The position numbers and the translations under genes were made by a program. From Escherichia phage vB_EcoP_SU7: DNA of 64,000 nt. Each line of letters starts with the position of its first letter. The first letter of the stretch is position 1. Shown piece by piece: positions 1 through 64,000 of this stretch. The notes below the pieces were generated by a model. That model ran no database searches. It was not told where the DNA came from and saw only the letters and a list, made by a program, of their open reading frames with translations. The stretch lies in sequence record NC_070980.1. The stretch is one strand, 5' to 3'.

Positions 1-59
1 AGCCTTTCATCCCTTCTCAACATGAGTAAGAGAAATACGGGTAGGAAATCACTGGTTAG

Positions 60-630
60 ATATACATGGGTAAATAATCAATGTGTAATATCAATGGGTA
101 GGGTATTTATGGGTAAGTATGCCACTGAACGCAGGTAGGGCAAGGCTTAGAGCTTAAAGGCGGTTTGATTTCCTAAAGGCAATTGCATTGGTAATAACCT
201 TTTTTTAAATGAGGACTCCCCCTTTTTAGGAAACGCGCTCGGAGAGGCTAGGTCCATCCGGTCAAATTGAAATTTTAAACTCTTATATATAACTATATGC
301 CCCAACGTTAGTTGTGGATTTAAGCATAAGGAACAACTTAATGTGGAAATTGAAGATGATTATTCGACAGATTAAATGTAATCACGAGTACTATCCAATC
401 CGGATATCGAGAGGTGATGAACGGTTACATGCTTATTACAAGAGTACATGGAGGTGTGCAGACTGTGGTAAGGTGAGGAATAGTAAATGGGTGGATAGGC
501 CTTAACATGACATGGCCTTTATGGGTATGCCTTAATGTGGGGTAGCCTTTATGAAGTCCCCTTTACATCAGCGTACATGGGTTTATACATGGGTGGGCCT
601 TTAGATGAGTACGCCTTTATGGGTTGATCA
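60..630. repeat. Array of short degenerate direct repeats: ATGGGT core (about 8 copies) and GCCTTTATG (4 copies)
   Basis: ATGGGT at about 66, 94, 109, 487, 521, 577, 589, 618; GCCTTTATG-like at about 514, 545, 598, 612. Far above chance for a hexamer in 640 bp. Lies upstream of the terminase genes. Confidence 0.5.
341..505 (+). CDS. Hypothetical small Cys/His-containing protein (possible Zn-ribbon)
   Basis: ATG at 341 preceded by AAGGA; C-x-H...C-x2-C spacing in the translation. Overlaps the repeat array, so coding status is uncertain. Confidence 0.3.
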   Translation: MWKLKMIIRQIKCNHEYYPIRISRGDERLHAYYKSTWRCADCGKVRNSKWVDRP

Positions 631-656
631 CTCTCGTTTATCAGAGGAGAACAAAT

Positions 657-905
657 ATGTTTCTAGACTTTTTATCAGAGGTACTTCCCTACTTCCGCAC
701 TGAGAAATGTGCATTTGTATTTGATGAAGGGGAGGAGTCAGTGACTTGTTTGGGTAGATTAGTAGACCTAGACGATGATGAAGATTTTGATGCTACGATG
801 GACATTAGTTCATTGGGCTGGTTGTACATGAGATGCTTTGTAAGTTACAAGGCTGAAACGTTTAAAGATTATCGCTATAGCGCTGAAGGAGAGAATGATG
901 AATAA
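657..905 (+). CDS. Hypothetical acidic protein
   Basis: ATG at 657 with GAGGAGA SD 6 nt upstream; the track ORF begins at an upstream TTG. Confidence 0.4.
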   Translation: MFLDFLSEVLPYFRTEKCAFVFDEGEESVTCLGRLVDLDDDEDFDATMDISSLGWLYMRCFVSYKAETFKDYRYSAEGENDE

Positions 906-1551
906 TATGACAGGAACTAATACACTGAACGCAATCTATGAGAACATGGGATGTAAAGGCGAGGTTGTTTACAATGGTGGTCTCCGTCCTTTATCAGAGG
1001 ACACTTTCTATCTGAATCGTGTTCACGAAACTGCTGGAGGTAAATCCCGAGTTGAGATGGTAAAACAACTGGCTCATGGTTCTGTGTACGGTTATGCTCC
1101 TTCAACCCGTGAAATATGGGAAGGTTTGATTCCTCGTACAGAAGCTAAAGATGTGAAAGACTATTTCACTGTAGCAAAAGAAATTAAACGTAAGTGTCCA
1201 TCCAATTTAGAAGTTGTTCCGTATGTAGCTGACAAACATTCACACCTACCGGACTATGCCCGTGAGATGATTGAGATGATTGAAGAAGCCGAGTATGAAG
1301 CTCTGAATAATTATTTAAATTCAAAAGATCAATGGTCACGTAATGTAGTAATTGATGAAGAAGGTAATGAAGTAGTTACGTGGGTACATGCTAGTGAACA
1401 AGCTCTGGACCCCGAGCTTGAAGAATACAAAAAATTTTTGGCGTCCTCTTCTTTTGAGGTAGAGAATGACAAATCTATTCCAGTTGGCTGGGAAGGTGAA
1501 ACTGTAGCTCTCCAGACTTTGTTCAACCTACACGTAGGTGATGTAGATTAA
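895..1551 (+). CDS. Hypothetical protein
   Basis: 218-aa ORF with GAAGGAGAG SD; no recognisable motif. Confidence 0.5.
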   Translation: MMNNMTGTNTLNAIYENMGCKGEVVYNGGLRPLSEDTFYLNRVHETAGGKSRVEMVKQLAHGSVYGYAPSTREIWEGLIPRTEAKDVKDYFTVAKEIKRKCPSNLEVVPYVADKHSHLPDYAREMIEMIEEAEYEALNNYLNSKDQWSRNVVIDEEGNEVVTWVHASEQALDPELEEYKKFLASSSFEVENDKSIPVGWEGETVALQTLFNLHVGDVD

Positions 1552-1562
1552 TAAAAGGTGTT

Positions 1563-1586
1563 GCCTCCTCTCGTGGGAGGCTTTTT
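1563..1586 (+). terminator. Rho-independent terminator-like hairpin
   Basis: GCCTCCT/GGGAGGC stem followed by TTTTT directly after the 895-1551 ORF. Confidence 0.5.
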
Positions 1587-1616
1587 GTTATAACGATAAT
1601 GTAGAAGGAGTATAAG

Positions 1617-2084
1617 ATGTTTGGAGAAAAAGGAGAACTCACGCCTGCACAGGTAGCTGAGATTACAGGAAGACTGCCCGGAGTAACGGAAGAACTTGAA
1701 TCCAAGGGCATGGAACCAAGCACAGGGAGGTTCACTAAAGGTAATAAATTTGGACGTCCCAAAGGTAGTAGAGGTAAATTGACACAGCTCATGCTCGATC
1801 GTGTTGCTGCTAGTCATCTGTCTCCCGATGAAGTGTTGATTCAGATTTATGAAGATCCAAGTATTCCACCCGATCTTAGATTCAAGGCTGCAAGTAAAGT
1901 CGCTGATCTGGTATATCCTAAGGCAGCTTCTGTTGAGGTTAAGATTGAGGAAGAGAATGTAATCAATGAAGAATCACTGAACGCACAGATTCGAGACTTC
2001 TTGACTGGTGCACTGAAAGTGGATGTGCTACCTCCAGAGGACTCTGAGGACGCTGAAAAGGAGGAGGAAGCGGACGAGAGTTAA
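1617..2084 (+). CDS. Putative terminase small subunit / DNA-binding protein
   Basis: Immediately upstream of the large terminase; basic GRPKGSRGK segment and acidic C-terminus; AAGGAG SD. Assignment is by position. Confidence 0.4.
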   Translation: MFGEKGELTPAQVAEITGRLPGVTEELESKGMEPSTGRFTKGNKFGRPKGSRGKLTQLMLDRVAASHLSPDEVLIQIYEDPSIPPDLRFKAASKVADLVYPKAASVEVKIEEENVINEESLNAQIRDFLTGALKVDVLPPEDSEDAEKEEEADES

Positions 2085-2150
2085 TAGGAATAAAGGGGAG
2101 GGTTCTTTTCGCGAGGGATCTCTCCCTTTCTTATTTTATTGGAGGAATAT

Positions 2151-3692
2151 ATGTCGTTAGATAAAGAAATCTATGAAGCTCTAACTGGAGACAAGTTGAG
2201 TATAGAGGAAAAGAAAGCTTTGCTCAATATGTTAAAAGAAAGGGACCAGTGGAGAAAATATAACAAGATGTTGGCTTTTAAAGCCTACGACTTTCAGAAG
2301 AAATTCTATGCAGCAGGGTTGAAGCATCGCTTTCGATTCCTGTGCGCAGCTAACCGTGTTGGTAAATCTTACAGCGAGGCATACGAGTTTGCTTGTCATG
2401 TCACAGGTCGCTATCCAACTTGGTGGACAGGTTACAGATTTAATCGACCCATATTGGCTTGGGCAGTAGGGATTACAGGGGACTCTACAAGAAAGGTATT
2501 GCAAAAGGAGTTGTTTGGAACACCTATCGGAAAGGATATGAATCTAATAGGAACAGGTGTTATTCCTCGTGATGCTATCGTATTGGACACGATAGAACGA
2601 GATGGGAACAAATTACAGATTGTACAAATTAAGCATCAAAACGCGAGAGGCGAGTTTGACGGTCTAAGTACGCTGGAGTTCCGTTCTACCCAACAGGGTG
2701 AACATACATTGATGGGTGCTACGGTTGATTACATTTGGCTGGACGAAGAAGATCCATACGAATCTATGGCAATCTTCTCTCAGTGCGTAACACGTACACT
2801 TACAACTAAAGGTTTAGTTACTATTACAGCTACACCAGAGAACGGTTTAACAGAGCTGGTGGATAAGTTTATGAAAGGTGAAGGAGATGAGAACACAGGT
2901 TCTCTGTATTTCCAGAATGCTTCTTGGTGGGATGCTCATGTAGATTTAGGTGGACATATCACTGACCAAGATATTAAAGACATGACTGAAGGTATTCCAA
3001 CATGGCAGTTAGAGATGCGTTCAAAAGGTATGCCGTTGCTTGGTTCTGGTTTGATTTATGATGTATCAGATGACATGATTAAGTGTGATCCCTTTGAGAT
3101 ACCTGATACGTGGAAACGTGTTTGTGCTATTGATATTGGTATCGATCACCCGACAGCCGCTGTTTGGACAGCATATGATGCTAACACTGATACGATTTAT
3201 GTTTATGACTGCTATAAAGAAGGTGGGTTTACTCCGGTGTACCATGCACCAGCTATTAATGGTCGTGGTCAGTGGATTCCAGTTATTCTTCCTCACGATG
3301 CCGATAATATTGAGAAGGGAAGTGGTTCGTCTGTTGCTCAATTCTATAAGAATGCAGGGGTTAATGTACAGAGTGAGACCTTCTACAACAAGATTGGAAT
3401 GGATGGTAAGAAGAACTTCTTTGTAGAGCCGGGAATTACTGATATTCGTGAACGTATGATGTCAGGTCGTTTTAAAATCTTTAACATTGCTTCGTGTGCT
3501 AAACTCTTTGAAGAGAAAGCTCGCTATCACCGTAAGGTTGGCAAGATTGTTAAGGAACATGATGACTTGATGGATGCTATGCGATATTCAGCTTGTTCTG
3601 TAACACATCGTGGACGTAGTAAGCATGATGCTAGTTATGGTAGTTCATCGCTTTATCAAGACAATATTAACAGATGGAATCAGACCTACTAA
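2151..3692 (+). CDS. terL: Terminase large subunit (ATPase + nuclease)
   Basis: Walker A-like CAANRVGKS, Walker B-like IWLDEED, C-terminal acidic nuclease region; ATG at 2151 with GGAGGA SD (track ORF starts at upstream TTG 2139). Confidence 0.85.
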   Translation: MSLDKEIYEALTGDKLSIEEKKALLNMLKERDQWRKYNKMLAFKAYDFQKKFYAAGLKHRFRFLCAANRVGKSYSEAYEFACHVTGRYPTWWTGYRFNRPILAWAVGITGDSTRKVLQKELFGTPIGKDMNLIGTGVIPRDAIVLDTIERDGNKLQIVQIKHQNARGEFDGLSTLEFRSTQQGEHTLMGATVDYIWLDEEDPYESMAIFSQCVTRTLTTKGLVTITATPENGLTELVDKFMKGEGDENTGSLYFQNASWWDAHVDLGGHITDQDIKDMTEGIPTWQLEMRSKGMPLLGSGLIYDVSDDMIKCDPFEIPDTWKRVCAIDIGIDHPTAAVWTAYDANTDTIYVYDCYKEGGFTPVYHAPAINGRGQWIPVILPHDADNIEKGSGSSVAQFYKNAGVNVQSETFYNKIGMDGKKNFFVEPGITDIRERMMSGRFKIFNIASCAKLFEEKARYHRKVGKIVKEHDDLMDAMRYSACSVTHRGRSKHDASYGSSSLYQDNINRWNQTY

Positions 3693-3697
3693 AAATA

Positions 3698-3720
3698 GGG
3701 GAGGCTTTGTCCTCCCTTTA
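3698..3720 (+). terminator. Terminator-like hairpin
   Basis: GGGGAGG-CTTTGT-CCTCCC stem-loop after the terminase stop; weak T-run. Confidence 0.35.
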
Positions 3721-3757
3721 GTAGTTCCTTCCAAGCTATCACCGAGGGAGAGATTAG

Positions 3758-6001
3758 ATGGCTAAGAAGAAATTTAGTGAAGATGTTTTGGATGAATTAC
3801 GCGTTGACCTTCAACGTCGATTCAATTATGCTCAAGGTTATGTAGACTTAGCTGTAAAAGGCTATGCTCGTGAGGCTTGGGAATACTTCTATGGGAACCT
3901 TCCTGCTCCAGTTACTGCTGGTAGCTCTAGTTGGGTAGACCGTACGGTATGGGAATCAGTGAATGGTACGCTCCAAGATATCATTAATGTGTTCTGTTCT
4001 GGTGACGAAGCGGTAACTTTCGTAGCCGATAACCAAGAAGATAGTGATGCTGCTGACGTAGCCACTAAACTTGTCAACCAAATTTTGTTACGTGATAATC
4101 CGGGATACAATATTATCTCTTCAGCGGCACAAGAGTGTCTGGTTACACGTAACTCTTTTATTAAATATTATTGGGATGAACAAACTTCTACCCAAACAGA
4201 AGAAGCAGAGGGTGTTCCTCCGGAAGCTTTGGCTGCATATGTCCAAGGTTTAGAAGCTGGTGGGCTTCAAGATTTAGAAATCTTTACCACTGACAACGAA
4301 GATGGTACAGTGGATGTTAAAGTAACTTACAAACAAACAGTAAAACGCGTTAAAGTAGAATATGTTCCTTCAGAACAGATTTTTGTTGACGAACATGCTA
4401 CCTCTTTTGCAGATGCTCAGTATTTCTGTCATCGCACACGTAAATCTAAAGAAGATCTGGTTGCTATGGGCTTCCCTAAAGATGAAATTGAAGCTTTTAA
4501 TGACTGGACTGATACAATGGACACCACTCAATCTACTGTTGCATGGTCACGTACTGACTGGCGTCAGGATATAGATTCAGATATCGGTGTAGACACTGAT
4601 GATATCGCTTCTATGGTTTGGGTTTACGAGCATTACATCCGTACTGGTGTACTGGATAAGAATAAAGAAGCAAAACTCTATCAAGTTATTCAAGCAGGTG
4701 AGCATATTCTCAGTTGTGAAGAAGTAACTAGCATTCCTTTTGTAACATTCTGCCCTTATCCTATTCCGGGTTCATTCTATGGACAATCTGTTTATGATAT
4801 CACCAAAGATATTCAGGATTTGCGTACCGCTTTGGTTCGTGGTTATATCGATAACGTAAACAATGCTAACTATGGTCGTTATAAGGCTCTTGTAGGTGCT
4901 TATGACCGTCGTTCTCTACTGGATAACCGTCCGGGTGGTGTAGTAGAAATGGAGCGTCAGGATGCGATTGATCTCTTCCCATACCATAATCTACCTCAAG
5001 GTATCGATGGCTTGCTGGGAATGTCTGATGAGTTGAAAGAAACTCGTACTGGTGTTACTAAACTCGGTATGGGTATTAACCCTGATGTGTTTAAGAATGA
5101 TAACGCATATGCAACTGTTGGATTGATGATGAATGCTGCTCAGAACCGTCTCCGTATGGTCTGTCGTAACATTGCTCACAACGGTATGGTTGAATTGATG
5201 CGTGGTATTTATAATTTAGTCCGAGAAAATGGTGAGGTTCCTTTACAAGTACAAACCCCTCGTGGTATGGTTCAGGTTCATCCTAAACAACTGCCTGCTC
5301 GTCACAATCTACAAGTTGTTGTAGCTATCTCTCCTAGCGAGAAATCAGAACGTGCCCAGAAACTAATCAGCCTGAAGCAATTGATTGCTGCTGATGCTCA
5401 GTTAGCACCTCTGTTCACTCTGGAGCAAGATCGTTATATGACTGCACAGATCTTCGAGTTGATGGGAATTAAAGACACTCACAAATACTTAATGCCTCTG
5501 GAACAGTATCAACCGCCAGAACCTTCTCCGATGGAAATCCTCCAGCTTGAGATGACTAAAGCACAGGTTGAGAACGTACAGGCTTCTTCTCAGAAGATGA
5601 TTGCTGATGCATTCGACCAGCGTGAACGTACTACGTTTGAACAGCAGAAAGCTGCGGATGAGTTCAGCTTGCGTCAAGAAGAACTGCAATTTAAGCAAGA
5701 GAATGCTGCTGATCAGATGACTTTGGAGAATCGTAAAGAAGACAACAGTGCTACACTTGAACAAGCTAAGCATAAGTTGGCTCTGCTCCAGCAACAGGTC
5801 CGTCAGTACGAATCTGTACTTAAAGAATTGCAGATGACTCTTAACCATCAGGTTGATGTTGAGAAAGTTGCAAATCAGGCTAAAATTCAAGATAAGACTT
5901 TGGAACTCCAAAAGAAAGAAGCAAATGAAACTAAGAAAGAACAGCAAAGTTCAATCAAAGATTCACGGATTCCTAACCGTCGTCTTGGTAGTAGAAAATA
6001 A
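3758..6001 (+). CDS. Portal protein
   Basis: 747-aa ORF directly after the large terminase, strong SD, C-terminal coiled-coil/charged tail; assignment by position and size. Confidence 0.65.
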   Translation: MAKKKFSEDVLDELRVDLQRRFNYAQGYVDLAVKGYAREAWEYFYGNLPAPVTAGSSSWVDRTVWESVNGTLQDIINVFCSGDEAVTFVADNQEDSDAADVATKLVNQILLRDNPGYNIISSAAQECLVTRNSFIKYYWDEQTSTQTEEAEGVPPEALAAYVQGLEAGGLQDLEIFTTDNEDGTVDVKVTYKQTVKRVKVEYVPSEQIFVDEHATSFADAQYFCHRTRKSKEDLVAMGFPKDEIEAFNDWTDTMDTTQSTVAWSRTDWRQDIDSDIGVDTDDIASMVWVYEHYIRTGVLDKNKEAKLYQVIQAGEHILSCEEVTSIPFVTFCPYPIPGSFYGQSVYDITKDIQDLRTALVRGYIDNVNNANYGRYKALVGAYDRRSLLDNRPGGVVEMERQDAIDLFPYHNLPQGIDGLLGMSDELKETRTGVTKLGMGINPDVFKNDNAYATVGLMMNAAQNRLRMVCRNIAHNGMVELMRGIYNLVRENGEVPLQVQTPRGMVQVHPKQLPARHNLQVVVAISPSEKSERAQKLISLKQLIAADAQLAPLFTLEQDRYMTAQIFELMGIKDTHKYLMPLEQYQPPEPSPMEILQLEMTKAQVENVQASSQKMIADAFDQRERTTFEQQKAADEFSLRQEELQFKQENAADQMTLENRKEDNSATLEQAKHKLALLQQQVRQYESVLKELQMTLNHQVDVEKVANQAKIQDKTLELQKKEANETKKEQQSSIKDSRIPNRRLGSRK

Positions 6002-6010
6002 GGATACTGA

Positions 6011-6247
6011 ATGAATACAAGACAGCAATTCAATAAAGAGCACGCCGCCGCTTTGGCGGCTCTCAATCACAACGGCATTCTTGACGCAGCATTAGAGGCA
6101 TTAAAAGAAACCCTCATGAGAGATATCGTATTAACCGAGGCTCATGAGAATAAGAAACGCGAAGAGTGTTATCAAAAGTATAAAATGGTTGGTAGCTTAA
6201 AAGAGGTCATAAAAGCTGCTATCAATAATGCAGGAGATATTTCCTAA
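6011..6247 (+). CDS. Hypothetical small protein
   Basis: 78-aa ORF with AAGGA SD between portal and scaffold. Confidence 0.4.
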   Translation: MNTRQQFNKEHAAALAALNHNGILDAALEALKETLMRDIVLTEAHENKKREECYQKYKMVGSLKEVIKAAINNAGDIS

Positions 6248-7332
6248 TGGCAAATGATTATATTGACCCGAACGATTTTAAATCTTTCCTCCAACTAGAC
6301 GACTTAAAAGGCTCCTTCAAAGAAGAGCTTAGTCAATTAGAATCAGAACGTGAACCAGAAGTGAACATTGATGATGAATTCCCAGAACAGTCTGAGACTT
6401 TTGATCTTGATGCTTCCGACCTTCTCGGTGATGACGATACGTTAGCGTTCGAAGATGAAGATGGTTGGGAAGATCGTGAAGAGGAAGGCGAAGAAGAAGA
6501 AGAGGAAGAGTCTGAGTTCTCTGATGAAGAAGATGAAGAAGATGATTCCGGTGAAGCAGATCACGATGAAGCTGCTAACAGCGACGAAGATGGCGAAGAA
6601 GGTGAAGTCTTTGACGTAGATTATGAAACTGTTATCACCCTTCCTGATGGTCGTGAGATGACTATTGAAGAGTTGTCTAATGGCTATTTGACTGGTGCAG
6701 AAATGTCCGAACGTGAGACTACTTTGCAGCGTCATGTTGAAGCTTTTGAAGAACGTGTTGCTGGCTTGGGGGATGTATTAGAACTAGCTGCCCTAGAAGC
6801 AGACCGAGTAATTGAAGATTACAATGGTTTTGATTGGGACAAACTCGCACAAGAAGATCCTCAAGCTTATGTAGAAAACAAACGTTTCTTAGAAAAATAT
6901 ACAGCTCGTCGCCAACAGCTTGAACAAGCTCAGCTTAAGATCAAGCAGGAAGCACAAGCAAAAGAACAACAGCTCTTCCAAGCTAAATGCACTGAGTGTG
7001 TAAGCGTACTTAAACGTGAGATTCCTAATTGGGATGACAACTTGTATCAGAACCTGATGCAGTATGCAATCGACTTAGGTGCTACAGAAGAAGAAGTGCT
7101 GAAAGAGAACCGTCCGTCAATCTTCCTAGCTCTACACAAAGCATACCAGTTTGATAAAGGTAAGCAGCAGGTGATGGCTAAGATTAAACGTCCCGGCTCT
7201 CCACGCAAGGTTGTGAAGTCCGATGCTTCTAAGTCTCGTTCTTCCAATACGCCAGACAACGCTAAGGTTGCCAAGGCATTCTCAGAGGGTCGTATTCGTC
7301 ACGAAGACGCATTTAAGTATCTCGTAGATTAA
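6247..7332 (+). CDS. Scaffolding protein (putative)
   Basis: Extremely acidic N-terminal half (EEEEEEESEFSDEEDEEDD), helical C-terminal half, located between portal and capsid. Confidence 0.55.
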   Translation: MANDYIDPNDFKSFLQLDDLKGSFKEELSQLESEREPEVNIDDEFPEQSETFDLDASDLLGDDDTLAFEDEDGWEDREEEGEEEEEEESEFSDEEDEEDDSGEADHDEAANSDEDGEEGEVFDVDYETVITLPDGREMTIEELSNGYLTGAEMSERETTLQRHVEAFEERVAGLGDVLELAALEADRVIEDYNGFDWDKLAQEDPQAYVENKRFLEKYTARRQQLEQAQLKIKQEAQAKEQQLFQAKCTECVSVLKREIPNWDDNLYQNLMQYAIDLGATEEEVLKENRPSIFLALHKAYQFDKGKQQVMAKIKRPGSPRKVVKSDASKSRSSNTPDNAKVAKAFSEGRIRHEDAFKYLVD

Positions 7333-7372
7333 TCGACAAATTTATTTTTAATAGTATAGGAGCTAATATAAC

Positions 7373-8428
7373 ATGGCAAATCCAACTTTATTTGTATCTT
7401 ACGACCAGAATGGTAAAAAACTTTCTTTTGCTAACTGGATTTCTGTCCTGTCTCCGCAAGACACTCCGTTTGTGTCTATGACTGGTAAAGAGTCTATCAA
7501 TCAGACTATTTTCAGCTGGCAGACCGATGCTCTGGCGAGCGTAGATGCTAACAACGCCCACGTCGAAGGCTCTCGTGCTGAAGACGGCGAAATGAAACCG
7601 ACTGTAATCAAGTCCAACGTTACTCAGATCCTGCGTAAAGTTGTTCGTGTTTCTGATACTGCTAACACCACCGCTAACTACGGTCGTGGTCGTGAACTGA
7701 TGTATCAGCTGGAGAAGAAAGGTAAAGAGATTAAACGTGACCTCGAGAAAATCTTGCTGTCCGGTCAGGCTCGTACCGATATTCTGGCAGACCAGTATCT
7801 GACCAACTCTGCAACTGATCCTGCTGTTGTAGGTCAGAATGATACCTCAGCTGCTCGTAAGACTGGTGCTTTCCAGTTCCTGTGTGCACACAATGGTGTT
7901 GCTGGTGGTGTTGTTAAGAAAGAAGATGGTCCTGCTGACCCGGATACTGGTGCAGTAACTGTTAAAGTTGCACAGAATGCTTCTAACCCGACTACTAACA
8001 TCGGTTTTGATGAAGCTGATATCTTTGATATGACTCTGCAATTGTATACCGCTGGTTCTGAAGCAGACATCATCATGATTAACCCTGCTCACGCTAGTAT
8101 CTTTGCTAAGCTTCAGGAAAACTCTGTTGGTTCTCGTCAGCGTATCTTTGAGAACACCAAACAGTTCATCTATGAAGTTAACAGCATCACTGACCCGCTG
8201 GGCCAGAGCTATAAAATCATCGTTAACCGTTGGATGCCTGCTGATGCAGTTTACTTCTTCCGCAGCTCTGACTGGACTCAGATGGTTCTTCGTGCTCCGA
8301 AACGTACTGAACTGGCGAAAGATGGTTCTTACGAGAAATGGATGATCGAAATGGAAGTTGGTCTGCGTCACCGCAACCCGTATGCCTCCGGCGTTCTGTT
8401 CACTGCTGCGGGAAAGGTGGTGGCGTAA
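7373..8428 (+). CDS. Major capsid protein (zero-frame product)
   Basis: 351-aa ORF after scaffold with AGGAG SD, followed by a strong terminator; typical capsid position. Confidence 0.75.
   Translation: MANPTLFVSYDQNGKKLSFANWISVLSPQDTPFVSMTGKESINQTIFSWQTDALASVDANNAHVEGSRAEDGEMKPTVIKSNVTQILRKVVRVSDTANTTANYGRGRELMYQLEKKGKEIKRDLEKILLSGQARTDILADQYLTNSATDPAVVGQNDTSAARKTGAFQFLCAHNGVAGGVVKKEDGPADPDTGAVTVKVAQNASNPTTNIGFDEADIFDMTLQLYTAGSEADIIMINPAHASIFAKLQENSVGSRQRIFENTKQFIYEVNSITDPLGQSYKIIVNRWMPADAVYFFRSSDWTQMVLRAPKRTELAKDGSYEKWMIEMEVGLRHRNPYASGVLFTAAGKVVA
8410..8416 (+). promoter_or_regulatory. -1 programmed ribosomal frameshift slippery heptamer G GGA AAG
   Basis: X XXY YYZ heptamer 10 nt before the capsid stop; the -1 frame is open to 8952. 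A possible hairpin (8427-8432 pairing 8443-8448) lies 10 nt downstream. Confidence 0.55.
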
Positions 8429-8952
8429 CAGTAGACAGTGTGACTGTTAGCCCTGCGTCTTTAGCAAGTCTAGAGACAGGGGCTACTCGGCAGTTCACTG
8501 CAAGCGCGGAGAAAAGTGATGGTTCTACCGAAACAACTGGCTTTACTTGGTCAGTGACAGGAGGTGGTTCTATCACTCAGTCGGGTTTGTATACTGCTCC
8601 GAGTGCGTCTCAATCCACTGATGTATCCATTACTGCAACTTTAGAAGGTGTTTCTGGTACAGCAACAATTTCAGAAATTGTTGCTCCTGCTCCTACTATT
8701 GTAGCTAAGGGTCCAATTACGGGTAAAACTGGTGGTTCCTCCACTAATTTCACTACCATGTTTACTGTAACTAATTCTGCTGCTGCGGATTACACGTTTG
8801 TTGTAACTCCTACAGAAGCTGGTACAGTAAGCGCCGCTGGTGCGTTAACCTTAGATGCTGCTGCAAGTGGCGAAGTTACTGTTCAAGCAAGTTTGACAGC
8901 TGACCCGTCCATCAATGCAACATGCACTTTTACTGGTGTAACACCTGCTTAA
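8410..8952 (+). CDS. Capsid C-terminal extension made by -1 frameshift; contains an Ig-like (Big_2-type) domain
   Basis: -1 frame ORF (track 8338-8952) with no independent start/SD; Ig-like segment VTVSPASLASLETGATRQFTA...TATI. Confidence 0.55.
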   Translation, partial: GKGGGVTVDSVTVSPASLASLETGATRQFTASAEKSDGSTETTGFTWSVTGGGSITQSGLYTAPSASQSTDVSITATLEGVSGTATISEIVAPAPTIVAKGPITGKTGGSSTNFTTMFTVTNSAAADYTFVVTPTEAGTVSAAGALTLDAAASGEVTVQASLTADPSINATCTFTGVTPA

Positions 8953-8960
8953 AAACTAGA

Positions 8961-8990
8961 CCCTGCCTTCGGGCGGGGTTTTTTCGTTTT
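8961..8990 (+). terminator. Rho-independent terminator (UUCG tetraloop)
   Basis: CCCTGCC-TTCG-GGCGGGG stem-loop followed by TTTTTT, directly after the capsid/extension ORFs. Confidence 0.8.
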
Positions 8991-9054
8991 AAGACCTATA
9001 CAAGCTAGTGTGTAATGTATATTCTTTGTCTACATACAACTAGGAGGACAATCT

Positions 9055-9807
9055 ATGGCGATGCCAGACGTTCAAAACCCAATTAATACCTACGGATGGC
9101 TTAAGAAGGCTGTGTCCCTCTGGGCTGACCGTGATGACCCTGAATTTGTTAATCAAATTCCAAACTTTATTAACTTTGCAGAAAAGGAAATCTATCGTAA
9201 CTTACGTATTCCTCCTCTGGAAAAAGAAGTGTATTTAGATATTAAAGATGGAGTAGCTTACATTCCTCCTGATTACTTAGAAGCTCAATGGATGATGAGA
9301 GCCAAAGATGGCACAATCTTCCAAGTAACCTCTCCTGAAGAGATTAGCTATCGTAGACAGCATGGAACAATTAACCCATCTCACTGGAATAACCAACCTG
9401 TCAACTTTGCTCGTTTCGGTAGTCGTTTCATTTTCTACCCTAGCATCGAAGCAGATACTCCGTACTACCCTGATGATGGAAGCCCTTTGATTCCAGCAGA
9501 AAACTCAGTGATTCTTAGCTATTATGCAGACCCACCGGAATTCCATGAAGATACAGATACTAGTACTATTCTTACTATAGCACCGGAACTTCTTCTGTAC
9601 TTCACCCTACGTCATGCTTGTCTCTTTGTTCAAGATGATAATGGTGTTCAGAAATGGTCAGCATTAGGAAAAGCTATCCTTGATGAAATGGTAGAACAGA
9701 ATAAGAAACAAGAGTACTCAGGTTCACCTATCGCAATTCCGAATAACATGACTCGACTTCAGAGCAGCTTGCCTGATATTTATGGTATTCGTACTTCTCG
9801 TGTATAA
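9055..9807 (+). CDS. Virion structural protein (putative adaptor/tail protein)
   Basis: 250-aa ORF with AGGAGG SD after the capsid terminator; role by position only. Confidence 0.4.
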   Translation: MAMPDVQNPINTYGWLKKAVSLWADRDDPEFVNQIPNFINFAEKEIYRNLRIPPLEKEVYLDIKDGVAYIPPDYLEAQWMMRAKDGTIFQVTSPEEISYRRQHGTINPSHWNNQPVNFARFGSRFIFYPSIEADTPYYPDDGSPLIPAENSVILSYYADPPEFHEDTDTSTILTIAPELLLYFTLRHACLFVQDDNGVQKWSALGKAILDEMVEQNKKQEYSGSPIAIPNNMTRLQSSLPDIYGIRTSRV

Positions 9808-9816
9808 GGAGATAAT

Positions 9817-12459
9817 ATGATCGTTTATAATAACCAAGCACCTGATGCAGTGAATAACGTTGGGCAGTTTGGTGCTACTGAAGGCTCTATTGGAGCTTAT
9901 AAGCAAGCCGCAGAATATGCAGCTGACTCCAAATATTGGGCACTGTTAGCAGAGTCTAAGTTTGGTACAATTGATGACCTGATCGCTGAAGTAGAACGTT
10001 TGTATCAGCAAGGTGTTCTGATGAAGCAGGATATCGAAGATCTTAAGCAGGACTTTAAAGATCAAGATGCTCGTCTGATGAGTTTGATTGCTCAAACTAA
10101 CGCAGCGGTATCAGATGCGAATAATGCTGTAGCTCTAATTAATCAGAAACTTATTGAAGTCCAGAACCAGCTTGACGTTCTGTTAGGAATGTCCGTTGAT
10201 GTAACCACACTTCCTCCGGGAACTCCGGCTACTGGTTCTTTTAATCCTAACACTGGTGTAATTTCTTTAGGTATCCCAGAAGGCGAACCCGGAAAGGATG
10301 GTTCTGTTAAGGATTTAGACACAGCTCCTACTGGTGTTCCAGAGCTAGGTGACTTGGGTTTCTATGTTGATAAAGATGACAATACCGTCCATAAAACTAC
10401 TCTAGAGAATATTGCTAACTTAATCCCATCTGTTCGTTCTGTTTCTGTTAATGGGGGACCAGCTCTTGATGGAGAGGTTGCTCTAACAATCAACAAAGAG
10501 ACAGTAGGTTTAGGAAATGTTCTGAATGTTGCTCAGTACAGTCGTCAAGAGATTAATGACAAATTTGACAAGACTACCAAGACATACCAATCAAAAGCAG
10601 AAGCTGATGCTGATGCTCAGTATCGTCAAGTAGGTGAGAAAGTTTTAGTTTGGGAAGCTACTAAGTATGAATTCTATACTGTTGCTGCTAACAAAACATT
10701 GACTCCAGTTAAAACTGAAGGTAGAATTCTTACCGTTAACTCCCGTTCTCCAGATTCCAGTGGTAACATTGACATTACCATTCCAACAGGAAACCCTTCT
10801 CTGTATCTTGGTGAGATGGTGATGTTCCCTTACGACCCATCTAAGAATATCTCCTACCCAGGAGTTCTTCCTGCTGATGGTCGTCTGGTATCAAAAGAAT
10901 CTGCTTCAGATTTAGGCCCATCCCTTGTCAGCGGACAGCTCCCTGTTGTTTCAGAAACTGAATGGCAATCGGGGGCTAAACAGTACTTCTCTTGGGGCAA
11001 GTTAGCAGACGGTATTACCGATGCGGATTCTACTAATTTTATCAACATTCGACTCCCTGATTGGACTGGAGGGGAGGCAATAAGAGCACCAGATTCTGAT
11101 AAAGACTCTCAGTACAATGGGTCTGTACAGGCTCAGAAACCTTATGTTGTTACTGTAAATAACCAAGCTCCTGATGAGATTACTGGTAATGTGAACATCT
11201 CCAGATCAATTTTAGGTGCTGCTTCTTCTGGAGCAAACTCTGACATTACATCTTTATCTGGACTCACAACACCGCTATCCATCTCTCAAGGCGGTACTGG
11301 AGCTAAAAATGCTGCTAGTGCTCGTTCTAATTTAGGTCTAGGTTCAACAGCTACCCTCAACACAATACCTGTAGCCAATGGTGGCACAGGAGCAACTACT
11401 GTTGATGTTGCTCGTTCCAATTTATCCATAGACCGAATAGATCAAGCCTCCGGGGAGAGTAAATTATTATCCCCTAACAAAGAAACCTACCTCTTTGTGG
11501 ATAACAATGGGTGGGGCTGTTATAGTACCTCAGCTGGAAGGGTTGGTGATGTGGCTCTTTCTGTTGAAAGAGGTGGTACTGGAGCTAAAGATGCTGCTGG
11601 TGCTCGTTCTAACTTGGGGTTGGGGAGTGTTTCCACTCTAGATAACGTTCCTATCGCTAGTGGTGGGACAGGGGCTGGAGATGCTGCTGGTGCAAGGTTT
11701 AATCTTGGGTTAGGTAACTCAGCCACAATGAATACCGGAACTAACAGTGATAATGTTCTTAAGGTTGGTGATTTTGGAATTGGAAGACCTGATGGTGCTC
11801 TTGTTTTTGATACTACTTCACAAGACCAACTTCTTGCTGGACTTGACACTTATGGGCTGTGTGTGTTTAGGAATAACCAACAAATAGCAGCACCTTGGGA
11901 CATATGGAACTACTCCTCAAACCTTTTCTTTAGGGCGGGTGACACATACAGTATGATAAGTATTCCGTTTGAGTCTGCTGGTAAGATAAAAGTTTTTGGT
12001 GGTGCATCAGGCAGTGGGTGGAAAACCTCAAGGACGGTATATGATACTGTAAATACAACTGTTGACGTCAATGGCTTTATCAAAGCAGCGTCACCAATAG
12101 TTAAGGTATTCCATGACGGAAGTTTTGAAACAAATGAACAATCTGATGGAGTTAGTGTTAAGAAAATCTCCACCGGGGTTTATTTAATTTCAGGGTGTCT
12201 TGGTCTTAATTCTGATGCAGGATGGGGTGGGGTAGATGGAGGTTTTGAAATCCCAATAGACCGAAACAAACAACCTAGAGTCTGGCTGGATTATGAGATT
12301 AAAGAAGATGGTTCTATTTTAGTTAAAACTTATCACAGAATCCATCCAACCTCTCCGGTTTTTGCTAGAAATGAGATAGAAGGTTTCTCTGACGGCGATC
12401 CTATTGATATCCCGAGTGATGCTTTTATCTCAGTTCGTGTTGAAATGCCATCCAAATAA
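9817..12459 (+). CDS. Tail fibre protein with phage-fibre repeats
   Basis: Repeated GGTGA(K/T)xAAxARSNLGLG motifs at least 3 times, characteristic of phage tail-fibre repeat domains; 880 aa. Confidence 0.65.
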   Translation: MIVYNNQAPDAVNNVGQFGATEGSIGAYKQAAEYAADSKYWALLAESKFGTIDDLIAEVERLYQQGVLMKQDIEDLKQDFKDQDARLMSLIAQTNAAVSDANNAVALINQKLIEVQNQLDVLLGMSVDVTTLPPGTPATGSFNPNTGVISLGIPEGEPGKDGSVKDLDTAPTGVPELGDLGFYVDKDDNTVHKTTLENIANLIPSVRSVSVNGGPALDGEVALTINKETVGLGNVLNVAQYSRQEINDKFDKTTKTYQSKAEADADAQYRQVGEKVLVWEATKYEFYTVAANKTLTPVKTEGRILTVNSRSPDSSGNIDITIPTGNPSLYLGEMVMFPYDPSKNISYPGVLPADGRLVSKESASDLGPSLVSGQLPVVSETEWQSGAKQYFSWGKLADGITDADSTNFINIRLPDWTGGEAIRAPDSDKDSQYNGSVQAQKPYVVTVNNQAPDEITGNVNISRSILGAASSGANSDITSLSGLTTPLSISQGGTGAKNAASARSNLGLGSTATLNTIPVANGGTGATTVDVARSNLSIDRIDQASGESKLLSPNKETYLFVDNNGWGCYSTSAGRVGDVALSVERGGTGAKDAAGARSNLGLGSVSTLDNVPIASGGTGAGDAAGARFNLGLGNSATMNTGTNSDNVLKVGDFGIGRPDGALVFDTTSQDQLLAGLDTYGLCVFRNNQQIAAPWDIWNYSSNLFFRAGDTYSMISIPFESAGKIKVFGGASGSGWKTSRTVYDTVNTTVDVNGFIKAASPIVKVFHDGSFETNEQSDGVSVKKISTGVYLISGCLGLNSDAGWGGVDGGFEIPIDRNKQPRVWLDYEIKEDGSILVKTYHRIHPTSPVFARNEIEGFSDGDPIDIPSDAFISVRVEMPSK

Positions 12460-12469
12460 ATTTAAGGAT

Positions 12470-12490
12470 GCCCTCTTCGGAGGGCTTTAT
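12470..12490 (+). terminator. Terminator-like hairpin (UUCG tetraloop)
   Basis: GCCCTC-TTCG-GAGGGC then TTTAT after the tail fibre stop. Confidence 0.5.
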
Positions 12491-12502
12491 GGAGGATTAT
12501 AA

Positions 12503-14650
12503 ATGTCTAGAGAATTAATGCCCAAATCTGGGATAATGATGCCTCACGTGGTAGTTACTAGAGATGCCGCAGTTGTGGGTGTGTCTACAGTTGATGGCGT
12601 GGCAGGTGCTGTTAATTTAACAGATAAATATCTACAAAAGTCTGATGCTGAAGCAACATATCAAACGAAAGCAGAAGGGGCTACTAAGCAATATGTAACC
12701 GATGCTATTAACCCTATTATGACAAATGCTCTGTTTAAAGATGACCCTTTTGTCAATAATGATACACCTATCCGCTCTGGTGGTGGTAACGGTGTTGAAT
12801 CGGTAGACATGATTAAAGTCACTCCTGAGAATAATATCAAACTGGGGAGCTATGCTTCTTCTGTTCAGGGGGTTGAGATTCATTCTGCTGGTCGTCTTCA
12901 GGTTGTTGATCAGAACGATTCTGGAGTCGAAACTAAATACCCGATATACTCCAAAAGGTATCGCCCGGAAGTTGAGGATTTACCTTTCGCTTCAATCGGT
13001 TCCTACGTCAAAGATTCCAAAGGACGCACTATTGGTGTAACTCGTACTGGTATCAACTCTGATATCAAACAACTTACCCAGAAGGTAACTTTCACTCAAC
13101 CCGTTACTGTTCCTGATGCAGTTGGTGATTATGATGCGGTTACTTTGAGACAGCTTCGAAACAGCGGTGGTGGTTCTGGTGGTCCTACAATGAGTGGAAT
13201 TTCTAACTTTGGGATTGGGGATTTTCATTTACGTGACAGCCGTGCTTTCATCCCAGCTTTTGAGGTAGTGTCTGATGGTCAGCTTTTGAATCGTGCTGAT
13301 TATCCAGATTTGTGGGCTTATGCTCAACTGCTATCTCCAATCGAGGATTCTCTTTGGTTATCTAACATCTACCAGAGGGGTAAATACTCTACGGGTAACG
13401 GTACAACGACTTTCCGTGTTCCTGACCGAAATGGTATTCAAGAAGGGTCTCTGAAAGCTCTGTATGGTCGTGGTGATGGTGGAGATTCGGCTGCTAATGG
13501 TCAAATATTTGATTCTGCTGCTCCTAACATTTATGGAGATATTGGTGGTGTTGTTGCTTATGGCCAGACTGGAGCTATTCTACGAGGTCAAGAGGAACAA
13601 CCTCTCGCCCCTCAACCTTCAACTGGAAATGGTGTCTTGAGAGTTAGTTTAGACGCCTCAAAAGCAAGTCCTGTATATGGTCGTTCCACCGATGAAATCC
13701 TAACCCGTAACTTTGTCGGTGTGTGGACTATTCGTGCGCATGGTGGTTTTACTGCTGCTAATACTTCTTGGTCAGTTATTAACAGTGATGCAAACCGTCC
13801 TGCTGGTGGAACTAGGGTAACTAGCGGTTCAGTTGTTTCTGAATATAAAATAGGTTCAGAAGTAGAAGCCTCTACTACGCTCCAAACTGATGCTTATATC
13901 GACGGAGCTTATTATGGGATTATCAATGTTTATAATAAAACCAAAGGAGTTACCAAGCAATTAGCTTTTGACGATTCTGGAACCCTGAACTCTGATAGAT
14001 ATGTTGCTCGGTCTAGAACATTGATGTCTTGGAGTGAAACAGGAAGTCGCAGAGGGACGTTTTCTATAGACAACCAAGGGGTTGGTGCTAACTACTCTTT
14101 TAACTCTATACTGAGTGCTTCCCAAGCATCCCAAGGTGGATACAAAACTACTACCCATGTAGGGATGATTCACAATGATGCTGGATCTTTTGCTGATTCC
14201 TGTTGGCATGTTTCGGGAGATGAAGACAACAAATATGGTTGTCGTTTAACTCTCCGACCAAACAGGAACGAGATTTACTACTACACTTGGCAGCCAAGTT
14301 CAACCGGAACTTATACTCTTGCTATGAATCCTGTATCTGATGAAAAGTTGAAACATAACATCCAAGATATCTCTCCTGATGAAGCAATTCGTGCGATAAA
14401 AGGTTTGGATTTCAAATCGTTTGTGTACAACAATGATAATCAAGGAAGAACTCGTCGTGGTATCATTGCACAGCAGGCAGAGAAAGTTGAACCTCTTTAT
14501 GTTAAAACTCGTAAATTCCATGACAACGATGGGGTAGAGCAGGAACAGAAAGAGTTGGATGCAACTCCAATGCTTTTAGATACCATGCAGGTTGTTCAAG
14601 ATCTGCTGAAGCGTATTGAAGTTCTAGAAGCGAAGTTAGCAGAGAAGTGA
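12503..14650 (+). CDS. Tail fibre/spike with C-terminal intramolecular chaperone (peptidase S74-like) domain
   Basis: C-terminal segment ...NPVSDEKLKHNIQDISPDEAIRAIKGLDF...RRGIIAQQAEKVEP... matches the self-cleaving chaperone domain of endosialidase-type fibres. Confidence 0.65.
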   Translation: MSRELMPKSGIMMPHVVVTRDAAVVGVSTVDGVAGAVNLTDKYLQKSDAEATYQTKAEGATKQYVTDAINPIMTNALFKDDPFVNNDTPIRSGGGNGVESVDMIKVTPENNIKLGSYASSVQGVEIHSAGRLQVVDQNDSGVETKYPIYSKRYRPEVEDLPFASIGSYVKDSKGRTIGVTRTGINSDIKQLTQKVTFTQPVTVPDAVGDYDAVTLRQLRNSGGGSGGPTMSGISNFGIGDFHLRDSRAFIPAFEVVSDGQLLNRADYPDLWAYAQLLSPIEDSLWLSNIYQRGKYSTGNGTTTFRVPDRNGIQEGSLKALYGRGDGGDSAANGQIFDSAAPNIYGDIGGVVAYGQTGAILRGQEEQPLAPQPSTGNGVLRVSLDASKASPVYGRSTDEILTRNFVGVWTIRAHGGFTAANTSWSVINSDANRPAGGTRVTSGSVVSEYKIGSEVEASTTLQTDAYIDGAYYGIINVYNKTKGVTKQLAFDDSGTLNSDRYVARSRTLMSWSETGSRRGTFSIDNQGVGANYSFNSILSASQASQGGYKTTTHVGMIHNDAGSFADSCWHVSGDEDNKYGCRLTLRPNRNEIYYYTWQPSSTGTYTLAMNPVSDEKLKHNIQDISPDEAIRAIKGLDFKSFVYNNDNQGRTRRGIIAQQAEKVEPLYVKTRKFHDNDGVEQEQKELDATPMLLDTMQVVQDLLKRIEVLEAKLAEK

Positions 14651-14654
14651 GATA

Positions 14655-14676
14655 AGCCCCTTCGGGGGCTTTTAGG
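14655..14676 (+). terminator. Terminator-like hairpin (UUCG tetraloop)
   Basis: AGCCCC-TTCG-GGGGCT followed by TTTTA. Confidence 0.5.
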
Positions 14677-14739
14677 AGTGAAACTTGTGAATAAGTAATG
14701 AAACTACTATATCCAAAAGGAAAATGAAAGGAGAAGAAA

Positions 14740-14958
14740 ATGAAAATGATGAAACAGGTAACTTATGGTCTAGCTTGCTTAGGGACAGGTTTTGTGATTT
14801 CCACAGCAGTACCTGTAAATGCAGTAGGCTCTCATTCTATTATAGAAGCTCCTGTAGAGAAGCTTAGTTCTCAATGTAAACAAAGGACCATTCAAAATAA
14901 TTTGGTTGTTATTTGCCCAGACGCTCAATCTTCAGCTCTGAGAAAAATTCTTCCTTAA
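14740..14958 (+). CDS. Small membrane/secreted protein (possible holin-like)
   Basis: 72 aa, one hydrophobic N-terminal segment, strong SD, immediately upstream of the endolysin. Confidence 0.3.
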   Translation: MKMMKQVTYGLACLGTGFVISTAVPVNAVGSHSIIEAPVEKLSSQCKQRTIQNNLVVICPDAQSSALRKILP

Positions 14959-14991
14959 TTGACCTAAAATAACAACAAAAGGAGGTCAAAG

Positions 14992-15483
14992 ATGGACGCT
15001 ATCGCATTGCCGCCTGTACAGATGAGCCTAAGTCCGGCTGGTATGGAGTTTATCATGAAGCATGAAGGCATGAGAACTAAAGCCTATAAAGACTCCGCTG
15101 GAATCTGGACTATATGTGTAGGGGCTACGCGCGATATGAATGGGTATCCAGTAAGACAAGGATTAACGTATTCTATAGAGGATTGTCTAGCTCTGCTAGA
15201 TAGAGACACACAAGACTCTGTTCGTGCTACTCAGAAAAACATAAGAGTTCCTATGCTAGCTCATGAATTTGATGCTGTCACTTCTTTCAACTTTAATGTT
15301 GGTGGTGGTGCTTTGTCAGCTTCAAAACTTAGGAAAGTGATCAACGGAGATGTGAAGGGTGATGTTTACTCAGAGTTCTTACGTTGGGATAAGATAACTG
15401 TTAAAGGTGTAAAGCAGCGGAGTCCGGGACTTCACAATCGCAGGGTTGCAGAAGCAAATCTATACACTACAGGAAAATATTAA
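14992..15483 (+). CDS. Endolysin, GH24 (T4-lysozyme-like) lysozyme
   Basis: N-terminal HEGxxxxAYxDxxGxxTICVGAT catalytic signature; AAAGGAGG SD. Confidence 0.8.
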   Translation: MDAIALPPVQMSLSPAGMEFIMKHEGMRTKAYKDSAGIWTICVGATRDMNGYPVRQGLTYSIEDCLALLDRDTQDSVRATQKNIRVPMLAHEFDAVTSFNFNVGGGALSASKLRKVINGDVKGDVYSEFLRWDKITVKGVKQRSPGLHNRRVAEANLYTTGKY

Positions 15484-15495
15484 TGGAGGTGCCTT

Positions 15496-16299
15496 TTGGC
15501 TATCGAAACAACTGCGGTAGTTACTACCGATTTAAACCCCCTATACCCACGGGACAGGGATTATCTTTATGAAGGGGCTGCCCAGATACGACTGGTCAAA
15601 CAAGTATTAATTAACACCTTTCCTAACATCACAGAGCCAGTTCAACTTGACTCAGATTCTTTCAACATCTTAGCAAACAAGGTTTCCTTTACTGGAGATT
15701 CTATGGATGTTGGAGGTTTGATGATCAAAAACTTAACTCCGGGAACTGGTGATAAAGATGCTGTAACCAAAGGTCAGATGGAAGCTTTCATGTTAAACTG
15801 GATGCAGAATAAACTCTATCGTATTGGGGCTTACTATATCACTGAAGAAGATATCAACCCCGGAGATTCTAGCTCTCTTGGTTTTGGTTCTTGGGCTAAA
15901 GTAACTGGTGTTGTTATGGGTACTGGTGTTGTTAACCCTGATGGCTCTGTTCCTAATGCTCAGCGTGTAGAGTTCCAAGCAGGTGGTACTGGTGGTCGTG
16001 TATTTAACACAATTCGTGCTGACAACATGCCTCTGACTACAATCAATGGTTCTAGTTTTCAAGTTAGTTCTTATTCTCACTCACATAATATCACAATGGG
16101 TCGTGGAGATGCTAGTGGTCACAACAGCAGTCCTAATTGGTATAGTCCGGGTGGTGGTTATACTCAGGTAACTGACACTAACACCCACTCTCACTCAATT
16201 ACAGGTTCTGTTAGTTTTGGACGTGATGATGTATCAAGACAACCTATTAACACTTTGCCGCCTTTCAGAGCAGCGCATATCTGGAGACGTATTAGCTAA
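15496..16299 (+). CDS. Tail fibre-like structural protein (TTG start)
   Basis: ORF starts at TTG 15496 with GGAGG 5 nt upstream; Gly/Ser-rich beta-type sequence. Confidence 0.4.
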   Translation: MAIETTAVVTTDLNPLYPRDRDYLYEGAAQIRLVKQVLINTFPNITEPVQLDSDSFNILANKVSFTGDSMDVGGLMIKNLTPGTGDKDAVTKGQMEAFMLNWMQNKLYRIGAYYITEEDINPGDSSSLGFGSWAKVTGVVMGTGVVNPDGSVPNAQRVEFQAGGTGGRVFNTIRADNMPLTTINGSSFQVSSYSHSHNITMGRGDASGHNSSPNWYSPGGGYTQVTDTNTHSHSITGSVSFGRDDVSRQPINTLPPFRAAHIWRRIS

Positions 16300-16308
16300 G
16301 GAGGAATT

Positions 16309-19300
16309 ATGGCGCTTTATCCAATAAAATCTTTAGGGGCTGTAGGGGTTATTGCTGACCAAGCTCCGACTGATTTAGCACCTAATGCTTTCACTAATGC
16401 TATCAATGCCCGCTTTGTAGAGCAAAGAGTTTTTAAGACGGGGGGCAATGCCCCTCTTTCTTATGTAGAAGAAGATAAAGAGATTACACCACTTTCTTTT
16501 ATATCAATGCCTTTTGACTACTACAGTGCAGGTAATAGCTTTCTGATTGTTGGTACAGACAAAAAGCTATACAAGCTAACAGATGAAAGTTTGACAGATA
16601 TTAGCCGAAAGGTTGCTACTGTCACAAAAAGAGCTTCCGCTTCTATTAAGATATATCCAGTTGTTTCTCAGATTGTTCCTAAAGAAACTTCTATTTCAAT
16701 GAATTTCAATCAAACTAAAACCTTGGAAGTTTCTATTCTTCCTGAAGATGCTAACAACACAGCTTTAGTTTGGGAGGTTAGTAATTCTTCTTATGGTAAA
16801 GTAGAAGCTGACACCGAGAACCCTAAAACTGCAACCTTGACGTCTTATGAAAAAGAAGGGAATTTAGTAGTTACTGTATCAACAGCTGATAAATCTATTA
16901 GTGCTCAGATTGCAGTAAACATCATAGACGGTGATTCTGGTATCTTCTTAAGTCAGGATACAATAACTGTCCGCAAAGGTGGTAACACAACGCTAACTGC
17001 TGTTACTGGAAAAACTCCTGTAACTTGGGTCTCTAGTAATGCTTCTGTTGTGTCTGTAACACCTAATGCTAATACACTGACAGCTACTTTGTCTGCTAAT
17101 GGTGAGGGTACTGTAACAATAACTGCTGATAACGGAACTAAGAGTGCTTCTTGTCAAATTACTGTTATATCTCAGATAGACAGTATCACTCTGAGTCAGA
17201 CAAGCGTTCAAATGAGCAGGGGTACTCAGTATGTTTTAACTGCTACGGTTAATCCTTCAGATGCTCCCAATAAAAACATAACTTGGACTTCCTCTAATCC
17301 TGCCATTGCCACAGTTTCTGGAAATAGTACAGAAGCGGTAATAACAGGGTTACTAGCTGGGTTTACTGAAATCACAGCTGTTACTCAAGAGGGTGATAGA
17401 TCAGCAACCTGTACAGTGAGAGTTGATTTAGCTGGGAGAATGATGCGAACTTCTGCAATGTCTTTATCAGAACCTGTTGTAGATTCTATACAAGAAGAAG
17501 AAACCAATAATACTCCTATCGAATCAGAAGAGGTTTTATATTTTGTTAATGAGCCATCTGGAGTTGATACCTCAGGGATGTATGAAGGTAACAACTTCTA
17601 TGATTACTCAAACGTCAATGATATGGAAGGTTTTGCACGAGCTGCACTTATGTCCAGCGATACTCCGTTGCAATCTTTATCACTAGATATCATCGATGCC
17701 TCTCTTGATGTTGGGGAAGATATTGTAATTACAGCCAATGCTTTGCCTGAGGGAGAGTATTTCTATCAGTGGACAGTGGACAAAGCAGGATATGTTTCAA
17801 CCACATCTACTACCGGGAAATCTCTAAAACTGACAGCTATTCGTAAAGGTGAGATCAAAGTTACTTGTACTGCTAGTCAAATGACTCAGAAAGATTATGA
17901 TGCTTTTGACGACTATCCTTGGTATCACACCATAATCTCTAACTGTGCAGTGGCTACCACTCACTATGAAACACCACAGGTCAAAGAATTTGAATCTGAG
18001 TATTTCGTAGATCTTCCGGGATGGGGTGAGCAAACAGTCGTTGATAATGATGGCAACCCTTCTGTTAAGAAATTTAACTGGAAGTGTGAGCGTATTCGTG
18101 CATTCAACAACAGACTTTTTGCTCTGAATATGAGGGAATCTAATGCATCTGGTGTAACTACTCACTACCCTCTAAGACTTCGGTGGTCGAATTTCGCTAA
18201 CGAAAACAAAGCTCCATCTCTTTGGGATGATTATGCTTATGATCGTTTAACAACTTCAGACCTATCAGCAAACATTGTTGGTCAAACTGAGGCTTTGGAA
18301 AATGGGTACGCTGGGTATATAGATTTAGCAGATTCTAACGGAAGCTTGATTGATGTACTTCCTCTGAAAGATTACCTTTTTGTTTACACGGAGTTCGAAA
18401 CCTACATTGGTTCTCCAACCAATAACACATATCAGCCTCTTATGTTTAAGAAGCTGTTTAATGACTCTGGCATACTTGCTCCTGAGTGTGCAGTTGAAGT
18501 CGAAGGTGGACACTTCGTAGTAACTCAAAATGATGTGATCTTACACAATGGTGCATCTAAAAAATCTATAGCATCTAACCGAGTCAAGAATCTTCTCATT
18601 AATGAGATCTGTCTAGTAAACCCTCTAGCTACTAGAGTTCACCTACACCAAGACAAGAAAGAGGTTTGGGTTTTATATGTAGGTCCGGGAGAGCCTAAAG
18701 AGAGTTTTGCTTGTAATAAAGCCGCTGTTTGGAATTATGAGTTTGACACTTGGTCTTTCCGTACAATACCATATGCTCAGTGTATTGGGTTAGTCGATCC
18801 ACCAGTTCTTGAGAGAGGTCCAATCTGGGCAGATTTTCAAGAGATCACTTGGGATGATCCCTCTATTAACCAATTAGTCTGGAGAAAGGATGCTAATAAT
18901 TTCCGTCAAAGGATTACAATAGTTGGCTCTTTCCTGAAGGGATTCTATCAAGTGGATGTTGGTGCTCTGGACTACATCTATGACAGAACCAATGATAGGA
19001 TTATAGAAAAACCTTTAGAAATGAGGCTAGAAAGAACTGGTATTGATTTTGATAGTGTCACTAACGAGTGGAATCAAAAACATATTAATAGATTTAGACC
19101 TCAAGTCACTGGTACGGGTACTTATACTTTTGAAGTCGGTGGAAGTCAATTCTCAAACGAGTATGGACACAATCACTCAACTAAAGAGTTTAGGGTAGGC
19201 TCAGATCGTCATGTATCCGTGAGACTGAACCATCCATACCTATTCTATAATGTTATAGATAATGATGTTAACAGTAATGCTTCTATGAATGGTTTAACCA

Positions 19301-19329
19301 TAGAGTTTAGTGTTGGCGGTCGAAGATAA
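16309..19329 (+). CDS. Large structural protein with three tandem Ig-like (Big_2-type) domains
   Basis: Three about 80-aa repeats each ending ...ITV/ITA (aa about 110-200, 215-290, 290-370); 1006 aa. Confidence 0.55.
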   Translation: MALYPIKSLGAVGVIADQAPTDLAPNAFTNAINARFVEQRVFKTGGNAPLSYVEEDKEITPLSFISMPFDYYSAGNSFLIVGTDKKLYKLTDESLTDISRKVATVTKRASASIKIYPVVSQIVPKETSISMNFNQTKTLEVSILPEDANNTALVWEVSNSSYGKVEADTENPKTATLTSYEKEGNLVVTVSTADKSISAQIAVNIIDGDSGIFLSQDTITVRKGGNTTLTAVTGKTPVTWVSSNASVVSVTPNANTLTATLSANGEGTVTITADNGTKSASCQITVISQIDSITLSQTSVQMSRGTQYVLTATVNPSDAPNKNITWTSSNPAIATVSGNSTEAVITGLLAGFTEITAVTQEGDRSATCTVRVDLAGRMMRTSAMSLSEPVVDSIQEEETNNTPIESEEVLYFVNEPSGVDTSGMYEGNNFYDYSNVNDMEGFARAALMSSDTPLQSLSLDIIDASLDVGEDIVITANALPEGEYFYQWTVDKAGYVSTTSTTGKSLKLTAIRKGEIKVTCTASQMTQKDYDAFDDYPWYHTIISNCAVATTHYETPQVKEFESEYFVDLPGWGEQTVVDNDGNPSVKKFNWKCERIRAFNNRLFALNMRESNASGVTTHYPLRLRWSNFANENKAPSLWDDYAYDRLTTSDLSANIVGQTEALENGYAGYIDLADSNGSLIDVLPLKDYLFVYTEFETYIGSPTNNTYQPLMFKKLFNDSGILAPECAVEVEGGHFVVTQNDVILHNGASKKSIASNRVKNLLINEICLVNPLATRVHLHQDKKEVWVLYVGPGEPKESFACNKAAVWNYEFDTWSFRTIPYAQCIGLVDPPVLERGPIWADFQEITWDDPSINQLVWRKDANNFRQRITIVGSFLKGFYQVDVGALDYIYDRTNDRIIEKPLEMRLERTGIDFDSVTNEWNQKHINRFRPQVTGTGTYTFEVGGSQFSNEYGHNHSTKEFRVGSDRHVSVRLNHPYLFYNVIDNDVNSNASMNGLTIEFSVGGRR

Positions 19330-19335
19330 CAAATA

Positions 19336-19360
19336 GGGGCTTCGGCCCCTTTTATTGTTT
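19336..19360 (+). terminator. Rho-independent terminator (UUCG tetraloop)
   Basis: GGGGC-TTCG-GCCCC followed by TTTTATTGTTTTT. Confidence 0.65.
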
Positions 19361-19376
19361 TTAATTGGAGGTACTT

Positions 19377-20345
19377 ATGGGTGCTGGAGGTTTTCGAAAG
19401 AATACTGGTAGAAACAACACCACACTTCCGTACAATGTTGGTTTTCTAAACAATGTGCAGGATACAGAAACTTACAACGTTGCCGTCTATGATGAACTAC
19501 AAAAAGTTAGTACAGCAACTAATCAGATGTTTCAAGCCATTGATGAAATACATGAAGAAATTGATGTTAGGATTAAAGCTCTTAATGCAATGAATCTTCA
19601 ATTTGATGAACTTGAAAACAGAATTACTACAGAGATCGAAACAGCTATTGCTGATATTCAAACACAGATGGGCAATCTGTCCACTGAAGATATTTGGGAT
19701 AATTCAGTACAACCGCCAGTTAAGCTAGAAAGTTCTATGGCAGGGTTTAAAACTTCTATAGAAGGTAATGAGGTTAAGATACAGTCTGTTGAGGGAATCG
19801 TAAACCAGCAGGGAGAGGAAATTGGCTTAGTTCAAACAGAGATCTCCAACATTAACAGCAGTCTATCTTCTTATATGAAGCTATCTGACTACGAAGCTAC
19901 GTGGGGAATTAACTCAAACGTCAACGGCAGGTATGCTGGTGTCAAACTAACTAACAACGGCACGAATAGTCAGTTCCAAGTTACAGCTGATAAGTTTGTT
20001 GTAGGTGATGGTAACTCGGGTAATACACCTTTTGTGTTTGAAGGAGGTCGAGCTAAGATAGAGTTTGCTGATATTAAGAACGTCAATATCACAACTGCTC
20101 AAATTGCTAATGCTCGTATTCAGTTTGCTCAAATAGATAACGTGTGGATTACTGATGGTCAGATTGCCAATCTTACAGCTAACAAGATCACTGCTGGCTC
20201 TATGAGTGGTTCAAACTGGAGACTTACTGTTGGTGGGGATTTTGTGATGGGTGGCACAGGTGGAGCACAGCTCTGGATGAATGGTAATAGAATTGATTTC
20301 TATGATGGGAGCGGTGCACTGAGAATCAGAATAGGGAGTTGGTAA
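19377..20345 (+). CDS. Virion/tail protein (hypothetical)
   Basis: ATG 19377 with GGAGG SD (track ORF starts at upstream TTG); coiled-coil N-terminus. Confidence 0.4.
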   Translation: MGAGGFRKNTGRNNTTLPYNVGFLNNVQDTETYNVAVYDELQKVSTATNQMFQAIDEIHEEIDVRIKALNAMNLQFDELENRITTEIETAIADIQTQMGNLSTEDIWDNSVQPPVKLESSMAGFKTSIEGNEVKIQSVEGIVNQQGEEIGLVQTEISNINSSLSSYMKLSDYEATWGINSNVNGRYAGVKLTNNGTNSQFQVTADKFVVGDGNSGNTPFVFEGGRAKIEFADIKNVNITTAQIANARIQFAQIDNVWITDGQIANLTANKITAGSMSGSNWRLTVGGDFVMGGTGGAQLWMNGNRIDFYDGSGALRIRIGSW

Positions 20346-20346
20346 T

Positions 20347-21378
20347 ATGGCTTATGGAATATGGTGTCAACCTGTAGGACCGGGACCAGCTTCCCCAGCT
20401 CCTCTCTTTATTGATAGCGGAAGCACTTTTCCTCAAATAAAAAATTCAATAAGTGGGAGTTTCAACTTTAACGGGGCTGGAAGATCTTTTCCTATTAGTG
20501 GGTGGGATGGGAGTGGTCAAATAGTGATTGTACCAACAGGCTCTCTTTGTTGGCAATGGGAGGTTCCTCCTAATTTAGTTCCTGATGTATATTGTGTCAA
20601 CAATATCTATGTAGAGAATAACACATCATTCAGGGTTACATTAAACCAAAACCCGGGAAGCAACCCCTTGTTTGACTGTGGTTTCAATGTATATCAAATC
20701 TACCCAAGAGCTGATAGGAACTATGGAATAACCTTCTCTAATACAGCTGATTACTTCTCTATCTCAGATGCTGGGATTGTGGGTCAATGTATCTGGGCTT
20801 GGCAAGGAACTATAAACAACGCTCTACAGATACCTGATATTGGTGGTTTCTATATGCCTAATGCTGTAGTTTTTGCTAACTGGTCTGATGGTGGTGTTGG
20901 TTTATCTTATACGTCAGGAGATAGGGTGATTCGAGTTTATCAAAACAGGTCTTATAACAATGGCAACACTAATGAAGGTGGTTCTGTGTTTGCTAGGGTT
21001 GCTGTATTTTGTAATGGTGCTGGGGTTCCTGAACACAACGGCGGTTTAAATATATACTCTCCCGGAACTACTCAGTGCGTATTCTCTACTTATAGGTCTC
21101 CTTTTACAGTAGACACTTTCGTAGGCTCAGCAGGTGGAAATACTGGCTTAGCTTATCCTATGATTCCTCTGTCTTCTGGAGTTGGAGCTATCAGAGGAAG
21201 TGGGAGTGGTTGGTATTATCAACAAATGCGTTCTCATACCATGTCAGGGTCTTCAATAGGAACTGGATATGGTAGATATATGTTCCAATGGTCTAACAGT
21301 TATGACTTAGGTTCTAATGCTGCTGTTAATATCTCCATCCCTGTAATCAACGCTGCTAAGATTTTTGCAGGTTTATGA
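20347..21378 (+). CDS. Virion/tail protein (hypothetical)
   Basis: 343-aa Gly/Asn-rich ORF coupled to the upstream gene. Confidence 0.4.
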   Translation: MAYGIWCQPVGPGPASPAPLFIDSGSTFPQIKNSISGSFNFNGAGRSFPISGWDGSGQIVIVPTGSLCWQWEVPPNLVPDVYCVNNIYVENNTSFRVTLNQNPGSNPLFDCGFNVYQIYPRADRNYGITFSNTADYFSISDAGIVGQCIWAWQGTINNALQIPDIGGFYMPNAVVFANWSDGGVGLSYTSGDRVIRVYQNRSYNNGNTNEGGSVFARVAVFCNGAGVPEHNGGLNIYSPGTTQCVFSTYRSPFTVDTFVGSAGGNTGLAYPMIPLSSGVGAIRGSGSGWYYQQMRSHTMSGSSIGTGYGRYMFQWSNSYDLGSNAAVNISIPVINAAKIFAGL

Positions 21379-21390
21379 TAAGGAGTTTTT

Positions 21391-22188
21391 ATGACAAAAA
21401 TAATGGGAGTGTCAGAGCTTGACCCTTTGGTCCAACAAGCTTCTAAGAAATATGGCATTCCTGCTGCTCTTATACATGCAGTGATTCAGAGAGAGTCTAA
21501 TGGAAGACCTTCTGTTGAATCTGGTACAGGACCAGTAGGTTTAATGCAAATCAGTAAGGGGTTGGCTAAAGATTATGGATATAAACTTGAAGATAGGTTA
21601 GACCCTGCAAAGAATATTGACATGGGTGCTAGATATTTAAGAGATAACCTGAAAGCTTTTGATGGTGATGTGAGGAAGGCTTTGGTGGGGTATTCAGAAG
21701 GAACTGGTGGTGCTAAGCAAATGTTTGCTGGTAAGAGAGGGTTTACACCTCAAGCTTTAGATTCAATGAATAATAAGCTGTTCCTACCATTCTTTGATAA
21801 GAACACAGCAGCGGCACAAGTGGCTAATCCTGTAGGTGCTTTGAAAGCAGTTCAGCCTGTGGACCAGTTTGATTCTAATACGCTGACTAGAGAAGGTGCT
21901 GCAAACGCTCCTACTCAAGCAGAGATAGCTGCAAGCAAGGCTGGAGCTTTAGGTGGTCGTCCTGTAGAGTTTTACTCTGATGAACAACCTACTGGGGAAA
22001 ATCAAAAACCTCAACAGAACTTTGGAAATGCTGTATTGGCAGCTGCTTCTATGCTTGCAGGAAAACAGCCTAACTCTCAAACCGTACAGAGAGCACATGC
22101 CCCTACTCAAGCAGGTTCTCGATACAGTCCACAAACACAAGCCGTGCTGAGACGTTTGTCTAGCATAGGTACTGATATTTACAGATAA
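21391..22188 (+). CDS. Virion-associated lytic transglycosylase (SLT domain)
   Basis: SLT catalytic region AALIHAVIQRESNG...GLMQI near the N-terminus. Confidence 0.65.
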   Translation: MTKIMGVSELDPLVQQASKKYGIPAALIHAVIQRESNGRPSVESGTGPVGLMQISKGLAKDYGYKLEDRLDPAKNIDMGARYLRDNLKAFDGDVRKALVGYSEGTGGAKQMFAGKRGFTPQALDSMNNKLFLPFFDKNTAAAQVANPVGALKAVQPVDQFDSNTLTREGAANAPTQAEIAASKAGALGGRPVEFYSDEQPTGENQKPQQNFGNAVLAAASMLAGKQPNSQTVQRAHAPTQAGSRYSPQTQAVLRRLSSIGTDIYR

Positions 22189-22197
22189 GGAGGACGT

Positions 22198-23250
22198 ATG
22201 TCTCTTTTCGGTTCTGCTCCTAAATCTAAGACTACGGTAGCTCCGTCTTCTCAGGTTGATGCTCTTCTGAAACAGATTGTAGCAAATGCTCAGGCTATGA
22301 ATCAAAACGATCAAGGTTTTATTGGTCGTAACGTAGCGGGTTTTAATGAAAACCAAACAGCAGCTCTTTCTAATTTAGCAAATTCTAACACACTCAACCA
22401 ACTCAGTCAGATGTACACCCCTAGAACTCAACAAGGGTTGGACCAGATGAATGAGTTGGCTCAGAAATATCAAAACCTAGTTAATAAAGGTGGTATCACT
22501 GCTCAGGTTGTTAATAATTTTAGCTCTGGATTGAATAGCTCTGCTTTAGCTAAGTCTACAGGTAAAGCTGCTGCTAATGTATCTCTTGGTAATGGTTCTG
22601 ATTCAGGTTCTCTTAGACGTGCTGCTGCTCAAGGTGCTGCTCTCTCTTCAGCGAATACAAACCTTTCTCGTTCTATTCAAGGTAAAAACATGGGTGTTAG
22701 CAATCTTATGAATAACAACTCCTATCAGCAAGGTTTGCTCAATGCTCAATCGGGTCTAGCAAATCAGAATTTGAATCTAGGAGCTGCTGGGGTACAAGCT
22801 GGTCAACAGGCAATACAGAATCAGCTCACTGCTGGGAATCTTCAACAACAGCAAGATCAACTCCAAGCTAACAACAATTGGGAGAATGCTATTGGCAATC
22901 AGCAGTATGGTTGGAATCGGCTTAACAACCAGCTTAATGTATTAAACTCAGTAAGCCCAATGGCTGGGTACACCATTACTAACAAAGGTGCTGCCCCTAA
23001 TGTTTCACAACAAATCCTTGGTGCTGGGGTTACTGGTCTTGGTATTGCTGGACGTCTAGGTGCTTTTACCCCTAATCAGCAAACTACTAATGCTTGGAAC
23101 TCATACAATGCTTCTGGAGGTCAAGCTGGGATGGCTGGTCCTATGATTGGTGGCTCAAACCTGTCTCAACAGAATGGTCAGAGCAACTGGTTATCTACCG
23201 CAGGAAGTAATATCTTAGGTGGTGTTCTAGGAGCCTTTGGAGCAAATTAA
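22198..23250 (+). CDS. Gln/Asn/Gly-rich virion protein (paralogue 1)
   Basis: N-terminus MSLFGSAPKSKTT... and Q/N-rich body; paralogous to 23260-24228. Confidence 0.4.
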   Translation: MSLFGSAPKSKTTVAPSSQVDALLKQIVANAQAMNQNDQGFIGRNVAGFNENQTAALSNLANSNTLNQLSQMYTPRTQQGLDQMNELAQKYQNLVNKGGITAQVVNNFSSGLNSSALAKSTGKAAANVSLGNGSDSGSLRRAAAQGAALSSANTNLSRSIQGKNMGVSNLMNNNSYQQGLLNAQSGLANQNLNLGAAGVQAGQQAIQNQLTAGNLQQQQDQLQANNNWENAIGNQQYGWNRLNNQLNVLNSVSPMAGYTITNKGAAPNVSQQILGAGVTGLGIAGRLGAFTPNQQTTNAWNSYNASGGQAGMAGPMIGGSNLSQQNGQSNWLSTAGSNILGGVLGAFGAN

Positions 23251-23259
23251 GGAGGAGCT

Positions 23260-24228
23260 ATGGCTTTATTCGGTGGTGGGAGTAGCAAGACTACTTCTAA
23301 AATGACAAGACCTGACTACATTCAGTCCTATATTGATCAGTTGGTCAATCAGGTTAATAGCACTAGTTCAGGCGATTATGTGTATCGAGAAAATGTTGGA
23401 CTTAATCAAAACCAGCAAGAAGCTCTGAACAATCTATCACAATCTGGTGCATTAGGTGCACTTTCTTCTCAGTATATGGATGCTGCTCAATCTGGCTTAG
23501 GTTATCTAGATAATGCATACTCTGGATATAACAACCTGTCTAACTCTGGTCAAATCACTGGGGAACAGATTGGTGCTCTTGCAGGCCAGCTCTATGACGA
23601 TGAGGCTGTGCAAGCAGCTATTGCAGCGAATAATGAACAAACCCAACAGAGTTTGGCTAGGAATGCACTTCCTCAAATCTCTCAGCAGTTTGCTGGTCAG
23701 CAAGGTTCTGGTGCACGTATGGCTAAATCTTTTGCTCAAGGTGATGCTCTGAACCAGATGCAGAACACAGCAACCAATATTACTAATAGTGCTTATGACT
23801 CCGCTCTAACTCAAGCACAGAACATTCTTTCTGGTAATAGACAAACACAAGCATCTGCTTTGGGTGGTTTATCTAACATTGGCTCCAATCTTGCTAATCT
23901 AGGAAACCAAGCTGGTCAGTTATCACAACAGCAAATGATGAATCAGTGGAATGCAGGACTGCAACAGCAGCAACAACAGCAGTCTGATTTGAACAATGCT
24001 TATGAGAATGCTCAGAATGCCGCTAATTGGGGTTGGCAGGATATTAACAATCAACTAGGTGCTGCCGGGGTTCTTAATGGAGCTTTAGGGACAACCACAA
24101 CTACTAAAACATCTGGTGGTAGTGGAGGCTTCCTAGGTGGTGCTGCTAGCGGTGCTGCTGCTGGCTCAGCTTTTGGCCCTTGGGGTGCTTTAGCTGGCGG
24201 TGTTATCGGTGGCTTAGCTAGCTCTTAA
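23260..24228 (+). CDS. Gln/Asn/Gly-rich virion protein (paralogue 2)
   Basis: N-terminus MALFGGGSSKTTSK... parallels the upstream ORF; tandem duplication. Confidence 0.4.
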   Translation: MALFGGGSSKTTSKMTRPDYIQSYIDQLVNQVNSTSSGDYVYRENVGLNQNQQEALNNLSQSGALGALSSQYMDAAQSGLGYLDNAYSGYNNLSNSGQITGEQIGALAGQLYDDEAVQAAIAANNEQTQQSLARNALPQISQQFAGQQGSGARMAKSFAQGDALNQMQNTATNITNSAYDSALTQAQNILSGNRQTQASALGGLSNIGSNLANLGNQAGQLSQQQMMNQWNAGLQQQQQQQSDLNNAYENAQNAANWGWQDINNQLGAAGVLNGALGTTTTTKTSGGSGGFLGGAASGAAAGSAFGPWGALAGGVIGGLASS

Positions 24229-24242
24229 TTAGGAGAATAATT

Positions 24243-25910
24243 ATGCAACAAACTTCTTATGCGTATCTTCGCAGTCAAGACCCAAGAAATCAGATTTATG
24301 GTGTTAAACAAGGGGCCGCTTCGGCCTCTCCATACATGGCAAGACCTGCTTACCCAGCTGCTGATGTTTCAATGTATAGTCAGAGACCTCCTGCCTCTCC
24401 TGTAGGTTTATCCTCTCTTGTTGCTACTGCTCAAGAAGACCAAGAAGCTATGTTAAATCCGGGATTTAGGCAGCGCCTTATGGAAGCAGAGAATCAAGGG
24501 ACTCCTACAAGCCTTCAGGGTATTGATATTGGCGAACCAGCTCCTGCTATGAATAACCCAGATCTATCCTCTGATGAGGGTCTACAAGCTGCTGGGTTGA
24601 TGCCTAGTGACCCACTTCCTGTTACTCCTCCTCGTAAACCTCTGGAAGAAACAGATAAAGAGTTCTCTCCAGTTCAGGTGGAACAGGCTCAGAATGTTAT
24701 TAACACTTTAGCTAATAGTAATCCAGCTCCTGAAGGTATGGCTGGTGCAACTCGTGCTAAAGACCAAGAACGTATTAATAATGATATTATGGAAGTAGCT
24801 AAAGCTAAAGATCCAGCACAAGCTTGGAATGAGCTTCAGAAGCAACCGTTCTACCAGAAGTCTAGTTTCTATACTGGCTTAATGGGTGTTGGTCTTTCTA
24901 TCATGTCAGGTAAATCCCCTATTGAAGCTTTCCAGATTGGTTCTGGCTTAGCTGCTCAGGATGAAACTAAACAACAACTAGAAGCCAACCGTGATGCTCT
25001 GTTAGAACAAGGCTATTCTCAAGATTCAGTTGCTGCTGCAATTGCTTCGGGAGATCCCTCCCTTCTCAAAATGCGTCAGATTAGTCCTCAGGAGAAGATG
25101 GCTCTTGCTGCTCAGGATGAAGAACGTGCTAATCGTGAGTGGGATAGACGTCAACAGATTCAAGAGAATTCGATGCGGGAACGTGCTGCTGAAACTCGTC
25201 GTGCTGCTGAAGAACGTGCTAATGCTCAGTTCGAGAAACAGAAAGAACTTATTGGATATCGTGATCAAGTTAAAGCAGAGCGTGCAGAGAAGGCTGCTCA
25301 GAGCTTTACTTTCAACCCTAAAGAAGTTCGTCTGGCTCAGAACACAGCAGAAGGTACAGTTGCTAAGCAGTGGGCAGAGAAAGCAGGTCTGTTCAACCAG
25401 TCTCATAAGGACTTGGATTTAGCAGACAAAGCTGTTAAGGATAAGGATTACCAAACTGCTCGTTCTGCTTACATGCAGGCTATTATGAACTCCGCAAGGG
25501 CAGAAATTGGTGCTAACCGTTCTCTCCAAGCTGATGACTTGGCTCACTTTGCAGAAGACCCGTCAATCTTCGTTAAGGTTGGTAATACTTGGTCCCTTAA
25601 AGCAGGCTATCGTCCTTCTGATGCTGCTCTGTCATATGCTCGTAAGCAGGCAACTGTTGGTGCTACTTCCGCTGAGAAAGGTGTGAAGGATGCTAAGAAA
25701 GCAACAATTGAGGCATATATCGGTTCTGGTATGGATAAGAAAAGAGCTACAGCTCTTGTCAACCGTGCTATCCCATCTGCTGGTTTCTATGACCCATTCG
25801 GTACGTTTGAGAGTGAAGCTGAAGCAGCTGTTGGTGGAGATACTACAAATCCTCGCTTAACAGGTGCTCTTTCTTCTTCAGCGGCAGATACGAGTTGGAT
25901 GTTCCAGTAA
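24243..25910 (+). CDS. Internal virion protein (hypothetical)
   Basis: 555-aa ORF in the run of large late genes; coiled-coil/charged central region. Confidence 0.4.
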   Translation: MQQTSYAYLRSQDPRNQIYGVKQGAASASPYMARPAYPAADVSMYSQRPPASPVGLSSLVATAQEDQEAMLNPGFRQRLMEAENQGTPTSLQGIDIGEPAPAMNNPDLSSDEGLQAAGLMPSDPLPVTPPRKPLEETDKEFSPVQVEQAQNVINTLANSNPAPEGMAGATRAKDQERINNDIMEVAKAKDPAQAWNELQKQPFYQKSSFYTGLMGVGLSIMSGKSPIEAFQIGSGLAAQDETKQQLEANRDALLEQGYSQDSVAAAIASGDPSLLKMRQISPQEKMALAAQDEERANREWDRRQQIQENSMRERAAETRRAAEERANAQFEKQKELIGYRDQVKAERAEKAAQSFTFNPKEVRLAQNTAEGTVAKQWAEKAGLFNQSHKDLDLADKAVKDKDYQTARSAYMQAIMNSARAEIGANRSLQADDLAHFAEDPSIFVKVGNTWSLKAGYRPSDAALSYARKQATVGATSAEKGVKDAKKATIEAYIGSGMDKKRATALVNRAIPSAGFYDPFGTFESEAEAAVGGDTTNPRLTGALSSSAADTSWMFQ

Positions 25911-25980
25911 TCTAAGACCTAAGTCCTATCTCTTATAATGTATATAGGAGGTAGGACATTTTTATTTATAAGGAGACGTT

Positions 25981-28900
25981 ATGGCTAATTTAAAATCGTG
26001 GGAAGAAGCTTCCAAAGCTCCTGCGTATCTGAATGCCTCTCCAGAGCAACAGGCTCAAATGAGAGAACAATACAAGGCAGCAGGGGGCACTATTCCTGAG
26101 ACTCAACCACAAGAGCAACCACAACAAGAAGAACGAGGTGTTATTGGGGAGTTTGCTCAAGGTGTGTCTAACGCTCTTCAATCAGGTGGTGCTAACATTG
26201 CAGCTAGTGCTGCTAAAGGTTTAGGTGGGCTGGTAGAGATTGGTGAAAACCTAACTGGTTCGGAAACAAGCTATGGTAAGCGCATTCAAGAGAACTCTAA
26301 GCAATTGCTGGAAGAACGCTTATCCAAGATAGGAGATGGTTTTGGTAAAACAGCTGGTCAGTATGCTGGTGTTGCTGCTGATATTGGTTTGACAGTTGCA
26401 AACCCTGCTGTTGCTGCTGCTGTTATCACAGCTCGTGAAACAGGTCGTGCTTATGCTGATCAAACTCCTAAAGAAGATGAAGATAAGTCAATCTTAGATG
26501 CTGCTCTTGTTGGTGGTGCTAACTACGCTGCTCAGAAGATACTTCCGGGCATGACTGGTACAGCTTCTACTACTCTAGGTCGTGTAGGACAAAGCGTAGC
26601 CTCTAACGCGGTTGCTGGTGCTAAGGGTGGTGCTATTGTTGGTGCTGCTGAAGCTCAGAACAAATATGGAGATGATACTACTCTAGCTAATGTCTTAGAA
26701 GGGGCTATTGAAGAAGGTGCACTCGGTGCCGCTTATGGTGGGGCGATTGGTGGGGTTCATGGGTTAATAAGTCGTCCTAGTCCTCAAGTGTTTGATCGTA
26801 CTCCTGAGCATGTTAAGACTGACATTGCTGCTGAAGATGAGGCTATTCGTAAAGCTGCTAACGCTGATGAACTTCGTGAAGCCTATGCTAAAGCTGAGAA
26901 TGCTAATGCTGCCTCTGCTTTAAACCTTCTGGATGAAAATGGTTTCCGAATCACAGATGCAGTTGCTATGGACTCTCCTGCTGTTCAACGTATATTAAAT
27001 ACAGATCAAAGTCGTGCAGAGAAGGCTGCTACGGTTCAGAAAGATAGTTCTAACGTTCCCGGTCTTAATCCTTTAGCTTCTCCTAAGAAGACTCAAGGTA
27101 AAGCTTTTGCTGACAATGAGTACAACCAGAAACAAGCTGTGGCAATGAAAGATGCAATGGCTGACTACACTAAAGATAACACCAAAGCCCTTACTGATGT
27201 TCTAGACAATCTAGACCGAGAGTTAGTAGCTCTGAGAGCAAGTGGTGATTTTACTGGTAGTGCTATTGACATTAAAAACCGTACTCAAGCTGATCGTGAT
27301 TTTATTGATGCTTATAAAACTTTTTACAGTGAAGCTAATCGTTTCAAAGCTCGTGATGGTGAAGACCTAAACAACTTCATTGATAAAGCTACTCAGTTGC
27401 AGAAGCTCTCTGAAAATGTTTCTCCAGAAATGAAGAAGGCCATTGGTGGATTAAAGAAACTAAAAGGTATGCCTGAAGGTTTTAACCCTATCCAAGATGC
27501 TTTCACTCTGAATAATACAGCTAAGTTCATGAGTAACCAAGACCGTGGTTGGACCTCTCTGACTGATGACGGTTTTCGTGAAGCTCCGGCTCCTGTGTTA
27601 GTTAAGAACCCCCTCGGTGCAGCCAAGTATGTACTTAACCGCTTTACTTCCGATCGTGCTCGTGCTCAACGTGAGAAGCAACAGTCAGCTAATAGTGAAG
27701 CTATCCGCTCTTTGGCTAGGGCTGATTTAGAAGTACAACGAGCTAGGACTCAGGCTGAAGAAGCAAGAGCAAAAATGGAAGAAGAACCAACCACAGAAGA
27801 CATCAAATTCCGTACTCAAAATGATGCACCTTCCGAACCGGTTCGTGAGGAGCCTTCTGCTACTACTGTGACGGAAGAAATTCCTTCCTCTCCAGCTCCA
27901 ACTGAAACACCTCTTACTGCGAGGGATTTGGTTGCTCAAAGACGTGCTCTACAACAAGCAGAACTTAGACGTCAAGAAGCGGAAGCTGCTCAGGCTCAAG
28001 AAAGCACTACTCCAGAACCTGAACCACAGCAAGAAGCATTGACAGCGAGAGAGCTAGTAGCTCAGCGCAGGGCTGTAGCAGAAGCGAAGAAACGTCAAGA
28101 AGCAGAGGAGGCAGAACGTGCCAAAGAAGCTCCTGAGAAGACCGTAGAGGAACCTCAAGAGAAACCTGAGCCATTACCTGCTCGTGCGCCTAAAGCTCCT
28201 GAGAAGGCTCCTGAGCCTGTTAAACCATCACTCGGTGTAGAGCGTCTGGCTTCCATGTCAACTGCTGCCCGTCAGGCAACAAAAGATCGTGCTGACCGAT
28301 TTGCTCGTTCTTTGTATTCGGCTGCTGCTAAAGCTAAAGCTACTGCGGAAAACTTCCTTTCTTATAAAGGAGACCCTAAAGAGCTTATGCGTCGTATCCG
28401 TCAGGAAGACCAAGCAAACAACACACAGCGTCATGAAGAGATGGCTAGAAACCAGCTAGCTTCACAGCAAGGTATTGCTTCTGCTAAGTCTCAACATGTT
28501 CGTTCTTCTTTTGCTGATTGGGTAAAAGAGCGTGGATTGCCTTCTGATATTGCTACTAAGGCTTTACGTGCTGAAGAGAAGGGTTTGGGTGGAAACGTCA
28601 CAAGTCTAGACTCACTGAAACGAAGAGCTGAGCGTTTATATCAGAAACAGAGAGATGATGAATTTGACCGTCTCTATCGAGAGGCTCTGGAAGAGAATAA
28701 AGCTTTTGACAAGAAAGATGCTCCTAAACTGGTAGATCAGAAGAAAGAGCTTCAGGATGAAATTGGTACACTGCTTGATGCAGAACCGTTACGTCCTGCT
28801 CAGAAAGATGCTATGCGTAGGATTATGGAAGACTTCGTGGAGAGTAAGTTTAAATCTTCAGAGAGAGCTGGAAGGGTTGAGGCTTTGGAAGTTGGTCAGA

Positions 28901-30426
28901 TGAAGGATGTGTGGGATGGGTTTATTAATACCTATAACCGAGAAGTTAACATGTTCAACAAGGCTAACAAGAATTCTCAATACGAAGCAGCAGCTAAACA
29001 CTTGCAAGCACGTCAAGAACGTCTTGAGACGCTCCGTAACAGAGCTAAAGCTCGCAGTGATGCTAAGGCAGCCATGGAGGCTGAGAAGCAGTCCTTGGAG
29101 GCTATAGCGGCTCAGAAATCCGAGATGGAGAAGATGTTCAAAGAGTTGCCTGAAAGTGTCAGAGAAGCTCAGGAAGGTCGTACTTTGAAGCAGCTTGCTG
29201 CTCACCACGATAAAAACTCTCCAGTACCACCAGAGCGTTTCCGTAGTATTATTGAACGTATTCACAACGCTGAGAGTGATTACCTCGATCGCAAACGTCG
29301 TTTGACCGAAGCAGAGGAAGATGCTCGTGAGGCTAAGTGGAACAGGATGTATGAACAGGCTGAGGAAATGAACCGTAGGTTTGATATTGATTCTAGAGTG
29401 AAGAGAGATAAGGCTCTGAAAGAAGCTCAGGAACGGGAGAATGACCTAATGGCAGTTCAACGTCAACGTGACGACATTCATAAGCGTTTAGTCAACACTC
29501 TGGAAGAGAAGGGGGTTTCTAGGGAGGATGCTGAAGCGTATGCTGGTTCTTATATGGACAATCGGTATGCTTTGTTAGAGAAACCTATGACTCCAGTGGA
29601 ACATCAGAATGCTCGTGCTCGTATCGAATCTGACGTAGAGAAGTTTGTTAAGAAGTATGAAACAGCTACTCCAATCGAAAGAGAGATTGCTAAGGCAACT
29701 GGTGATGCAGATGGGAAAGCTTCTGACCTTGATGCAGAAACAGCAAAAGCTATCGAAGATGCTCGTAAAGTTGATTCTGATTTTAAGAAACTTTTAGATG
29801 AAGAGAAAGAAATGGAGAAGATTCGTTCGGCTCTACCTGAGGATGAAAGATCTCAGGCTAACTCTGATATTCTTGAAAGTATTAAGAAGCAGGAAGATGA
29901 CTTTGCTAACAAAGCAGAGAAAGCTTTTATTGAAGGGAAAGACTTGCAGGAGTTGGCGAGTGTTGCAGAGGTTCTAGATAGGGTTCATGGTGCAGATAAG
30001 GCTGGTAACAACCGTCGATTTGTGCGTGCTCTACAGACTGCTGCTGAGAACAAGAAACGTTATGGAGATAATCCAGTGGCTTGGTTTAGTGCTGATGATT
30101 ATTCTGCTATTGCGAAACTTGGTGCTGCTTCGGCAGGTGGTAACAAATCTCGAGCACTTGAGAAGATCTTTGGTTCTACAGCAGAACAAGCTAAAGGGAA
30201 ACTTTTAGGGAGGGATGATGTAGCTAAGATTAGACGTGTGATTGAAGCGAATCCTAATGCTAAGATTCCTTCTTACAAGACAACTACTCGACAAGAGTAT
30301 TTACAGTTCTTGGAGAAGTATAATGACGAGGGAGAGTTGAAAGTCAAACGTGGTTCTCTGTCTGACAAGTTGGAGAGAAGTAAGCGTCAAGCTAAACTTC
30401 GTGTTAGAGTTCGAGCTAAGGAGTAA
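25981..30426 (+). CDS. Large internal virion/ejection protein (or tape-measure-like protein)
   Basis: 1481 aa, Ala/Glu/Lys/Arg-rich coiled coil with Gly-rich N-terminal segment; no tail tube/sheath genes recognised, so internal-protein role is favoured. Confidence 0.45.
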   Translation: MANLKSWEEASKAPAYLNASPEQQAQMREQYKAAGGTIPETQPQEQPQQEERGVIGEFAQGVSNALQSGGANIAASAAKGLGGLVEIGENLTGSETSYGKRIQENSKQLLEERLSKIGDGFGKTAGQYAGVAADIGLTVANPAVAAAVITARETGRAYADQTPKEDEDKSILDAALVGGANYAAQKILPGMTGTASTTLGRVGQSVASNAVAGAKGGAIVGAAEAQNKYGDDTTLANVLEGAIEEGALGAAYGGAIGGVHGLISRPSPQVFDRTPEHVKTDIAAEDEAIRKAANADELREAYAKAENANAASALNLLDENGFRITDAVAMDSPAVQRILNTDQSRAEKAATVQKDSSNVPGLNPLASPKKTQGKAFADNEYNQKQAVAMKDAMADYTKDNTKALTDVLDNLDRELVALRASGDFTGSAIDIKNRTQADRDFIDAYKTFYSEANRFKARDGEDLNNFIDKATQLQKLSENVSPEMKKAIGGLKKLKGMPEGFNPIQDAFTLNNTAKFMSNQDRGWTSLTDDGFREAPAPVLVKNPLGAAKYVLNRFTSDRARAQREKQQSANSEAIRSLARADLEVQRARTQAEEARAKMEEEPTTEDIKFRTQNDAPSEPVREEPSATTVTEEIPSSPAPTETPLTARDLVAQRRALQQAELRRQEAEAAQAQESTTPEPEPQQEALTARELVAQRRAVAEAKKRQEAEEAERAKEAPEKTVEEPQEKPEPLPARAPKAPEKAPEPVKPSLGVERLASMSTAARQATKDRADRFARSLYSAAAKAKATAENFLSYKGDPKELMRRIRQEDQANNTQRHEEMARNQLASQQGIASAKSQHVRSSFADWVKERGLPSDIATKALRAEEKGLGGNVTSLDSLKRRAERLYQKQRDDEFDRLYREALEENKAFDKKDAPKLVDQKKELQDEIGTLLDAEPLRPAQKDAMRRIMEDFVESKFKSSERAGRVEALEVGQMKDVWDGFINTYNREVNMFNKANKNSQYEAAAKHLQARQERLETLRNRAKARSDAKAAMEAEKQSLEAIAAQKSEMEKMFKELPESVREAQEGRTLKQLAAHHDKNSPVPPERFRSIIERIHNAESDYLDRKRRLTEAEEDAREAKWNRMYEQAEEMNRRFDIDSRVKRDKALKEAQERENDLMAVQRQRDDIHKRLVNTLEEKGVSREDAEAYAGSYMDNRYALLEKPMTPVEHQNARARIESDVEKFVKKYETATPIEREIAKATGDADGKASDLDAETAKAIEDARKVDSDFKKLLDEEKEMEKIRSALPEDERSQANSDILESIKKQEDDFANKAEKAFIEGKDLQELASVAEVLDRVHGADKAGNNRRFVRALQTAAENKKRYGDNPVAWFSADDYSAIAKLGAASAGGNKSRALEKIFGSTAEQAKGKLLGRDDVAKIRRVIEANPNAKIPSYKTTTRQEYLQFLEKYNDEGELKVKRGSLSDKLERSKRQAKLRVRVRAKE

Positions 30427-30433
30427 ACAAGAA

Positions 30434-30465
30434 AAGCCCCCAACCTGTAAAAAGGAAGGGGGCTT
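30434..30465. terminator. Bidirectional terminator-like hairpin in the convergent region
   Basis: AAGCCCCC...GGGGGCTT stem with T-runs on both strands, between the last plus-strand and first minus-strand gene. Confidence 0.5.
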
Positions 30466-30654
30466 CTTTATTTCTAGATACAGGTTCGACGTTTTATATC
30501 AAACCTTTATCACTTCTCTTGCCATATCTACTGTACAGTAGGGGTGTGTCCTTACTCTTAATAGGAACTATTAGAACAAAGAGAAAACCCAAGGCTACTA
30601 GAATCCATCAAATTCGTCATACATCCCAATTTTATTCTTCAATCATAAAATCTC

Positions 30655-30954
30655 CTAGATTAAATCATAATACTTAATAATATCAGAGAGTTTGAACTCT
30701 CGAATGTCGTTCTTGTCGTTGTCCCAAGCGGTCATTATCCAACAAGGTTTGCCCCCATTATGATAACGGGAAGAAGCAACTGAGGTTCGTAAAGGAATAA
30801 CGGAGCGGTCTGCAATCTCGCCTCTCCAATTACGATAGCTAAAGCGAAGAACTTGTTTCGTAGATACTTGATCATGTGTGTTTTCCTTATTCATAGATTC
30901 AAAGACTTCCTTCTCTTCAGGAGTCTCTAGATTTTTTAAATTCGCGTCTTGCAT
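30655..30954 (-). CDS. Hypothetical protein
   Basis: Track ORF 30655-31023 trimmed to internal Met (MQDANLK...) to limit overlap with the upstream HNH gene. Confidence 0.35.
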   Translation of the reverse strand: MQDANLKNLETPEEKEVFESMNKENTHDQVSTKQVLRFSYRNWRGEIADRSVIPLRTSVASSRYHNGGKPCWIMTAWDNDKNDIREFKLSDIIKYYDLI

Positions 30955-31321
30955 CGTTTTCCTCTTTAGTCTTAATCTTATGGCAAGACTCTTTACATAA
31001 GACTTGAAAACCATCTTTCTCAACTAAAGCCCTCTCGATGATTTCATCCCAAGTAGCTTCATGGTCCACTGGAACAATAGGCTCGATGTGGTCGACAGCC
31101 ACCTCTTTCAGAGGAGAGTCATTACCGCACATGGCACACTTGTAGTGCATTGCCAGCTTGCCAGTCTTAGGGTTGATTTTACGTTCTGTCTGAGCTTCTT
31201 TGAGAGCATCAAACATAGGCTTCCACTTTCTAGTCAGAGAACGAATCCCTGACTTAATGAAGGAGTTATAACGTGCTTCAGTCCACTGACCAGAGCATCT
31301 TGTCTTCTCAGCTTTCGCCAT
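30917..31321 (-). CDS. HNH endonuclease
   Basis: CAMCG...VDHIEPI...LCKESCHKIK HNH/Zn motif. Confidence 0.7.
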   Translation of the reverse strand: MAKAEKTRCSGQWTEARYNSFIKSGIRSLTRKWKPMFDALKEAQTERKINPKTGKLAMHYKCAMCGNDSPLKEVAVDHIEPIVPVDHEATWDEIIERALVEKDGFQVLCKESCHKIKTKEENDARREFKKSRDS

Positions 31322-31499
31322 AACCTACATCCATATCAGCGTCTTCCCAAATGCGTTTATTGACTCGGTGTGATTCTTTATCAGCACGAGGGATACGACC
31401 TGTGCGACGATCAAATGCTTGGTGCTTAATCTTTTGATCTTTACGAGATTCACGAGTAGAGGAGTTTTCATCATACGAACGATAGTCAAATTTACCCAT
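31308..31499 (-). CDS. Hypothetical small basic protein
   Basis: 63-aa ORF, no motif. Confidence 0.3.
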   Translation of the reverse strand: MGKFDYRSYDENSSTRESRKDQKIKHQAFDRRTGRIPRADKESHRVNKRIWEDADMDVGYGES

Positions 31500-31512
31500 T
31501 ATAATATCCTTA

Positions 31513-32355
31513 TTACCAAGTTTTATCTAACCATGACCAATCAAAGAGGTCACCTTCAGCTTGTCCAACGAAGAGCAATCGAGCATTTTCTAACATCTTA
31601 GCTTCTGCTTCTTCCTCGAACCTTTTATAGTATTCCATTCGTATAATATGATAAAGAGTCCACTTATCGAATACCTTCTCAATAAGTTTGATTGCAGCCT
31701 TACTACCAATGCCTTTACGACGCATTACTAGATTGCCACCCCACATCATTTCAACCTTCTCACCACATCCGGGAATGTTATCTGTGCTATCCCCGATCAG
31801 CATTTGGTAGAAGAAGTTCTGCCATGCTACTTCCTCTGATACATAATGAGGGGGTACTTCTTTCTGTCTCTCCCCGCAAGCCCAACGGTAATGCCATCCG
31901 GGGGTGATTAACAAATCTTTATCACGGGTGCAAATGATAGTGTTCTTATCACGTCTCTGTCTTTCAGCTAAGGCATCATCTGCCTCTCTCCCAAAAACTT
32001 CTACGTATTCGTAATTCTCTTTAATGTAGTCACTAACATTTTGCCAGTGGTGAGGTCTTTCTCCCGGTGGTCGATTAGCTTTATAGCCTTGCTGCTTAGC
32101 AATATCAAACCGAAAATTACCACCTTCGCTGAAGTAAAAGATTGTTTTCTCGCAACCAGACCTTGCAATGATTACATCTATTTTATGTTGAAGTCGTTCA
32201 ATCAAGAATCCATAATCAACTGGAACACGACCTGTGTCTAGAAAAGGATGCTCTTGTGTAAGAGCACCGACTTCATATCGCAGAACATCTCCGTCCACAA
32301 TTGCTACTTCAGGATAGATTACATCAGACATAGAGACCTCTCCGTGTCTCTTCAA
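31513..32355 (-). CDS. 5'-3' exonuclease / flap endonuclease (T7 gp6-like)
   Basis: GDSTDNIPGCGEK helix-hairpin-helix/metal-binding signature of the FEN family. Confidence 0.7.
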   Translation of the reverse strand: MKRHGEVSMSDVIYPEVAIVDGDVLRYEVGALTQEHPFLDTGRVPVDYGFLIERLQHKIDVIIARSGCEKTIFYFSEGGNFRFDIAKQQGYKANRPPGERPHHWQNVSDYIKENYEYVEVFGREADDALAERQRRDKNTIICTRDKDLLITPGWHYRWACGERQKEVPPHYVSEEVAWQNFFYQMLIGDSTDNIPGCGEKVEMMWGGNLVMRRKGIGSKAAIKLIEKVFDKWTLYHIIRMEYYKRFEEEAEAKMLENARLLFVGQAEGDLFDWSWLDKTW

Positions 32356-32920
32356 TAATCCACTCTAAATCCTCAACTGCCTCTTCTACAGAACGGTCAT
32401 TAAAGAGGAGGTAGGTTGGTAGGTTTGTTCCTTCAATATAAGAACGGGAGTCCCCTTCAAAGGAGCAGCCATCGCGGAGAACCTGAACCACTCGAACATG
32501 GAAGTGTTTCTCTAGTTCTTCAACTTCTGCTTTAAAACCACCATCAGAGAAGACGATAACATCATTCTGTGATGGGATATGTTGTTGGATACTGCTAACA
32601 GCAAGTTTACCCATGCAGGTCTCACCAAACATAGGCTTCAGGTAATTCTCGCTAGTTGCAATCATCAAGTCTCGAACTGACTTACCGCCCCATTCAGGAC
32701 GGACAAGTTCTTTCCACTCACGGTCGTTGTACAGCTCCATGAACTCGTAAAGAGGTAGACCTAATGCAGCAGCAGCCACTCGATACATAGGCTCCTTAAA
32801 AGCCCTTACATGCGGCCTAAACTCAGTGTTACCAGTGGTCTTCTCTAACCAAGCACTGGCGATTGTATCTTTACCGCAACCCGGAGGTCCATTTAGAATT
32901 ACTACTAATGGTTTACTCAT
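32324..32920 (-). CDS. P-loop nucleotide/nucleic-acid kinase (possibly dNMP kinase)
   Basis: Walker A LNGPPGCGKDT at the N-terminus; substrate not determinable from sequence. Confidence 0.5.
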   Translation of the reverse strand: MSKPLVVILNGPPGCGKDTIASAWLEKTTGNTEFRPHVRAFKEPMYRVAAAALGLPLYEFMELYNDREWKELVRPEWGGKSVRDLMIATSENYLKPMFGETCMGKLAVSSIQQHIPSQNDVIVFSDGGFKAEVEELEKHFHVRVVQVLRDGCSFEGDSRSYIEGTNLPTYLLFNDRSVEEAVEDLEWIIEETRRGLYV

Positions 32921-33570
32921 TATTGAATCATCCCTTGAAGATCTTCTTTATCAAAGTGCTTCTCTACTACCGCTTCATACAGATCACGATTCTCCGAATA
33001 ACGGCGATAGAAGGTTCCGTGTGAAATTCCCAGCTCTTGCTGGATGTGATCATGAGGTATACCGAGGAAGAGCATTGAGAACATACTTGCCATCTTGCGG
33101 TTTTCCATAATATCACTTAGGTCCTGGAAGAAGAAAAAGATTCTAGATTCCAAGAATGGGTCTCCAGTAGAATCATGCTTATCCATAGCAATCTCTAAAG
33201 GACTTTCCCATGAATTCATCTCGGGAGGTCTAAACATATCAGCCTCTGGAATAGAATAGATACGTCTGTCTCCAACTGTCTGACGATTAGAACGAATCGA
33301 CCAGATGATATTCTTCACACGATAAGTCATGTGTTCAATATCTTTTTCATCGGTAAGCAATAGTTCTTCTTGCTTTGCAAATACAAAACGCCAAGAGTTC
33401 AGTAACACTTCCTGAGCAACATCCTCTGCTTCGTGATAATCTTTAATGTCGTACATAAAATACTTATGCACAACTTTCCAATTCTCTCGATAGAATTCAT
33501 CGAAGGTTGGGTAGTACTTAATAGGTATGCCATGAATACGATAGCGTGTGGGTGTTGTCTTTTTCTTCAT
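32920..33570 (-). CDS. Phage-encoded sigma factor (ECF/sigma-70 family-like)
   Basis: Region-2-like [13 protein letters not shown] and C-terminal HTH-like segment [12 protein letters not shown]. Confidence 0.55.
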
Positions 33571-33594
33571 AAGTCATCCTTAACTTACTTTACA

Positions 33595-33819
33595 TTAAAC
33601 TACACAGAATAAATACATTGCTGTTTCAGGGGAAGGTATGTGGTCACTAGGATATCTAACCCTAATCCACTCATCATCTTCTGCTACATAATAAGCCCAA
33701 TAAGACCCATTTTCATTAATAAAGAACTTGAAGGTACAACCAAAGATTTGGTTATTGTGTTCCCATACTGCATGAAACTGAGTAACACCTTCTGGTATTG
33801 TAAGTTCCGCTCTGATCAT
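33595..33819 (-). CDS. Hypothetical protein
   Basis: 74-aa ORF, no motif. Confidence 0.35.
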   Translation of the reverse strand: MIRAELTIPEGVTQFHAVWEHNNQIFGCTFKFFINENGSYWAYYVAEDDEWIRVRYPSDHIPSPETAMYLFCVV

Positions 33820-34082
33820 TGTATTCCTCTCTCCTTTAGAGCTTTAAGCAAACCGTTGTGGTTAGCGGCACAGGTTGTATAAGTGTCCTGATACCACTCG
33901 AGTGTTGTTGCAAGTGCTACTCCCTGTCCACTCTGAAGTAAAGGGAGGTCTACATCACATTCAGCTTTTAGGTTTGTTGGTAAGGGCATTAGCTGCCTGC
34001 TGTTGTCGCTCGTTGAACAAGCCATCAAACTAGAAGCGAGAAAAATCACCAAACAACTCTTTTGCTTTTTCTTTGTAAGCAT
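33816..34082 (-). CDS. Putative o-spanin (outer-membrane lipoprotein)
   Basis: Signal peptide with lipobox-like LMAC, Pro-rich mature region, conserved Cys; start overlaps the 3' end of the HNH gene. Confidence 0.4.
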   Translation of the reverse strand: MLTKKKQKSCLVIFLASSLMACSTSDNSRQLMPLPTNLKAECDVDLPLLQSGQGVALATTLEWYQDTYTTCAANHNGLLKALKERGIQ

Positions 34083-34416
34083 TTTCTGCACCCTCTTGAG
34101 TGCTGTGATAACCAAGCCAAATTACTTTGTTTTGATATCCGATGCGAGCACTCCATTTGTTAATATCCGACCTGTACCCTACACCTTTTATTCCAGTTAA
34201 AGAGTTCTTTTGAACTATTTTGTTGGCATTATTAAGGACAGGTGTTGCTCTTCTTAGATTGCTCCAAGAATTATTAGATTTGTCTAAATCTTTATGGTCT
34301 ATTTGAAAATCAGGAATCTCTCCAGTTTTGATATACCAAGCAATTCTATGAGCTTTGTACTGTTTATATTGATAGGTAATCACTGTATAGCCATCTGTGG
34401 CTTTACAACCTGCCAC
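34030..34416 (-). CDS. HNH-AP2 homing endonuclease
   Basis: HNH_3-type motif HRIAWYIKTGEIPDFQIDHKDLDKSNNSWSNLR plus C-terminal AP2-like DNA-binding domain. Confidence 0.7.
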   Translation of the reverse strand: MAGCKATDGYTVITYQYKQYKAHRIAWYIKTGEIPDFQIDHKDLDKSNNSWSNLRRATPVLNNANKIVQKNSLTGIKGVGYRSDINKWSARIGYQNKVIWLGYHSTQEGAENAYKEKAKELFGDFSRF

Positions 34417-34511
34417 CTTTCCAGCGAATCTTGAATTCCACTGAGCGCTCTTATCCTCAGAATGTTTCCAGTAGAGAAGACCAGAAACCTCATCGTAAGA
34501 TAGATATTTAA

Positions 34512-34853
34512 CTAATTCTTTAATTTCAGTGCCTCCGCTGCTTGTTGCTGTCGTTCATTGAAAAGTCCTACATACTCATCACTAGCACACACATTGTAAA
34601 AAACTGGCTTAGTCTTTTCATAATGCATCTCTTTGTAAATAGTTTCCGTGTTCTTCTTCCAGTTAGATAAACCAGTCAGAACTTTCTGAGCCACTTCATC
34701 AGCAGCCTTAGCTCTCTCAACCTCAATCTCTTGCTGTTTCTTCTCATGGTCAAGAGCATTACTATTACTTCTGTATTGCTCAAACTTGACACCACCAAAG
34801 AAAATAATAGCTGTGAAAATAAGAAAGCCTATATTGTTTTGAAGCTTTTCCAT
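34512..34853 (-). CDS. Putative i-spanin (type II membrane protein with coiled coil)
   Basis: ATG 34853 with GGAG SD; N-terminal TM helix then charged coiled coil; C-terminal about 20 aa duplicated, recoded, at 33961-34020. Confidence 0.4.
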   Translation of the reverse strand: MEKLQNNIGFLIFTAIIFFGGVKFEQYRSNSNALDHEKKQQEIEVERAKAADEVAQKVLTGLSNWKKNTETIYKEMHYEKTKPVFYNVCASDEYVGLFNERQQQAAEALKLKN

Positions 34854-34865
34854 TTTAACTCCAAC

Positions 34866-34888
34866 GAAAAAAGCCACCCGAAGGTGGC
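34866..34888 (-). terminator. Rho-independent terminator (UUCG tetraloop)
   Basis: On the minus strand GCCACC-UUCG-GGUGGC followed by UUUUUU, just downstream of the SSB stop. Confidence 0.75.
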
Positions 34889-34912
34889 TAAGCTATTACA
34901 AGGAGAGATTCA

Positions 34913-35653
34913 TTAGAAAGGGCTGTCATCTTCTTCAAAGGTAGACTGCGGCTCTTCGTTAATAGTAGGGATACTTGGAGTAGCATCTTTCTGTTCAATA
35001 TCAGAAGCTTTAGTAACTTCACGACCAGCCAGAGGGATGTTCTTAGCATCATTAGCTTGGGTCAGAAGATTACGTTGGAATGGGAAGATTGCTTGATAAG
35101 CAGCCAAGTTAGCATCAGTCTCAGCATATGGTTCGAAGAAGATCAACTCACTACGAGGGGCACCTACAGAATCACGATATTTGGTAGGGATTGGAGTGAT
35201 ACTCTTAATGGAGTTTTTCTTCTCACCAGCTTTGTTTACATAGGAATTAACCAGAATGTTAACAGGCTGACCTAGCAGCATATCTTTAAACCAACCCAAA
35301 TCACCTTTCAGTGCTTGAACACTTGGGTCGATCATTTTGATCAGATTCAGAATACCAGAGTTCTTAGCTCGTGGGTTTACGTCGAAAGTTTTAAACTGGC
35401 AAGCAGGACGAGGGTCCAGAGGTTTGCCTTCATTATCAGTCCCTGTTGCATCCACGCCAATCAGTTCAAAAGCCAAGTCCATACGGAAAGCTGGGTTCTT
35501 AGGAGTAACTGCTTTAGTCTTAGGGTCAATCCAAGGGTCACGATTGTGAACACCTAAACCTACAACACGAACAATACGTGCTTCGTACTCACCATCAGGG
35601 ATTACATCGTAGTTGGATTTACGGGATACAGACAGTTCAGGGATCATAGACAT
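34913..35653 (-). CDS. ssDNA-binding protein (T7 gp2.5-like)
   Basis: About 246 aa with acidic C-terminal tail ending ...FEEDDSPF (terminal Phe), sitting with the replication genes. Confidence 0.6.
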   Translation of the reverse strand: MSMIPELSVSRKSNYDVIPDGEYEARIVRVVGLGVHNRDPWIDPKTKAVTPKNPAFRMDLAFELIGVDATGTDNEGKPLDPRPACQFKTFDVNPRAKNSGILNLIKMIDPSVQALKGDLGWFKDMLLGQPVNILVNSYVNKAGEKKNSIKSITPIPTKYRDSVGAPRSELIFFEPYAETDANLAAYQAIFPFQRNLLTQANDAKNIPLAGREVTKASDIEQKDATPSIPTINEEPQSTFEEDDSPF

Positions 35654-36068
35654 ATTAATATTTCCTTATATAAATTTAAGATTGTTGCTCTCTTTGAGCG
35701 GTTTGTATACTATATACATTACACTTATACAGATAAGGTTCTATTATACTATAACCTTTTTGGTAGTAGATAATGACAAGTAGTAATGTATATATGGTAT
35801 AGCTAGTAAAGCTATTGCAGGCTTGTATATTGGGCAATCATTGTAACCCTTGCAAGTACCGAAGGGCAGGAGACACCTGCGAGATAAAAATAGAGAATTA
35901 AGGAAATCCTTGATTTAGGTTGTAGGGACTCCTAGGGACTTTGATTCTCTATTTAAAAGAATATTAATTACTTACTACCTAAATAATTAACTAACTTACT
36001 TAAACCAAACTCAAGAATAATAGATAAAAAGATTATTCCTAAGAAAGCTAAAAAGTAAAGGATATAAG
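35654..36068. promoter_or_regulatory. Long AT-rich intergenic region (candidate promoter/origin region)
   Basis: 415 bp without ORFs upstream of SSB; direct repeat TAGGGACTCC-TAGGGACTTT around 35921-35940; TTGCAA palindrome. Confidence 0.4.
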
Positions 36069-36233
36069 TTACCATTCAAGTAAACCTTTAAAGTTAGTTT
36101 GTTCTACTATCCTCTGATAACGAAGATTAGAATCAGCTTGTTTCTTTAACATCTCATTATATTTATCTCTGATAGGGTCTTTATAAACTACAGGTTCTTT
36201 AAATAACGAGATCTTGTTCTTTTCTTCTTTCAT
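36069..36233 (-). CDS. Hypothetical small protein
   Basis: Track ORF trimmed to internal Met (MKEEKNK...). Confidence 0.3.
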   Translation of the reverse strand: MKEEKNKISLFKEPVVYKDPIRDKYNEMLKKQADSNLRYQRIVEQTNFKGLLEW

Positions 36234-36720
36234 CGAAAACCTTCCTAATCTCTTGCAGAGAAACAGCTTTATAATTAATTTGCTCCATTGATGTACAGAA
36301 ATATCTCCAATCATCAATTACATGATTATGGGTATGAGCATAAATATTAAACTTCCCTCTCATTTCATCAGTGTGAATAGGAATATGAGTTACCCAAAAC
36401 TCTTTATATTTATAATCACCAGAGATTCTACGGAAGACTTTCATCATATCAGGGAGAAGTTCTAACCTGTCATGGTTTCCTAAGACTAGATGCTTCTCTC
36501 CTTTTACTTCAGCGATGATATCAAGGGCATACTTTTCAAACACCCAATCACCGGTAAAGAAAGTTTTATCACGTTTAGTAACATGGTCAAACGCTGCTAA
36601 GATAGCTTTGTCGTGTTCTTCAATACTACTAAACCTCTTCCTAAAGCTACAGATGTTACGATGGCCTAGGTGACCATCACCTGCAAAATAAACTTCAGCC
36701 ATTCTCGTATGTGTCCTCAT
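36199..36720 (-). CDS. Calcineurin-like metallophosphoesterase
   Basis: Motifs GDGHLGH, LVLGNHD and HTHNH in order. Confidence 0.6.
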   Translation of the reverse strand: MRTHTRMAEVYFAGDGHLGHRNICSFRKRFSSIEEHDKAILAAFDHVTKRDKTFFTGDWVFEKYALDIIAEVKGEKHLVLGNHDRLELLPDMMKVFRRISGDYKYKEFWVTHIPIHTDEMRGKFNIYAHTHNHVIDDWRYFCTSMEQINYKAVSLQEIRKVFDERRKEQDLVI

Positions 36721-36845
36721 AATATGAGTAGTTGAAGGATTCAGCTTTCGTTTCAGCCTCCTCCATATCGTCTGTTTCCAGAATCACTCTCCAGCCAGAA
36801 CCGTTAGGATATTCAGCTCCCTCATCTAGCCAGACTTTGTATCGT

Positions 36846-37049
36846 TTAGATTGTGCAACCATCGCAGATGTAATCTCCGCTTAGAGACTCTTGCAAGAGC
36901 CGGGATTGTTCATCTGATACCAACTTGTCAACCTCTTCTTTCAGAGCCATAAGATCAACAAAGGTTAGTAGCTCGTGTCGGTCAGCAATCACTTGGTATT
37001 TGTAGTCATTAATATGTGGTGCGCTTTGTACGACGTAAATATTAGACAT
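36846..37049 (-). CDS. Hypothetical small protein
   Basis: 67-aa ORF in a run of tightly packed small minus-strand ORFs. Confidence 0.3.
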   Translation of the reverse strand: MSNIYVVQSAPHINDYKYQVIADRHELLTFVDLMALKEEVDKLVSDEQSRLLQESLSGDYICDGCTI

Positions 37050-37273
37050 TATAAGATCTCCCTTTGTTTAGCGTTAATGACTGACATTGCTGTGATTGGG
37101 TTGTTTGTTCCAAGATATTCCAGAACAGGGACACCCTTAGTCGGTTTATCAGCCTCTGTGTAATTCTTAACCTTGCCACCAAGAACCGCTAGAGAAGCCT
37201 GAGCTTCCGCTTCATCATAGTGAATTCGGTCAACTGTTTTCTTTCCAATCCTATAAGTGTGAACGTAAATCAT
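37049..37273 (-). CDS. Hypothetical small protein
   Basis: 74-aa ORF, coupled to neighbours. Confidence 0.3.
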   Translation of the reverse strand: MIYVHTYRIGKKTVDRIHYDEAEAQASLAVLGGKVKNYTEADKPTKGVPVLEYLGTNNPITAMSVINAKQREIL

Positions 37274-37476
37274 TTAACTTCCTCAATATCAACTAATTCA
37301 AAACTTCCTATTTCTTCAAGCTTAATAATCTCTTTAACCTTCTCAACAGCTTTAATAGGGTTTTCTTCTTCTACAACTTTACACCCTGATACTTCAAGAC
37401 TGCCTGTTCCACGAAGGTATAAATTCAACTTATAAACTACTTTGTAGTATTTCATCGTGCTCCCAATTTCTTTCAT
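37270..37476 (-). CDS. Hypothetical small protein
   Basis: 68-aa ORF. Confidence 0.3.
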   Translation of the reverse strand: MKEIGSTMKYYKVVYKLNLYLRGTGSLEVSGCKVVEEENPIKAVEKVKEIIKLEEIGSFELVDIEEVK

Positions 37477-37645
37477 AATATCCAGAGTTGTAGTTTAGGG
37501 CGCATTTCTCGGCCTCTTCTATGTCGTCTGTGTTTAGGATATTAACCCAACCACCAACTTCATCAAAACCCTCTTCTACCTCATTGAACCACACGCTGTA
37601 TTTCTTCATCTTGATAAGACCCTTCCCCAATCCTTGATGTAACAT
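37430..37645 (-). CDS. Hypothetical small protein
   Basis: 71-aa ORF. Confidence 0.3.
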   Translation of the reverse strand: MLHQGLGKGLIKMKKYSVWFNEVEEGFDEVGGWVNILNTDDIEEAEKCALNYNSGYYERNWEHDEILQSSL

Positions 37646-37781
37646 CGACCATCAACCCACTTGGTCTCTGATTTAAACTCTTGAGAGATTCTTGTTTCAC
37701 AGTCTTCTTTACTGTAATCACCAAGAGCATCCATCACCCAAAGAAACAGAGCAATTACAATAGACCAGATTAGAAACTTCT

Positions 37782-38174
37782 TCATCGTATCACCAGAGGC
37801 TCTTCAGAGTACACAGGAGAGGTTATTTCTACCGGAGGTGCTGCTCTAAGGTCATTAAGCCTTACGCCCTTCAGCATACCATCTAGGTGGTCCATTTTAG
37901 GGATACCTACAGGGAAGTCATCAATCCAAACATCCACAAAGAAACCCAAGCTCTGAGTGACGGAATCCTTCTGAACACCATTGCAAAAGATAACAGGAAT
38001 ATCTAGACTTGCTGCATCTGCTAGAAGCTCCTCATTTGAATACCCATTAGGTTGAGCAAAACGATAGGTGACAATACGTACATCATGTCCACGAGATTTC
38101 ATAAGACCTACAATGTGGGTCCACATCTCTTTGTCCACTGTAAAAGTGTCATCATAATCTAAACCAATATTCAT
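37782..38174 (-). CDS. Putative HAD-like phosphatase
   Basis: N-terminal IGLDYDDTFT fits HAD motif I (DxDxT); short protein, weak call. Confidence 0.35.
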   Translation of the reverse strand: MNIGLDYDDTFTVDKEMWTHIVGLMKSRGHDVRIVTYRFAQPNGYSNEELLADAASLDIPVIFCNGVQKDSVTQSLGFFVDVWIDDFPVGIPKMDHLDGMLKGVRLNDLRAAPPVEITSPVYSEEPLVIR

Positions 38175-38190
38175 ATTAGCCTCTTAGACA

Positions 38191-38212
38191 AGAAAAGCCA
38201 CCCGAAGGTAGC
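38191..38212 (-). terminator. Terminator-like hairpin (same family as 34866-34888)
   Basis: Minus strand GCUACC-UUCG-GGUGGC followed by UUUUCUU. Confidence 0.5.
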
Positions 38213-38458
38213 TTATTTATTCTGTGTTTCCAGTTCGCTGATACGAACTTTCAAACCGTTAATCTCAGCCTGAGCAGCTTCTAGTTTAATTAGAGCTTCT
38301 TCAGCGTCAGCTTCTGTTTGAAGAACCGCAGTGGTTAGTTCGTATAAAGCTTGGCGGAGAGAATCTTTTCCCATAGCATGAATCTGTGCAACAAAGAATT
38401 GCTTACCTTCCGTGGTTTCCAAAGTCTCTTTTAATTCTTTAGATGTTAAAGTCATCAT
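38213..38458 (-). CDS. Hypothetical coiled-coil protein
   Basis: 81-aa helical ORF. Confidence 0.35.
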   Translation of the reverse strand: MMTLTSKELKETLETTEGKQFFVAQIHAMGKDSLRQALYELTTAVLQTEADAEEALIKLEAAQAEINGLKVRISELETQNK

Positions 38459-38838
38459 TACTCCCTTTCATAAATTTTAAGAACTGTACCGCCATCTGCT
38501 TCAATCTGAGCAACTACTTCATCGCGCTCTTCATCAGAATAAACCAGTTGGTTGTGAAATTTGCCTGTACTATCTTGGAAATACACATTCCATTTTGGAG
38601 CAGGTTTACGAATCAAATCCATCATTGATCTCTCTCCTCTCGTTCAACCCATGTATGGAAAAGCTCCCCATACACTTTGGCATCATCAAAACGTCCTTCT
38701 TCCTGTGCGAGTTTTTGTTGCTTCAAGCACCATTCAGAACTTTTTACTTCTTCCACTTCCTTGTCTCCTTAAAAAAGAACTAATCAATAAGACTAGTTCA
38801 TTTCATAATACGATTCAGCTCTTCCACTGAACTAATCA

Positions 38839-39150
38839 CTACTTCTCCACCACAAAGAGGTTAACTTCAATGAAAGTTTCGTATTGTGTTGACTCCTGCT
38901 TACGGGTGTAGTAGAAATGACGACCTTCTAATGCACCTCCGTACTGAGTGGCACATCTTTTAACCATCTCTTTTATCACATCTACAACTGATTCGCCTTT
39001 CCACGGACGTAACCCCTGAGTTGGGACTTTTGCTGTACAGGTTACTTGTGTGTAACCTACATCTTGTAGAGATATCTCAAGAATCAGCTTTGCCCAAGCA
39101 TCAAAATTAAGCTTGGGGTTATATTTAACTTCAGTTTTGATATCAATCAT
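38839..39150 (-). CDS. Hypothetical protein
   Basis: 103-aa ORF whose ATG overlaps the stop of the polymerase C-terminal segment (TAATG). Confidence 0.4.
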   Translation of the reverse strand: MIDIKTEVKYNPKLNFDAWAKLILEISLQDVGYTQVTCTAKVPTQGLRPWKGESVVDVIKEMVKRCATQYGGALEGRHFYYTRKQESTQYETFIEVNLFVVEK

Positions 39151-39302
39151 TAGTGAGTATGATTCCAGTTTAATCCAATCTTACAATCTGATGCAAGAGG
39201 ACATTCCATCTTGAGGTATTCCCCTGCTTTACGAACACATTCTTCAGTGAGGGTACGAAGTTTGTTAACATCATCACGATGTACAGTGAACTGACCTTCA
39301 TC
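39150..39302 (-). CDS. DNA polymerase A C-terminal segment (putative exon 2)
   Basis: Encodes DEGQFTVHRDDVNKL...KIGLNWNHTH*, matching the family A polymerase C-terminus (post-motif-C region and terminal NW..H). Under 60 aa, so absent from the ORF track. Confidence 0.6.
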   Translation of the reverse strand, partial: DEGQFTVHRDDVNKLRTLTEECVRKAGEYLKMECPLASDCKIGLNWNHTH

Positions 39303-39909
39303 CATTCAGTTATTCCCAAATTACTTCGGGTGTCGGACTATATCATAACAGCATAGCTAATTTGCTGTTGTTGGCGCTTCGAGGGTTTCCCTGTTAACCC
39401 CCTACTCCCTTAGGATAGTCTCTACACTTTCCACTTCCGAATCCATCTACAACCGATTCCGAAGCTCACACCAAACTTCTCTGCAAGATGTACACCAGAG
39501 CATTCTGTTTCTAGCCAATAAAGCCTTGCAGCTTCTTGTCTATCTCCATTTCTTCCAGTGTTTGATTCTATTGCATGTTCTGAACCTTCAAGCATTTCTA
39601 AGTGCTCAAGATTGGAACAAGCCCTATTCTTGCATTTGTGATTTATTTCATAACCATCAGGAATAGAACCAAAAGATTCTTCCCAAACATATCTATGATA
39701 CATGACCCATTTGCCATCTATTACTTTTCTGAAATAACCATCTTTGTTAAGTTTGTGTGAGATAGGGATGATACACCCTGTTTCGGTTGTTTCCAAAACA
39801 AGAGTTTTCTTAGCCATATCATCTCCTAATAGCTTAGCTCGGTATTGCCCCCAACTTAATGGTAGGGTTTCACCGAGTTCACCAACTTTTACATGCACAA
39901 TGAAAGTTT
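39303..39909 (-). mobile_element. Intron-like insertion (candidate group I intron) carrying an HNH gene, splitting polA at motif C
   Basis: Upstream segment ends ...ATG CAT (U at the 5' junction); insertion ends ...TGAATG (terminal G); joining gives ...IDMH|DEGQF, restoring an HDE motif C. Core intron structure not verified. Confidence 0.45.
39422..39817 (-). CDS. HNH homing endonuclease (within the polA insertion)
   Basis: ATG 39817 with AGGAG SD; motif YEINHKCKNRACSNLEHLE. Confidence 0.7.
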   Translation of the reverse strand: MAKKTLVLETTETGCIIPISHKLNKDGYFRKVIDGKWVMYHRYVWEESFGSIPDGYEINHKCKNRACSNLEHLEMLEGSEHAIESNTGRNGDRQEAARLYWLETECSGVHLAEKFGVSFGIGCRWIRKWKV

Positions 39910-41604
39910 ATGCATGTCAATAACCTTCGCACAACGAACACCATCCCGCTCAATCCATTTATTGAGGAATAGCATTGCATACTTCATAACAATCGCCCCA
40001 GCGCTCTGTAAGAGTGTATTTAAGGCTTTATGGACCATAACCTTTCCAGTTGCATCTCTTCTCATTGTAATACGACGTCCATCCACACCGTAGATATATC
40101 CACTTTGCGCTTTCTCTGTCATACGTTCAATAAGGATTGCAATACAAGGGTTCTCTGCTAAGAATCTTGCTCTCATGATAGCCCCTTCGTCAGAGCCACC
40201 ACCTACAATACTTCCTAACTTAGCGTCACCTGCCCCATAGTTAAAGGCATAGATAAACGTTTTAGCATTATCACGAGTAGGAAGGCCAGCAAGTTTTTGG
40301 TTATGTGAGTGAATATCTCCTTCTAAAAGAATATCTCTATACATAACAGCAGAAGCTAGACCACGTTCAGCTTCTCGTTTCTTAGCCGGGTTGTTTTCTC
40401 GCTCTGCTTCAGCGAGCATCTCACGACATTCTTTAATAAGGTAGTGAGCTAGCATCCTCAGCTCAAGACCAGAGCCATCGTAACCTAAGAAGATTTCACG
40501 ACCAGCAGGAACATAGAACTTATAGGCACCTACAGGTTTGTCTTTCTTGCCCGGTTTTCCCACTTCGTAGATAATGTTAGTACCCTTTCGTACGTAACAC
40601 CCATCAGGGATATGGTTGGTAATGATGAAAGGATGGTTATGACTATCGTCTGAGGAATAGTCAGATTGAAAAAGACTGCGGCACTCGTGACCAAACAAAC
40701 CGCGAGAAGGAATATTAACAACAATGCGATGTTTAAAACGAAATGTCGGAGTAGCGCAGCTATTAGCTTCGGCGGACAACTTACCATCTTTACGTTCCTT
40801 GTCGATAAGCCCGCTAATCAAACCTAGCCTGTGAGCCGCTACAACGCGTCTCTTAAGCAAACTTCCTACACCCCCTAGCTCACCCCCAAGCCCCTCTTCA
40901 AGAGTCTCCTCAAGGTTTGTAGGGGCTGTGGGCCACTTGTTTGATGTAGCCAAAGCTTTTTTGATTTCATCAAAGGTTACAGGTTTCTTCCTATTCGGAT
41001 TAAGACCTAAACCACTGACGTAGGCTTTCATGTAGTTGACAGTGTGATAACGGAAATGTTTATCCAAAAATCTTCGGATATCAGCATCTATCATCTCCGC
41101 TGTCTGTTTCTCTTTAGCATTACCTCGAATCCAAGCAGAATACCATGCAGAGTATGTACCATACTTCTTCATAGCTCTACGGATTTCAAATGTATTCCAA
41201 GGTTTCTTAGAATAATTCCACTCTGGAGGTATGAAGCCTTCGTCCATCAAGGCTTCTTTGATACGTGCATCTTTCGATGGGTCGAAGTCTACATACTCAA
41301 CGCAAGTAAACGCCCCACCGATATCTTCTCTTTTAAGACCAACTCTGTCACAATAGAGCTGAGGCCACTTCTGTAAAGCACCTGACTTCTTAAAAGGTTT
41401 CGAATAAGTTGAACCATCCACCCGCATTTTGGGGAGGAGAGGAATCAGTTCTTTATCAATATTGACAATAATCTCTTTGAGAAGGTGAACAAACCACCGA
41501 GCGTTTCTTCTGTTGAAGTTGACTCCATGCTTCGCTTGTTTTGAGATTATATCAGCGACTGTCATCTCCGTTATGAAAGGTAACTTATCAGGGTTATCCA
41601 TCAC
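39889..41604 (-). CDS. DNA polymerase A, polymerase domain (T7 gp5-like; putative exon 1)
   Basis: Motif B region RDNAKTFIYAFNYGAGDAKLG and downstream LLQSAGAIVMKYAM; ORF stops 5 codons after DMH, immediately before motif C. Confidence 0.85.
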   Translation of the reverse strand: MMDNPDKLPFITEMTVADIISKQAKHGVNFNRRNARWFVHLLKEIIVNIDKELIPLLPKMRVDGSTYSKPFKKSGALQKWPQLYCDRVGLKREDIGGAFTCVEYVDFDPSKDARIKEALMDEGFIPPEWNYSKKPWNTFEIRRAMKKYGTYSAWYSAWIRGNAKEKQTAEMIDADIRRFLDKHFRYHTVNYMKAYVSGLGLNPNRKKPVTFDEIKKALATSNKWPTAPTNLEETLEEGLGGELGGVGSLLKRRVVAAHRLGLISGLIDKERKDGKLSAEANSCATPTFRFKHRIVVNIPSRGLFGHECRSLFQSDYSSDDSHNHPFIITNHIPDGCYVRKGTNIIYEVGKPGKKDKPVGAYKFYVPAGREIFLGYDGSGLELRMLAHYLIKECREMLAEAERENNPAKKREAERGLASAVMYRDILLEGDIHSHNQKLAGLPTRDNAKTFIYAFNYGAGDAKLGSIVGGGSDEGAIMRARFLAENPCIAILIERMTEKAQSGYIYGVDGRRITMRRDATGKVMVHKALNTLLQSAGAIVMKYAMLFLNKWIERDGVRCAKVIDMHKLSLCM

Positions 41605-41617
41605 CCACTCCTTATAG

Positions 41618-41971
41618 TTATTGGTATATTAAGTCTGTGAATGCTTGGTTGTCTTCAACAATATCTAAAGCTTCATATGAATCAGCCAATTCATCCACAT
41701 AAAAGACTGCTGGAATATCTTCTGCTCGCTGTCTACGAGATTCCCTTTGTTCATTGATATTTCTTTGAACCTGTGCAAGTTTCATACCCCACACCTGCTC
41801 ATACAACTCTGGATATTTGTCACTAACCACTACATAATTTCGAGCTGGTTGGTTTCTATTAATCTTCGCTGTCAACTCAATAAACTGGCGAAACTCTTGA
41901 ATAGAGAGGTTGTCATGAATATTATCCCATTTGAGAACGCAGTGACGTTCTAGGCGTTGAGGTACTGGCAT
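41618..41971 (-). CDS. Hypothetical protein
   Basis: 117-aa ORF. Confidence 0.4.
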   Translation of the reverse strand: MPVPQRLERHCVLKWDNIHDNLSIQEFRQFIELTAKINRNQPARNYVVVSDKYPELYEQVWGMKLAQVQRNINEQRESRRQRAEDIPAVFYVDELADSYEALDIVEDNQAFTDLIYQ

Positions 41972-41974
41972 AAC

Positions 41975-42244
41975 TTACTCCACTGTCGGGAATGGTTTTA
42001 GGTTGTTCATGGCTGTACGAACATCAGCACAGATTTCAGGATCACGATAAGAGAGGAATTTACCATCCTTACCACGAATCATTACATTAGTCCGTGCTGT
42101 TTTATTAGGCAATAAAGAAATCCCTCCAATAAGATGGTTGGTAGGGTGTTGTCCTTGATTAACCTTGTAGTCATGAGTCTGAGCGTCACCATTAAAGAGA
42201 TGATCACGAATTTGGATTAAGCTAATCTTCATATTATGCACCAA
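41975..42244 (-). CDS. Hypothetical small protein (paralogue of 42234-42485)
   Basis: Shares KTARTNV(M/A)(I/L)RG(K/P)DGKF(L/I)S(Y/F)RD...NLKPFP with the adjacent ORF. Confidence 0.4.
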   Translation of the reverse strand: MVHNMKISLIQIRDHLFNGDAQTHDYKVNQGQHPTNHLIGGISLLPNKTARTNVMIRGKDGKFLSYRDPEICADVRTAMNNLKPFPTVE

Positions 42245-42485
42245 AATTAGGGAAAGGTTTCAGATTTTCAATAGACTTAGCAATACGCTTAGGAACAGCC
42301 TTATCACGGAAGGAGATGAACTTTCCATCAGGACCACGAAGGGCTACATTAGTACGAGCTGTTGTTTTGTTAAACTGAATCATCTCAACAGAGCTTGTAA
42401 CATTTTCTACAGGAAAAGTATAGCTCTCAGTTGTGTTCAGAGAAGGGAGGAAATCAGTTACAGTGATGTAAGTTACTTTAGACAT
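42234..42485 (-). CDS. Hypothetical small protein (paralogue of 41975-42244)
   Basis: ATG 42485 preferred; the track's GTG start at 42521 lies inside a terminator hairpin. Confidence 0.4.
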   Translation of the reverse strand: MSKVTYITVTDFLPSLNTTESYTFPVENVTSSVEMIQFNKTTARTNVALRGPDGKFISFRDKAVPKRIAKSIENLKPFPNFGA

Positions 42486-42515
42486 ATTTATTACCTTAGG
42501 TTCTATAAAAGAAAA

Positions 42516-42540
42516 GGCCACCCGAAATGGGTAGCCTTAT
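42516..42540 (-). terminator. Terminator-like hairpin (same family)
   Basis: GGCCACCC...GGGTAGCC stem (one mismatch) followed by T-run on the minus strand. Confidence 0.45.
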
Positions 42541-42541
42541 A

Positions 42542-42859
42542 TCAACTTGAGCTTAAAGCTCCTTTGCGACCGCCTGCTGATTTTCCAGCACGATCTCCAC
42601 TTTTGCCGCCGTTCGAGCGATTTCGAGAGACTGATTCAACACGTAAGTTACTTGACGCATTAGAACCTCCCGACTTGATTGATCGTTTGTGTCCAACATC
42701 TTTACCTCGGACAGCAGCTTTTCCATCGCGCTTTTCAACGATGCGACGTGCACGGTGGCGCTGAGCATCTCCGCTCTTGCTCCCAATTCCCGTTTCACCG
42801 CGCTTGATCGCAGTCCTTCTTTCTTGAGCATAGTCTCTTTTTCCTACATGATCTGCCAT
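42542..42859 (-). CDS. Hypothetical basic Gly/Ser/Lys/Arg-rich protein
   Basis: 105-aa low-complexity basic ORF; an alternative helical ORF (42553-42831) occupies the same DNA in another frame, so the true frame is unresolved. Confidence 0.3.
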   Translation of the reverse strand: MADHVGKRDYAQERRTAIKRGETGIGSKSGDAQRHRARRIVEKRDGKAAVRGKDVGHKRSIKSGGSNASSNLRVESVSRNRSNGGKSGDRAGKSAGGRKGALSSS

Positions 42860-43188
42860 TAGATTTCTCCTGATTCTCTTTGGTTAAAGGTGTGGATGGC
42901 GTGGCAATTAGCACACAATATCCTGCACTTCCTCATCTCTTCTTTTATTTGAGATAAAGATCTGGTGTGCCCTTTGGAGAGTTCGAATGACTTAGTTAAT
43001 GGATTTAAATGATCAAACTGAAGAGCAGATGCGTGGCCTTTAAAACCACATTCAGAGCACCCGTAGAATGTTTTAACTCTACGAATAAAAGCTAGTTGCC
43101 TAAACCTTCTTCTCTCATTGTCTGCTTTTCTCTTATCTCTATTTCCTGGGTCGGCCCATCTACACGAGTCATTGCAAAACCTCTGCAT
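42859..43188 (-). CDS. HNH endonuclease
   Basis: CSECGF...QFDHLNP...LCANCH motif. Confidence 0.65.
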   Translation of the reverse strand: MQRFCNDSCRWADPGNRDKRKADNERRRFRQLAFIRRVKTFYGCSECGFKGHASALQFDHLNPLTKSFELSKGHTRSLSQIKEEMRKCRILCANCHAIHTFNQRESGEI

Positions 43189-43421
43189 TATATACTTCGT
43201 TACAAATGGTACCTTACAGGTTTCACATTCCTTGTGGTATGTTGCTATTTTGACCCCCTACTCAGTGTAAACAAAACCTTCTTTATCGGCTGACTCTTTT
43301 GCAAAAGTTTTTGCATCTTCAAGAGTGTCAAAAGTCTCAGTGATATAAACTTCTCGAGGCCCGTTTTTGTATACTACAGAAAACTTACCACCCTTAAGTT
43401 CTATTGGTTTCACAACAGTAC

Positions 43422-44162
43422 TCATTGAGACCCCTTCTCCATTGCTTTAACAATCGCCTTACAGAAACCAGAACGAACAATGTCATCTGATTCACCATCT
43501 ACAATCTCAGCGAACTCATACAGATCATGTTCATCAATAAAGTTAGTAGCCCAAGTAAGACCACTCTCACGACCACGCATATCATGCTGGTTAGTATCAC
43601 CCATGCAGAACAGCTGAGAGGTTTCTCCCAATCGGGTCATGATTGAGAAGGCTTCATCCTTAGTTGTGTTCTGGAACTCATCTACGATAACAATAGCATC
43701 ATTGAAAGAACGACCACGGAGATATTCCAGAGGTACGAACTCAATGTTACTGTTACCGAGCTGGCATTCATAGAACCCCTTACCATATCGCTGAGTAATA
43801 ACATCAATGATGGGCATCAGGTAAGGTTCAAACTTCTCACGCATTCCTCCCGGAAGTAACCCAAGAGAGTTGCCCATGCCAACTGAAGGTCGACTCAGAA
43901 TGATCTTCTGAATCTTACCGCTCTTCAGTGCATCAATAACTGTGGAAGTGATTACAAAGGTCTTACCACAGCCCGCAGGAGCGTCTGTGAACACAACTTG
44001 TTTAGTCTTAATAGCATTGAGTAGCTCAGACTGAAACTGGTTCTGAGGGACTACAGGCTTTGCTAAAACCACCTCTTCATACTCTCGCTTACCCTTATGA
44101 GTAACAAGTGCTTCCCGACGAAGGTCTTTCCGTGATTCTTTCCGTGATTGACGACGACTCAT
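43422..44162 (-). CDS. phoH: PhoH-like ATPase
   Basis: Walker A VVFTDAPAGCGKTF and Walker B AIVIVDEFQN. Confidence 0.8.
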   Translation of the reverse strand: MSRRQSRKESRKDLRREALVTHKGKREYEEVVLAKPVVPQNQFQSELLNAIKTKQVVFTDAPAGCGKTFVITSTVIDALKSGKIQKIILSRPSVGMGNSLGLLPGGMREKFEPYLMPIIDVITQRYGKGFYECQLGNSNIEFVPLEYLRGRSFNDAIVIVDEFQNTTKDEAFSIMTRLGETSQLFCMGDTNQHDMRGRESGLTWATNFIDEHDLYEFAEIVDGESDDIVRSGFCKAIVKAMEKGSQ

Positions 44163-44344
44163 TTACGCTCTCCAATTTCTTCGTAATGACACTCAGTAGT
44201 TAAGCAATCTTTACAGATTGCTGTATAAACCCTGACGTTAGTAAATCGTTTGTTCTTCCCTTTGGTTGGAGAGCCTTTAGCAAGCTCTCTGATAACCTTG
44301 TTACTTAAATGAAGGTTTGTTCCTTCACATCTAGAGCACTTCAT
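44159..44344 (-). CDS. Hypothetical small Zn-ribbon protein
   Basis: CSRC...CKDC pairs. Confidence 0.35.
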   Translation of the reverse strand: MKCSRCEGTNLHLSNKVIRELAKGSPTKGKNKRFTNVRVYTAICKDCLTTECHYEEIGERK

Positions 44345-44660
44345 GGTTCATGTCTTTATGAATCCTGTAAACAGCTGTCGCCATACAAGCAACAGCCTCG
44401 TTGTGTGGGAGATGCATTCCTGTAGAACCATCCCAATCTTTGAACTCAGCGTCAAAGACTCCGGTAGGCTCTGGATACAGAGCTTGCAGCTCCACTAGAT
44501 CATTAGCAACTTGTTGCCATTTATCATCAGACCAGATAGGGTCATCCAACCAGTAATACAAATAGGAATGGATGATCAATTGCCTTCTGTGCCGATTTAT
44601 TACTTCAGCGGGACTTATCTCACTTCCATTTGAAGTCCTAAATGTATTACTGTCAATCAT
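44331..44660 (-). CDS. Small protein resembling the N-terminal Ia domain of NAD-dependent DNA ligase
   Basis: LIIHSYLYYWLDDPIWSDDKWQQVANDLVELQALYPEP parallels the LigA N-terminal H.YLY..D.P.I.D..YD.L..EL...PE pattern; only 109 aa, no adenylation domain. Confidence 0.35.
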   Translation of the reverse strand: MIDSNTFRTSNGSEISPAEVINRHRRQLIIHSYLYYWLDDPIWSDDKWQQVANDLVELQALYPEPTGVFDAEFKDWDGSTGMHLPHNEAVACMATAVYRIHKDMNHEVL

Positions 44661-44842
44661 TTCACAACCTTAAATTTGAATGTTGTTGGGTGATAATAGT
44701 GCAACCTGTTAATGGTGTGCTTTGTTTCAAGGTATAACCTGCAAGAGTGACACATGACATGAGTCAAACCGGTTACAGGATTAGGTTTAAAGTTGGCGAC
44801 AGTCTTCTCTTTCTTACAGAAGCTACAGACTTTCTTTTCCAT
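44657..44842 (-). CDS. Hypothetical Zn-finger protein
   Basis: CSFCKK...CHSCR motif; start set at internal Met. Confidence 0.35.
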   Translation of the reverse strand: MEKKVCSFCKKEKTVANFKPNPVTGLTHVMCHSCRLYLETKHTINRLHYYHPTTFKFKVVK

Positions 44843-45056
44843 CTTTTCTCCAGTGGTCAACGAATTGCTGAAACACTTTATGGTCGAAGGTGAAACCGCG
44901 AGCAATCCCACACTCTACGAAAGTAGAAGGCATATAATCTACATCACCTTCAGATGTATGACCATAGATTTGAATAAGCTTCTTAATCTTATCCTTCTCT
45001 CTTCGAGGAAGCATTCTAAATGCCTCCTGAATATCTGTAATATGTTTTATCTTCAT
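44823..45056 (-). CDS. Hypothetical protein
   Basis: 77-aa ORF. Confidence 0.3.
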   Translation of the reverse strand: MKIKHITDIQEAFRMLPRREKDKIKKLIQIYGHTSEGDVDYMPSTFVECGIARGFTFDHKVFQQFVDHWRKDGKESL

Positions 45057-45202
45057 AAGAAATTCCTGCTAATCCTCTGAGTTGTGGGAACAGCAATATT
45101 CACATACTCCACAACAAGGGCAGATTTCTACACTTGGGTCATATGCATCATCAACTGTCATCCCACACTTGGTGCAGAACACGTCATCATCTTCTTCCAA
45201 TA

Positions 45203-45850
45203 TTAACTCTCCAAAGTTTTCTTCAGGGCTGCCCACGAGATTGGGTAGAGTTTAGCCATCTCTTCGTCTAGAGATTGGGCAAACACTCGAACTTCATATT
45301 GAGCGTGAGATGAGAGTCGCTGACGACACAACTCAAACCAGCCATACAAAGAACCAGTCCAGTACCAAGTAGTTATCATACCTTGAGGCAAAACAAATCT
45401 AGCCTGTTCCGGAGCAATAAATTTAATCAATTCATCATAACTAGCAAGAGATGCTTCATACGCAGAGTTAAACAAAGCCAAAGCTTTTGCCTCCTCTTCC
45501 CCTTCAAGAAGCGCTCCAGAACCAGAGTGTAAATCATCTGGACGAGAGAAAATTTCTTTAGGTATGAAAATATCCACTGCTCCGTCTTTGTATCTACGAC
45601 TCATCTCATTCCAAGAGAATCCAACTTGATGTTTTTGTAGCTGTCGTGCGATTGCTATCGGGGCTTCACACCGGAAGCTTGCTTGTGGGTGACGAAAAGG
45701 GCTTACATGGCGTTCTCGAGCTAAGAAGTTAATAAGCCGAGTATCATTTTCTTTCAGCTCCTCCCTTTCTACTCCCATAGTTACACGAGCGGCATTTACC
45801 ACAGTAAGGTCTGATCCGAAGTTATCAATTAGTGAAGCTTTGATTGTCAT
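45203..45850 (-). CDS. thyX: Flavin-dependent thymidylate synthase (ThyX-like)
   Basis: ThyX-like ...FRHPQASFRCEAPIAIARQLQKHQVGFSWNEMSRRY; the usual RHR triad appears as KHQ here, but the alignment is by eye. Confidence 0.7.
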   Translation of the reverse strand: MTIKASLIDNFGSDLTVVNAARVTMGVEREELKENDTRLINFLARERHVSPFRHPQASFRCEAPIAIARQLQKHQVGFSWNEMSRRYKDGAVDIFIPKEIFSRPDDLHSGSGALLEGEEEAKALALFNSAYEASLASYDELIKFIAPEQARFVLPQGMITTWYWTGSLYGWFELCRQRLSSHAQYEVRVFAQSLDEEMAKLYPISWAALKKTLES

Positions 45851-46316
45851 TTATATAAATCTCCTTGACTTTATTATATTCCCTAGAGGCCTCTTCTACG
45901 GTTGAGAAGAGTCCTATATGCTTAGATTTAAATACAGCCCGATAAGCAATAGAACCACTTTTCCTTTTATGAACAGTTACTCCAATTACTCCAGTGGATA
46001 AGTTATTACTCTGTGCTACCCTATTAAGACTGTTTCCTGCTTTAGTAGTCCCTCTAAGATTCTCTCTTTTGTTGTTCAACCTGTTGCGGTCCAAGTGGTC
46101 TACCTCTTCAGGAAGCGAACCAGTGTCCCACCAGTAAGCAAGACGGTGAGCGTAATACTTAACACCTTTATAGATGATTCTCAAATACCCATTGGTATTT
46201 ACAGAACCAGCTATAGATCCTTTGTGTCCTTTTCCATAAGTTTTAACCCATCGGAAATCTCCAGTCAAAGGGTCGTAATCAAGAGCTTCTTTTATTGATA
46301 GGTCAATGTCATTCAT
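45825..46316 (-). CDS. HNH-AP2 homing endonuclease
   Basis: HNH_3 motif YAHRLAYWW...VDHLDRNRLNNKRENLR plus AP2-like C-terminal domain; overlaps the thyX start. Confidence 0.7.
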   Translation of the reverse strand: MNDIDLSIKEALDYDPLTGDFRWVKTYGKGHKGSIAGSVNTNGYLRIIYKGVKYYAHRLAYWWDTGSLPEEVDHLDRNRLNNKRENLRGTTKAGNSLNRVAQSNNLSTGVIGVTVHKRKSGSIAYRAVFKSKHIGLFSTVEEASREYNKVKEIYINDNQSFTN

Positions 46317-46331
46317 CCGTGAACTTCCTTA

Positions 46332-46607
46332 TTACTTTTTGTTCAGAGCTGTATCCAAAAAGGCTTTCAGGTTTGCTTCAGTTTGCATACCGGACAAGCT
46401 GTAATGAGCACCACTGTTCTTATCAGGGATGACAAAGGCTGGGATACTGCGAACACCATATTCAATGGCTCGCTCTCGACCATCACCTTCGGTGATATTT
46501 ACTTCTTCAACTTCTACGTTGTAATCATCTACAACCTTCTTAAACACAGGAGCCATAGCTGCACAAGGTGCACATGAATTACTATAAAACTTAATCACTT
46601 TACTCAT
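46332..46607 (-). CDS. Thioredoxin/glutaredoxin-fold protein
   Basis: ATG 46607; active-site SCAPC (CxxC) near the N-terminus, about 91 aa. Confidence 0.6.
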   Translation of the reverse strand: MSKVIKFYSNSCAPCAAMAPVFKKVVDDYNVEVEEVNITEGDGRERAIEYGVRSIPAFVIPDKNSGAHYSLSGMQTEANLKAFLDTALNKK

Positions 46608-46797
46608 TCTATTCCTTGTTAATAAACAGGTTGATATGACGCTGGGTAGCAGGAACAACAATAAAAGATTTATACTGACCTTTTGCTAAGTCATGAGCAA
46701 TCTTCTTTGTCTGACCAAGACCCATCACACAGCCACTAACGATAATGGCATGTGCTTGTAATTCTTCAGGTAGGTTTAGTTTCACTCTTTGGGTTCC

Positions 46798-46983
46798 TTA
46801 TAGCATACAAAGAATAATAACAAGAGGTAGTGTTATAGCAAAATGTACCAGAACAACACTACCTAGCTTGATAGCTTTAACATCCTCTTCTGCTGGGTTT
46901 TCTTTAATTGCTAAATTTCGAGCTTTATATATAACAGTACCAACTATTAACGACCACACGGCCCACACAATCAGTGAAATCAT
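46798..46983 (-). CDS. Small membrane protein (paralogue A)
   Basis: Two hydrophobic helices flanking ...KENPAEEDVKAIKLGS...; paralogous to 46993-47214. Confidence 0.4.
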   Translation of the reverse strand: MISLIVWAVWSLIVGTVIYKARNLAIKENPAEEDVKAIKLGSVVLVHFAITLPLVIILCML

Positions 46984-46992
46984 ATCAAACCC

Positions 46993-47214
46993 TTATGCAG
47001 TCAACAGGTGGAGAAGGAAAGGAATCACAATAGTACAAACTACCAGAGCGATGCTGCCATGTTTAATAGCTTTAGCTTCACTTGGATTTTCTTTAAGCAT
47101 CTGCTTCTGGGCCAGATAGACGATACCACCAATAATGATTGCCCAAAAAGACCATACGATTGCTGAAAACATATTCACATCCTTATAAAGAAGTTCGCCC
47201 CACCTCTTAAACAA
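46993..47214 (-). CDS. Small membrane protein (paralogue B)
   Basis: Same architecture (...KENPSEAKAIKHGS...). Confidence 0.4.
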   Translation of the reverse strand: MFKRWGELLYKDVNMFSAIVWSFWAIIIGGIVYLAQKQMLKENPSEAKAIKHGSIALVVCTIVIPFLLHLLTA

Positions 47215-47235
47215 AGAGACAGGGCGGAGGTTTGA

Positions 47236-47811
47236 TTAGTAAGACACATCACCACTAGAGTGGGACATGTTGCTCTTGACGAAGTAACAGAACTTGCCAA
47301 GACCTTCATTAATTTCTTGAAGCATACTCTGGTCCACTGGATAGGTGCACAAGTCTGAATCAAACTCATCCATCTTCTCAATGATACACATAAGAGTCAT
47401 GCACATGTCGGAAAGCATACCGTCCATGTCAAGATCAGCGTTACCTTCTCGGAACCAAGCATGACCTAAATAATTACTAGCAGTAGCATCCACCTTAACA
47501 CAATGAAAGCGCATACGCTCTGCTATTCGGTCGCCTGCCTCACGAGCATAATCTTCTAGTTCATCGAACATACCATGAACACCTTGGAAACCAGCTCCAG
47601 AGACGTTCCAGTGGTAGTTCTTTGCTTTGATGTGTAGAAGTTCAAGGTTAGCTTGCACACCACACAAGATGTGTTCTAAGCTGTTACCGCTAATCAGTTT
47701 ATTCATTCCCTCAAGACGAGAGATAGAAGAGTCAGTAGTAGAGAATGGGTTGCTAGAACCCACTCGTGTTAGTTCTGGTAAGTCGAAGACATTATTATGC
47801 ATTAGGTGCAT
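47236..47811 (-). CDS. Dps-like ferritin (DNA-protection/ferroxidase family)
   Basis: HWNVSGAGFQGVHGMFDELEDYAREAGDRIAERM matches the Dps ferroxidase-centre pattern. Confidence 0.65.
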   Translation of the reverse strand: MHLMHNNVFDLPELTRVGSSNPFSTTDSSISRLEGMNKLISGNSLEHILCGVQANLELLHIKAKNYHWNVSGAGFQGVHGMFDELEDYAREAGDRIAERMRFHCVKVDATASNYLGHAWFREGNADLDMDGMLSDMCMTLMCIIEKMDEFDSDLCTYPVDQSMLQEINEGLGKFCYFVKSNMSHSSGDVSY

Positions 47812-48142
47812 CCCCTTCTAAGTTAGTTGAATTAGCTACATTACGAGCAATGTTATCCATGACCTGCTGTGTAATAACAATGCAATTCTGAGGGTCTACT
47901 GATTTAGAACGCCCCATCTCAGGGTCATAGACTTTGACTCGCTTGGCTGTTGAGCCAGTAACTTGCAACACTTTGAGAAGATAGCCTTGGTTTCCAATAG
48001 ACCATGCAACAACATCACGATTCTTGATATAACGACCAAGCATGTCACGATGATAGAACTGCTGCATAACTTTAGCTTTGCTAATCTCTTCAGATGGCGG
48101 GGCCACTTTACTCAAATCTAACATAACTCTCTCCTGTTTCAT
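47795..48142 (-). CDS. Hypothetical protein
   Basis: 115-aa ORF. Confidence 0.4.
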   Translation of the reverse strand: MKQERVMLDLSKVAPPSEEISKAKVMQQFYHRDMLGRYIKNRDVVAWSIGNQGYLLKVLQVTGSTAKRVKVYDPEMGRSKSVDPQNCIVITQQVMDNIARNVANSTNLEGDAPNA

Positions 48143-48194
48143 ACAATATTCTTATACTGTATATACATTTGAGAGTTATCATATCTACTACCAA

Positions 48195-48401
48195 CTAGTA
48201 ATAAACCTTGCTGGATATGAATCCAGCACTGTTATGGATATTTTCAATCCAACGATGAATCTCCACCTTTTCAGCGAGACCTAAAGCTTTTGTAGCTTTC
48301 TTAGCAAGACGAGCTTCTTGTCGAGTGTCGAATAATTTAAGACAATCACCACCAAGGTCTTTGTTAGCCCATTTAACGCGAACTGCCCATAATTTAGCCA
48401 T
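48195..48401 (-). CDS. Hypothetical small protein (paralogue)
   Basis: W.VRVKW...TRQEAR..KK pattern shared with 48401-48613. Confidence 0.35.
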   Translation of the reverse strand: MAKLWAVRVKWANKDLGGDCLKLFDTRQEARLAKKATKALGLAEKVEIHRWIENIHNSAGFISSKVYY

Positions 48402-48613
48402 TAGTAATGTACCTTTCCGCTGATATAGAAACGACCTGATTTAAAGTCTTGAGCTTTGTGGATAGTGATCTTATTAATTGTGCTTTCACAACTTAACAAG
48501 AACTTCTTATGAGCGCGAGCTTCTTGACGGGTGTTTCTAATACCCATCGACTCTGCACCACTACTCCAGCGAATACGAACTACCCAACGTCTTTTCATTG
48601 TTCCAAACTCCAT
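48401..48613 (-). CDS. Hypothetical small protein (paralogue)
   Basis: Tandem paralogue of the downstream ORF. Confidence 0.35.
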   Translation of the reverse strand: MEFGTMKRRWVVRIRWSSGAESMGIRNTRQEARAHKKFLLSCESTINKITIHKAQDFKSGRFYISGKVHY

Positions 48614-48616
48614 CAG

Positions 48617-49150
48617 TTATACGCCTTTAGAAGCAACTACACCATTACTACCGTTATAACGACCCTTCACTGCATAGGAATCATCACCAGCGTGAGAGTG
48701 TTCAAACATAACCATTTGACCAACACGCATCCCAGCACGAACTCGTAAGCTGTGATTGTGGGTAACGTTATGGAACTCAAAGGTTAGCTTACTGCTATTA
48801 AACCCTGCATCAGCCCAACCAGCATGTAAGTGGTTCAAACCACAACGAGCCATAGAGGAGCGAAGTACAAACAGACTTGAGATGTTATCTGGAAGGTTAA
48901 ACTCTTCCATTGAGTGAGCTAAGAAGAACTGTCCCGGAGTGATGACAATGCCATCTTCAGGGATTTTCACTTCTTTCCACTTGAGGTTTTCTTTAGCATC
49001 AATGTCAACAATACCATCAGCCTGTTCTTCAACAAGGATAGTATCACCAATACGGATATCCACGCTAGCAGCGTTAACATATTTATGCTCCGCATCTAAA
49101 AAGCCATTATCAATAACGCTGTGTAATTCTTGAGAACCTAAAAGACTCAT
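48617..49150 (-). CDS. dcd: dCTP deaminase (dUTPase fold)
   Basis: 177 aa; N-terminal ...DNGFLDAEHKYVNAASVDIRIGD... typical of dCTP deaminase/dUTPase-fold enzymes. Confidence 0.7.
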   Translation of the reverse strand: MSLLGSQELHSVIDNGFLDAEHKYVNAASVDIRIGDTILVEEQADGIVDIDAKENLKWKEVKIPEDGIVITPGQFFLAHSMEEFNLPDNISSLFVLRSSMARCGLNHLHAGWADAGFNSSKLTFEFHNVTHNHSLRVRAGMRVGQMVMFEHSHAGDDSYAVKGRYNGSNGVVASKGV

Positions 49151-50634
49151 GAGTTTCTGTTTCCTTGTACAGATGATGCCAAATTATTAATCATATTACG
49201 AGCTGTTTCACGAGATAGTGTAACACCTGCTAGGTTGTTGTGAAGCTCACCAGATAGCTCACGAGCTGCTGCTCGTAGTTCTGCACCAAGTGCAGTGTCA
49301 GAGTGAGCTAGACCATTACGACGACCAACAGGTCGAGGAGCTTCGTTAGCGTCATTAGCTAATGATGCAAAACCAATATGAGCAGCTTCACGAGCCGCTA
49401 TAGCTGATACTCGATCTTCTGTAGGGGTTGGCAAATCACCAACTTCTACACGTTCAATATCACTAGCACGTAGACCCTGAACAACAGAGCTTACTGTTTC
49501 CCATGAACGACGAGAACGCTGCAAATCATCCATTGACGGAGATGGAATAGGACGAGCAGTTCCTCCTTGGACATGCCATGTACGAGTATCCATTCCAGAA
49601 GAGTGTGCACTACCAAAACTACCAGTGAAAGTATCACGAGGTCTTTCATGAGGTTGTACGTTATACCCTACAACACCCCCTCGAACAGTTCGAGAAGTTT
49701 CTTCATTAAAAGCTTGAAGATCTCGTCTGTTAGTTCCCGGAGTCCAAGGTCGTGTAATTGCTTCAGCACCTATAGTGGTTAATCCACTAGACCATTCTGT
49801 CTGTAGGTTAACTTCCTCGTCCAGATAACTACGACCCCTTTCCTGAGGAATGTTTAATGTAGTTTCCATCATCTTCAGGGTATAATGACGACGCTGATTC
49901 TGATATAAATTTACACCAGCCATAGGCCCAACTAAATCACTGATCAGATGAACTTCTGGTTCACCAAAAGCTCCCATTGCAAGGTGCATGTACTCAGTAG
50001 AACTGCTGTAAACTGCAACTGTTGCTTCAGGCCACTTTTTGTGGACATACTTCATGTCACGACTTGTCACCACAGGGATATCATTAGTATATGCCATTGC
50101 AAACATACCTTCGTTCGACACATACATATCATCGAGAGTCATAAACCCTTGACAAATCATAGGGAAGCGACCGCTCAGAGTATCCATATCCAGAGGGAGG
50201 TTAATCATCATCTGAATCTTCACTTCGTCAATCTCCACTTCCAAAATCTCTTGGAAAGTGAAAAGTGCTTCAGCGTAGGTTGTTCCACTGATAGGCTGAA
50301 CTAGTCGAGATGTAACTTGAAGCCCCTTACTCTCTGTCCAAGACAAGAAGTTGTCAAGGAACAGTGCAGCATTACTTACGTTAGCAGGGCTGTTTTCCTG
50401 ACGAGTGTTCCAACGGAATCCTCCTTGAACTAGGAAGATATCAACATCATTCGGAGTTCGATTTTGGAAGAACGTATCACGGATAGCACCACCTGCAATG
50501 ACAGGATAGATACCATCAGGGACTACGTTATCTCTGATCAGATTGCGAATCAGATCAAGCCCTACGCTGAGGGCTTCTCCTTCTTGAAGGTTTAATTCAG
50601 ACAATGGAATCTTAATCATTTCTACATTTTCCAA
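49147..50634 (-). CDS. Putative Pol-beta superfamily nucleotidyltransferase
   Basis: IAGGAIRD...(13 aa)...DVDIFL fits the hG[GS]...DxD minimal nucleotidyltransferase pattern (CCA-adding-like head); C-terminal about 150 aa low-complexity Ser/Arg/Ala-rich. Confidence 0.4.
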
Positions 50635-51170
50635 TTTAGAGATGGGGGATTCTTATAATCAAATCCAGCCATTTGACAAAGACACATGTAAACTTTAACT
50701 GTCAAGTTAACGTCTTGCTCACAATAGGTGAACATGTCTTCAGTGAATGCGTCCCATGCCTCCTCCTGTTCTCCATAATCTCCTTTCAGCTCCCCAAGAA
50801 ACTCGCCCCATTGTTTGAGGCCGTGACCACGAGGGCCATGTCTAGGGTCGCCTTTGGGGTATTCTGGACTATCACCAATACGGTCAGGCTTGAGATATCT
50901 ACTCAGGCACAAAGTATCGAAGACGTTAAAGCGAAAAGGTATCACATGAGAATAAAACTTAAACAAAGCAGGAAGGTCAAAATCAATAATATTGTGACCT
51001 ATTACTACATCAGCTTCTTTCAGTTTGTGTAGTGCTTCTTCAATTTGGTGAGGGCGATACCCCCACCGCTCTCCAGATAATACATCAAATATCCAGATAC
51101 ACCAGACATTCTGAATACCATCATAGAGATTATCCCCCTCGATATCAAACGCATACAGTTTCTTTACCAC
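50622..51170 (-). CDS. 3'-5' exonuclease domain protein (T7 gp5 N-terminal domain-like), separate from the polymerase ORF
   Basis: Exo I FDIEGDN, Exo [16 protein letters not shown], Exo III YCEQD; ends with a stop, about 9 kb from the polymerase-domain ORF. Confidence 0.7.
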
Positions 51171-52954
51171 GGACGTGCCTCCCCTTCTTGTGCAAGTAAG
51201 GAAGCTGCATCCTCTCCATTGGTAACGGTAAAAGGATGCTCTTCATCAACTTCATGATCTTCTCGTTCTACAAGACGACCTGTTTCATTGATGTATTTGG
51301 TATAGCAAACCCCTGTCTGTCCATAGTTACGCTCTTTGAGCAGTCGTATGATTGACAAGTTTTTACCTAACCCATCCGCTTGTTTGTTACGTTCAAAACC
51401 AATAATACACTGACACCAGCGCATCAATGAACGTGAACCAGTAAACTGTACTTCTTTAACCTGACCACCTTCTTCGTGGGGTGCACCACCTGCCGGAGCG
51501 TTCAAGTGAGATAATACAAAAGCAGTGAAGTCTAATTCCTTACACATACCAGCAAGCTCTGAAGCAATCTTGCTGATTTCTGTGTTTACCTCAGATGGGG
51601 TTAAGTGAGATACCAATGCAGTGATGTTATCAAGAATGATAAATTTACACTGATTCTCAACTACCCAAAAGCGAATACACTGCTTAATGTCTTCCCACTC
51701 GTTCTGCCCAAAGTTGTCATACAAGAAAAACTTATCAGCGTATCGAAGTGCTTCATCTCGTAGCTGGCTTTCTTCGTACTCAACATCTGGTCGGTGGAAT
51801 GGAATAGATGCAGATTTACCTGCAATGTTCTTAACAGACATGCCTACCTTCTCTTCCAAGAAGAAGCCACCACCATTAAAACCATGCTCAAGGCAAAGCC
51901 ATGCTACTAGTTCGTGTGCGATTAAGGTTTTACCTGAACCAACACCACCGCCGATTGCAACCATCTCTCCCCAACGAATACCAAAGGTCATGTCGTTAAG
52001 AGTTTTCCACGGATAAGGAATACCCCATTCCGCTTTCTTCAGAGCATCTTCGAGGCAATCAAAAACTGTAACAGCTCCAGCAGGAGATTCCCGCTTAGCT
52101 GAATATTTCAGATTGTTGAAAAGCTCTTGACCTCTCCCTGCAAGTAACATGTCGTTTGCATCTTTGATTTCCTTTTCTTGTCCGTTATAAGTGAACGTAC
52201 CTTTTGGAATCCTTGCAAACTTAACATGCGGGTACAGAGAACGACCCTTAGTTAAAGCAATCTCACCTGCATCATCATTGTCCATGCAGAGTACAATCTC
52301 CTCGAAACCATTAATAAAATCACGGTTTCTTGATAATACAGAAGAGATTGAACCTGCACCGAACGGAAGAGAGACGCAAGCAGGTTTGATGTTAGTTGCG
52401 TTTGTAAACGCGGTAAGTACGTGGAACCCAGACATACAAGAGAGAGGGTCTTCAAAGATGAAGAGTTTCTTGTTGTATACGTCACCACGTTGTGCTTGAG
52501 CCATACCAAACAAGTCGGCTTCTTTCACATTACCTACATAATAGAACTTCTTGCTGTCTAGAAGTTTTACTTCATATCCAACAATGTTCCCATCACGTTC
52601 ACGAGGGAAGAAGTAGCTGTCAGGAGTTTGACCATCTGTTTGGCTTAAACCGATACGGCATCCATAACGTTCAGATACAGCTTTAGGAATTAAGCGACGA
52701 GTCAACTCTCCCTGAGGAAGCTCTAAGCAATCGTCTAAGACTTCTCGGAGTTCTTCAGGGGACAGCTCTTTCTTTTCATTAGGAGTGGGCGTCGTTCCTT
52801 TCTCGAAGATTTCATACGCACCACATCTGTTACATGAACCCCACTCCTCACCGGACTCTTCATTTCGGAAGAGAATCATGTGATTGCGGGTCTTATCACG
52901 ACCATGAGAGATACACTCTTTACAGCCCGTGTCTCCCAAAATGATCTTTGACAT
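51164..52954 (-). CDS. Primase-helicase (T7 gp4-like)
   Basis: N-terminal Zn-binding CKEC...CNRCG, helicase Walker [10 protein letters not shown]; 596 aa. Confidence 0.85.
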
Positions 52955-52989
52955 GCTCTATCCTCCTTGGAATTCCTTGAGCAATCTTC

Positions 52990-53195
52990 TTAGTAAAACG
53001 ATCGTATTTCTTCCCACACATCATCTTGCAAGTTTCTAAAACCCTGCAAGGTTTGCTTTGTTCTGTGAATAAATTCTTCAGAGTGCTTATCAGGTGTGAG
53101 CATACTGACAAACTTTTCATAGCGATTAATCTTCCACCGCATCTTTAAGTAGTCAGATTCAAGCTTTCTTAACTTCTGCCTGTCAGTTACTGTCA
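52990..53195 (-). CDS. Hypothetical small protein
   Basis: Track ORF trimmed to internal Met after the upstream gene's stop. Confidence 0.3.
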
Positions 53196-53614
53196 TCCTT
53201 CTCACCTGCCAGATATGCTGTCCAGTCACCCGATTCAACCAGAACATCTTGTTCTTCGTCGATGTGATAAATCCACGCTTCCACAGTTTCACCGCTGTCC
53301 AATAATACTGGAATCAGCGTACGCTTGTAAAAGGTGTATGGGTTATCATTACCACGATGACCTTCCAGACCGTCATACGGACCTTCCAGACCAGCTTGGG
53401 TTGTTTCAAAGACTTCTACACGAACAGGCTTACCATTGCTGTCATGCTCCAAAGATACACTTGGGAAGTATGCTGTGCAATATTGATACAGGTTACAGTT
53501 GTTTACTGTCCACCCTTCACCAATAGACACACCACCGGCACGAGCATTGATAGCGTGGTTGTGTTGACCTTTTCTCAAGCTTCCGTAAGTTGCAACTAGT
53601 ACTTTATCAGACAT
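53183..53614 (-). CDS. Gamma-glutamyl cyclotransferase-like (AIG2/GGCT fold) protein
   Basis: N-terminal VATYGSLRKGQHNH (YGSL motif) and 143-aa size. Confidence 0.55.
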   Translation of the reverse strand: MSDKVLVATYGSLRKGQHNHAINARAGGVSIGEGWTVNNCNLYQYCTAYFPSVSLEHDSNGKPVRVEVFETTQAGLEGPYDGLEGHRGNDNPYTFYKRTLIPVLLDSGETVEAWIYHIDEEQDVLVESGDWTAYLAGEKDDSN

Positions 53615-53680
53615 TATATTACCTTTTAGTGTTTCAGTTAAATTCGAACTAGCCTCCTCTTTCGAAGAGGCTAAAGCAAA

Positions 53681-53866
53681 TTATTCTACTTCGAAGTGTT
53701 TGATCACACCAGTCAGTACATCAGATTGGAATGTACCCACTAGCTCTGTACCTCGGAAGAAGTTGACATTTGTTCCAAGTGATTCAAAGCGATCTGCTTG
53801 AATGTCCAGAGATTGAATATTTCCTTCTGCTGACATTGTACGAAACATGATTGTGTATTTATTCAC
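53681..53866 (-). CDS. Hypothetical small protein
   Basis: 61-aa ORF inside the modification-enzyme cluster. Confidence 0.3.
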   Translation of the reverse strand: MNKYTIMFRTMSAEGNIQSLDIQADRFESLGTNVNFFRGTELVGTFQSDVLTGVIKHFEVE

Positions 53867-54105
53867 AGACTTGTTACTCCCTTATCTGCTTGTGCAATTG
53901 CGATGATACGCTCAGCACATTCCATTGAATATTTATCACCTCGTTTGAGGAAGGTGATGATTGCAGAGAACTGATTACCAATCATTCTCTTATTTGTGAT
54001 ACCGAACTCTTCACAGAGTTGGTTGATAGCTTTACGAGAGCCTACAATAAGAGGCTCTTTTTCTTCGGTCATTCCACGGCTGATCAAATCTTCGATAGAC
54101 AACAT
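53863..54105 (-). CDS. Hypothetical small protein
   Basis: 80-aa ORF coupled to neighbours. Confidence 0.3.
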   Translation of the reverse strand: MLSIEDLISRGMTEEKEPLIVGSRKAINQLCEEFGITNKRMIGNQFSAIITFLKRGDKYSMECAERIIAIAQADKGVTSL

Positions 54106-54131
54106 TACAAATTCCTTTTTGTTTAATTTAA

Positions 54132-55367
54132 TTACAGAGTTACTGCTACTTCGCTACCTTCAACATTGACAGACTCTAACTTGCGAGGGTTATGAATCTG
54201 GACTGGATTGACCGGAACGTTCCAACCACTGCGGTAGAAGTTACGACCATCACAGAACAGGATGACATTGGCAGACATTGCATTCGGTTGCAGGTTGTTG
54301 TGGACATGACGGATATTTGCAATCCAGTAGCCACGAGACAAAGTGTAGCCAGTAGGTGCATTACGAATAGTTTGAGTATTCATCTGACCTTCCAGTTGCA
54401 TTTCTTCAGGAACCACATCAACTGAATCAATCGGCTGTGCTACTTGTCCTTCCAGTGCAAAGTTTTCATCATCAGCACTTTCACTGTCAGCAACCAATTC
54501 ACCGTCCCCGTCTTCAATCGGAGTCTGGTAAACCACTTTATACTGAGGGGTATAGAGAGGGTTCTGAGCTTTAACAAACTCAAGAATGTTGTGACGATAA
54601 GTATCCAGAGTCGTACCAGTCAGTCCCGGTGCTGTGTTAACTTCCAGTACCCATGCTTCTTGACCTTTGGTGATAATATCAACTGCACCGAAATCCAGAC
54701 CCATTGATTCAACAGCTTTCACCGCATTGATCAGAGAGGCATCATTCGGAGCATCTGTGAAGGAGCTTGAGTAAACCCAGCCAGTGTGGTGATTACGAAT
54801 ATCTTCACGATAGTTAGGGTCTTCGCGATAACCATTGCGACGAATCTTCTTCTGAACATAGGTGATTACACCTTTGAACACATGGACACGCCATTCACGA
54901 CGTGGGCCTTGAATACCTTTAGTGTACAGCTCAGCCTGATCAACTGTAGTGTTAGGCTCTACAACAACAATACCTGAACCAGAGTGACCAGTCAGCTCGT
55001 GACGCTCATACACAATGTTGCCAGCGTTTGACCACTCCTGAGCAGTCTCTTGAACATCTGTGTATTCCACAGTTTTAACACCTGCTTGGTCCATCACACT
55101 GAAAGCACGACGTTTGTTCGCTGCCATATGTAAGGCTGCGGTACGGTTAAGGACGGTTGCAGAACCAAAGAATGATTCAGGATAGCGACGGTTCCCGTAG
55201 TTAACAACCACATCATCTTCACGAGAACGCCAGCGGCTATTCTCTGAAAGAAGCCCCATCACGTTAGCATTGATGCGTTCATCACGGATAGTATCACTGA
55301 TAGCAGATACCAGAGCGTTAACAGAATCAGACGGGCCATACGGAAGAACACGGATACGAGTAGTCAT
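54132..55367 (-). CDS. ATP-grasp ligase (RimK/glutathione-synthetase-like)
   Basis: ATP-grasp pattern: ...HSGSGIVVV..., ...WRVHVF..., ...EAWVLEVNTAPGL... Confidence 0.6.
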   Translation of the reverse strand: MTTRIRVLPYGPSDSVNALVSAISDTIRDERINANVMGLLSENSRWRSREDDVVVNYGNRRYPESFFGSATVLNRTAALHMAANKRRAFSVMDQAGVKTVEYTDVQETAQEWSNAGNIVYERHELTGHSGSGIVVVEPNTTVDQAELYTKGIQGPRREWRVHVFKGVITYVQKKIRRNGYREDPNYREDIRNHHTGWVYSSSFTDAPNDASLINAVKAVESMGLDFGAVDIITKGQEAWVLEVNTAPGLTGTTLDTYRHNILEFVKAQNPLYTPQYKVVYQTPIEDGDGELVADSESADDENFALEGQVAQPIDSVDVVPEEMQLEGQMNTQTIRNAPTGYTLSRGYWIANIRHVHNNLQPNAMSANVILFCDGRNFYRSGWNVPVNPVQIHNPRKLESVNVEGSEVAVTL

Positions 55368-55369
55368 TT

Positions 55370-55600
55370 TTAGATACCTTTTAGTTTAAGAATTTCGTTA
55401 CGACAGGATTGAATTTTAGCTTCGATTGCCCAATACTCAGCGAACATTTCGTCTTCTTGGGCATCGCTTGGAGAGTCGATTAAGTTAAAAGCAAACGGAT
55501 ACAGCTTTCGCTGCTCCGTTACCAGTTGTTGAAGTCGGAGTTGTTGATACTCCAGCATTGTCAGGTGAGGCTTAGCTCCCTTGCTTGACATGAGGCTCAA
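55370..55600 (-). CDS. Hypothetical small protein
   Basis: 76-aa ORF. Confidence 0.3.
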   Translation of the reverse strand: MSLMSSKGAKPHLTMLEYQQLRLQQLVTEQRKLYPFAFNLIDSPSDAQEDEMFAEYWAIEAKIQSCRNEILKLKGI

Positions 55601-55805
55601 CTTTAATCCCCTTCATTTTAACATAGTCAGCCAACACGTTGTTGATAACGGTTGGAAAAGGGATTTCTACTGGAGAATCAACCAGCTTCCCAATACCTTC
55701 TTGCATCCACTTCTGAATTGCTCGGAGGTTATCACATCCTGTGCTTGTCATCGGAATACGGCGGGTAGTTACCACGTTATCCAACATCAGTTTACGAACT
55801 TCCAT
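55572..55805 (-). CDS. Hypothetical small protein
   Basis: 77-aa ORF. Confidence 0.3.
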   Translation of the reverse strand: MEVRKLMLDNVVTTRRIPMTSTGCDNLRAIQKWMQEGIGKLVDSPVEIPFPTVINNVLADYVKMKGIKVEPHVKQGS

Positions 55806-55816
55806 AACTATACCTC

Positions 55817-57850
55817 TTAGTGTTTACCTTTACAGTAATCTGAATTACAGATCACCCTGTTTTCTTTGTTCAGTGAGCAAGTTTCTGCATCACGCCACGG
55901 AATTTGTTTATAACAGACTGCACAAAACCCAATTGAAGTCCAGAGGGCTTTTGTGAACTCGGCTGTTCGTTGTCCATCATAGCTGACAACTGTTTTTCGG
56001 AGAGAGGTTGACTTTTTTGGAAATGTCTCCGCTTTCTCAGCGGGTACCTCCTTTGGGGAATTCTTTGGACCATAAACAGAGATGGCATAAGTATCACCAC
56101 CACGTTTTTCCAAATACGAATTAGGAACATCTGCAAGTGTAATATCCCCTGAACGTTTTGCTGAGCTAACCATTACGATCATACGGCTAAGCATACGTTC
56201 ATCAACACGAACAGCTACTTCAGGACGACGTGGGTTGGTTGTGTCTACTGCTTTAGTCCAAATATAACCCTCAGATAGAGTAACATTCTTTACTTTATCT
56301 TTGATTTCTTTGGAGCAGATATAACAAACATCTTCACCACGAAGTTTACTCATTTCGTTGTCAAACTCGAAATCAGTCTTGACTTCACCACAGACAGCAC
56401 ATACGCCCAAAGGCACATCTTCTTCATCTTCAGAGATTTTAGATAACGCTTCGAAGCATTCTGGATGCCAGTATGCTTGATAAGCAAACACAGCCTTACG
56501 AGCATCTTTCCAGTCAATGTGCTTATCACAACCACCACAATCACCATGAGAGTGAGATTCCCAGAACTTACGAGTGACTTCTACACCATTTTTAGTGATG
56601 AAGGAGTCCTCTGCATCAAAAGGGATGTCATCATCAAAATCAGCAGTAGTGCTTTGAGGCTCCTTATCTGTAGCATCAACAAACAGCCCTGAAGTTAGTA
56701 CGAGGCGAATCATACTGTCCACTTCGGAGATACAAGCAATCGTCCCGCGATATACTACCTTTGGGTTTTCAAGAGCCTTAAGATATTCATCTTTGGCTAC
56801 GTTGTGAACATCCCCTTCGACATACTCTTGGGCTTTATCGTCGTAGATGTAACCAATCATCTTACCACGATCTGTGTTGTTATAAGCATGGAACTCGTGA
56901 GGAATAATATCCACACGACCATCACGACGATAAGGAAGACCACGATCGGCAGCCAGTTTGTTCTGGTCTTCAATCGCTTTACGACGACGAATGTCTCCGC
57001 TTGTCACGCCGGGCTTGTCGTCTTTGTTTCCGTAAATGTCGCTTGTGCTGCTGCTTGATTTGTTTGTCTGTTGGTTCTGATATAGAGAGGAGTTCGAGTA
57101 ATAGCCGCCCCAGCGACTCGTTATCGTAAAAACCGGAAGCTTGTGCTCCACCTCTTGAACCAGAGTCATACGACTGTTAGACACATCAAAGATATACTCA
57201 GTTCCCACTTTACATTCGAAGTGGTCATTGATACGGTTCTTGTGGGATTTAGAACGCTCTAAAATCCACATAAGCATAGCTTCTTCAGAAGCCCCAAACC
57301 AATCTAAACCACAACGGGCTAGGTGGAAAGGACGCTCATCATTACGGATAATGTGAAGCGTGTTGTCTTTAGCATCATGCCAAATCAAAGTGAATGCACC
57401 ATCCAGTTTTTGGATAGTCTCTGCTGCTCCAATGGTATTAATTGAGTGGCAGATGTTTTCACTATCAACTTCGAAACGCTTACTGTCAGGAAGGAGATCT
57501 TGATCTAACAGGGTTCCATTATGAACCAGAGTAATATCCCCGTGAGTAAATGGGTGAGCATTTCGAGCATTGACAGCCCCACGAGTGGCATGTCGGCTGT
57601 GACCAACAATCCACGAAGGAGGAACTACGTAGTTCGTAAGCCCTTTGGTAATATTTGTATATTCTGTCTGGAGCATAAAAGCATAAGAAGGAAGAGCTTC
57701 TTTATAAGAGAAGACTTGCTTTTCACCTTTACGCTGACCAAACACACCAGTTGAGTGCTGTCCACGGAAAACACCAGCATACAGAAGTTGGTTGAAAATA
57801 TCCAAATCTGTTGAGGTCATGTTGCCGCCAGCTAATACGATACCACAAAT
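55817..57850 (-). CDS. Class II (Ntn-type) glutamine amidotransferase with C-terminal Cys-rich domain; predicted AUU start
   Basis: In-frame upstream of the track ATG (57820) the sequence reads TAG AAA ATT TGT GGT ATC = stop-K-I-C-G-I-V, i.e. the conserved (M)CGIV nucleophile; the only start placing Cys at position 2 is ATT 57848-57850, with AGGTGG SD 8 nt upstream. Downstream RGQHSTGV, GHSRHATRG, NAHPF, HNG motifs. Confidence 0.6.
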   Translation of the reverse strand: MCGIVLAGGNMTSTDLDIFNQLLYAGVFRGQHSTGVFGQRKGEKQVFSYKEALPSYAFMLQTEYTNITKGLTNYVVPPSWIVGHSRHATRGAVNARNAHPFTHGDITLVHNGTLLDQDLLPDSKRFEVDSENICHSINTIGAAETIQKLDGAFTLIWHDAKDNTLHIIRNDERPFHLARCGLDWFGASEEAMLMWILERSKSHKNRINDHFECKVGTEYIFDVSNSRMTLVQEVEHKLPVFTITSRWGGYYSNSSLYQNQQTNKSSSSTSDIYGNKDDKPGVTSGDIRRRKAIEDQNKLAADRGLPYRRDGRVDIIPHEFHAYNNTDRGKMIGYIYDDKAQEYVEGDVHNVAKDEYLKALENPKVVYRGTIACISEVDSMIRLVLTSGLFVDATDKEPQSTTADFDDDIPFDAEDSFITKNGVEVTRKFWESHSHGDCGGCDKHIDWKDARKAVFAYQAYWHPECFEALSKISEDEEDVPLGVCAVCGEVKTDFEFDNEMSKLRGEDVCYICSKEIKDKVKNVTLSEGYIWTKAVDTTNPRRPEVAVRVDERMLSRMIVMVSSAKRSGDITLADVPNSYLEKRGGDTYAISVYGPKNSPKEVPAEKAETFPKKSTSLRKTVVSYDGQRTAEFTKALWTSIGFCAVCYKQIPWRDAETCSLNKENRVICNSDYCKGKH

Positions 57851-57927
57851 TTTCTAATCCACCTGAAGGGTAAACCCTTTCATCTAATTAACCTTTAAAT
57901 GCGCCCTTTATCAGAGCGCCCATTGTG

Positions 57928-59028
57928 TTACAGCAGTCGTTCTAATTGCATTTCCAGATGGTCTGGAATGTAATCAGTGATGTTATTATCACTGCTACCT
58001 GATTCACGCATCAGAGCAAACATGTGACGAATTTCACGAACCGTTGCGATTCGAGTGCTTTCAATCTGAGGGGTGTAGTAGGTCATGATCTCTTCATAGA
58101 CAGTGTTGGCATTACCGCGCACATATCCCAAGAAACCATAGAAGTCATTCATATCACGTAAGTTGATAAGGACTTCACCATCAGGGCCAGTCTGTTGCAC
58201 ACGAACACGACCAACCAAAGTTACAGATTGCTCACGACAGAACAGAATATCACGAGCAAGACGATACCCTTCAGTGAGATCACTGTCTCTTGGAGTATAG
58301 TCTAGGGGTAGATGTTGAATCATAGGAGCGAAGCGCAGCTCATTCAACTTCTCAACATAAGCTTCATTGTCTAAATCTGCATATTCAACAGCCAGTTTCT
58401 TGAGAACCAAGAAGCGGTTGACCAGATTCAGAAGTTGGCTCTTTTTCCACTTCGGCTCTGAGATACGGAACTCAACAGAACCAAATTGAGATAGAGGCAA
58501 AAGATTAAGGGAGGTATATTTATCCCAGCTATTAACAAGAGAGTGGAAGAAAGCTTCCCCGTCTCGGTTGAACGCTGACGAAGCATTCATAACTTGTGCT
58601 TGAACGACAGCAAAAGCTGGACAGAAGTTGCTACGATAGCGATGGTATCCAGAACATTTGAACATCATCTTTTCATAGAACGTCCATCCAAGAATAACTT
58701 TCTTAAGGATATTACTATCAGCGTCACGCATATCCATATGAACGTGAGTGGAACAGCGCCAAGTTCCCTCGGCTCCAGAATCCTGTACTGCTTCACTCAG
58801 ATTGTTAATAGCACGAAGTAATTCTTCACCGTTGTAAGGTCGTGCACATACTAATTCACAACCATCACGAAGAGAGCCATCTTCAGTACAAACCCACATA
58901 TCAGCGTCAATGTTAGTTGTACCTTCGACTTCTAACTCAATACCAACACCACACTGAAAAGCAATACTTGGATGCGGTTCAGATAAGCGAGGGTTACGGT
59001 ATCCAAAAACTTGTGCTACGGTTGTCAT
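57928..59028 (-). CDS. Amidoligase-like (glutamine-synthetase-like carboxylate-amine ligase) protein
   Basis: GVGIELEVEG and CSTHVHMD motifs resembling phage amidoligase families. Confidence 0.45.
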   Translation of the reverse strand: MTTVAQVFGYRNPRLSEPHPSIAFQCGVGIELEVEGTTNIDADMWVCTEDGSLRDGCELVCARPYNGEELLRAINNLSEAVQDSGAEGTWRCSTHVHMDMRDADSNILKKVILGWTFYEKMMFKCSGYHRYRSNFCPAFAVVQAQVMNASSAFNRDGEAFFHSLVNSWDKYTSLNLLPLSQFGSVEFRISEPKWKKSQLLNLVNRFLVLKKLAVEYADLDNEAYVEKLNELRFAPMIQHLPLDYTPRDSDLTEGYRLARDILFCREQSVTLVGRVRVQQTGPDGEVLINLRDMNDFYGFLGYVRGNANTVYEEIMTYYTPQIESTRIATVREIRHMFALMRESGSSDNNITDYIPDHLEMQLERLL

Positions 59029-59651
59029 AATGATTCCACCAACTCTACATTATATGATGACAGGTCTGAAGAAATATGCTTGAACTTCTCCAGAAGGTTT
59101 AAAGATTGACGACCATTGTCGCCATAACCAGCTTCAAGAAGCACGTTTCCAACGTAAGCTCCTTTGTAATAAACTTTTCCATCGACAGGATTGATATAGA
59201 TGAAACGAGTAACCAACCCTTCAAACTCTGGATTAAACAGGTTGTACACCAAATCACCCGGAATCGAACGTCCGAGAGAAGGTGGAGTACCACGAAGTTT
59301 ATTCCCCATCAATCCTTTAGCTCGCTGACGAACAGGGTTGATATGGGTCCAGCTCACCATGTTATTACCATGCTGAAGGTATCCTACATCTGGAGACTCC
59401 AGAATGAGGCTGTGATCAAACACTGGGATATTACTAACAATCTGACGCTCAAACTGACCTTCGGAGTTTTTAGTCCAGCGTTCCGCCTCAAACACTAAAG
59501 ACATTTCAGCGTCGTGTGAGTAGTCGTCGATATCAAAGTTACCTTGCTGACGAACATCAAGCACATATAGAGGGAGGTTTTTACCATCAGGTGATCGCTG
59601 AGCAATCCATGTTCCACAATAATAGTGTTGAAAATCTCTTAACAAGCTCAC
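59025..59651 (-). CDS. Hypothetical protein (within the ligase cluster)
   Basis: 208-aa ORF coupled to the flanking ligase genes. Confidence 0.4.
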   Translation of the reverse strand: MSLLRDFQHYYCGTWIAQRSPDGKNLPLYVLDVRQQGNFDIDDYSHDAEMSLVFEAERWTKNSEGQFERQIVSNIPVFDHSLILESPDVGYLQHGNNMVSWTHINPVRQRAKGLMGNKLRGTPPSLGRSIPGDLVYNLFNPEFEGLVTRFIYINPVDGKVYYKGAYVGNVLLEAGYGDNGRQSLNLLEKFKHISSDLSSYNVELVESL

Positions 59652-59660
59652 AATATCACC

Positions 59661-60470
59661 TTATACAATCTGGAGTTTAGAGGAGAATTTATCCGCTTCT
59701 TTAACATCGTTACTGTTGATGATGTTGTGAAGCTTTTCAATTGGAAGGCGAGAGTGAAGTGACATCAATACTTCCATATCACAGCCTTGAACAACCTTAT
59801 CAACTTGCTCATAAACAAACTTGCGGGTTGACTTCTCGCCAATCCAGAAGTTAGAAAGAGAACGATATTCAATACCGTAATCTTTGTAGCGAATGGCAGA
59901 AGCCTTTCCGTATAACTCTTTACGACGAGTATCTTTATCCATGATCACAGCTGGCAAGGACAGGAAGTAATCACACAACACACCTAACATCATTTGAGTC
60001 TGACGACTAATTTCCAGCGTACCAGTGACGCCAAGGTGAACATGACCACCAGCAGTACGCAGACCTTTGTCTGTCGCTACTGGAGATGGGTTTTTCTGAC
60101 CAGTGAAGGCGTTGAAATCAGGAGTACAACCAAATACAAAGGCTGACGGATGGAAAGATTCCATCTCTTCTGAAGTGAACACATGAGAGCTAATCCCAAG
60201 TGCTGCCTCCATGCCACGTTCATTGAGAACTTTGTTAGTCAGATCAATACCACGCTGAATGTTATCATTAAACGCTTCAAACCCTTTCTGTGGGTTAATA
60301 TCGAACTCGGCCAGAACGTTGTCTTCTTGAAGACGAACATCAGGGGCCAGATCAATTTTGTTGTCTTTAGAGCAGCCCAGCTTACCAGCCACAGAGGTGA
60401 TAATACCAGAAGCAGTACGAACAAACATTTCCGGATCCGACCCTATTAAGAATTTACGTTTAGTAGTCAT
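59661..60470 (-). CDS. Second amidoligase-like / carboxylate-amine ligase protein
   Basis: IGSDPEMFV (acidic ligase-type N-terminal motif) and AGGHVHLGV motif; divergent paralogue-like. Confidence 0.4.
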   Translation of the reverse strand: MTTKRKFLIGSDPEMFVRTASGIITSVAGKLGCSKDNKIDLAPDVRLQEDNVLAEFDINPQKGFEAFNDNIQRGIDLTNKVLNERGMEAALGISSHVFTSEEMESFHPSAFVFGCTPDFNAFTGQKNPSPVATDKGLRTAGGHVHLGVTGTLEISRQTQMMLGVLCDYFLSLPAVIMDKDTRRKELYGKASAIRYKDYGIEYRSLSNFWIGEKSTRKFVYEQVDKVVQGCDMEVLMSLHSRLPIEKLHNIINSNDVKEADKFSSKLQIV

Positions 60471-60937
60471 GCTTTAGTCCAACCTTTATGAGATAGATAG
60501 TTTTTAAATCTGCCACTGTGCACAGCGCCCATGTGGCCTTGATGTAAGTCGTTGCTTCTACAGAAGTCTTTAAGATTGTATATTGTTACAACCTCGCCAT
60601 CTGGAGATCTAAACTTCCAAAATCTAGCATTCCCTTTCACAGCGTTTTCTTCACTGGTCAGAAGTTGGAAATTACTTGGGTGGTTATTAAGTTTATCGCC
60701 ATCGATGTGATCAACAGTCATACCATCCGGAATAGGCCCAATAAACAATTCATACATAAGTCTATGTAATAAAAAGTTCCTTGTTATCTTTTCAGGAGCC
60801 TGAACTGTTGTAAACTTAAGATAACCATCTTTATCAGGAAACAGTTTCCTCTGTTTCCCTGTTCTTGCATGGAATATACTACCGTCTTCGAACACCAAGA
60901 AGGTAGCAACTCCGACTACTAACTCCCTAAATTCCAT
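60467..60937 (-). CDS. HNH endonuclease (inserted within the ligase cluster)
   Basis: VDHIDGDKLNNHPSNFQLLTSEENAVKGN HNH_3 motif. Confidence 0.65.
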   Translation of the reverse strand: MEFRELVVGVATFLVFEDGSIFHARTGKQRKLFPDKDGYLKFTTVQAPEKITRNFLLHRLMYELFIGPIPDGMTVDHIDGDKLNNHPSNFQLLTSEENAVKGNARFWKFRSPDGEVVTIYNLKDFCRSNDLHQGHMGAVHSGRFKNYLSHKGWTKA

Positions 60938-60961
60938 AGAGAACCAATAAGGAAAGCACGC

Positions 60962-61912
60962 TTAGTCATTGTAATACTCCACGAGTTCATCAAAAAGGGA
61001 AACAACACGAGCACCAGCTTCTTCTGGTGTCATTGAGGAAGGTACTGCTTGCATCAGACGTTCGATAAAACTTCGAACAGTAATTCTGTCCATACGCTGA
61101 TCTAATACTTCTCGCTTGTGACCTGCACAAGTTGACCAGAGACGTAACCACTCACTCATACTCTCATAATGGTCAGGGTCTTGGTCACGACGACGTGCCA
61201 TACGACGGAGAACTCCATCATTATGGTTTCGTACATAACCATCTCGGTTGTCATCAACACCGAATACATTCTGAACCCATACGTTTTCAGAAAATTCATC
61301 AGTGGTGCAAATTAATGGCAGAAATGCAATTGCACTCATGTCGCCATCAAAATAAGTCGCTGCTGACTCATCGGTTGAGTCTACGTCATTACTATAACAC
61401 CAGCGACCAAAGAAGTTACGACTTAAACCAGCTAAGCGTAGAGCTAAACCGATTCGTTGTCGCTTAAGCAACTCTTCCTTGTCTTGTACGCCTTCCTGAA
61501 GGAACTCCATTCCATTAAAATCACCATCCAAATAGCTACGGATGGTCATTAGTCCAGTAAACACCTTGTCTGCTGGATGGTTTCGAAGGTTCACGGCAAT
61601 GGAGTTCACCGAAGTGACAGAGAACATATCTTTATAGCAAGACATTGAGTTAAAAATATCTGTTGCTTCAACTAAAGCTCTTTCGATATCTTTAGCTGGC
61701 ACGCCATAAAAATTGTGAGGCCAGAAGTTAATAACTTCAATTTCTGAAGTTCTATCACGAAGGCTTGTTCGGTTACGACTTTCACCGTTAATGTCTGTAA
61801 CAGAATACATGTGCATACAGTTAAAAGTACCAAAGCAAGCTCTTCCTTTGAACACTGACTCACCGAAATCCTCTGCCGGTGTTACCGGAGCAATCGATGC
61901 GGAGATTGACAT
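60962..61912 (-). CDS. Hypothetical protein
   Basis: 316-aa ORF, no recognised motif. Confidence 0.4.
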   Translation of the reverse strand: MSISASIAPVTPAEDFGESVFKGRACFGTFNCMHMYSVTDINGESRNRTSLRDRTSEIEVINFWPHNFYGVPAKDIERALVEATDIFNSMSCYKDMFSVTSVNSIAVNLRNHPADKVFTGLMTIRSYLDGDFNGMEFLQEGVQDKEELLKRQRIGLALRLAGLSRNFFGRWCYSNDVDSTDESAATYFDGDMSAIAFLPLICTTDEFSENVWVQNVFGVDDNRDGYVRNHNDGVLRRMARRRDQDPDHYESMSEWLRLWSTCAGHKREVLDQRMDRITVRSFIERLMQAVPSSMTPEEAGARVVSLFDELVEYYND

Positions 61913-61920
61913 ATTCGCCT

Positions 61921-63138
61921 CTATTTATTAAAGAATAGTTTTTCCATAATGGTTTCCCACTCTTCTGAGGGGAGGGTTGAGAACCCGTTTCCGTGAAGCC
62001 TGTTTGTCATGCAACTAATAATATTGTACATGTTGTAGCTTCGGGTGGATTCTGTTCCATTGTTCCAGTTGTAACCGAAAACAATTTTATCGAAGGAGGT
62101 TTTATCCGTAGTTACTTCTCGGATAAACTCAACCAAGAGCGATTTCTCTGTGATGACCGCACGTTCACCATCTGGCAGATTGCAATACTGAGGAAGAAGG
62201 ATTGGTAAGAACATCGAATTGTTCACTCGACAATCACGAACACCTTCACTGCGATAGATTAGGCTTGAGAAGTCTTCATCACGCAGGTGTCCTTCACCTT
62301 CAGTGTATTCACACTGTCGCCACTTGGTCTGGCGAGGCTCAATCATTGTACTACCAACGCCTACTGTATACAGAGACGCTTGGAAAATACATGAATCGTA
62401 ATCATTCCCTGTTAAAGCAACACGTTCGTTACCGAACACATCCACTGAAGAGTTGATCAGTCGGCTGAATGCAAGAGAGGCTAGTGGAGACCAACCTTTC
62501 TTATACATCTTGTTCAGCATTTCATACACAGCAGATTTTTCATCATCTGTATAGAATGTACGATTCAGCATCAGATAGAACAGAGCGCGATCAGCAGGAC
62601 AACCATCAGTACAAACACCCATGAATCCTACTTCATGCCATACCAGACATGAGTCAGAATCTTTATCCATGAATGCTTCAAAGGCTTCCATTACAGCCCT
62701 GTCAGTAACATCAGGACGGTTGTTTTCTTCTGCCCATGTTTCTACATGAGAAGGGGGACGAGGGTCTCCATTCTCCACCCCTTCGCGGAAATATTGAGTG
62801 GTAATAGGCTTTTTATCACCATAACGTTTTACACCATAAGCGGGAAGGTGTGTACCAGAGTTCCAGATGTACTTGATTTCGGACATAGGCATCATGTTTT
62901 CGAGAACATTCTCTTCAGCAGTGCCTTGACGAACCATCATACCCTCACTCCACACCTTAATACGGATATTCCAGCCAAAATTGCTGTCATATGCGTTGTA
63001 GTAGTCAGGATAACCATCTTCATCTTCATCATAATCACCACCCTGATAGTAACCTGCTTTCAGGAAACCATAACAAGGAGGCCAGACGGTTACAACATCA
63101 TCTGATTCTTTCCAGCTTTGAAGTGTTACAGGGAACAT
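61921..63138 (-). CDS. Hypothetical protein
   Basis: 405-aa ORF with acidic Tyr/Asp-rich N-terminal region; first gene of the long minus-strand run ending in the ligase cluster. Confidence 0.4.
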   Translation of the reverse strand: MFPVTLQSWKESDDVVTVWPPCYGFLKAGYYQGGDYDEDEDGYPDYYNAYDSNFGWNIRIKVWSEGMMVRQGTAEENVLENMMPMSEIKYIWNSGTHLPAYGVKRYGDKKPITTQYFREGVENGDPRPPSHVETWAEENNRPDVTDRAVMEAFEAFMDKDSDSCLVWHEVGFMGVCTDGCPADRALFYLMLNRTFYTDDEKSAVYEMLNKMYKKGWSPLASLAFSRLINSSVDVFGNERVALTGNDYDSCIFQASLYTVGVGSTMIEPRQTKWRQCEYTEGEGHLRDEDFSSLIYRSEGVRDCRVNNSMFLPILLPQYCNLPDGERAVITEKSLLVEFIREVTTDKTSFDKIVFGYNWNNGTESTRSYNMYNIISCMTNRLHGNGFSTLPSEEWETIMEKLFFNK

Positions 63139-63149
63139 CTTTTACCTCT

Positions 63150-63512
63150 TTACTCTGCTACCAAAAGGCTCAGAGATTTGCGAATGTAGTCAATACTACG
63201 GAAGTTTCGATAGTTCTCTTGGAAGCGCATTTTTTCAAACTCTGCTTCCTGAAGCTCTACCTCTGCTGCTTTATATCCTGATAAAGCTAAACTTACCACA
63301 TCCTGAGGTAAGGTATTACGACGGCGAATAAGATATTTATTCGCTTTTAGTTTACCTTGTGCACGAGCCATTTTGGCCTTTGCCGCCTTGATACCATGAG
63401 AAATCCAAAGCAGTTGCTGTTTCAGATCTTCCTCATCCATACCACCTAAATCATTTGCTACTTTATGAAGCGTAGACAGGTTCACATGGCCTTTAATGGG
63501 GCGTAGGTTCAT
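63150..63512 (-). CDS. Hypothetical protein
   Basis: 120-aa helical basic ORF. Confidence 0.4.
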   Translation of the reverse strand: MNLRPIKGHVNLSTLHKVANDLGGMDEEDLKQQLLWISHGIKAAKAKMARAQGKLKANKYLIRRRNTLPQDVVSLALSGYKAAEVELQEAEFEKMRFQENYRNFRSIDYIRKSLSLLVAE

Positions 63513-63676
63513 AACTTCTCCTGTTTATCACATTGATTGGTCAGCCAGTTGTAAGCCCCTCTGTTGTTCTTGCTTAACTCACAAGATGCAAAAGAATAGG
63601 TTCTGACAAACCCTACGGTGGCTAAGCAAATAAAGATTGCTGCCAATAAGAACTTAACTTTCAACTTATTATCCAT
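63509..63676 (-). CDS. Hypothetical small membrane/secreted protein
   Basis: 55-aa ORF (below the track cutoff): MDNKLKVKFLLAAIFICLATVGF...; GAGG SD; stop overlaps the ATG of the downstream gene (ATGA). Confidence 0.25.
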   Translation of the reverse strand: MDNKLKVKFLLAAIFICLATVGFVRTYSFASCELSKNNRGAYNWLTNQCDKQEKL

Positions 63677-64000
63677 ACAACCTCTTCTTTGAACTTAAAA
63701 AAGGACTCTCCTAAGAGAGCCAAGCTTTAAGGCCAATTAAATAGATATCACCCAATATCTGTGGATAACCTGCTCTTAAAATATTCTATCCGACGGATGT
63801 TCGAGGATTACTCCTCTCCCTAGCATCGGCCCCATACGGGTAAGATTAAATTAAGATTAGGTTAGTTGAGCCAGAATAGCTCACATAGCCCTCTGATACT
63901 CACAAGGGCTATAGATGTTACTCTGTGGCTCCGTCGAAGCGGAGGATTGCTGCTGGGGCAGGGTATACTTCCAGATCTTCATCCAGTCGGTACAGGTGCC

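Follow-up and report, generated by a model that had tools for sequence, protein, structure and literature searches.

In phage T7, the sequence carries CCTAAAG at positions 17, 41 and 60 of a 160-bp terminal repeat, and from position 174 onwards the heptamer recurs every 13 bp, about a dozen times. The short-repeat arrays of T7, termed SRL and SRR, are not known to be required for packaging, and their function is unproven. In phage lambda, the R3, R2 and R1 sites of cosB, which are sites for the small terminase gpNu1, lie between cosN and the Nu1 gene; there are three such 16-bp sites, together with an IHF site, and the DNA has 12-nt cohesive ends. The pac site of phage P1, a headful packager, comprises seven TGATCA/G hexamers, four on one side of the cut and three on the other, that are bound by the packaging enzyme; these hexamers are Dam-methylation sites located within the pacA gene. 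The iteron arrays of lambda ori and pSC101-type origins likewise consist of direct repeats that share one orientation, their cores being conserved and their spacers variable; iterons are usually 17–22 bp long, helix-phased and placed beside an AT-rich unwinding element and an initiator gene. The small terminase bound at the lambda cosB sites positions the large subunit (PMC7672466). The small terminase (TerS) of phage PaP3 has been reported to bind its own cos DNA specifically. The phiEco32-like phages are thought to replicate and to be packaged from concatemers in a T7-like manner, and the terminal repeats of phiEco32, SU10 and YF01 have been described as 193 bp long and blunt-ended, the blunt ends of SU10 being indicated by sequencing reads.

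We analysed a stretch of 64,000 nucleotides from Escherichia phage vB_EcoP_SU7 (NC_070980.1), hereafter called the window. As judged by comparison with related genomes, position 1 of the window corresponds to the left physical end of the genome, which is of the Kuravirus/Suseptimavirus type. The window starts with AGCCTTTC, which is also the start of the experimentally mapped phiEco32 genome, and the NC-B record (97.5% identical) has the same 250 bp at both of its ends (AGCCTTTC...GGAGAGGCT). The left direct terminal repeat (DTR) is predicted to occupy positions 1–249 on the + strand, with its right boundary at the cut between positions 249 and 250 in a CTAG sequence (248–251, no strand assigned), where a blunt cut, CT^AG, is inferred. 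Both boundaries of the DTR appear to be located at CT^AG; the annotated DTR of 4E8 likewise ends at CT|AG, and the 193-bp repeat of phiEco32 ends with GCGGCT|AGG. Directly at the left cut is a terminal motif, AGCCTTTCA (1–9, + strand), which is a copy of the GCCTTT core and would read CT^AGCCTTTC in the concatemer. Most of the examined relatives and metagenome contigs likewise have a DTR that starts with AGCCTTTC and is preceded by CT, with two relatives starting differently (4E8 with GGCCTCTC and ECBP2 with GGCCTTTC). Near the right end of the DTR, a conserved block of T-runs, CCTTTTTTTAAATGAGGACTCCCCCTTTTTAGG (198–230, + strand), is present in all relatives and corresponds both to the CCCTTTTTTA-N10-CCCTTTTTTA repeat described in the SU10 terminal repeat and to the conserved 130–170 region reported for Kuravirus DTRs. 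By homology, the genome is thus linear with a short DTR and fixed ends, the right end lying beyond the window, and a DTR of 249 bp is suggested as against the 53 bp reported for SU7.

The ends of metagenome contigs proved to be a weak proxy for the terminus, because two contigs begin 4 and 16 bp ahead of the inferred position and the breakpoints of the others are scattered. The 275-bp repeat annotated in PAS59, which begins 208 bp upstream of AGCCTTTC and runs to +67, is at odds with all the other evidence and was treated as an assembly overlap. A possible covariation of the sequences just 3' of the two cuts (CATCC/CATCC versus CACTC/CACTC) is broken by TH42 and ECBP2 and was discarded.

The DTR contains an internal array, hereafter called A-type (32–115, + strand), in which ACGGGTA at 37–43 is followed by four 12-nt units on the same strand: TATACATGGGTA (61–72), AATCAATGTGTA (76–87), TATCAATGGGTA (89–100) and TATTTATGGGTA (104–115). 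The unit, TAYNNATGGGTA, has a period of 13–15 bp, and an independent repeat search recovered the 12-nt unit four times in 61–115 with spacings of 15, 13 and 15. In a comparison of 23 DTRs, AYGGGK was found in 4–5 copies per DTR, nearly all of them on the + strand, and phiEco32-type genomes have ACGGGGA at the homologous places. The DTR also contains two inverted GCCTTTA cores on the − strand, GCCTTTAAG (153–161) and GCCTTTAGG (172–180). Such inverted cores, which read TAAAGGC on the + strand, are present in one to three copies in nearly all compared DTRs, 4E8 having none. Near the opposite end of the genome, relatives carry an AYGGGKA array 290–430 bp to the left of the right DTR, with 15- or 30-bp spacing. 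This array was analysed in the records that span the junction (BS3, TH42, MLP3, phiEco32, 4E8, ECBP2 and NC-B), and in these relatives arrays stand on both sides of the concatemer junction.

A covariation in which ATGGGTA, the variant of the window clade, and ACGGGGA, that of the phiEco32 clade, would track one protein was contradicted by the data. ECBP2 mixes the two variants, two metagenome contigs (L030 and L031) have identical TerS and left arrays with different DTR modules, and TerS is at least 88% identical across the whole group. Therefore, the two variants look interchangeable, and this comparison is silent on the partner protein. ATGGGTA is also the reverse complement of the NarL heptamer TACCCAT; however, the ACGGGGA variant does not fit a NarL site, and we therefore judged the match to be a coincidence.

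The main tandem array (487–630, + strand) is composed of nine units in the same orientation, each 14 or 16 bp long and of the form ATG-N5-(G/C)CCTT(T/A). All on the + strand, these are U1 (487–506, ATGGGTGGATAGGCCTTAAC), U2 (507–520, ATGACATGGCCTTT), U3 (521–534, ATGGGTATGCCTTA), U4 (535–550, ATGTGGGGTAGCCTTT), U5 (551–566, ATGAAGTCCCCTTTAC, followed by ATCAGCGTAC), U6 (577–588, ATGGGTTTATAC), U7 (589–604, ATGGGTGGGCCTTTAG), U8 (605–618, ATGAGTACGCCTTT) and U9 (619–630, ATGGGTTGATCA). The array starts 487 bp from the DNA end and lies 238–381 bp past the DTR boundary, with the early promoter region and gene 1 in between. Seven of the 17 + strand copies of a looser core, [GC]CCTT[TA]A, in the 64 kb fall within 499–613, and the composite unit has only two further + strand copies in the window, both isolated, and so does not behave as a general promoter element. 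An independent repeat search identified a 30–35-nt double unit three times, at 492, 522 and 590, whereas Tandem Repeats Finder detected no array, the units being too degenerate. A sequence logo built from 74 distinct units of 18 genomes revealed that CCTT is conserved in 100% of the units and the T and G of ATG in 95%, while the spacers carry approximately 0–0.3 bits and are nearly random, which points to selection on the core. The gap between ATG and the core is constant (5 nt), and the core-to-core spacing is 14 bp in 25 cases and 16 bp in 39 cases but never 15 bp. Each of the 22 arrays extracted contains 5–7 cores, every one of them on the + strand; the minus strand carries none.

Variability within the region is greatest in the first 700 bp (approximately 90% identity versus 98% for positions 1–4000), and relatives differ in the main array by the gain or loss of whole units; the array is nevertheless kept. 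In phiEco32-type genomes, it is split by a small gene into halves approximately 130 bp apart. Small ORFs and hairpins of approximately 20 bp are found inserted at unit boundaries in relatives. A 30-codon ORF within the array (535–627, + strand), annotated as a hypothetical protein in some relatives, was judged not to be a gene: it has no PHROG match, is intact only in the nearest relatives and is truncated, frame-shifted or absent in NC-B, TH34, Bas87, MLP3, PAS59 and TH42, because the 14- or 16-bp units come and go. The main array is non-coding. Its predicted RNA is not more stable than shuffled sequence (MFE z-score, +0.89), and a search of Rfam with the array yielded no match at E ≤ 1. A sigma-70 promoter scan of positions 1–700 revealed no convincing promoter, and the early left promoter could not be placed by eye. 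Several small 'hypothetical proteins' annotated within the DTR and the array are probably not genes.

An earlier note on this DNA, prepared from the sequence alone, had described a single dense array of two short motifs, ATGGGT and GCCTTTATG, at positions 60–630. Its count of about eight ATGGGT copies proved to be exact (66, 94, 109, 487, 521, 577, 589 and 619, all on the + strand), and the expectation of fewer than one is borne out by the approximately 0.4 copies per 571 bp calculated from the 46 copies on both strands of the approximately 63.4 kb outside the region. In a scan of the 64 kb, all 571-bp windows with at least four copies are located at the left end, and the maximum elsewhere is three. 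The clustering of GCCTTTATG also stands, although the exact 9-mer occurs three times (515, 545 and 613) instead of four, the fourth copy being a variant, either GCCTTAATG at 529 or GCCTTTAGATG at 597. Counted together, the two motifs give 12 matches in 200 bp and no more than three anywhere else in the window. However, the idea of one array has to be replaced by that of two ATGGGT clusters (66–114 and 487–624), which are separated by 370 bp and differ in genomic context: the array in the DTR accounts for the copies at 66, 94 and 109, and the copy at 487 falls within the final codons of gene 1. Nor are the two motifs separate entities, since they are overlapping parts of one 14/16-bp unit. The suggestion that such iterated motifs mark protein-binding sites is strengthened by the invariant cores, variable spacers and fixed 14/16-bp length, which are kept across genomes as expected for a selected, orientation-specific site array, and the proposed comparison with related phages found the main array, with its same-strand cores, in the genomes compared. 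A link to the terminal repeat, also raised there, is borne out: of the eight ATGGGT copies, three fall within the 249-bp DTR, and the core-like AGCCTTTC stands at the left cut.

Gene 1 (341–505, + strand) encodes a 54-aa CxH...CxxC small protein in the left-end early operon (PHROG 7696, E = 1.8e-11) and is annotated in UKE3, BS3 and phiEco32. Its last codons (K W V D R P stop, AAATGGGTGGATAGGCCTTAA) constitute the first unit of the main array. Genes 1–3 of SU10 have been classed as early. The first gene 3' of the array is gene 4, which together with its ribosome-binding region, TTTATCAGAGGAGAA, occupies 637–905 (+ strand; ATG at 657, 82 aa; PHROG 12698, E = 1e-38); an RBS-like sequence, TTTATCAGAG, is common to the regions upstream of gene 4 and of Privateer TerS. 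Further downstream, a terminator scan identified an intrinsic terminator (1563–1581, + strand), and TAATGTAGA (1597–1605, + strand) matches the published late-promoter consensus tAATGTAtA, for which a promoter has been mapped upstream of phiEco32 gene 6. The 1563–1605 segment is the border between the left early operon, which includes the main array, and the late packaging operon.

The putative TerS gene (1617–2084, + strand) encodes 155 aa, is 100% identical to SU7 gp003 and lies directly upstream of the gene for the large terminase, TerL (2139–3692, + strand; Pfam Terminase_6N, E = 1e-14, and Terminase_6C, E = 9.6e-15). The assignment of TerS is based on weak profile matches, namely those of its homologue profile to the PDB small terminases 7JOQ (E = 0.021) and PaP3 6W7T (E = 0.81) and a weak match to DUF5681, together with the HHpred assignment of its orthologue in the YF01 paper. 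A single-sequence search of the PDB returned noise only, and the AlphaFold2 model is poor (pLDDT 66), its Foldseek comparison with the PDB being uninformative. The array had been placed just upstream of the terminase genes, which needs correction, because TerS starts approximately 1 kb downstream of the main array, after two ORFs, one terminator and one late promoter.

Related arrays were found near TerS genes of more distant phages. GAP52, pSal-SNUABM-01, Privateer and Aeromonas LAh_9, whose TerS proteins are 43–51% identical to that of the window, each have three to five same-strand ATG-N5-[GC]CAT units 100–460 bp upstream of the TerS start, compared with 0.3–0.7 per whole locus expected by shuffling; the Privateer unit ATGACATGGCATT can be set against ATGACATGGCCTT in the window. 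In the stretches fetched for GAP52 and pSal-SNUABM-01, no gene is annotated upstream of TerS, and a homologue of gene 1 therefore appears, from annotation, to be missing. The presence of such arrays upstream of distant TerS genes in other phage families lends indirect support to a role in packaging. However, these arrays are situated just upstream of a late promoter, and thus a transcriptional role fits them equally well.

The locus resembles T7 in several respects. Both genomes have short DTRs with unique ends, and in both a 6–7-bp core is repeated in one orientation with a period of 13–16 bp just beyond the DTR, with copies inside it; as with SRL and SRR, the relatives of the window phage also have arrays across the junction. 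However, the T7 core, CCTAAAG, is unrelated to ATG-N5-GCCTT and AYGGGKA, the only similarity being that the two inverted GCCTTTA(A/G)G copies read C(T/C)TAAAGG on the + strand. In the window, an early promoter region and one gene lie between the DTR and the array, the TerS and TerL families are not those of T7, and phiEco32-like phages lack the phage RNA polymerase that T7 uses in junction processing. Given the different core and the lack of this polymerase, the arrays of the window are best regarded as an analogue of the T7 arrays and not as a homologue. The likeness to lambda cosB lies in the several short sites on the terminase-gene side of the cut, and the TerS of the window is PaP3-like; in contrast to cosB, the window has approximately nine 14/16-bp units, no IHF consensus, predicted blunt ends and a 249-bp duplication that would need two cuts, and the array is several hundred bp away from the cut. 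P1 pac also has iterated hexamer-scale elements clustered around the cleavage region, but GATC is absent from the units of the window, whose genome ends are fixed and whose arrays extend over approximately 1 kb.

The arrays resemble protein-binding sites, the DNA-packaging enzyme being the most likely protein to occupy them. Our preferred reading, to which we assign a probability of roughly 45%, is that they form a predicted recognition and assembly platform for terminase at the concatemer junction. The arrays would act at the DNA level as sites for an oligomeric phage protein, most likely the product of the putative TerS gene, which is proposed as the partner only from its position and co-occurrence. 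In each bipartite unit, ATG and GCCTT are approximately one helical turn apart and would be presented on the same face of the DNA, and head-to-tail units of 14 or 16 bp could allow adjacent DNA-binding domains of a TerS ring or filament to load cooperatively and in one direction. The resulting complex would mark the junction in replicated concatemers and bring TerL into place for the two CT^AG cuts at the borders of the terminal repeat, and packaging would then start at the left end and proceed toward the terminase and structural genes. In function, such a platform would be comparable to lambda cosB, the P1 pac hexamers and the T7 SRL/SRR arrays. In favour of this platform, the array is the only cluster of its kind in the 64 kb, and a core copy is located at the left cut in most relatives. 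As for sub-sites close to the cut and to the terminase genes, there is one core at the left cut, and the main array is approximately 1 kb from TerS. Against it, the number of units varies and the array of phiEco32-type genomes is split, and any requirement on its architecture would therefore have to be loose. We also consider, more tentatively, that the ATG-N5-(G/C)C(C/A)T array may be a cis-acting packaging signal of ancient origin whose linkage to DUF5681/PaP3-like TerS has persisted across family-level divergence, spanning the Kuravirus-like phages, Grimontviridae and Lahexavirus, and that, together with the AYGGGKA arrays within the terminal repeat and to its left, it may set TerS loading and the CT^AG cuts by TerL.

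Among the other explanations, the least improbable, although still unlikely, is that a phage regulator, or RNA polymerase together with the phage sigma factor or gp79, recognises the units as an operator or enhancer array that would control the left early operon in this phage and the first promoter of the late packaging operon in the ancestral arrangement. The main array indeed belongs to the early left operon, where it separates gene 1 from gene 4, and the ATG-N5-SCAT units of GAP52, pSal-SNUABM-01, Privateer and LAh_9 are located immediately 5' of the GTAATG-16-ACTA late promoter that precedes TerS, where the TCAGTGTAA repeats overlap the upstream element of the promoter. One unit of the window, TTAATGTGG at 531–539, matches the gp36 consensus tAATGTAtA at 6/9 positions; however, this segment (TAATGTGGG, 6/9, 531–539) is the best match in the array, and none of the six mapped gp36 promoters of phiEco32, which are upstream of genes 6, 13, 26, 40, 58 and 68, is located at the array. 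The array motif is also absent from the rest of the window, which should include other late-promoter regions, and the A-type copies in the DTR and near the right end adjoin no mapped promoter. Moreover, the unit is conserved even though the two phage groups have sigma factors with only approximately 15% identity and use different promoter architectures. Iterons of a replication origin, or sites for another protein of replication or end protection at the concatemer junction, are rather doubtful as well. Repeats of the same orientation and regular spacing are typical of origins, in relatives a conserved and strongly A-rich block of approximately 150 bp, which could serve as an unwinding element, follows the right-end AYGGGKA array (approximately 30-bp spacing), and in GAP52 the same large non-coding region contains clustered perfect DnaA boxes. 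By contrast, the left array has a G+C content of 45–47% and no AT-rich block beside it, neither a DnaA-box (TTWTNCACA) nor an IHF (WATCAANNNNTTR) consensus was found in the first 3 kb or in the end regions of six relatives, and the 14/16-bp period leaves one helix face, unlike that of classical 20–22-bp iterons. The left array shares with iterons the direct repeats of one orientation, the conserved cores and the variable spacers, but it has neither their usual length and helical phasing nor their neighbours: no initiator gene is recognisable next to it, and the neighbouring ORFs have no replication-related family matches. The cumulative GC skew turns at the genome ends but follows the direction of transcription and does not discriminate, and the gene associated with the array across families is that for TerS, not one for replication. 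The origin reading, which the earlier note had called plausible alongside a packaging signal, is weakened for the left array by the missing AT-rich block, the missing DnaA and IHF consensus sequences and the period, although the sequence alone is indecisive between the two.

It is less probable still that the array has no sequence-specific function and is a slippage- or recombination-prone spacer, derived from duplications of the 3' end of gene 1, tolerated between genes and useful, if at all, as a landing pad on which small gene cassettes insert. Such a history would account for the first unit being the end of gene 1 and for the resemblance of the others to it (ATGGGTGGATAGGCCTTAA versus ATGGGTGGGCCTTTAG), as well as for the different numbers of units in near-identical genomes, the insertions of small ORFs and hairpins at unit boundaries and the low conservation of the first 700 bp. 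However, recent duplication would have kept whole units, whereas here the core and ATG are nearly invariant and the spacers close to random; a single orientation is found in 22 of the 22 extracted arrays, and a related unit persists 5' of TerS at only 43–51% TerS identity. A function at the RNA level, in which the AUGs of the array and its CCU-UAA mini-ORFs pass ribosomes on from gene 1 to gene 4 or trap them in between, or in which the transcript acts as a regulatory RNA, seems very improbable. The array is in a transcribed early spacer, almost every unit contains ATG, and the ATG-NNN-NNG-CCT-TAA units are in-frame four-codon ORFs that end with Pro-stop, but only 32% of the cores have the TAA version and the 14- and 16-bp periods destroy the reading frame. 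In addition, gene 4 has a strong Shine-Dalgarno sequence of its own, neither a structure signal nor an Rfam match was obtained for the array, the related arrays of 7-11-type phages are upstream of the promoter, and 59% of the units in the A-type arrays of the DTR and right end carry C for T at the ATG position.

The packaging mechanism of prolate C3 podophages was called unknown by the authors of the SU10 study. This analysis supplies concrete candidates for it: cis elements with coordinates, a unit consensus, predicted CT^AG cuts and a candidate binding protein. The region is also one to keep intact when these coliphages, which are therapeutic candidates, are engineered or rebooted. If the more tentative reading of an ancient packaging signal is true, the arrays would represent the first defined packaging signal for prolate C3 podophages, one that works without a phage RNA polymerase.

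The cluster of short repeats at the left end of the SU7 genome was re-examined by window scans and by comparison with related phages. All eight copies of ATGGGT that the earlier note had counted at 60-630 were recovered, all on the + strand, and, beyond the left end, three copies is the maximum for any 571 bp. The second motif, GCCTTTATG, is exact at 515, 545 and 613, whereas the fourth reported copy is a variant with one mismatch or a two-base insertion. Seven of the 17 + strand copies of [GC]CCTT[TA]A present in 64 kb lie at 499-613, and the combined motifs reach 12 matches per 200 bp at the left end versus at most 3 elsewhere. Therefore, the cluster is real and far beyond chance.

The ATGGGT copies belong to two separate series. 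Three (66, 94 and 109) lie within the direct terminal repeat (DTR), and five (487-624) are found 238-375 bp beyond it, in the spacer between gene 1 (341-505, +; product, a small protein with a CxH...CxxC motif) and gene 4 (657-905, +). An alignment of 74 distinct units from 18 genomes, anchored on the CCTT core, revealed that in this main array (487-630) the two motifs, previously listed side by side, are parts of one bipartite unit, ATG-N5-(G/C)CCTT(T/A). CCTT is invariant and the T and G of ATG are conserved at 95%, amid five near-random spacer positions. ATGGGT is the most frequent unit start, and GCCTTTATG is a core that continues into the ATG with which the following 14-bp unit opens. Core-to-core spacing is 16 bp in 39 cases and 14 bp in 25, but never 15 bp, and an independent repeat search returned three copies of a 30-35-nt double unit. 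Gene 1 supplies the first unit with its final codons (AAA TGG GTG GAT AGG CCT TAA).

The first 4 kb show up to 98% identity to Kuravirus and Suseptimavirus coliphages (phiEco32-like phages of the subfamily Gordonclarkvirinae), and position 1 of the window is position 1 in several deposited linear records. The arrays are kept in these relatives despite their location in the first 700 bp, where the region varies most (about 90% identity versus 98% over 1-4000). Among the 23 genomes and metagenome contigs tabulated, each of the 22 extracted arrays contains 5-7 cores, which are confined to the + strand; the extraction pattern did not capture Bas94, but an array can be seen there as well. Close relatives are distinguished by the presence or absence of entire units, 14 or 16 bp long.

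The array region is an insertion hot spot. Hairpin-forming inserts of about 20 bp (e.g. cactacttcgtagtg and gtcatcaaagatgac) are present at unit boundaries in MLP3, EK5/ShigP1, Bas94 and ECBP2; their sequences and positions vary, as though the array were the target of a tiny mobile or recombination-derived element. Some lineages carry small gene cassettes within or beside it (phiEco32 gene 2 at 489-629 of its record, 4E8 and ECBP2), which encode either an acidic peptide (MTEDE...) or a hydrophobic peptide of 26 aa; an TTTATCAGAGG-type ribosome-binding sequence precedes each. In SU7, TTTATCAGAGG occurs twice, 34 bp apart, in the ribosome-binding region (637-647) and the first codons (671-681) of gene 4, and an identical duplicated motif is found upstream of the small terminase (TerS) gene in Proteus phage Privateer.

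The window opens with the octamer AGCCTTTC, as does the experimentally mapped phiEco32 genome, and CT always precedes this octamer in permuted or circular records of relatives. The NC-B record (97.5% identical) carries an identical 250 bp at both ends; because these copies run from AGCCTTTC to GGAGAGGCT, the right DTR boundary is also CT^AG. The end point of the annotated 4E8 DTR coincides with that of the NC-B repeat, and the 193-bp repeat of phiEco32 ends in GCGGCT|AGG. By homology, the left DTR of SU7 is thus placed at 1-249, and the published length of 53 bp, which its authors cautioned might be an underestimate, is probably too short. Both boundaries (position 1 and 248-251) fall in the middle of CTAG, which fits the blunt ends reported for SU10; the left cut in 4E8 and ECBP2 is CT^GG. 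CTAG cannot be the whole cut specificity, because it is common (148 copies in 64 kb). DTR length varies in the group (193, 206, 249-250 and 280 bp) because modules have been swapped or inserted; TH42, for example, has a 31-bp insertion that brings an additional ATGGGT unit. The 275-bp 'repeat_region' of the PAS59 record (1-275) starts 208 bp before the conserved terminus and ends at +67, which conflicts with all other genomes; it probably reflects an assembly overlap and not a genuine DTR. The ORFs at 22-138 (+) and 147-305 (-), which the UKE3 and BS3 annotations list as hypothetical proteins, are contained in the terminal repeat with its arrays or straddle it and are probably not genes.

Within the DTR, 12-nt units (TAYNNATGGGTA) start at 61, 76, 89 and 104 on the + strand, with an additional member, ACGGGTA, at 37 (+), and two inverted GCCTTTA cores lie at 153-180 (-). 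Over the same 23 genomes and contigs, all but one DTR contain 4-5 copies of AYGGGK, almost exclusively on the + strand; inverted cores number one to three per DTR, except in 4E8, which has none. A third array, seen in relatives' records that span the junction, consists of AYGGGKA units spaced by 15 or 30 bp, 290-430 bp to the left of the right-hand repeat. Beyond it comes an A-rich block that is likewise conserved (CGCTGAAAAAGAAA...); in BS3 these features fall at about 1075-1180 and 1240-1320, and they were also noted in four other records. Taken over all genomes, the distances between AYGGG copies peak at 13-16 and 28-31 bp. In the SU7 clade, an element oriented towards the DTR in the third-array region, TATAATGTA(A/T)G, resembles the gp36 promoter consensus as well as a sigma-70 -10 box; the region may serve as an origin or as a junction-reading promoter. 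The units read ATGGGTA in the SU7 clade versus ACGGGGA in phiEco32, in the DTR as well as in the right-end array. A coordinated change was rejected: ECBP2 has both variants mixed, and two metagenome contigs with identical TerS and left arrays have different DTR modules. The variants appear interchangeable, so this covariation does not identify the partner protein.

The arrays are upstream of the packaging genes, as the earlier note stated, but not adjacent to them: a terminator (1563-1581, +) and a match to the published late-promoter consensus (TAATGTAGA, 1597-1605, +) intervene before the putative TerS gene (1617-2084, +), which is followed by that of the large terminase, TerL (2139-3692, +; Pfam Terminase_6N/6C). 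The product of 1617-2084 is 100% identical to gp003 of vB_EcoP_SU7 and at least 88% identical across the phiEco32-like group. Its putative assignment is based on its position upstream of TerL, profile matches to the small terminases 7JOQ (E = 0.021) and PaP3 6W7T (E = 0.81) in the PDB, a weak DUF5681 match and the HHpred assignment of the YF01 orthologue in the paper on that phage; its AlphaFold model was too poor to be informative. For the ORF at 895-1551, the name 'ABC transporter', inherited from PHROG 12176 and RefSeq, looks unsupported because no Pfam match was obtained at E <= 0.1.

TerS homologues with 43-51% identity are present in Cronobacter phage GAP52, Salmonella phage pSal-SNUABM-01, Privateer and Aeromonas phage LAh_9. 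All four carry 3-5 same-strand copies of ATG-N5-[GC]CAT (e.g. ATGACCTCCCATC and ATGACATGGCATT; SU7 counterpart, ATGACATGGCCTT) 100-460 bp upstream of the TerS start, versus 0.3-0.7 copies per whole locus in shuffled controls. The occurrence of units beside such diverged homologues indicates that the array is old. According to the annotation, GAP52 and pSal-SNUABM-01 have no gene upstream of TerS in the stretches examined, and the array moves with the TerS gene and apparently not with gene 1. The distant units sit just upstream of a late promoter of the 7-11 type (GTAATG-16-ACTA). In the window, the array does not generally accompany late promoters; the composite unit has only two other + strand matches in 64 kb, both isolated. 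The sequence ATGGGTGGA(T/A)(A/G)G, which forms gene 1 C-terminal codons at 485-499, recurs in non-coding DNA about 40 bp upstream of TerS in GAP52 (about 1660) and pSal-SNUABM-01 (about 1640), which points to a conserved element, at the DNA or RNA level, onto which gene 1 has come to extend. The 1.7-kb non-coding region upstream of GAP52 TerS also contains four perfect DnaA boxes (TTATCCACA) and one inverted copy (440-640); no such cluster was found at Kuravirus ends.

The best explanation, to which we assign a probability of roughly 0.45, is that the arrays act at the DNA level, as packaging sites to which an oligomeric protein, most likely TerS, binds. The ATG and GCCTT centres, about 9.5 bp apart, would lie on the same helix face, and head-to-tail units would allow directional loading of neighbouring DNA-binding domains. 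One core is located precisely at the left cut, and the repeat itself contains inverted cores; a TerS complex may mark the concatemer junction and place TerL at the two CT^AG cut sites, with packaging beginning from the left end. A transcriptional operator or enhancer is unlikely: the array is promoter-proximal in distant relatives, but the mapped phiEco32 promoters do not fit and the motif is absent from the rest of the window apart from the isolated matches.

A replication origin, or a site for another junction-binding protein, is slightly less likely still, and the right-end array with its A-rich block fits it better than the left array does (45-47% G+C, without DnaA or IHF sites); GC skew tracks transcription and is non-discriminating. 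Invariant cores amid random spacers and conservation across families make a functionless, slippage-prone spacer improbable. An RNA or mini-ORF element is very improbable, given that the periods break the reading frame and that the array is upstream of the promoter in relatives. The main array folds no better as RNA than shuffled sequence (z = +0.89) and matches no Rfam family, and the 30-codon ORF that some records annotate at 535-627 is not intact in most relatives, being truncated, shifted or missing, and matches no PHROG family.

The closest analogue of the SU7 arrays is the left end of T7, in whose sequence CCTAAAG occurs three times inside the 160-bp terminal repeat and about a dozen times just beyond it with a 13-bp period. 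The layout is shared, whereas the core sequence, terminase family and dependence on a phage RNA polymerase differ; the SU7 arrays thus represent an analogue of those of T7, not a homologue. No function is known to have been demonstrated for the T7 arrays. Lambda cosB and the P1 pac hexamers serve as functional models of how a small terminase loads on iterated sub-sites. In the literature consulted on phiEco32-like phages, no description of the arrays was found, and this real and conserved feature appears to be previously undescribed. In kind, the arrays are ordinary elements, short-repeat arrays tied to a terminal repeat, probably for terminase recognition. In addition to the annotation corrections that follow from their analysis, they provide candidate packaging signals for this phage group, and the packaging hypothesis is directly testable.

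Follow-up and report, generated by a model that had tools for sequence, protein, structure and literature searches.

The window, a 64,000-nt stretch of DNA, comes from a Gordonclarkvirinae (Suseptimavirus) podophage that in nucleotide comparison is 99.5% identical over 1580 nt to Escherichia phage IME267. Its head module is ordered portal, small ORF, scaffold, capsid, extension, adaptor and fibre, as in IME267 (the comparison was limited to this module). The 3' end of the capsid gene, the extension and the sequence that follows contain these features:

7373-8428, + strand: major capsid protein gene, 0-frame short product (ATG at 7373, TAA at 8426-8428; 351 aa, 38.6 kDa, HK97 fold)
8410-8416, + strand: slippery heptamer G GGA AAG (X XXY YYZ type; capsid-frame codons GCG GGA AAG)
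8426-8428, + strand: TAA that ends the short capsid protein in the 0 frame, within the 5' arm of the downstream hairpin
8416-8952, + strand: -1 frame extension, 178 codons plus TAA at 8950-8952 (PHROG 13745 'Ig domain containing protein', E 9.9e-81)
8416-8439, + strand: linker GGGVTVDS in the -1 frame, 5' of any possible independent start
8431-8670, + strand: Ig-like domain 1 (Big_2-type), extension residues ~6-85 (Pfam Big_2 over residues 6-83; AF2 beta-sandwich strands E6-E85)
8695-8943, + strand: Ig-like domain 2, extension residues ~94-176 (AF2 strands E94-E176, pLDDT >95; weak Big_2, 16.8 bits)
8958-8991, + strand: intrinsic terminator after the extension (10-bp stem with 6 G-C pairs, T-run)

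The capsid gene product matches the Pfam family SU10_MCP (PF17236) with an E value of 2.6e-79 (267 bits against a cut-off of 24.1) and closely matches the SU10 major head protein chain 7z45_A in the PDB (E 1.4e-221). By tblastn, it is 94.5% identical to its counterpart in SU10.

An earlier note on this DNA had proposed that a -1 ribosomal frameshift near the capsid stop appends the extension to a fraction of capsid subunits. The heptamer on which this proposal depends is present at 8410-8416 and in register, with 9 nt between it and the capsid TAA, such that the stop begins 10 nt after it, as had been claimed. Bare GGGAAAG is found no more often than expected in the window (5 observed versus 7.7 expected), so the motif count is uninformative by itself and we used register and context instead. 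When the 52 in-frame X XXY YYZ sites in window ORFs of at least 100 aa were scanned, the sole stop-adjacent site with a continuing -1 frame was 8410-8416, beyond which the -1 frame runs on for 525 nt. The frame is open as the note had read it, but its length is 178 codons when counted from 8416 or 180 from 8410, rather than 181.

A tandem -1 slip at this site would give ...FTAAGK|GGGVTVDSVTV..., a product of 348 + 178 = 526 aa with a computed mass of 55.5 kDa that corresponds to a fused CDS of join(7373..8416, 8416..8952). The junction sequence of the fusion would be ...FTAAGKGGGVTV..., and a peptide across it would include ...TAAGKGGGVTVD...; the tryptic peptide GGGVTVDSVTVSPASLASLETGATR starts upstream of the GTG at 8440 and can be encoded solely by the shifted frame. 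The computed mass agrees with the ~55 kDa predicted beforehand and with the 55.4 kDa form described for SU10 (PMC4281155).

The extension had been described as a single Big_2-type Ig-like domain. Its Ig-like, Big_2-type content was borne out, in that the whole extension scores 24.8 bits against Big_2 (PF02368; E 2.2e-5) (gathering score 22.8). Taken singly, the two halves fall under this score (18.7 and 16.8 bits), so Big_2 membership is marginal by sequence. The number of domains had to be revised to two in tandem, since the AF2 model of the extension comprises two all-beta domains (pLDDT 96.7), and the best PDB match of this model in Foldseek is the tandem Big domains of LigA (8gyr_B, E 1.1e-10). 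The other top Foldseek matches are further tandem Ig-like domains, including Big_2-CBM56. A search for relatives of the extension returned just 25 proteins, and almost all of these come from this phage group. The set sufficed for a confident model; judged by this search, the module is narrow in distribution.

Most records present the extension differently. GenBank and RefSeq entries start it at the in-frame GTG at 8440 and annotate it as a gene of its own (IME267 gp010, phiEco32 gp12), in which case the 'Ig domain containing protein' would be a free chain of 170 aa that perhaps decorates the capsid non-covalently. The authors of the SU10 cryo-EM study also considered that gp10 might be a minor capsid protein in its own right, maybe lost in purification (PMC9509320). 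We regard an independent gene as very improbable, because no SD was found within the 20 nt upstream of GTG 8440 and this position is GTA or ATA in 4 of 7 distinct relatives (EP335, L015, L016 and L017). The starts chosen by database gene callers are also inconsistent, lying at no fewer than three differing internal positions, some of which cut the Ig fold. The 24 nt 5' of GTG 8440 instead evolve as -1-frame coding sequence: linker substitutions among relatives fall mostly at -1-frame third positions, while the 0-frame residues change (VVA, VAA, AAA, AGA), and the 3-nt insertion after the heptamer in EP335 and L015 preserves the frame. The linker reads GGG in the window and GSGG or GGS in relatives. 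Also against an independent gene, the heptamer is invariant between genera, and phage Privateer has no comparable start, its fusion having been found by mass spectrometry (PMC7881722). The ATG at 8338, which opens the mechanical ORF and the coordinates given in the earlier note, lies inside the capsid gene, lacks an SD and was taken as incidental. Thus, the earlier statement that the extension has neither a start codon nor an SD was right about the SD but not strictly so about start codons, since GTG 8440 and ATG 8338 both exist; neither makes a credible initiation site for the -1 frame.

GGGAAAG occurs in the same register in phiEco32, IME267, ShigP1, YW01, EP335, SU10 and five IMG/VR contigs. 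All 12 Gordonclarkvirinae loci compared have it unchanged, and so do Privateer and vB_CsaP_009, with capsid proteins that share just 58% identity with that of the window; the genera that keep both the heptamer and the frame relation are Kuravirus, Suseptimavirus, Nieuwekanaalvirus and Privateervirus. The extension that follows the heptamer differs among relatives in sequence and in length (169, 178-180 and 372 codons), with the longer extensions of YF01 and EP335 giving 892-aa and 725-aa fusions. The colinear stretch of capsid gene and extension is found in 78 phage records.

This conservation bears on whether the two reading frames were separated by accident, either through a frameshift mutation or sequencing error in a formerly in-frame capsid-Ig gene or because the extension is an unexpressed, decaying remnant. 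In-frame arrangements do exist, in that relatives such as phage 7-11 encode a second copy of the capsid protein that is lengthened in frame at its C-terminus (gp009, 585 aa), and SU10 is an example of loss of the extension through an indel. Nevertheless, the two frames stand in the identical -1 relation at this heptamer in all 12 Gordonclarkvirinae loci examined and in two Privateervirus genomes, 78 records contain the colinear stretch, and the extension has no stops over its 178 codons and folds with very high confidence into two domains. Furthermore, the solved SU10 capsid is built of the short 352-aa form, so an all-fused capsid is not the ancestral state in the group. We therefore consider an accidental split highly improbable, even more so than an independent gene.

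Composition changes at the slip site. GC3 drops from 0.44 to 0.26, and from one side to the other CTG goes from 14/21 to 0/7 of Leu codons and ACA from 0/26 to 11/36 of Thr codons, a shift in codon bias that fits a low-level product. The first terminator stands only 3' of the extension (8958-8991), and the annotations of SU10 and Privateer include an equivalent one. Thus, the capsid gene and the extension appear to share one transcription unit.

The same fused protein would result if RNA polymerase, rather than the ribosome, stuttered at the heptamer, although none of our results favours this route. Transcriptional slippage in bacteria requires homopolymer runs of ~7-9 or more, and the longest runs at this site are GGG and AAA. 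The site also follows the X XXY YYZ rule for ribosomal slippage exactly and is identical to that of lambda G/GT. Because a long homopolymer run is absent, we rejected transcriptional slippage, which we hold to be the least probable of these alternatives.

Frameshift sites of the X XXY YYZ type usually, though not obligatorily, have a stimulatory RNA structure 5-9 nt downstream. Two RNA structures that compete for ACUGUUAGCC can be drawn 3' of the heptamer:

8422-8452, + strand: candidate stimulatory hairpin GGC-g-UAACAGU, 10-nt loop, ACUGUUA-GCC, 5 nt 3' of the heptamer
8436-8500, + strand: alternative, larger stem-loop that begins 19 nt after the heptamer

The possible hairpin mentioned in the earlier note does exist at 8422-8452, but at -10 kcal/mol (z -1.4) it is no stronger than shuffled sequence. 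Among 7 distinct relatives the loop of this hairpin differs but the arms of its 7-bp core do not, so that they provide no covariation evidence. Privateer and the uncultivated contig L019 have unrelated hairpins spaced 6-7 nt from their sites, and this recurrence of unrelated hairpins at a like spacing is suggestive. The larger stem-loop has a minimum free energy of -33.9 kcal/mol (z -2.6), and across 7 sequences 91% of cells are paired, with 3 pairs changed on both sides. We rejected it as the main stimulator given its distance of 19 nt from the site and the small number of related sequences (just 7). A further structure, a stem-loop holding the heptamer in its loop (CUGCUGC/GUGGUGG), was proposed in the SU10 paper (PMC4281155). 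In the window this stem has a free energy of -7.6 kcal/mol (z -0.6) and was set aside as weak and misplaced for a stimulator.

Frameshifting in the capsid gene is already known in this phage group, where the mechanism has been published. For phiEco32, it was reportedly described in 2008 (Savalia 2008). For SU10, mass spectrometry in 2014 led to the report of gp9 at 38.5 kDa and gp9+10 at 55.4 kDa (PMC4281155), and GGGAAAG is named as the slip site in PMC9965538, PMC4281155 and PMC7881722. A 2023 description states the mechanism for the group as a whole (PMC9965538). The phiEco32-like phages (phiEco32 gp11/gp12, SU10 gp9/gp10, YF01 gp8) resemble the window in gene, with capsid proteins 94-95% identical, and they share the GGGAAAG site, its placement with respect to the stop and the two-domain Ig-like extension without a difference in mechanism; the reported sizes of 38.5 and 55.4 kDa compare with 38.6 and 55.5 kDa computed for the window. 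The window differs from them in belonging to the Suseptimavirus branch and in its GGG linker, whereas YF01 and EP335 have the longer extensions and the SU10 deposit is truncated. Thus, the reading of the locus as a programmed -1 frameshift is upheld both by literature that names the same site and by our comparative evidence.

The deposited SU10 sequence carries a 1-nt insertion that ends the -1 frame after 11 codons, so the 2014 report of a 55.4 kDa form is hard to square with it. Density for the extension is absent from the SU10 cryo-EM capsid, and a long band was not observed on SDS-PAGE (PMC9509320, PMC9965538). However, both observations have to be read with the insertion in the deposit in mind.

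Proteus phage Privateer (Grimontviridae) resembles the window in having a GGGAAAG -1 shift at the 3' end of its capsid gene and a terminator after the extension, and its record annotates the capsid fusion as a joined CDS. According to the 2021 report, Privateer virions contain two capsid bands, the minor form having been identified by mass spectrometry (PMC7881722). Its heptamer abuts the stop, with a gap of 0 nt compared to 9 nt in the window, and in the alignment of slip sites neither its 169-codon extension nor its hairpin aligned with the counterpart in the window.

More distant systems share the strategy. T7 and T3 (10A/10B) are podophages in which a -1 shift at the end of the capsid gene yields a minor extended subunit in heads. 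Their capsid proteins belong to different Pfam families from that of the window, and they are analogues in mechanism rather than members of the same family. The T7 slip site is G GUU UUC, and its 10B extension of ~53 residues is not known to contain a recognised domain. Frameshifting in the T7 and T3 capsid genes is ~10% efficient, and the T3 extension contributes an Ig-like domain (PMC9965538).

Lambda G/GT, whose host is also E. coli, uses the identical G GGA AAG but differs in gene, function and product, being a tail chaperone rather than a structural decoration. At G/GT, downstream structure is not known to be required. The efficiency of the lambda shift is ~3.5% (PMC9965538). Virion proteins that gain a C-terminal Big_2-type Ig-like domain through a programmed frameshift were described as a general class by Fraser et al. 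2006 (J Mol Biol 359:496), as relayed in PMC9965538, which gives the proposed role of the domains as accessory surface adhesion; the window represents one lineage already listed in this class.

Taken together, these data make it very probable that the 3' end of the major capsid gene holds a site of programmed -1 ribosomal frameshifting. The existence of two protein forms is carried over from the literature on close relatives of this phage and would hold here by analogy. Most ribosomes would stay in frame through GCG GGA AAG GUG GUG GCG UAA, ending the HK97-fold capsid protein at 351 aa. In a minority, the P-site tRNA-Gly would re-pair from GGA to GGG and the A-site tRNA-Lys from AAG to AAA, and the shifted ribosomes would then read GGU GGU GGC GUA... 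for 178 codons more. The 526-aa product would consist of the capsid protein, a short Gly-rich linker and, at its C-terminus, two tandem Big_2-type Ig-like domains. The modest hairpin that starts 5 nt after the heptamer and takes in the 0-frame stop may raise the efficiency of the shift. The long form would be built into the prolate head alongside the short one, as a minor component, probably displaying its Ig-like domains on the surface, where their likely role would be weak adhesion to carbohydrates of cells or mucus. Combining the SU10 capsid count with the lambda efficiency, both from the literature, we estimate a few tens of long-form copies.

Other arrangements in the same capsid lineage could lead to a similar subunit. 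The uncultivated contigs L019-L021 have no X XXY YYZ site in the last 150 nt; they have G GUA AAG, followed 7 nt 3' by a much stronger GC hairpin and by a -1 extension of ~187 aa. If G GUA AAG truly shifts, it would be a natural example of a weak slip site offset by a strong stimulator. In 7-11, GAP52, ECO319P1 and APT65, the capsid gene is duplicated in tandem and one paralogue is fused in frame to an extension, as in the 585-aa gp009 of Salmonella phage 7-11. It is conceivable, and we suggest it only tentatively, that this lineage makes a minor Ig-decorated subunit by interchangeable routes, namely the canonical heptamer, G GUA AAG and gene duplication.

The main value of these findings lies in annotation, since most public records, including RefSeq phiEco32 and IME267, list the extension separately as an 'Ig domain containing protein' and give it an arbitrary start codon, GTG or ATG. 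A joined CDS, join(7373..8416, 8416..8952), is better supported by the evidence than a separate gene. Implications for adhesion and display also follow, none of which is new in principle. The capsid C-terminus seemingly tolerates additions of 169 to ~540 residues and might serve for display. The long form would put Ig-like adhesion domains on the prolate head, and such decoration could affect the adherence to hosts or mucus of phages in use against pathogenic E. coli.

The proposed frameshift feature lies within a podophage head module.

Head module and adjoining genes
3758-6001, portal ORF
Between the portal and scaffold genes, small ORF
6247-7332, acidic scaffold protein ORF
7373-8428, major capsid gene (351 aa; Pfam SU10_MCP, E 2.6e-79)
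9055-9807, adaptor, matching Pfam SU10_adaptor
3' of the adaptor, tail fibre ORF

Across 7373-8952, Escherichia phage IME267 (Gordonclarkvirinae, Suseptimavirus) matches the window at 99.5% identity and many Kuravirus genomes do so at ~94%. The window capsid protein is a close match to the SU10 major head protein (PDB 7z45; E 1.4e-221; 94.5% identity), for which a capsid structure has been solved. In IME267, an HNH endonuclease gene (5683-6195 of its locus) separates the capsid extension from the adaptor gene; the counterpart interval in the window, 8953-9054, holds a terminator and a Shine-Dalgarno (SD) sequence only, with no homing-type insertion.

The capsid gene ends in GCU GCG GGA AAG GUG GUG GCG UAA, which places GGGAAAG (8410-8416) in X XXY YYZ register with a 9 nt gap to the TAA at 8426-8428; sequence and register thus agree with the slippery heptamer that the earlier note had proposed in the capsid frame. 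From 8416, the -1 frame reads GGU GGU GGC GUA ACA GUA GAC and stays open past the capsid stop as claimed, although for 178 sense codons, ending at TAA 8950-8952, rather than the slightly high 181; the other features are found at the coordinates given in the earlier note. A tandem -1 slip would join FTAAGK to GGGVTVDSVTV, and the computed fusion, join(7373..8416, 8416..8952), has 348 + 178 = 526 aa and a mass of 55.5 kDa, compared to 38.6 kDa for the short form. Since the bare heptamer was not enriched in the window (5 copies against 7.7 expected), register and context were surveyed instead: ORFs of 100 aa or more contain 52 in-frame X XXY YYZ heptamers, and each was inspected. The heptamer at 8410-8416 was the sole stop-adjoining one with a continuing -1 frame, a run of 525 nt. 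Two other cases fell 192-327 nt from the stop of a short ORF (3085-3426) that presumably overlaps a real gene in another frame. None of the four remaining GGGAAAG copies, at 29713, 29935 and 42250 (+) and 33203 (-), was found to be in X XXY YYZ register with an ORF of that length.

Most GenBank and RefSeq records instead annotate the extension as a separate gene, an "Ig domain containing protein" whose start is placed at the GTG equivalent to window position 8440. This in-frame GTG means that a start codon is not lacking, as had been supposed, yet several results speak against a separate gene. The 20 nt 5' of the GTG are indeed devoid of an SD-like sequence, and four of the seven distinct relatives aligned (EP335 and the loci L015, L016 and L017) have GTA or ATA at this codon. 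The 24 nt from the heptamer to 8440 also behave as -1-frame coding sequence in the relatives: linker differences (GGT/GGC/GGG, GTA/GTT, GAC/GAT) are synonymous when read in the -1 frame but alter the 0-frame capsid tail (VVA, VAA, AAA, AGA), and a 3-nt insertion in EP335 and L015 adds one Ser codon while preserving the frame. Starts of the extension ORF are called at at least three different places in a large protein collection, some of them within the first beta-sandwich; the ATG used in many relatives is missing from the window. The heptamer is invariant and in register across all Gordonclarkvirinae loci examined (Kuravirus, Suseptimavirus, Nieuwekanaalvirus and five IMG/VR contigs). GGGAAAG also occurs, directly abutting the stop codon, in two phages with a capsid protein identity of only 58%, Proteus phage Privateer and Cronobacter phage vB_CsaP_009. 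Over this whole set, extensions have 169, 178-180 or 372 codons. Scanning 7000-9400 revealed a single terminator-like site, 8958-8981 with a T-run, 3' of the extension.

Codon usage changes sharply across the slip site. The capsid gene (7373-8425) has a GC3 of 0.44, with Leu CTG 14/21, Arg CGT 14/16 and Thr ACA 0/26, while the extension (8416-8949) has a GC3 of 0.26, Leu CTG 0/7 and Thr ACA 11/36. The capsid gene favours E. coli-preferred codons; the extension resembles the portal, scaffold, adaptor and fibre genes, the other four structural genes in the comparison. Such a change is consistent with heavy translation of the capsid gene and with few ribosomes reading on into the segment after it.

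Pfam Big_2 matched the whole extension at 24.8 bits (gathering score 22.8), and its separate halves at 18.7 and 16.8 bits, both below threshold. An AlphaFold2 model built from 22 aligned sequences (mean pLDDT 96.7) comprised two all-beta domains, at extension residues ~6-85 and 94-176, whose top PDB match was a two-domain segment of the Leptospira tandem Big-domain adhesin LigA (8gyr, E 1.1e-10). Lower matches were other tandem Ig-like domains, including Big_2-CBM56 and the SU10 tail Ig-like nozzle domains. The extension is thus real protein sequence with, as modelled, two tandem Ig-like domains; its Ig-like content was read correctly in the earlier note, but not as a single domain. The extension is modular: EP335 (4053-5177 of its locus) has 372 -1 codons, the database protein P0003 has an additional Big_2 domain between the two found here, proteins P0008-P0010 add a third domain C-terminally, and up to ~540 additional residues are described for YF01 (PMC9965538).

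The suggested hairpin after the slip site is present at 8422-8452, 5 nt past the heptamer (GGC-g-UAACAGU, 10-nt loop, ACUGUUA-GCC; -10 kcal/mol), with the 0-frame UAA inside it, but it is no stronger than shuffled sequence (z -1.4). Its 7-bp core is unchanged in seven relatives, which show no covariation there; unchanging arms around a variable loop hint at constraint. An unrelated hairpin lies 6 nt past the Privateer heptamer (-10.8 kcal/mol, z -1.8), and the L019 group of uncultivated IMG/VR contigs has a strong one 7 nt 3' of the equivalent site. This shared position is the best argument for a contribution of downstream structure. A larger stem-loop at 8436-8500 (z -2.6) begins 19 nt 3' of the heptamer and competes with the hairpin for its 3' arm; among only seven related sequences, it shows a few pairs changed on both sides. 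The stem proposed in the SU10 paper, which has the heptamer in its loop, is weak in the window (z -0.6).

In those contigs (L019 3912-3985 and the same region of L020 and L021), the capsid protein is 66% identical and a ~187-aa -1 frame extension, starting GVSAPTGVTVSPA, follows the capsid gene. The last 150 nt contain no X XXY YYZ heptamer, and the site that corresponds in position reads G GUA AAG, 3 nt 5' of the stop, with a strong GC hairpin (GCGCCC-CUAC-GGGCGU) 7 nt downstream (67-nt fold, z -4.8). G GUA AAG may be a non-canonical slip site for which a stronger stimulator compensates. In four other relatives, the 3' end of the capsid gene lacks a slippery heptamer and there are instead two or three capsid paralogues in tandem, of which one has an in-frame C-terminal extension (585 aa for gp009 of 7-11 vs 312 aa for gp008).

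Tandem capsid paralogues, by position in each locus
Salmonella phage 7-11, 1982-4758
GAP52, 2992-5129
ECO319P1, 2992-5096
APT65, 1069-3927

With this arrangement, a minor extended capsid subunit would be reached by another genetic route.

The programmed -1 frameshift reading is confirmed as an observation and supported as an interpretation, but the feature is already published. The SU10 genome paper describes potential ribosomal slippage at GGGAAAG fusing the head protein to an Ig-like domain, as in phiEco32; in its mass-spectrometry table, gp9 appears at 38.5 kDa and gp9+10 at 55.4 kDa (PMC4281155). The Privateer paper reports the same slip signal, two capsid bands and a minor form detected by mass spectrometry, and says that phiEco32 and SU10 had also been observed to make the frameshifted product (PMC7881722). 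Short and -1 extended capsid isoforms in "YF01 and other group phages" are described in a 2023 paper on Kuravirus-like phages, the extended ones typically ~500-550 aa with an Ig-like domain (PMC9965538). The present sequence analysis shows the site with its register and open frame, the fold of the extension and a conserved arrangement; that two capsid protein forms exist comes from literature on close relatives. However, the SU10 cryo-EM capsid had neither extension density nor a long band (PMC9509320). The SU10 deposit (KM044272, 4048-4082 of its locus) has a 1-nt insertion 24 nt past the heptamer, and the -1 frame therefore closes after 11 codons, which explains the cryo-EM result. The insertion, which makes the hairpin region a near-perfect palindrome, sits oddly with the 55.4 kDa form of 2014; it may be a genuine mutation or an error in sequencing.

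The heptamer is the same as that of lambda G/GT, where frameshift efficiency is quoted as ~3.5% (PMC9965538). A few percent of ribosomes would shift -1, and the long form would co-assemble into the prolate head; with the 715 capsid subunits of SU10 (PMC9509320), this would give a few tens of long-form copies. By analogy with the weak carbohydrate adhesion generally proposed for phage Ig-like domains (Fraser 2006, as cited in PMC9965538), the C-terminal domains may face outward and adhere weakly to carbohydrate. The Privateer GenBank record already gives the capsid as a joined CDS, and the value left in the capsid-extension finding is annotation correction.

Follow-up and report, generated by a model that had tools for sequence, protein, structure and literature searches.

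HNH genes of the window and their distribution

The window, i.e., the whole stretch of ~64 kb analyzed here, comes from a phiEco32-like E. coli podophage (Gordonclarkvirinae), a subfamily in which "homing endonuclease insertions" have been noted (PMC11990801). At least six HNH-type genes had been proposed in a sequence-only reading, and six were found, all on the minus strand (30917-31321, 34030-34416, 39422-39817, 42859-43188, 45825-46316, and 60467-60937) and all belonging to the HNH family, with five scoring above the curated cutoffs of HNH_3 or HNH in a Pfam profile search. The catalytic motifs are intact in the five non-core ORFs, while 30917-31321 carries CxxC...DH...CxxCH. No seventh HNH gene was detected in a six-frame phmmer scan of the whole window with 14 HNH queries, and no other endonuclease family was found among the other unassigned ORFs checked against PHROG. 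Comparative evidence suggests that the encoded proteins act as endonucleases, and their cleavage and specificity are predicted on the same basis. AP2 domains had been assigned to two of the ORFs; one match was recovered (34030-34416; 28.7 bits, under the cutoff of 33.3), whereas 45825-46316 has no AP2 match in Pfam even at E <= 5. The placement of HNH genes inside polA, inside the spanin overlap, over the thyX start, and near phoH was borne out, but the one thought to lie between two amidoligase genes is flanked by a COOH.NH2 ligase gene on one side and, on the other, by a conserved gene without an assigned function (phrog_13102); the Amidoligase_2 gene is located two genes further downstream.

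The gene at 30917-31321 (minus strand, 134 aa) is the core, non-mobile member of the set. It matches the PHROG HNH families (phrog_3106; E = 2e-37) and is sub-threshold against Pfam HNH, with 16.2 bits versus a cutoff of 21.4. The base-by-base comparison covered seven relatives (Bas86, PAS59, HC-25922, EK010, ECBP2, ES17, and 1-6af), and a homolog occupies the same position in all of them, including the other genus; by its distribution, this gene is therefore not a mobile homing endonuclease, and the earlier reading of the six as homing endonucleases applies to the five sporadic ones only. It is also weakly similar to a terminase-small-subunit PHROG, and the PAS59 record labels its homolog terminase small subunit.

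The number of HNH-like ORFs in the same ~44-kb region is six in PAS59, five to six in ES17, five each in Bas86 and EK010, four each in ECBP2 and 1-6af, and one in HC-25922. The load of the window, previously called unusually high, is thus at the top of the subfamily range of 1-6 and is not exceptional. Each of the five non-core genes occurs in a minority of relatives and is cleanly absent from the others at the same point, i.e., their presence is sporadic and not uniformly conserved. Over 34.8-42.8 and 46.4-63.8 kb, HC-25922 and the window are ~100% identical, yet HC-25922 carries the core HNH gene only and has neither the polA intron nor the ligase cassette described below; the gain or loss of these elements is recent because this near-isogenic genome has only the core gene. 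At most one SNP separates the two genomes within ~440 nt of the intron or the ligase cassette. The nearest SNPs are at +9 nt and then ~500 and 625 nt away from the intron, and ~440-450 nt away from the cassette, and co-conversion flanking both inserts is nearly nil.

The group I intron of polA

The polA gene on the minus strand consists of exon 1 (39910-41604; 565 codons, DNA_pol_A match), which ends in ...GAC AUG CAU; a 607-nt group IA2 intron (39303-39909); and exon 2 (39150-39302; 50 codons and a stop, defined by splice reconstruction), which begins with GAU GAA GG. The intron encodes a putative HNH endonuclease of 131 aa (39422-39817, minus strand; HNH_3, 46.7 bits; phrog_6254, E = 2e-43). 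It is a clean indel against Bas86, HC-25922, and EK010 and interrupts motif C between the His and Asp-Glu codons. Its precise excision in silico yields ...VIDMH/DEGQF... (the slash marks the junction) and a 615-aa polymerase, the last ~60 residues of which match the uninterrupted Bas86 protein. The sequence thus points to a self-splicing intron in polA, rather than a split or broken gene, with splicing predicted from this reconstruction. Among the group records examined, the GenBank entries of ECBP2, PAS59, and 1-6af annotate a split polymerase and no intron.

The Rfam group I model RF00028 matches the intron with 26.3 bits (E = 1e-4) plus a second piece, a score under the gathering threshold of 50 bits. 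The assigned elements are P1, P10, P3-P9, the R and S elements, the GUA linker, and the omega-G that forms the 3' end. The 5' exon ends in a U paired to G in an 8-bp P1, which is adjoined by an 8-bp P10. Compensatory changes across three lineages are present in P1, P3, P4, P6, P8, P9, and P10, as scored on our own helix assignments rather than with an independent alignment; the helices of 3 bp (P5, P6, and P7.1) are weak evidence taken alone. Conservation between the window and PAS59 is 96% in the RNA core and 76% in the HNH ORF.

Introns of this kind are known from T7-like phages, where those of PhiI and W31 occupy Pol I site 881 and have the IA2 hallmarks of P7.1 and P7.2 joined by G-U-A, no P2, and an ORF that extends from P6a to P7 (PMC3428280), all of which are present in the polA intron of the window. 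The gene 5 introns of PhiI, W31 (I-TslI), and K1F (gene 5.3) are likewise inserted between the motif C codons for His and Asp, have the same R and S elements, and carry an ORF of 131 aa that begins in the P6a hairpin and has its UAG stop within the R element. The HNH protein is 55-63% identical to those encoded at the same gene 5 (DNA polymerase) position in T7-like phages and 52% identical to that of the polymerase intron of Aeromonas phage MQM1. Similarly, the insertion site, R and S elements, and ORF placement are common to the introns of K1F, Sekstaphage-1, PC127, MQM1, and the window, and homology links the last of these to the K1F intron and related introns of T7-like phages. The window intron differs from these in being hosted by a polymerase gene of another phage family, with the exon context VIDMH/DEGQF instead of AWVH/DEIQV, and its guide sequence has changed in step with the exon. 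It also has a longer P5 loop and a shorter P7.2, and P3, P8, and P9 differ in sequence but with compensatory changes. By analogy with the T7-like relatives, polA alleles that lack the intron would be nicked or cut by the HNH protein in co-infected cells and would acquire the intron through the repair that follows.

Cassettes at the spanin and ligase sites and HNH genes beside phoH and thyX

In the native arrangement at the spanin site, the o-spanin gene is nested within the i-spanin gene. The cassette (34023-34569, minus strand) is non-native DNA between two native junctions, as delimited against relatives, and its HNH_3 ORF with an AP2-like region (34030-34524, minus strand; HNH_3, 51.8 bits) lies within the i-spanin/o-spanin overlap. 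The first canonical start of this ORF is the GTG at 34416, with a candidate AUU at 34524 behind GGAGG. Upstream of the GTG, the codon differences from Bas86 are seven synonymous to four non-synonymous, the pattern of a coding sequence, and translation may initiate at the AUU. The Rz-like i-spanin (34512-34877, minus strand; phrog_1152) is complete without splicing, its last ~19 codons (34512-34569) being a recoded replacement tail from the cassette. The tail reads VGLFNERQQQAAEALKLKN and a stop, against VSLFNERQQQAVSALTNKPKN and a stop in the native counterpart, with 9 of the first 11 codons changed, eight of these synonymously. The former o-spanin start (34604-34621) now reads MKRLSQFFTMCVLVMSM and a stop. 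The o-spanin (33816-34082, minus strand; mature part matching phrog_2425) appears to have a new lipoprotein signal peptide, MLTKKKQKSCLVIFLASSLMAC (34017-34082), which is borne by the cassette in a second frame of the HNH 3' end and would be translated from a new start. This second-frame design is kept in Bas86 and the diverged EK010 allele. PAS59, Bas86, and Bas87 carry the cassette, and EK010, E20-1, and KM01 have diverged alleles of it, whereas HC-25922, ECBP2, and ~85 other records lack it.

The ligase-site cassette (60432-60939, minus strand, delimited likewise) interrupts the COOH.NH2 ligase gene behind codon 10 and consists of 2 nt, the HNH ORF (60467-60937), and a recoded ligase start (60432-60470). 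The ligase gene (59661-60470, minus strand; type 2, PF14395; phrog_3815) begins with MTTKRKFLIGSDPE, is full length without any splicing, and has a start ATG that overlaps the HNH stop as ATGA. Six of its consecutive codons are synonymously changed, and beyond them 100% identity to HC-25922 resumes. A remnant of the original start, ATGACTAAGCGTGCTTTCCTTATTGGTTCT, is left at 60940-60969 (minus strand), where it overlaps the stop of the upstream gene (60962-61912). Among 25 matching records, only Bas86, SDYTW1, PE006, and Bas89 carry this cassette. Its junctions are identical in PE006, which has a different backbone; in PE006 as in the window, the remnant agrees with the allele of the local backbone, while the recoded starts of the two match each other. 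Bas89 has the same ligase cassette design, and Bas89 and EK010 retain the same cassette designs despite 20-30% divergence. Each of the two inserts carries a synonymously recoded duplicate of the displaced gene end, and both are free-standing cassettes, not introns as implied by the GenBank records of Bas86 and Bas89.

Other free-standing homing genes resemble these cassettes in part. In T4-like phages, where carrier immunity rests on target-site polymorphism, the seg/mob genes of intronless homing are likewise small (GIY-YIG or HNH), sporadic, and located beside conserved genes. In Aeromonas phage Aeh1, mobE is reportedly a free-standing HNH gene inside the essential coding sequence of nrdA, the split products of which are said to reassemble from two polypeptides ("genes in pieces"). 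The insertion of a free-standing HNH gene within a coding sequence is common to both, but the host genes of the window remain unsplit, since the missing end is provided by the cassette. The T4-like genes often overlap neighboring ORFs and lack good translation initiation regions, and a T4 review describes them in intergenic regions without mention of duplication (PMC2988022), unlike the two cassettes, which interrupt coding sequence and come with recoded substitutes for the displaced gene ends. Free-standing homing genes of fungal mitochondria come with partial duplications of the neighboring gene (atp6, atp9, and cox1) and similarly leave a pseudogene remnant (PMC7487136); that system is organellar, however, with LAGLIDADG and GIY-YIG families, and no report of systematic synonymous recoding was found for it. 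Neither was a literature case found in which two overlapping genes are repaired at once, one of them in a second frame of the endonuclease gene.

The phoH-site HNH gene (42859-43248, minus strand; Pfam HNH, 21.9 bits against a cutoff of 21.4; phrog_2255, E = 5e-27) is downstream of phoH with a 55-aa ORF in between. A protein of 109 aa is obtained from the ATG at 43188. Further upstream, a conserved CxxC element follows a candidate AUA start at 43248, from which translation may initiate. The gene is also found in PH444, 1-6af, 1-6bf, FH3, ES17, and PGN6866, and the ES17 and 1-6af records leave it unannotated. The thyX-site HNH_3 ORF (45825-46316, minus strand; 163 aa, 43.5 bits) overlaps thyX (45203-45850) by 26 nt, and in relatives the site is either empty or occupied by one of three different HNH alleles, each of these states coming with a thyX N-terminus of its own.

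Both genes are contained in recombinant tracts. A Kuravirus-type tract (42782-45356), 94-99% identical to ES17/1-6af of the other genus and 66-84% to the backbone relatives, comprises the phoH-site HNH gene, the 55-aa ORF, phoH (43422-44162), and four small ORFs; by informative sites, its breakpoints fall between 42709 and 42782 on the left and at 45356-45363 on the right. It adjoins a third-lineage tract (45363-46380) made up of the 5' two-thirds of thyX and the thyX-site HNH gene, which is 84-92% identical to Bas86, PAS59, and O18-011, versus 66-77% or unaligned for HC-25922, EK010, and ECBP2. Each outer edge has an HNH gene beside it, at 77-150 and ~25-65 nt from the breakpoint, and reading frames are intact across every breakpoint. 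Such positions would be the expected product of flanking-DNA co-conversion during homing. Nuclease genes also mark the boundaries of genetic exchange between related phages in Vibrio phage ICP1 (PMC10448857), which belongs to a different phage family with mostly different nuclease families; the window side of this comparison is one genome with two tracts and no statistics. A cross-genus patch at 36.0-36.7 kb has no HNH gene beside it, and a mosaic patch at 49.2-50.3 kb contains none. The earlier suggestion of endonuclease traffic in a mosaic genome with shifted gene boundaries is supported by the sporadic HNH genes, the tracts, and the gene ends changed relative to empty-site relatives, namely, the ligase start, i-spanin end, o-spanin start, and thyX start.

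Rival readings and the favored explanation

Bas86 and Bas89 annotate the Rz-like spanin and COOH.NH2 ligase as "join" across the HNH ORF, as if the inserts were self-splicing introns or otherwise spliced and the remnant upstream of the HNH gene were exon 1; at the ligase site, this exon 1 would end in T and the insert in G, and the joined pieces would give the native protein sequence. Such splicing is very improbable, as Rfam gives no group I or group II signal at either cassette even at E <= 10, and a ribozyme core would not fit into the non-ORF sequence, which amounts to 2 nt before the HNH ORF and ~30 nt behind it. Moreover, an ATG belonging to the ligase itself precedes a recoded, in-frame version of the same 10-13 codons, and the i-spanin likewise ends in a recoded in-frame tail with a stop codon of its own; there would be no point in maintaining such duplicates if splicing removed them, yet the recoded copies are kept as coding sequence in diverged carriers. 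Even less credible are assembly chimeras from a sample with several related phages as the source of the tracts. The breakpoints do lie inside conserved genes, where assemblers can switch templates, but no frame is broken at them, the thyX-HNH block has no donor closer than ~88% in the database, independently sequenced isolates display comparable mosaicism, and the polA and ligase inserts are single clean insertions.

The spanin- and phoH-site ORFs may be decaying because these two of the five mobile ORFs have no canonical start codon upstream of the conserved N-terminal sequence, and the imported tracts could have arisen from ordinary recombination with the HNH genes as passengers. Taken further, most of the HNH genes would be inactive relics in a mosaic made by homologous recombination among co-infecting Gordonclarkvirinae, with no present-day endonuclease-driven homing, which would also fit the unannotated phoH-site homologs, the two HNH-free patches, and the near absence of co-conversion at polA and ligase. 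This extended form is unlikely given that all five catalytic motifs are intact, substitutions upstream of the spanin-site HNH gene are of the coding type, near-identical cassettes (96-100%) sit in backbones otherwise ~100% identical to an empty-site genome, and the ligase cassette has identical junctions in two genera, which precise site-specific spread fits better than random recombination. Intron endonucleases such as I-HmuI give flanking markers a competitive advantage, and retention of the HNH genes for their use to the phage (marker exclusion, degradation of host or competitor DNA, or packaging help) instead of pure selfishness could be argued from the fixed 30917-31321 gene with its weak terminase similarity and the PAS59 label. 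It is somewhat more doubtful still, since the other five are absent from most relatives, including HC-25922, and are therefore dispensable.

The favored explanation, to which a probability of roughly 0.8 is given as a whole, is that one HNH gene is fixed in the early and middle gene arm and that the other five there are mobile homing-endonuclease elements of three architectures, namely, the polA intron, the two cassettes that repair the coding sequences they enter, and the two free-standing genes at tract edges. At the ligase site, the cassette would supply a new, synonymously rewritten start directly after the HNH stop; at the spanin site, it would supply a rewritten i-spanin tail upstream of the HNH gene together with an o-spanin lipoprotein signal peptide in a second reading frame of the HNH 3' end. 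Such recoding would leave the host proteins intact and destroy the presumed recognition sequence, which would make the carriers immune to their own nuclease.

HNH genes and their distribution among relatives

The 30-55 kb portion of the window matched 98 phage records by megablast, nearly all of them Escherichia phages of the subfamily Gordonclarkvirinae, from the genera Kuravirus and Suseptimavirus (phiEco32-like), with PAS59 (94%), Bas86, Bas87, HC-25922, EK010, and ECBP2 as the top relatives. The plus strand carries the structural genes as far as ~30.4 kb, and the early and middle genes occupy the minus strand from 64 kb down to ~30.6 kb. The base-by-base comparison covered annotated regions of seven relatives, together with six further short loci for two special questions.

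All six HNH ORFs listed by the sequence-only reading were found where it had placed them, all on the minus strand: 30917-31321, 34030-34416 (spanin site), 39422-39817 (inside polA), 42859-43188 (phoH site), 45825-46316 (thyX site), and 60467-60937 (ligase site). Five of the six exceed the curated Pfam cutoffs for HNH_3 or HNH, and all six match HNH endonuclease families in PHROG, with E-values from 4e-23 (60467-60937) to 2e-48; the ORF below the Pfam cutoff, 30917-31321 (HNH, 16.2 bits), has a PHROG E-value of 2e-37 and a clear CxxC...DH...CxxCH motif. Catalytic residues, judged by eye and from profile-hit spans, are readable as DH...N...N or DH...CxxCH in every one of the six translations, and the motif is kept in all eight homologs of the polA intron ORF. 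A six-frame phmmer scan of the whole window, with the six ORFs and eight HNH proteins of relatives as queries, returned no seventh HNH gene; no other endonuclease family was found among the other unassigned ORFs of the window checked against PHROG, and a tRNA scan of the window found none. AP2 domains had been proposed for two of the HNH proteins; 34030-34416 has an AP2 match below the Pfam cutoff (28.7 bits against 33.3; E = 2e-6), and 45825-46316 has none in Pfam at E <= 5 but resembles 34030-34416 by phmmer (E = 4e-18). The load of HNH genes, described as unusually high, is at the top of the local range but is no outlier, as relatives hold one to six HNH-like ORFs over the same ~44-kb stretch.

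The six ORFs differ in mobility. All relatives examined, the Kuravirus phages ES17 and 1-6af among them, carry the 30917-31321 ORF at one and the same position, with a divergence equal to that of the backbone, and the other five are not uniformly conserved. Since presence at one position in all relatives was named by the sequence-only reading itself as what would speak against a mobile gene, 30917-31321 is, by this comparison, not mobile and should be left out of any count of mobile elements. Each of the polA, spanin, phoH, thyX, and ligase elements occurs at a fixed site in a minority of records, and other records lack it cleanly. The polA insert is carried by ECBP2, PAS59, 1-6af, 1-6bf, FH3, N1203-2Af.1, and PE006; the spanin element by PAS59, Bas86, and Bas87, with diverged alleles in EK010, E20-1, and KM01 (94 matching records in all); the ligase element by Bas86, SDYTW1, PE006, and Bas89; the phoH element by PH444, 1-6af, 1-6bf, FH3, ES17, and PGN6866, with a diverged copy in Bas86; and the thyX site holds one of three unrelated HNH alleles or none.

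HC-25922 carries the core HNH gene only, and in a sliding identity profile it matches the window at ~100% across 34.8-42.8 kb and 46.4-63.8 kb. Its empty sites read GACATGCATGATGAAGG (polA), TTCCTTATTGGTTCTGACCCTGAA (ligase), and GATGAGTATGTCAGCTTGTTCAACGAG (spanin). The signs of co-conversion of flanking markers are mixed: around the polA insert, one SNP lies 9 nt into exon 2 and the next are ~500 and 625 nt away; around the ligase insert, no difference occurs within ~440 nt on either side beyond a recoded segment; and imported tracts abut the phoH- and thyX-site HNH genes. The polA insert is 96-98% identical to that of ECBP2 and the ligase insert 99-100% identical to that of Bas86. As both are flanked by near-identical HC-25922 backbone, the alignments indicate that gain or loss of the polA and ligase elements took place very recently, with the backbone otherwise unaltered. 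A further insertion hot spot at ~53628-53635 is empty in the window and holds a ~620-bp insert with a 138-aa ORF (ECBP2_0076) in HC-25922 and ECBP2, and EK010 has an HNH gene at the matching point; in two of the relatives' regions compared, L003 and L004, the site corresponds to 31886-32509 and 33156-33692, respectively.

The group I intron of the DNA polymerase gene

The polA insert is 607 nt long (39303-39909, minus strand), and its exact excision brings back the His-Asp-Glu of motif C of family A polymerases (...VIDMH|DEGQF...), giving a 615-aa polymerase whose last ~60 residues, as printed, equal those of the uninterrupted Bas86 protein. The last base is U in the 5' exon and G in the insert (...GAAUG). 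P1 (ACAUGCAU/GUGCAUGU) pairs at eight of eight positions with a terminal U.G, P10 (CUUUCAUU/GAUGAAGG) likewise pairs at eight of eight, and the guide sequence co-varies with the differing exon sequences across intron copies. Rfam at gathering thresholds gave nothing over the whole window, and default filters gave no intron match either; only permissive settings on short stretches yielded RF00028 matches to both non-coding flanks of the HNH ORF (26.3 bits, E = 1e-4; 14.3 bits, E = 0.5), below the gathering score of 50; the 396-nt ORF inside the intron probably depresses the scores of these matches.

P1, P10, P3-P9, and P7.1/P7.2 were assigned in eight intron copies, and all of them pair, with compensatory changes in P1, P3, P4, P6, P8, P9, and P10 among the Kuravirus-group, T7-like, and MQM1 copies and a visible GGA-GUA-GGG linker in every copy. 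These helices are our own assignments, checked sequence by sequence; column-wise covariation on a MAFFT alignment was dropped owing to misregistration of the P7.2-P3'-P8 region between lineages, and the rows in which a string search misplaced 3-nt strands (P5 in MQM1; P7.1 in K1F and MQM1) carry no weight. Among the Kuravirus-group copies, conservation is 96% in the RNA core and 76% in the ORF body.

A PDB sequence search with the intron HNH protein gave no meaningful match. Its identity to the HNH ORFs that T7-like phages carry at the same point of gene 5 (DNA polymerase) is 55-63% over the full length, and its identity to an ORF labelled 'putative intron' in the Aeromonas phage MQM1 polymerase is 52%. 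Those loci have introns at the same codon boundary as the window (...GCAU|GAUGA...), and common to all of them are the R element GUAGAGACUAUCC, which contains the ORF stop codon, the S element GAUAUAGUCCGA, and a 131-aa ORF beginning in the P6a hairpin; insertion site, RNA core, and HNH ORF all match in the comparison against K1F, Sekstaphage-1, and PC127. The PhiI and W31 introns lie at site 881 and are of type IA2, of which the hallmarks are the lack of P2 and a G-U-A joining P7.1 and P7.2 (PMC3428280); the window intron shows these hallmarks, the likeness to PhiI and W31 being drawn from that published description. It is a new host-family member of the described intron family, and polA would be intact at the mRNA level, assuming that the intron splices like its reported relatives. 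The polymerase of ECBP2, PAS59, and 1-6af, annotated in their records as two fragments, is one intron-containing gene, as in the window.

Several further features surround this gene. A hairpin AGCUAU / AUGGCU at 39818-39840 (minus strand; intron ~70-98) holds the HNH Shine-Dalgarno sequence AGGAG in its loop and the AUG in its 3' strand, and the T7-like copies have an equivalent hairpin; T4 I-TevI is reported to be translationally throttled in a similar way. Another hairpin of 10 bp, CUUCGGAAUC...GAUUCGGAAG, falls in the last ~60 nt of the intron ORF (39420-39480, minus strand) and, in PAS59 and 1-6af, shows one compensatory change from C-G to U-A that is synonymous in the ORF at both positions, which suggests that the 3' end of the ORF doubles as intron structure. 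Directly after exon 2, a 103-aa ORF (38839-39150, minus strand; phrog_35057), also present in HC-25922 and ECBP2, is replaced in Bas86, PAS59, and EK010 by an unrelated ~63-aa ORF, a cassette-like allelic replacement without an endonuclease gene.

Imported tracts at the phoH and thyX genes

Across the phoH block, identity is 93-99% to the Kuravirus lineage (ES17, 1-6af, phiEco32, SU10) and only 66-84% to all backbone relatives. By informative sites, the left breakpoint of the block lies between 42709 and 42782, 77-150 nt beyond the HNH stop, and the right breakpoint at 45356-45363, inside thyX. From there to ~46.38 kb runs a third-lineage tract (84-92% to Bas86, PAS59, and O18-011) that contains the 5' part of thyX and the thyX-site HNH gene, which ends 25-65 nt from the tract edge. 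Relatives carry three HNH alleles at this site, each paired with a thyX N-terminus of its own; a thyX-site cassette with a recoded thyX start was considered and could not be delimited, because the whole thyX allele is diverged. In phage ICP1, nuclease genes lie at boundaries of genetic exchange (PMC10448857), and the HNH genes at tract edges in the window match this layout, a likeness that, with two tracts and without statistics, is suggestive only. An assembly chimera is an unlikely source of the mosaic, as the reading frames are intact across all tract breakpoints and mosaicism of a similar kind is seen among isolates.

A second cross-genus patch covers the phosphoesterase region at 36000-36700, where the window shares 96-100% identity with HC-25922 and with the Kuravirus phages ES17 and 1-6af but 72-90% with Bas86 and EK010; no HNH gene lies beside it, which calls for caution in crediting all mosaicism to endonucleases. 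Within the nucleotidyltransferase gene (49147-50634), which has been linked to a possible DNA modification pathway (PMC11990801), 49200-50300 is a recombination tract, with 99-100% identity to PAS59 and 70-92% to the other relatives. Between phoH and the phoH-site HNH gene lies an unannotated 55-aa ORF (43258-43425, minus strand) that has no Pfam or PHROG match and begins with an ATG overlapping the stop of phoH (ATGA); the corresponding position in ES17 is occupied by a second HNH_3-like ORF, in tandem (20733-21203 of the ES17 region L006).

Spanin- and ligase-site cassettes

At the ligase site, the stop of the upstream gene overlaps the ligase start in empty genomes (AATGACTAA); this upstream neighbor is a conserved gene of unknown function and not the second amidoligase that had been proposed to flank the HNH gene. 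In the window, the first 10 native ligase codons are left as a remnant (60940-60969), followed by two bases and the HNH ORF, the stop of which overlaps a second ligase start, MTTKRKFLIGSDPE, as ATGA. This second start carries six consecutive synonymous changes (CTT ATT GGT TCT GAC CCT to TTA ATA GGG TCG GAT CCG), downstream of which 100% identity to HC-25922 resumes; the MAFFT gap at this insert was misplaced, and the analysis was done flank by flank. In PE006, on a Kuravirus backbone, the cassette junctions are identical to those of the window, the remnant is the allele of its own backbone, and the rewritten start is that of the window; Bas89 has the same design at 80% identity. Because the remnant is local and the rewritten start travels, the comparison places the rewritten ligase start within the mobile unit.

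The spanin site is more intricate. Where the site is empty, the 3' end of the i-spanin gene also encodes, in its +1 frame, the o-spanin (MKRLSQFFTMCVLAMSMSAC|STRDNS...), as in two-component spanin systems; the i-spanin product matches phrog_1152 (Rz-like spanin). The cassette (34023-34569) separates the codons of the o-spanin signal peptide, a lipoprotein type as judged by eye, from the lipobox Cys, ~20 codons before the i-spanin end. Upstream of the HNH gene stands a rewritten i-spanin tail in which nine of the first 11 codons are changed, eight of them synonymously, and the rewriting adds a stop in the old o-spanin frame. In another frame and behind GAGGG, the 3' end of the HNH gene encodes MLTKKKQKSCLVIFLASSLMAC, which joins the native lipobox Cys and mature o-spanin, so that the o-spanin begins MLTKKKQKSCLVIFLASSLMAC|S in place of MKRLSQFFTMCVLAMSMSAC|S. 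Bas86 has the same arrangement, and the EK010 allele, despite ~25% divergence, retains both an alternative i-spanin tail and a second-frame signal peptide (KKK...LLAFSLSAC), which argues for selection on both reading frames as judged from these alleles. A reading of the HNH frame as a continuation of the i-spanin frame past its stop was ruled out by three-frame translation.

Carrier and empty alleles thus differ by an intron splitting the polA site and by recoding of the six ligase codons and the first i-spanin tail codons, and the interrupted or recoded bases would presumably be the recognition site of the presumed nuclease, giving the carrier self-immunity.

GenBank records annotate the spanin and ligase genes of relatives with joins across the HNH genes (Bas86 14106-14998 and 38298-39606, in region L001; Bas89 720-2031, in region L013). 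The inserts were weighed as introns on account of the Bas86 'join'; there is no Rfam intron signal at either site, the host genes are complete with recoded duplicates, and the ligase ORF is full length without splicing, so that in Bas86 and Bas89 both genes are probably unspliced. The ORFs at 39422, 45825, and 60467 begin at ordinary start codons and are as long as their homologs, and those at the spanin and phoH sites have conserved N-terminal sequence upstream of the first ATG or GTG, without a canonical start that covers it, so that these two may be in early decay. Strong Shine-Dalgarno sequences stand 5-7 nt before AUU (34524, spanin site) and AUA (43248, phoH site), and in the EK010 spanin allele GAGGG is followed after 7 nt by AUC. 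Upstream of the spanin-site GTG, the window and Bas86 differ by seven synonymous and four non-synonymous codons, a ratio like that in the remainder of the gene (23 and 13). This placement of Shine-Dalgarno sequences and the coding-type substitution upstream of the GTG make low-level initiation at near-cognate codons plausible. Nuclease activity, intron splicing, and use of the proposed starts are what we infer from these patterns.

We give roughly even odds to the proposal that free-standing phage homing endonuclease cassettes can invade essential coding sequence, even a pair of overlapping lysis genes, without splicing, bringing synonymously recoded gene ends with them. At the spanin site, one of these repairs, a new lipoprotein signal peptide, would lie in a second frame of the endonuclease gene. 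Recoding would also make carriers immune to the nuclease of the element, and AUU and AUA starts behind strong Shine-Dalgarno sequences may throttle nuclease expression. Partial duplications of the neighboring gene accompany endonuclease genes in fungal mitochondria (PMC7487136), and free-standing endonuclease genes with poor initiation regions and overlaps are well described in T4 (PMC2988022). The BASEL paper (PMC11990801) briefly notes endonuclease insertions in Gordonclarkvirinae, and several GenBank records annotate them. A limited literature search returned no paper on the polymerase intron or on repair-carrying cassettes in this subfamily, and no description of recoded repair-carrying phage cassettes or of repair in the second frame of an endonuclease gene. 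The cassette architecture may deserve a short note of its own, the rest being of known kinds.

The window and HC-25922 form a near-isogenic pair, with five endonuclease elements against none, a natural experiment in which homing, marker exclusion, and co-conversion can be tested directly, in E. coli phages of therapeutic relevance; for this phage group, the cassette boundaries also represent insertion-tolerant sites for engineering. The polymerase intron, common to T7-like phages and Gordonclarkvirinae, documents the exchange of mobile elements between unrelated coliphage families. If the proposal is true, several GenBank 'join' annotations in this phage group would be wrong, and the cassettes would be the phage counterpart of the gene-end duplications of fungal mitochondria, indicating how a selfish gene can establish itself within overlapping essential genes with neither ribozyme nor intein.
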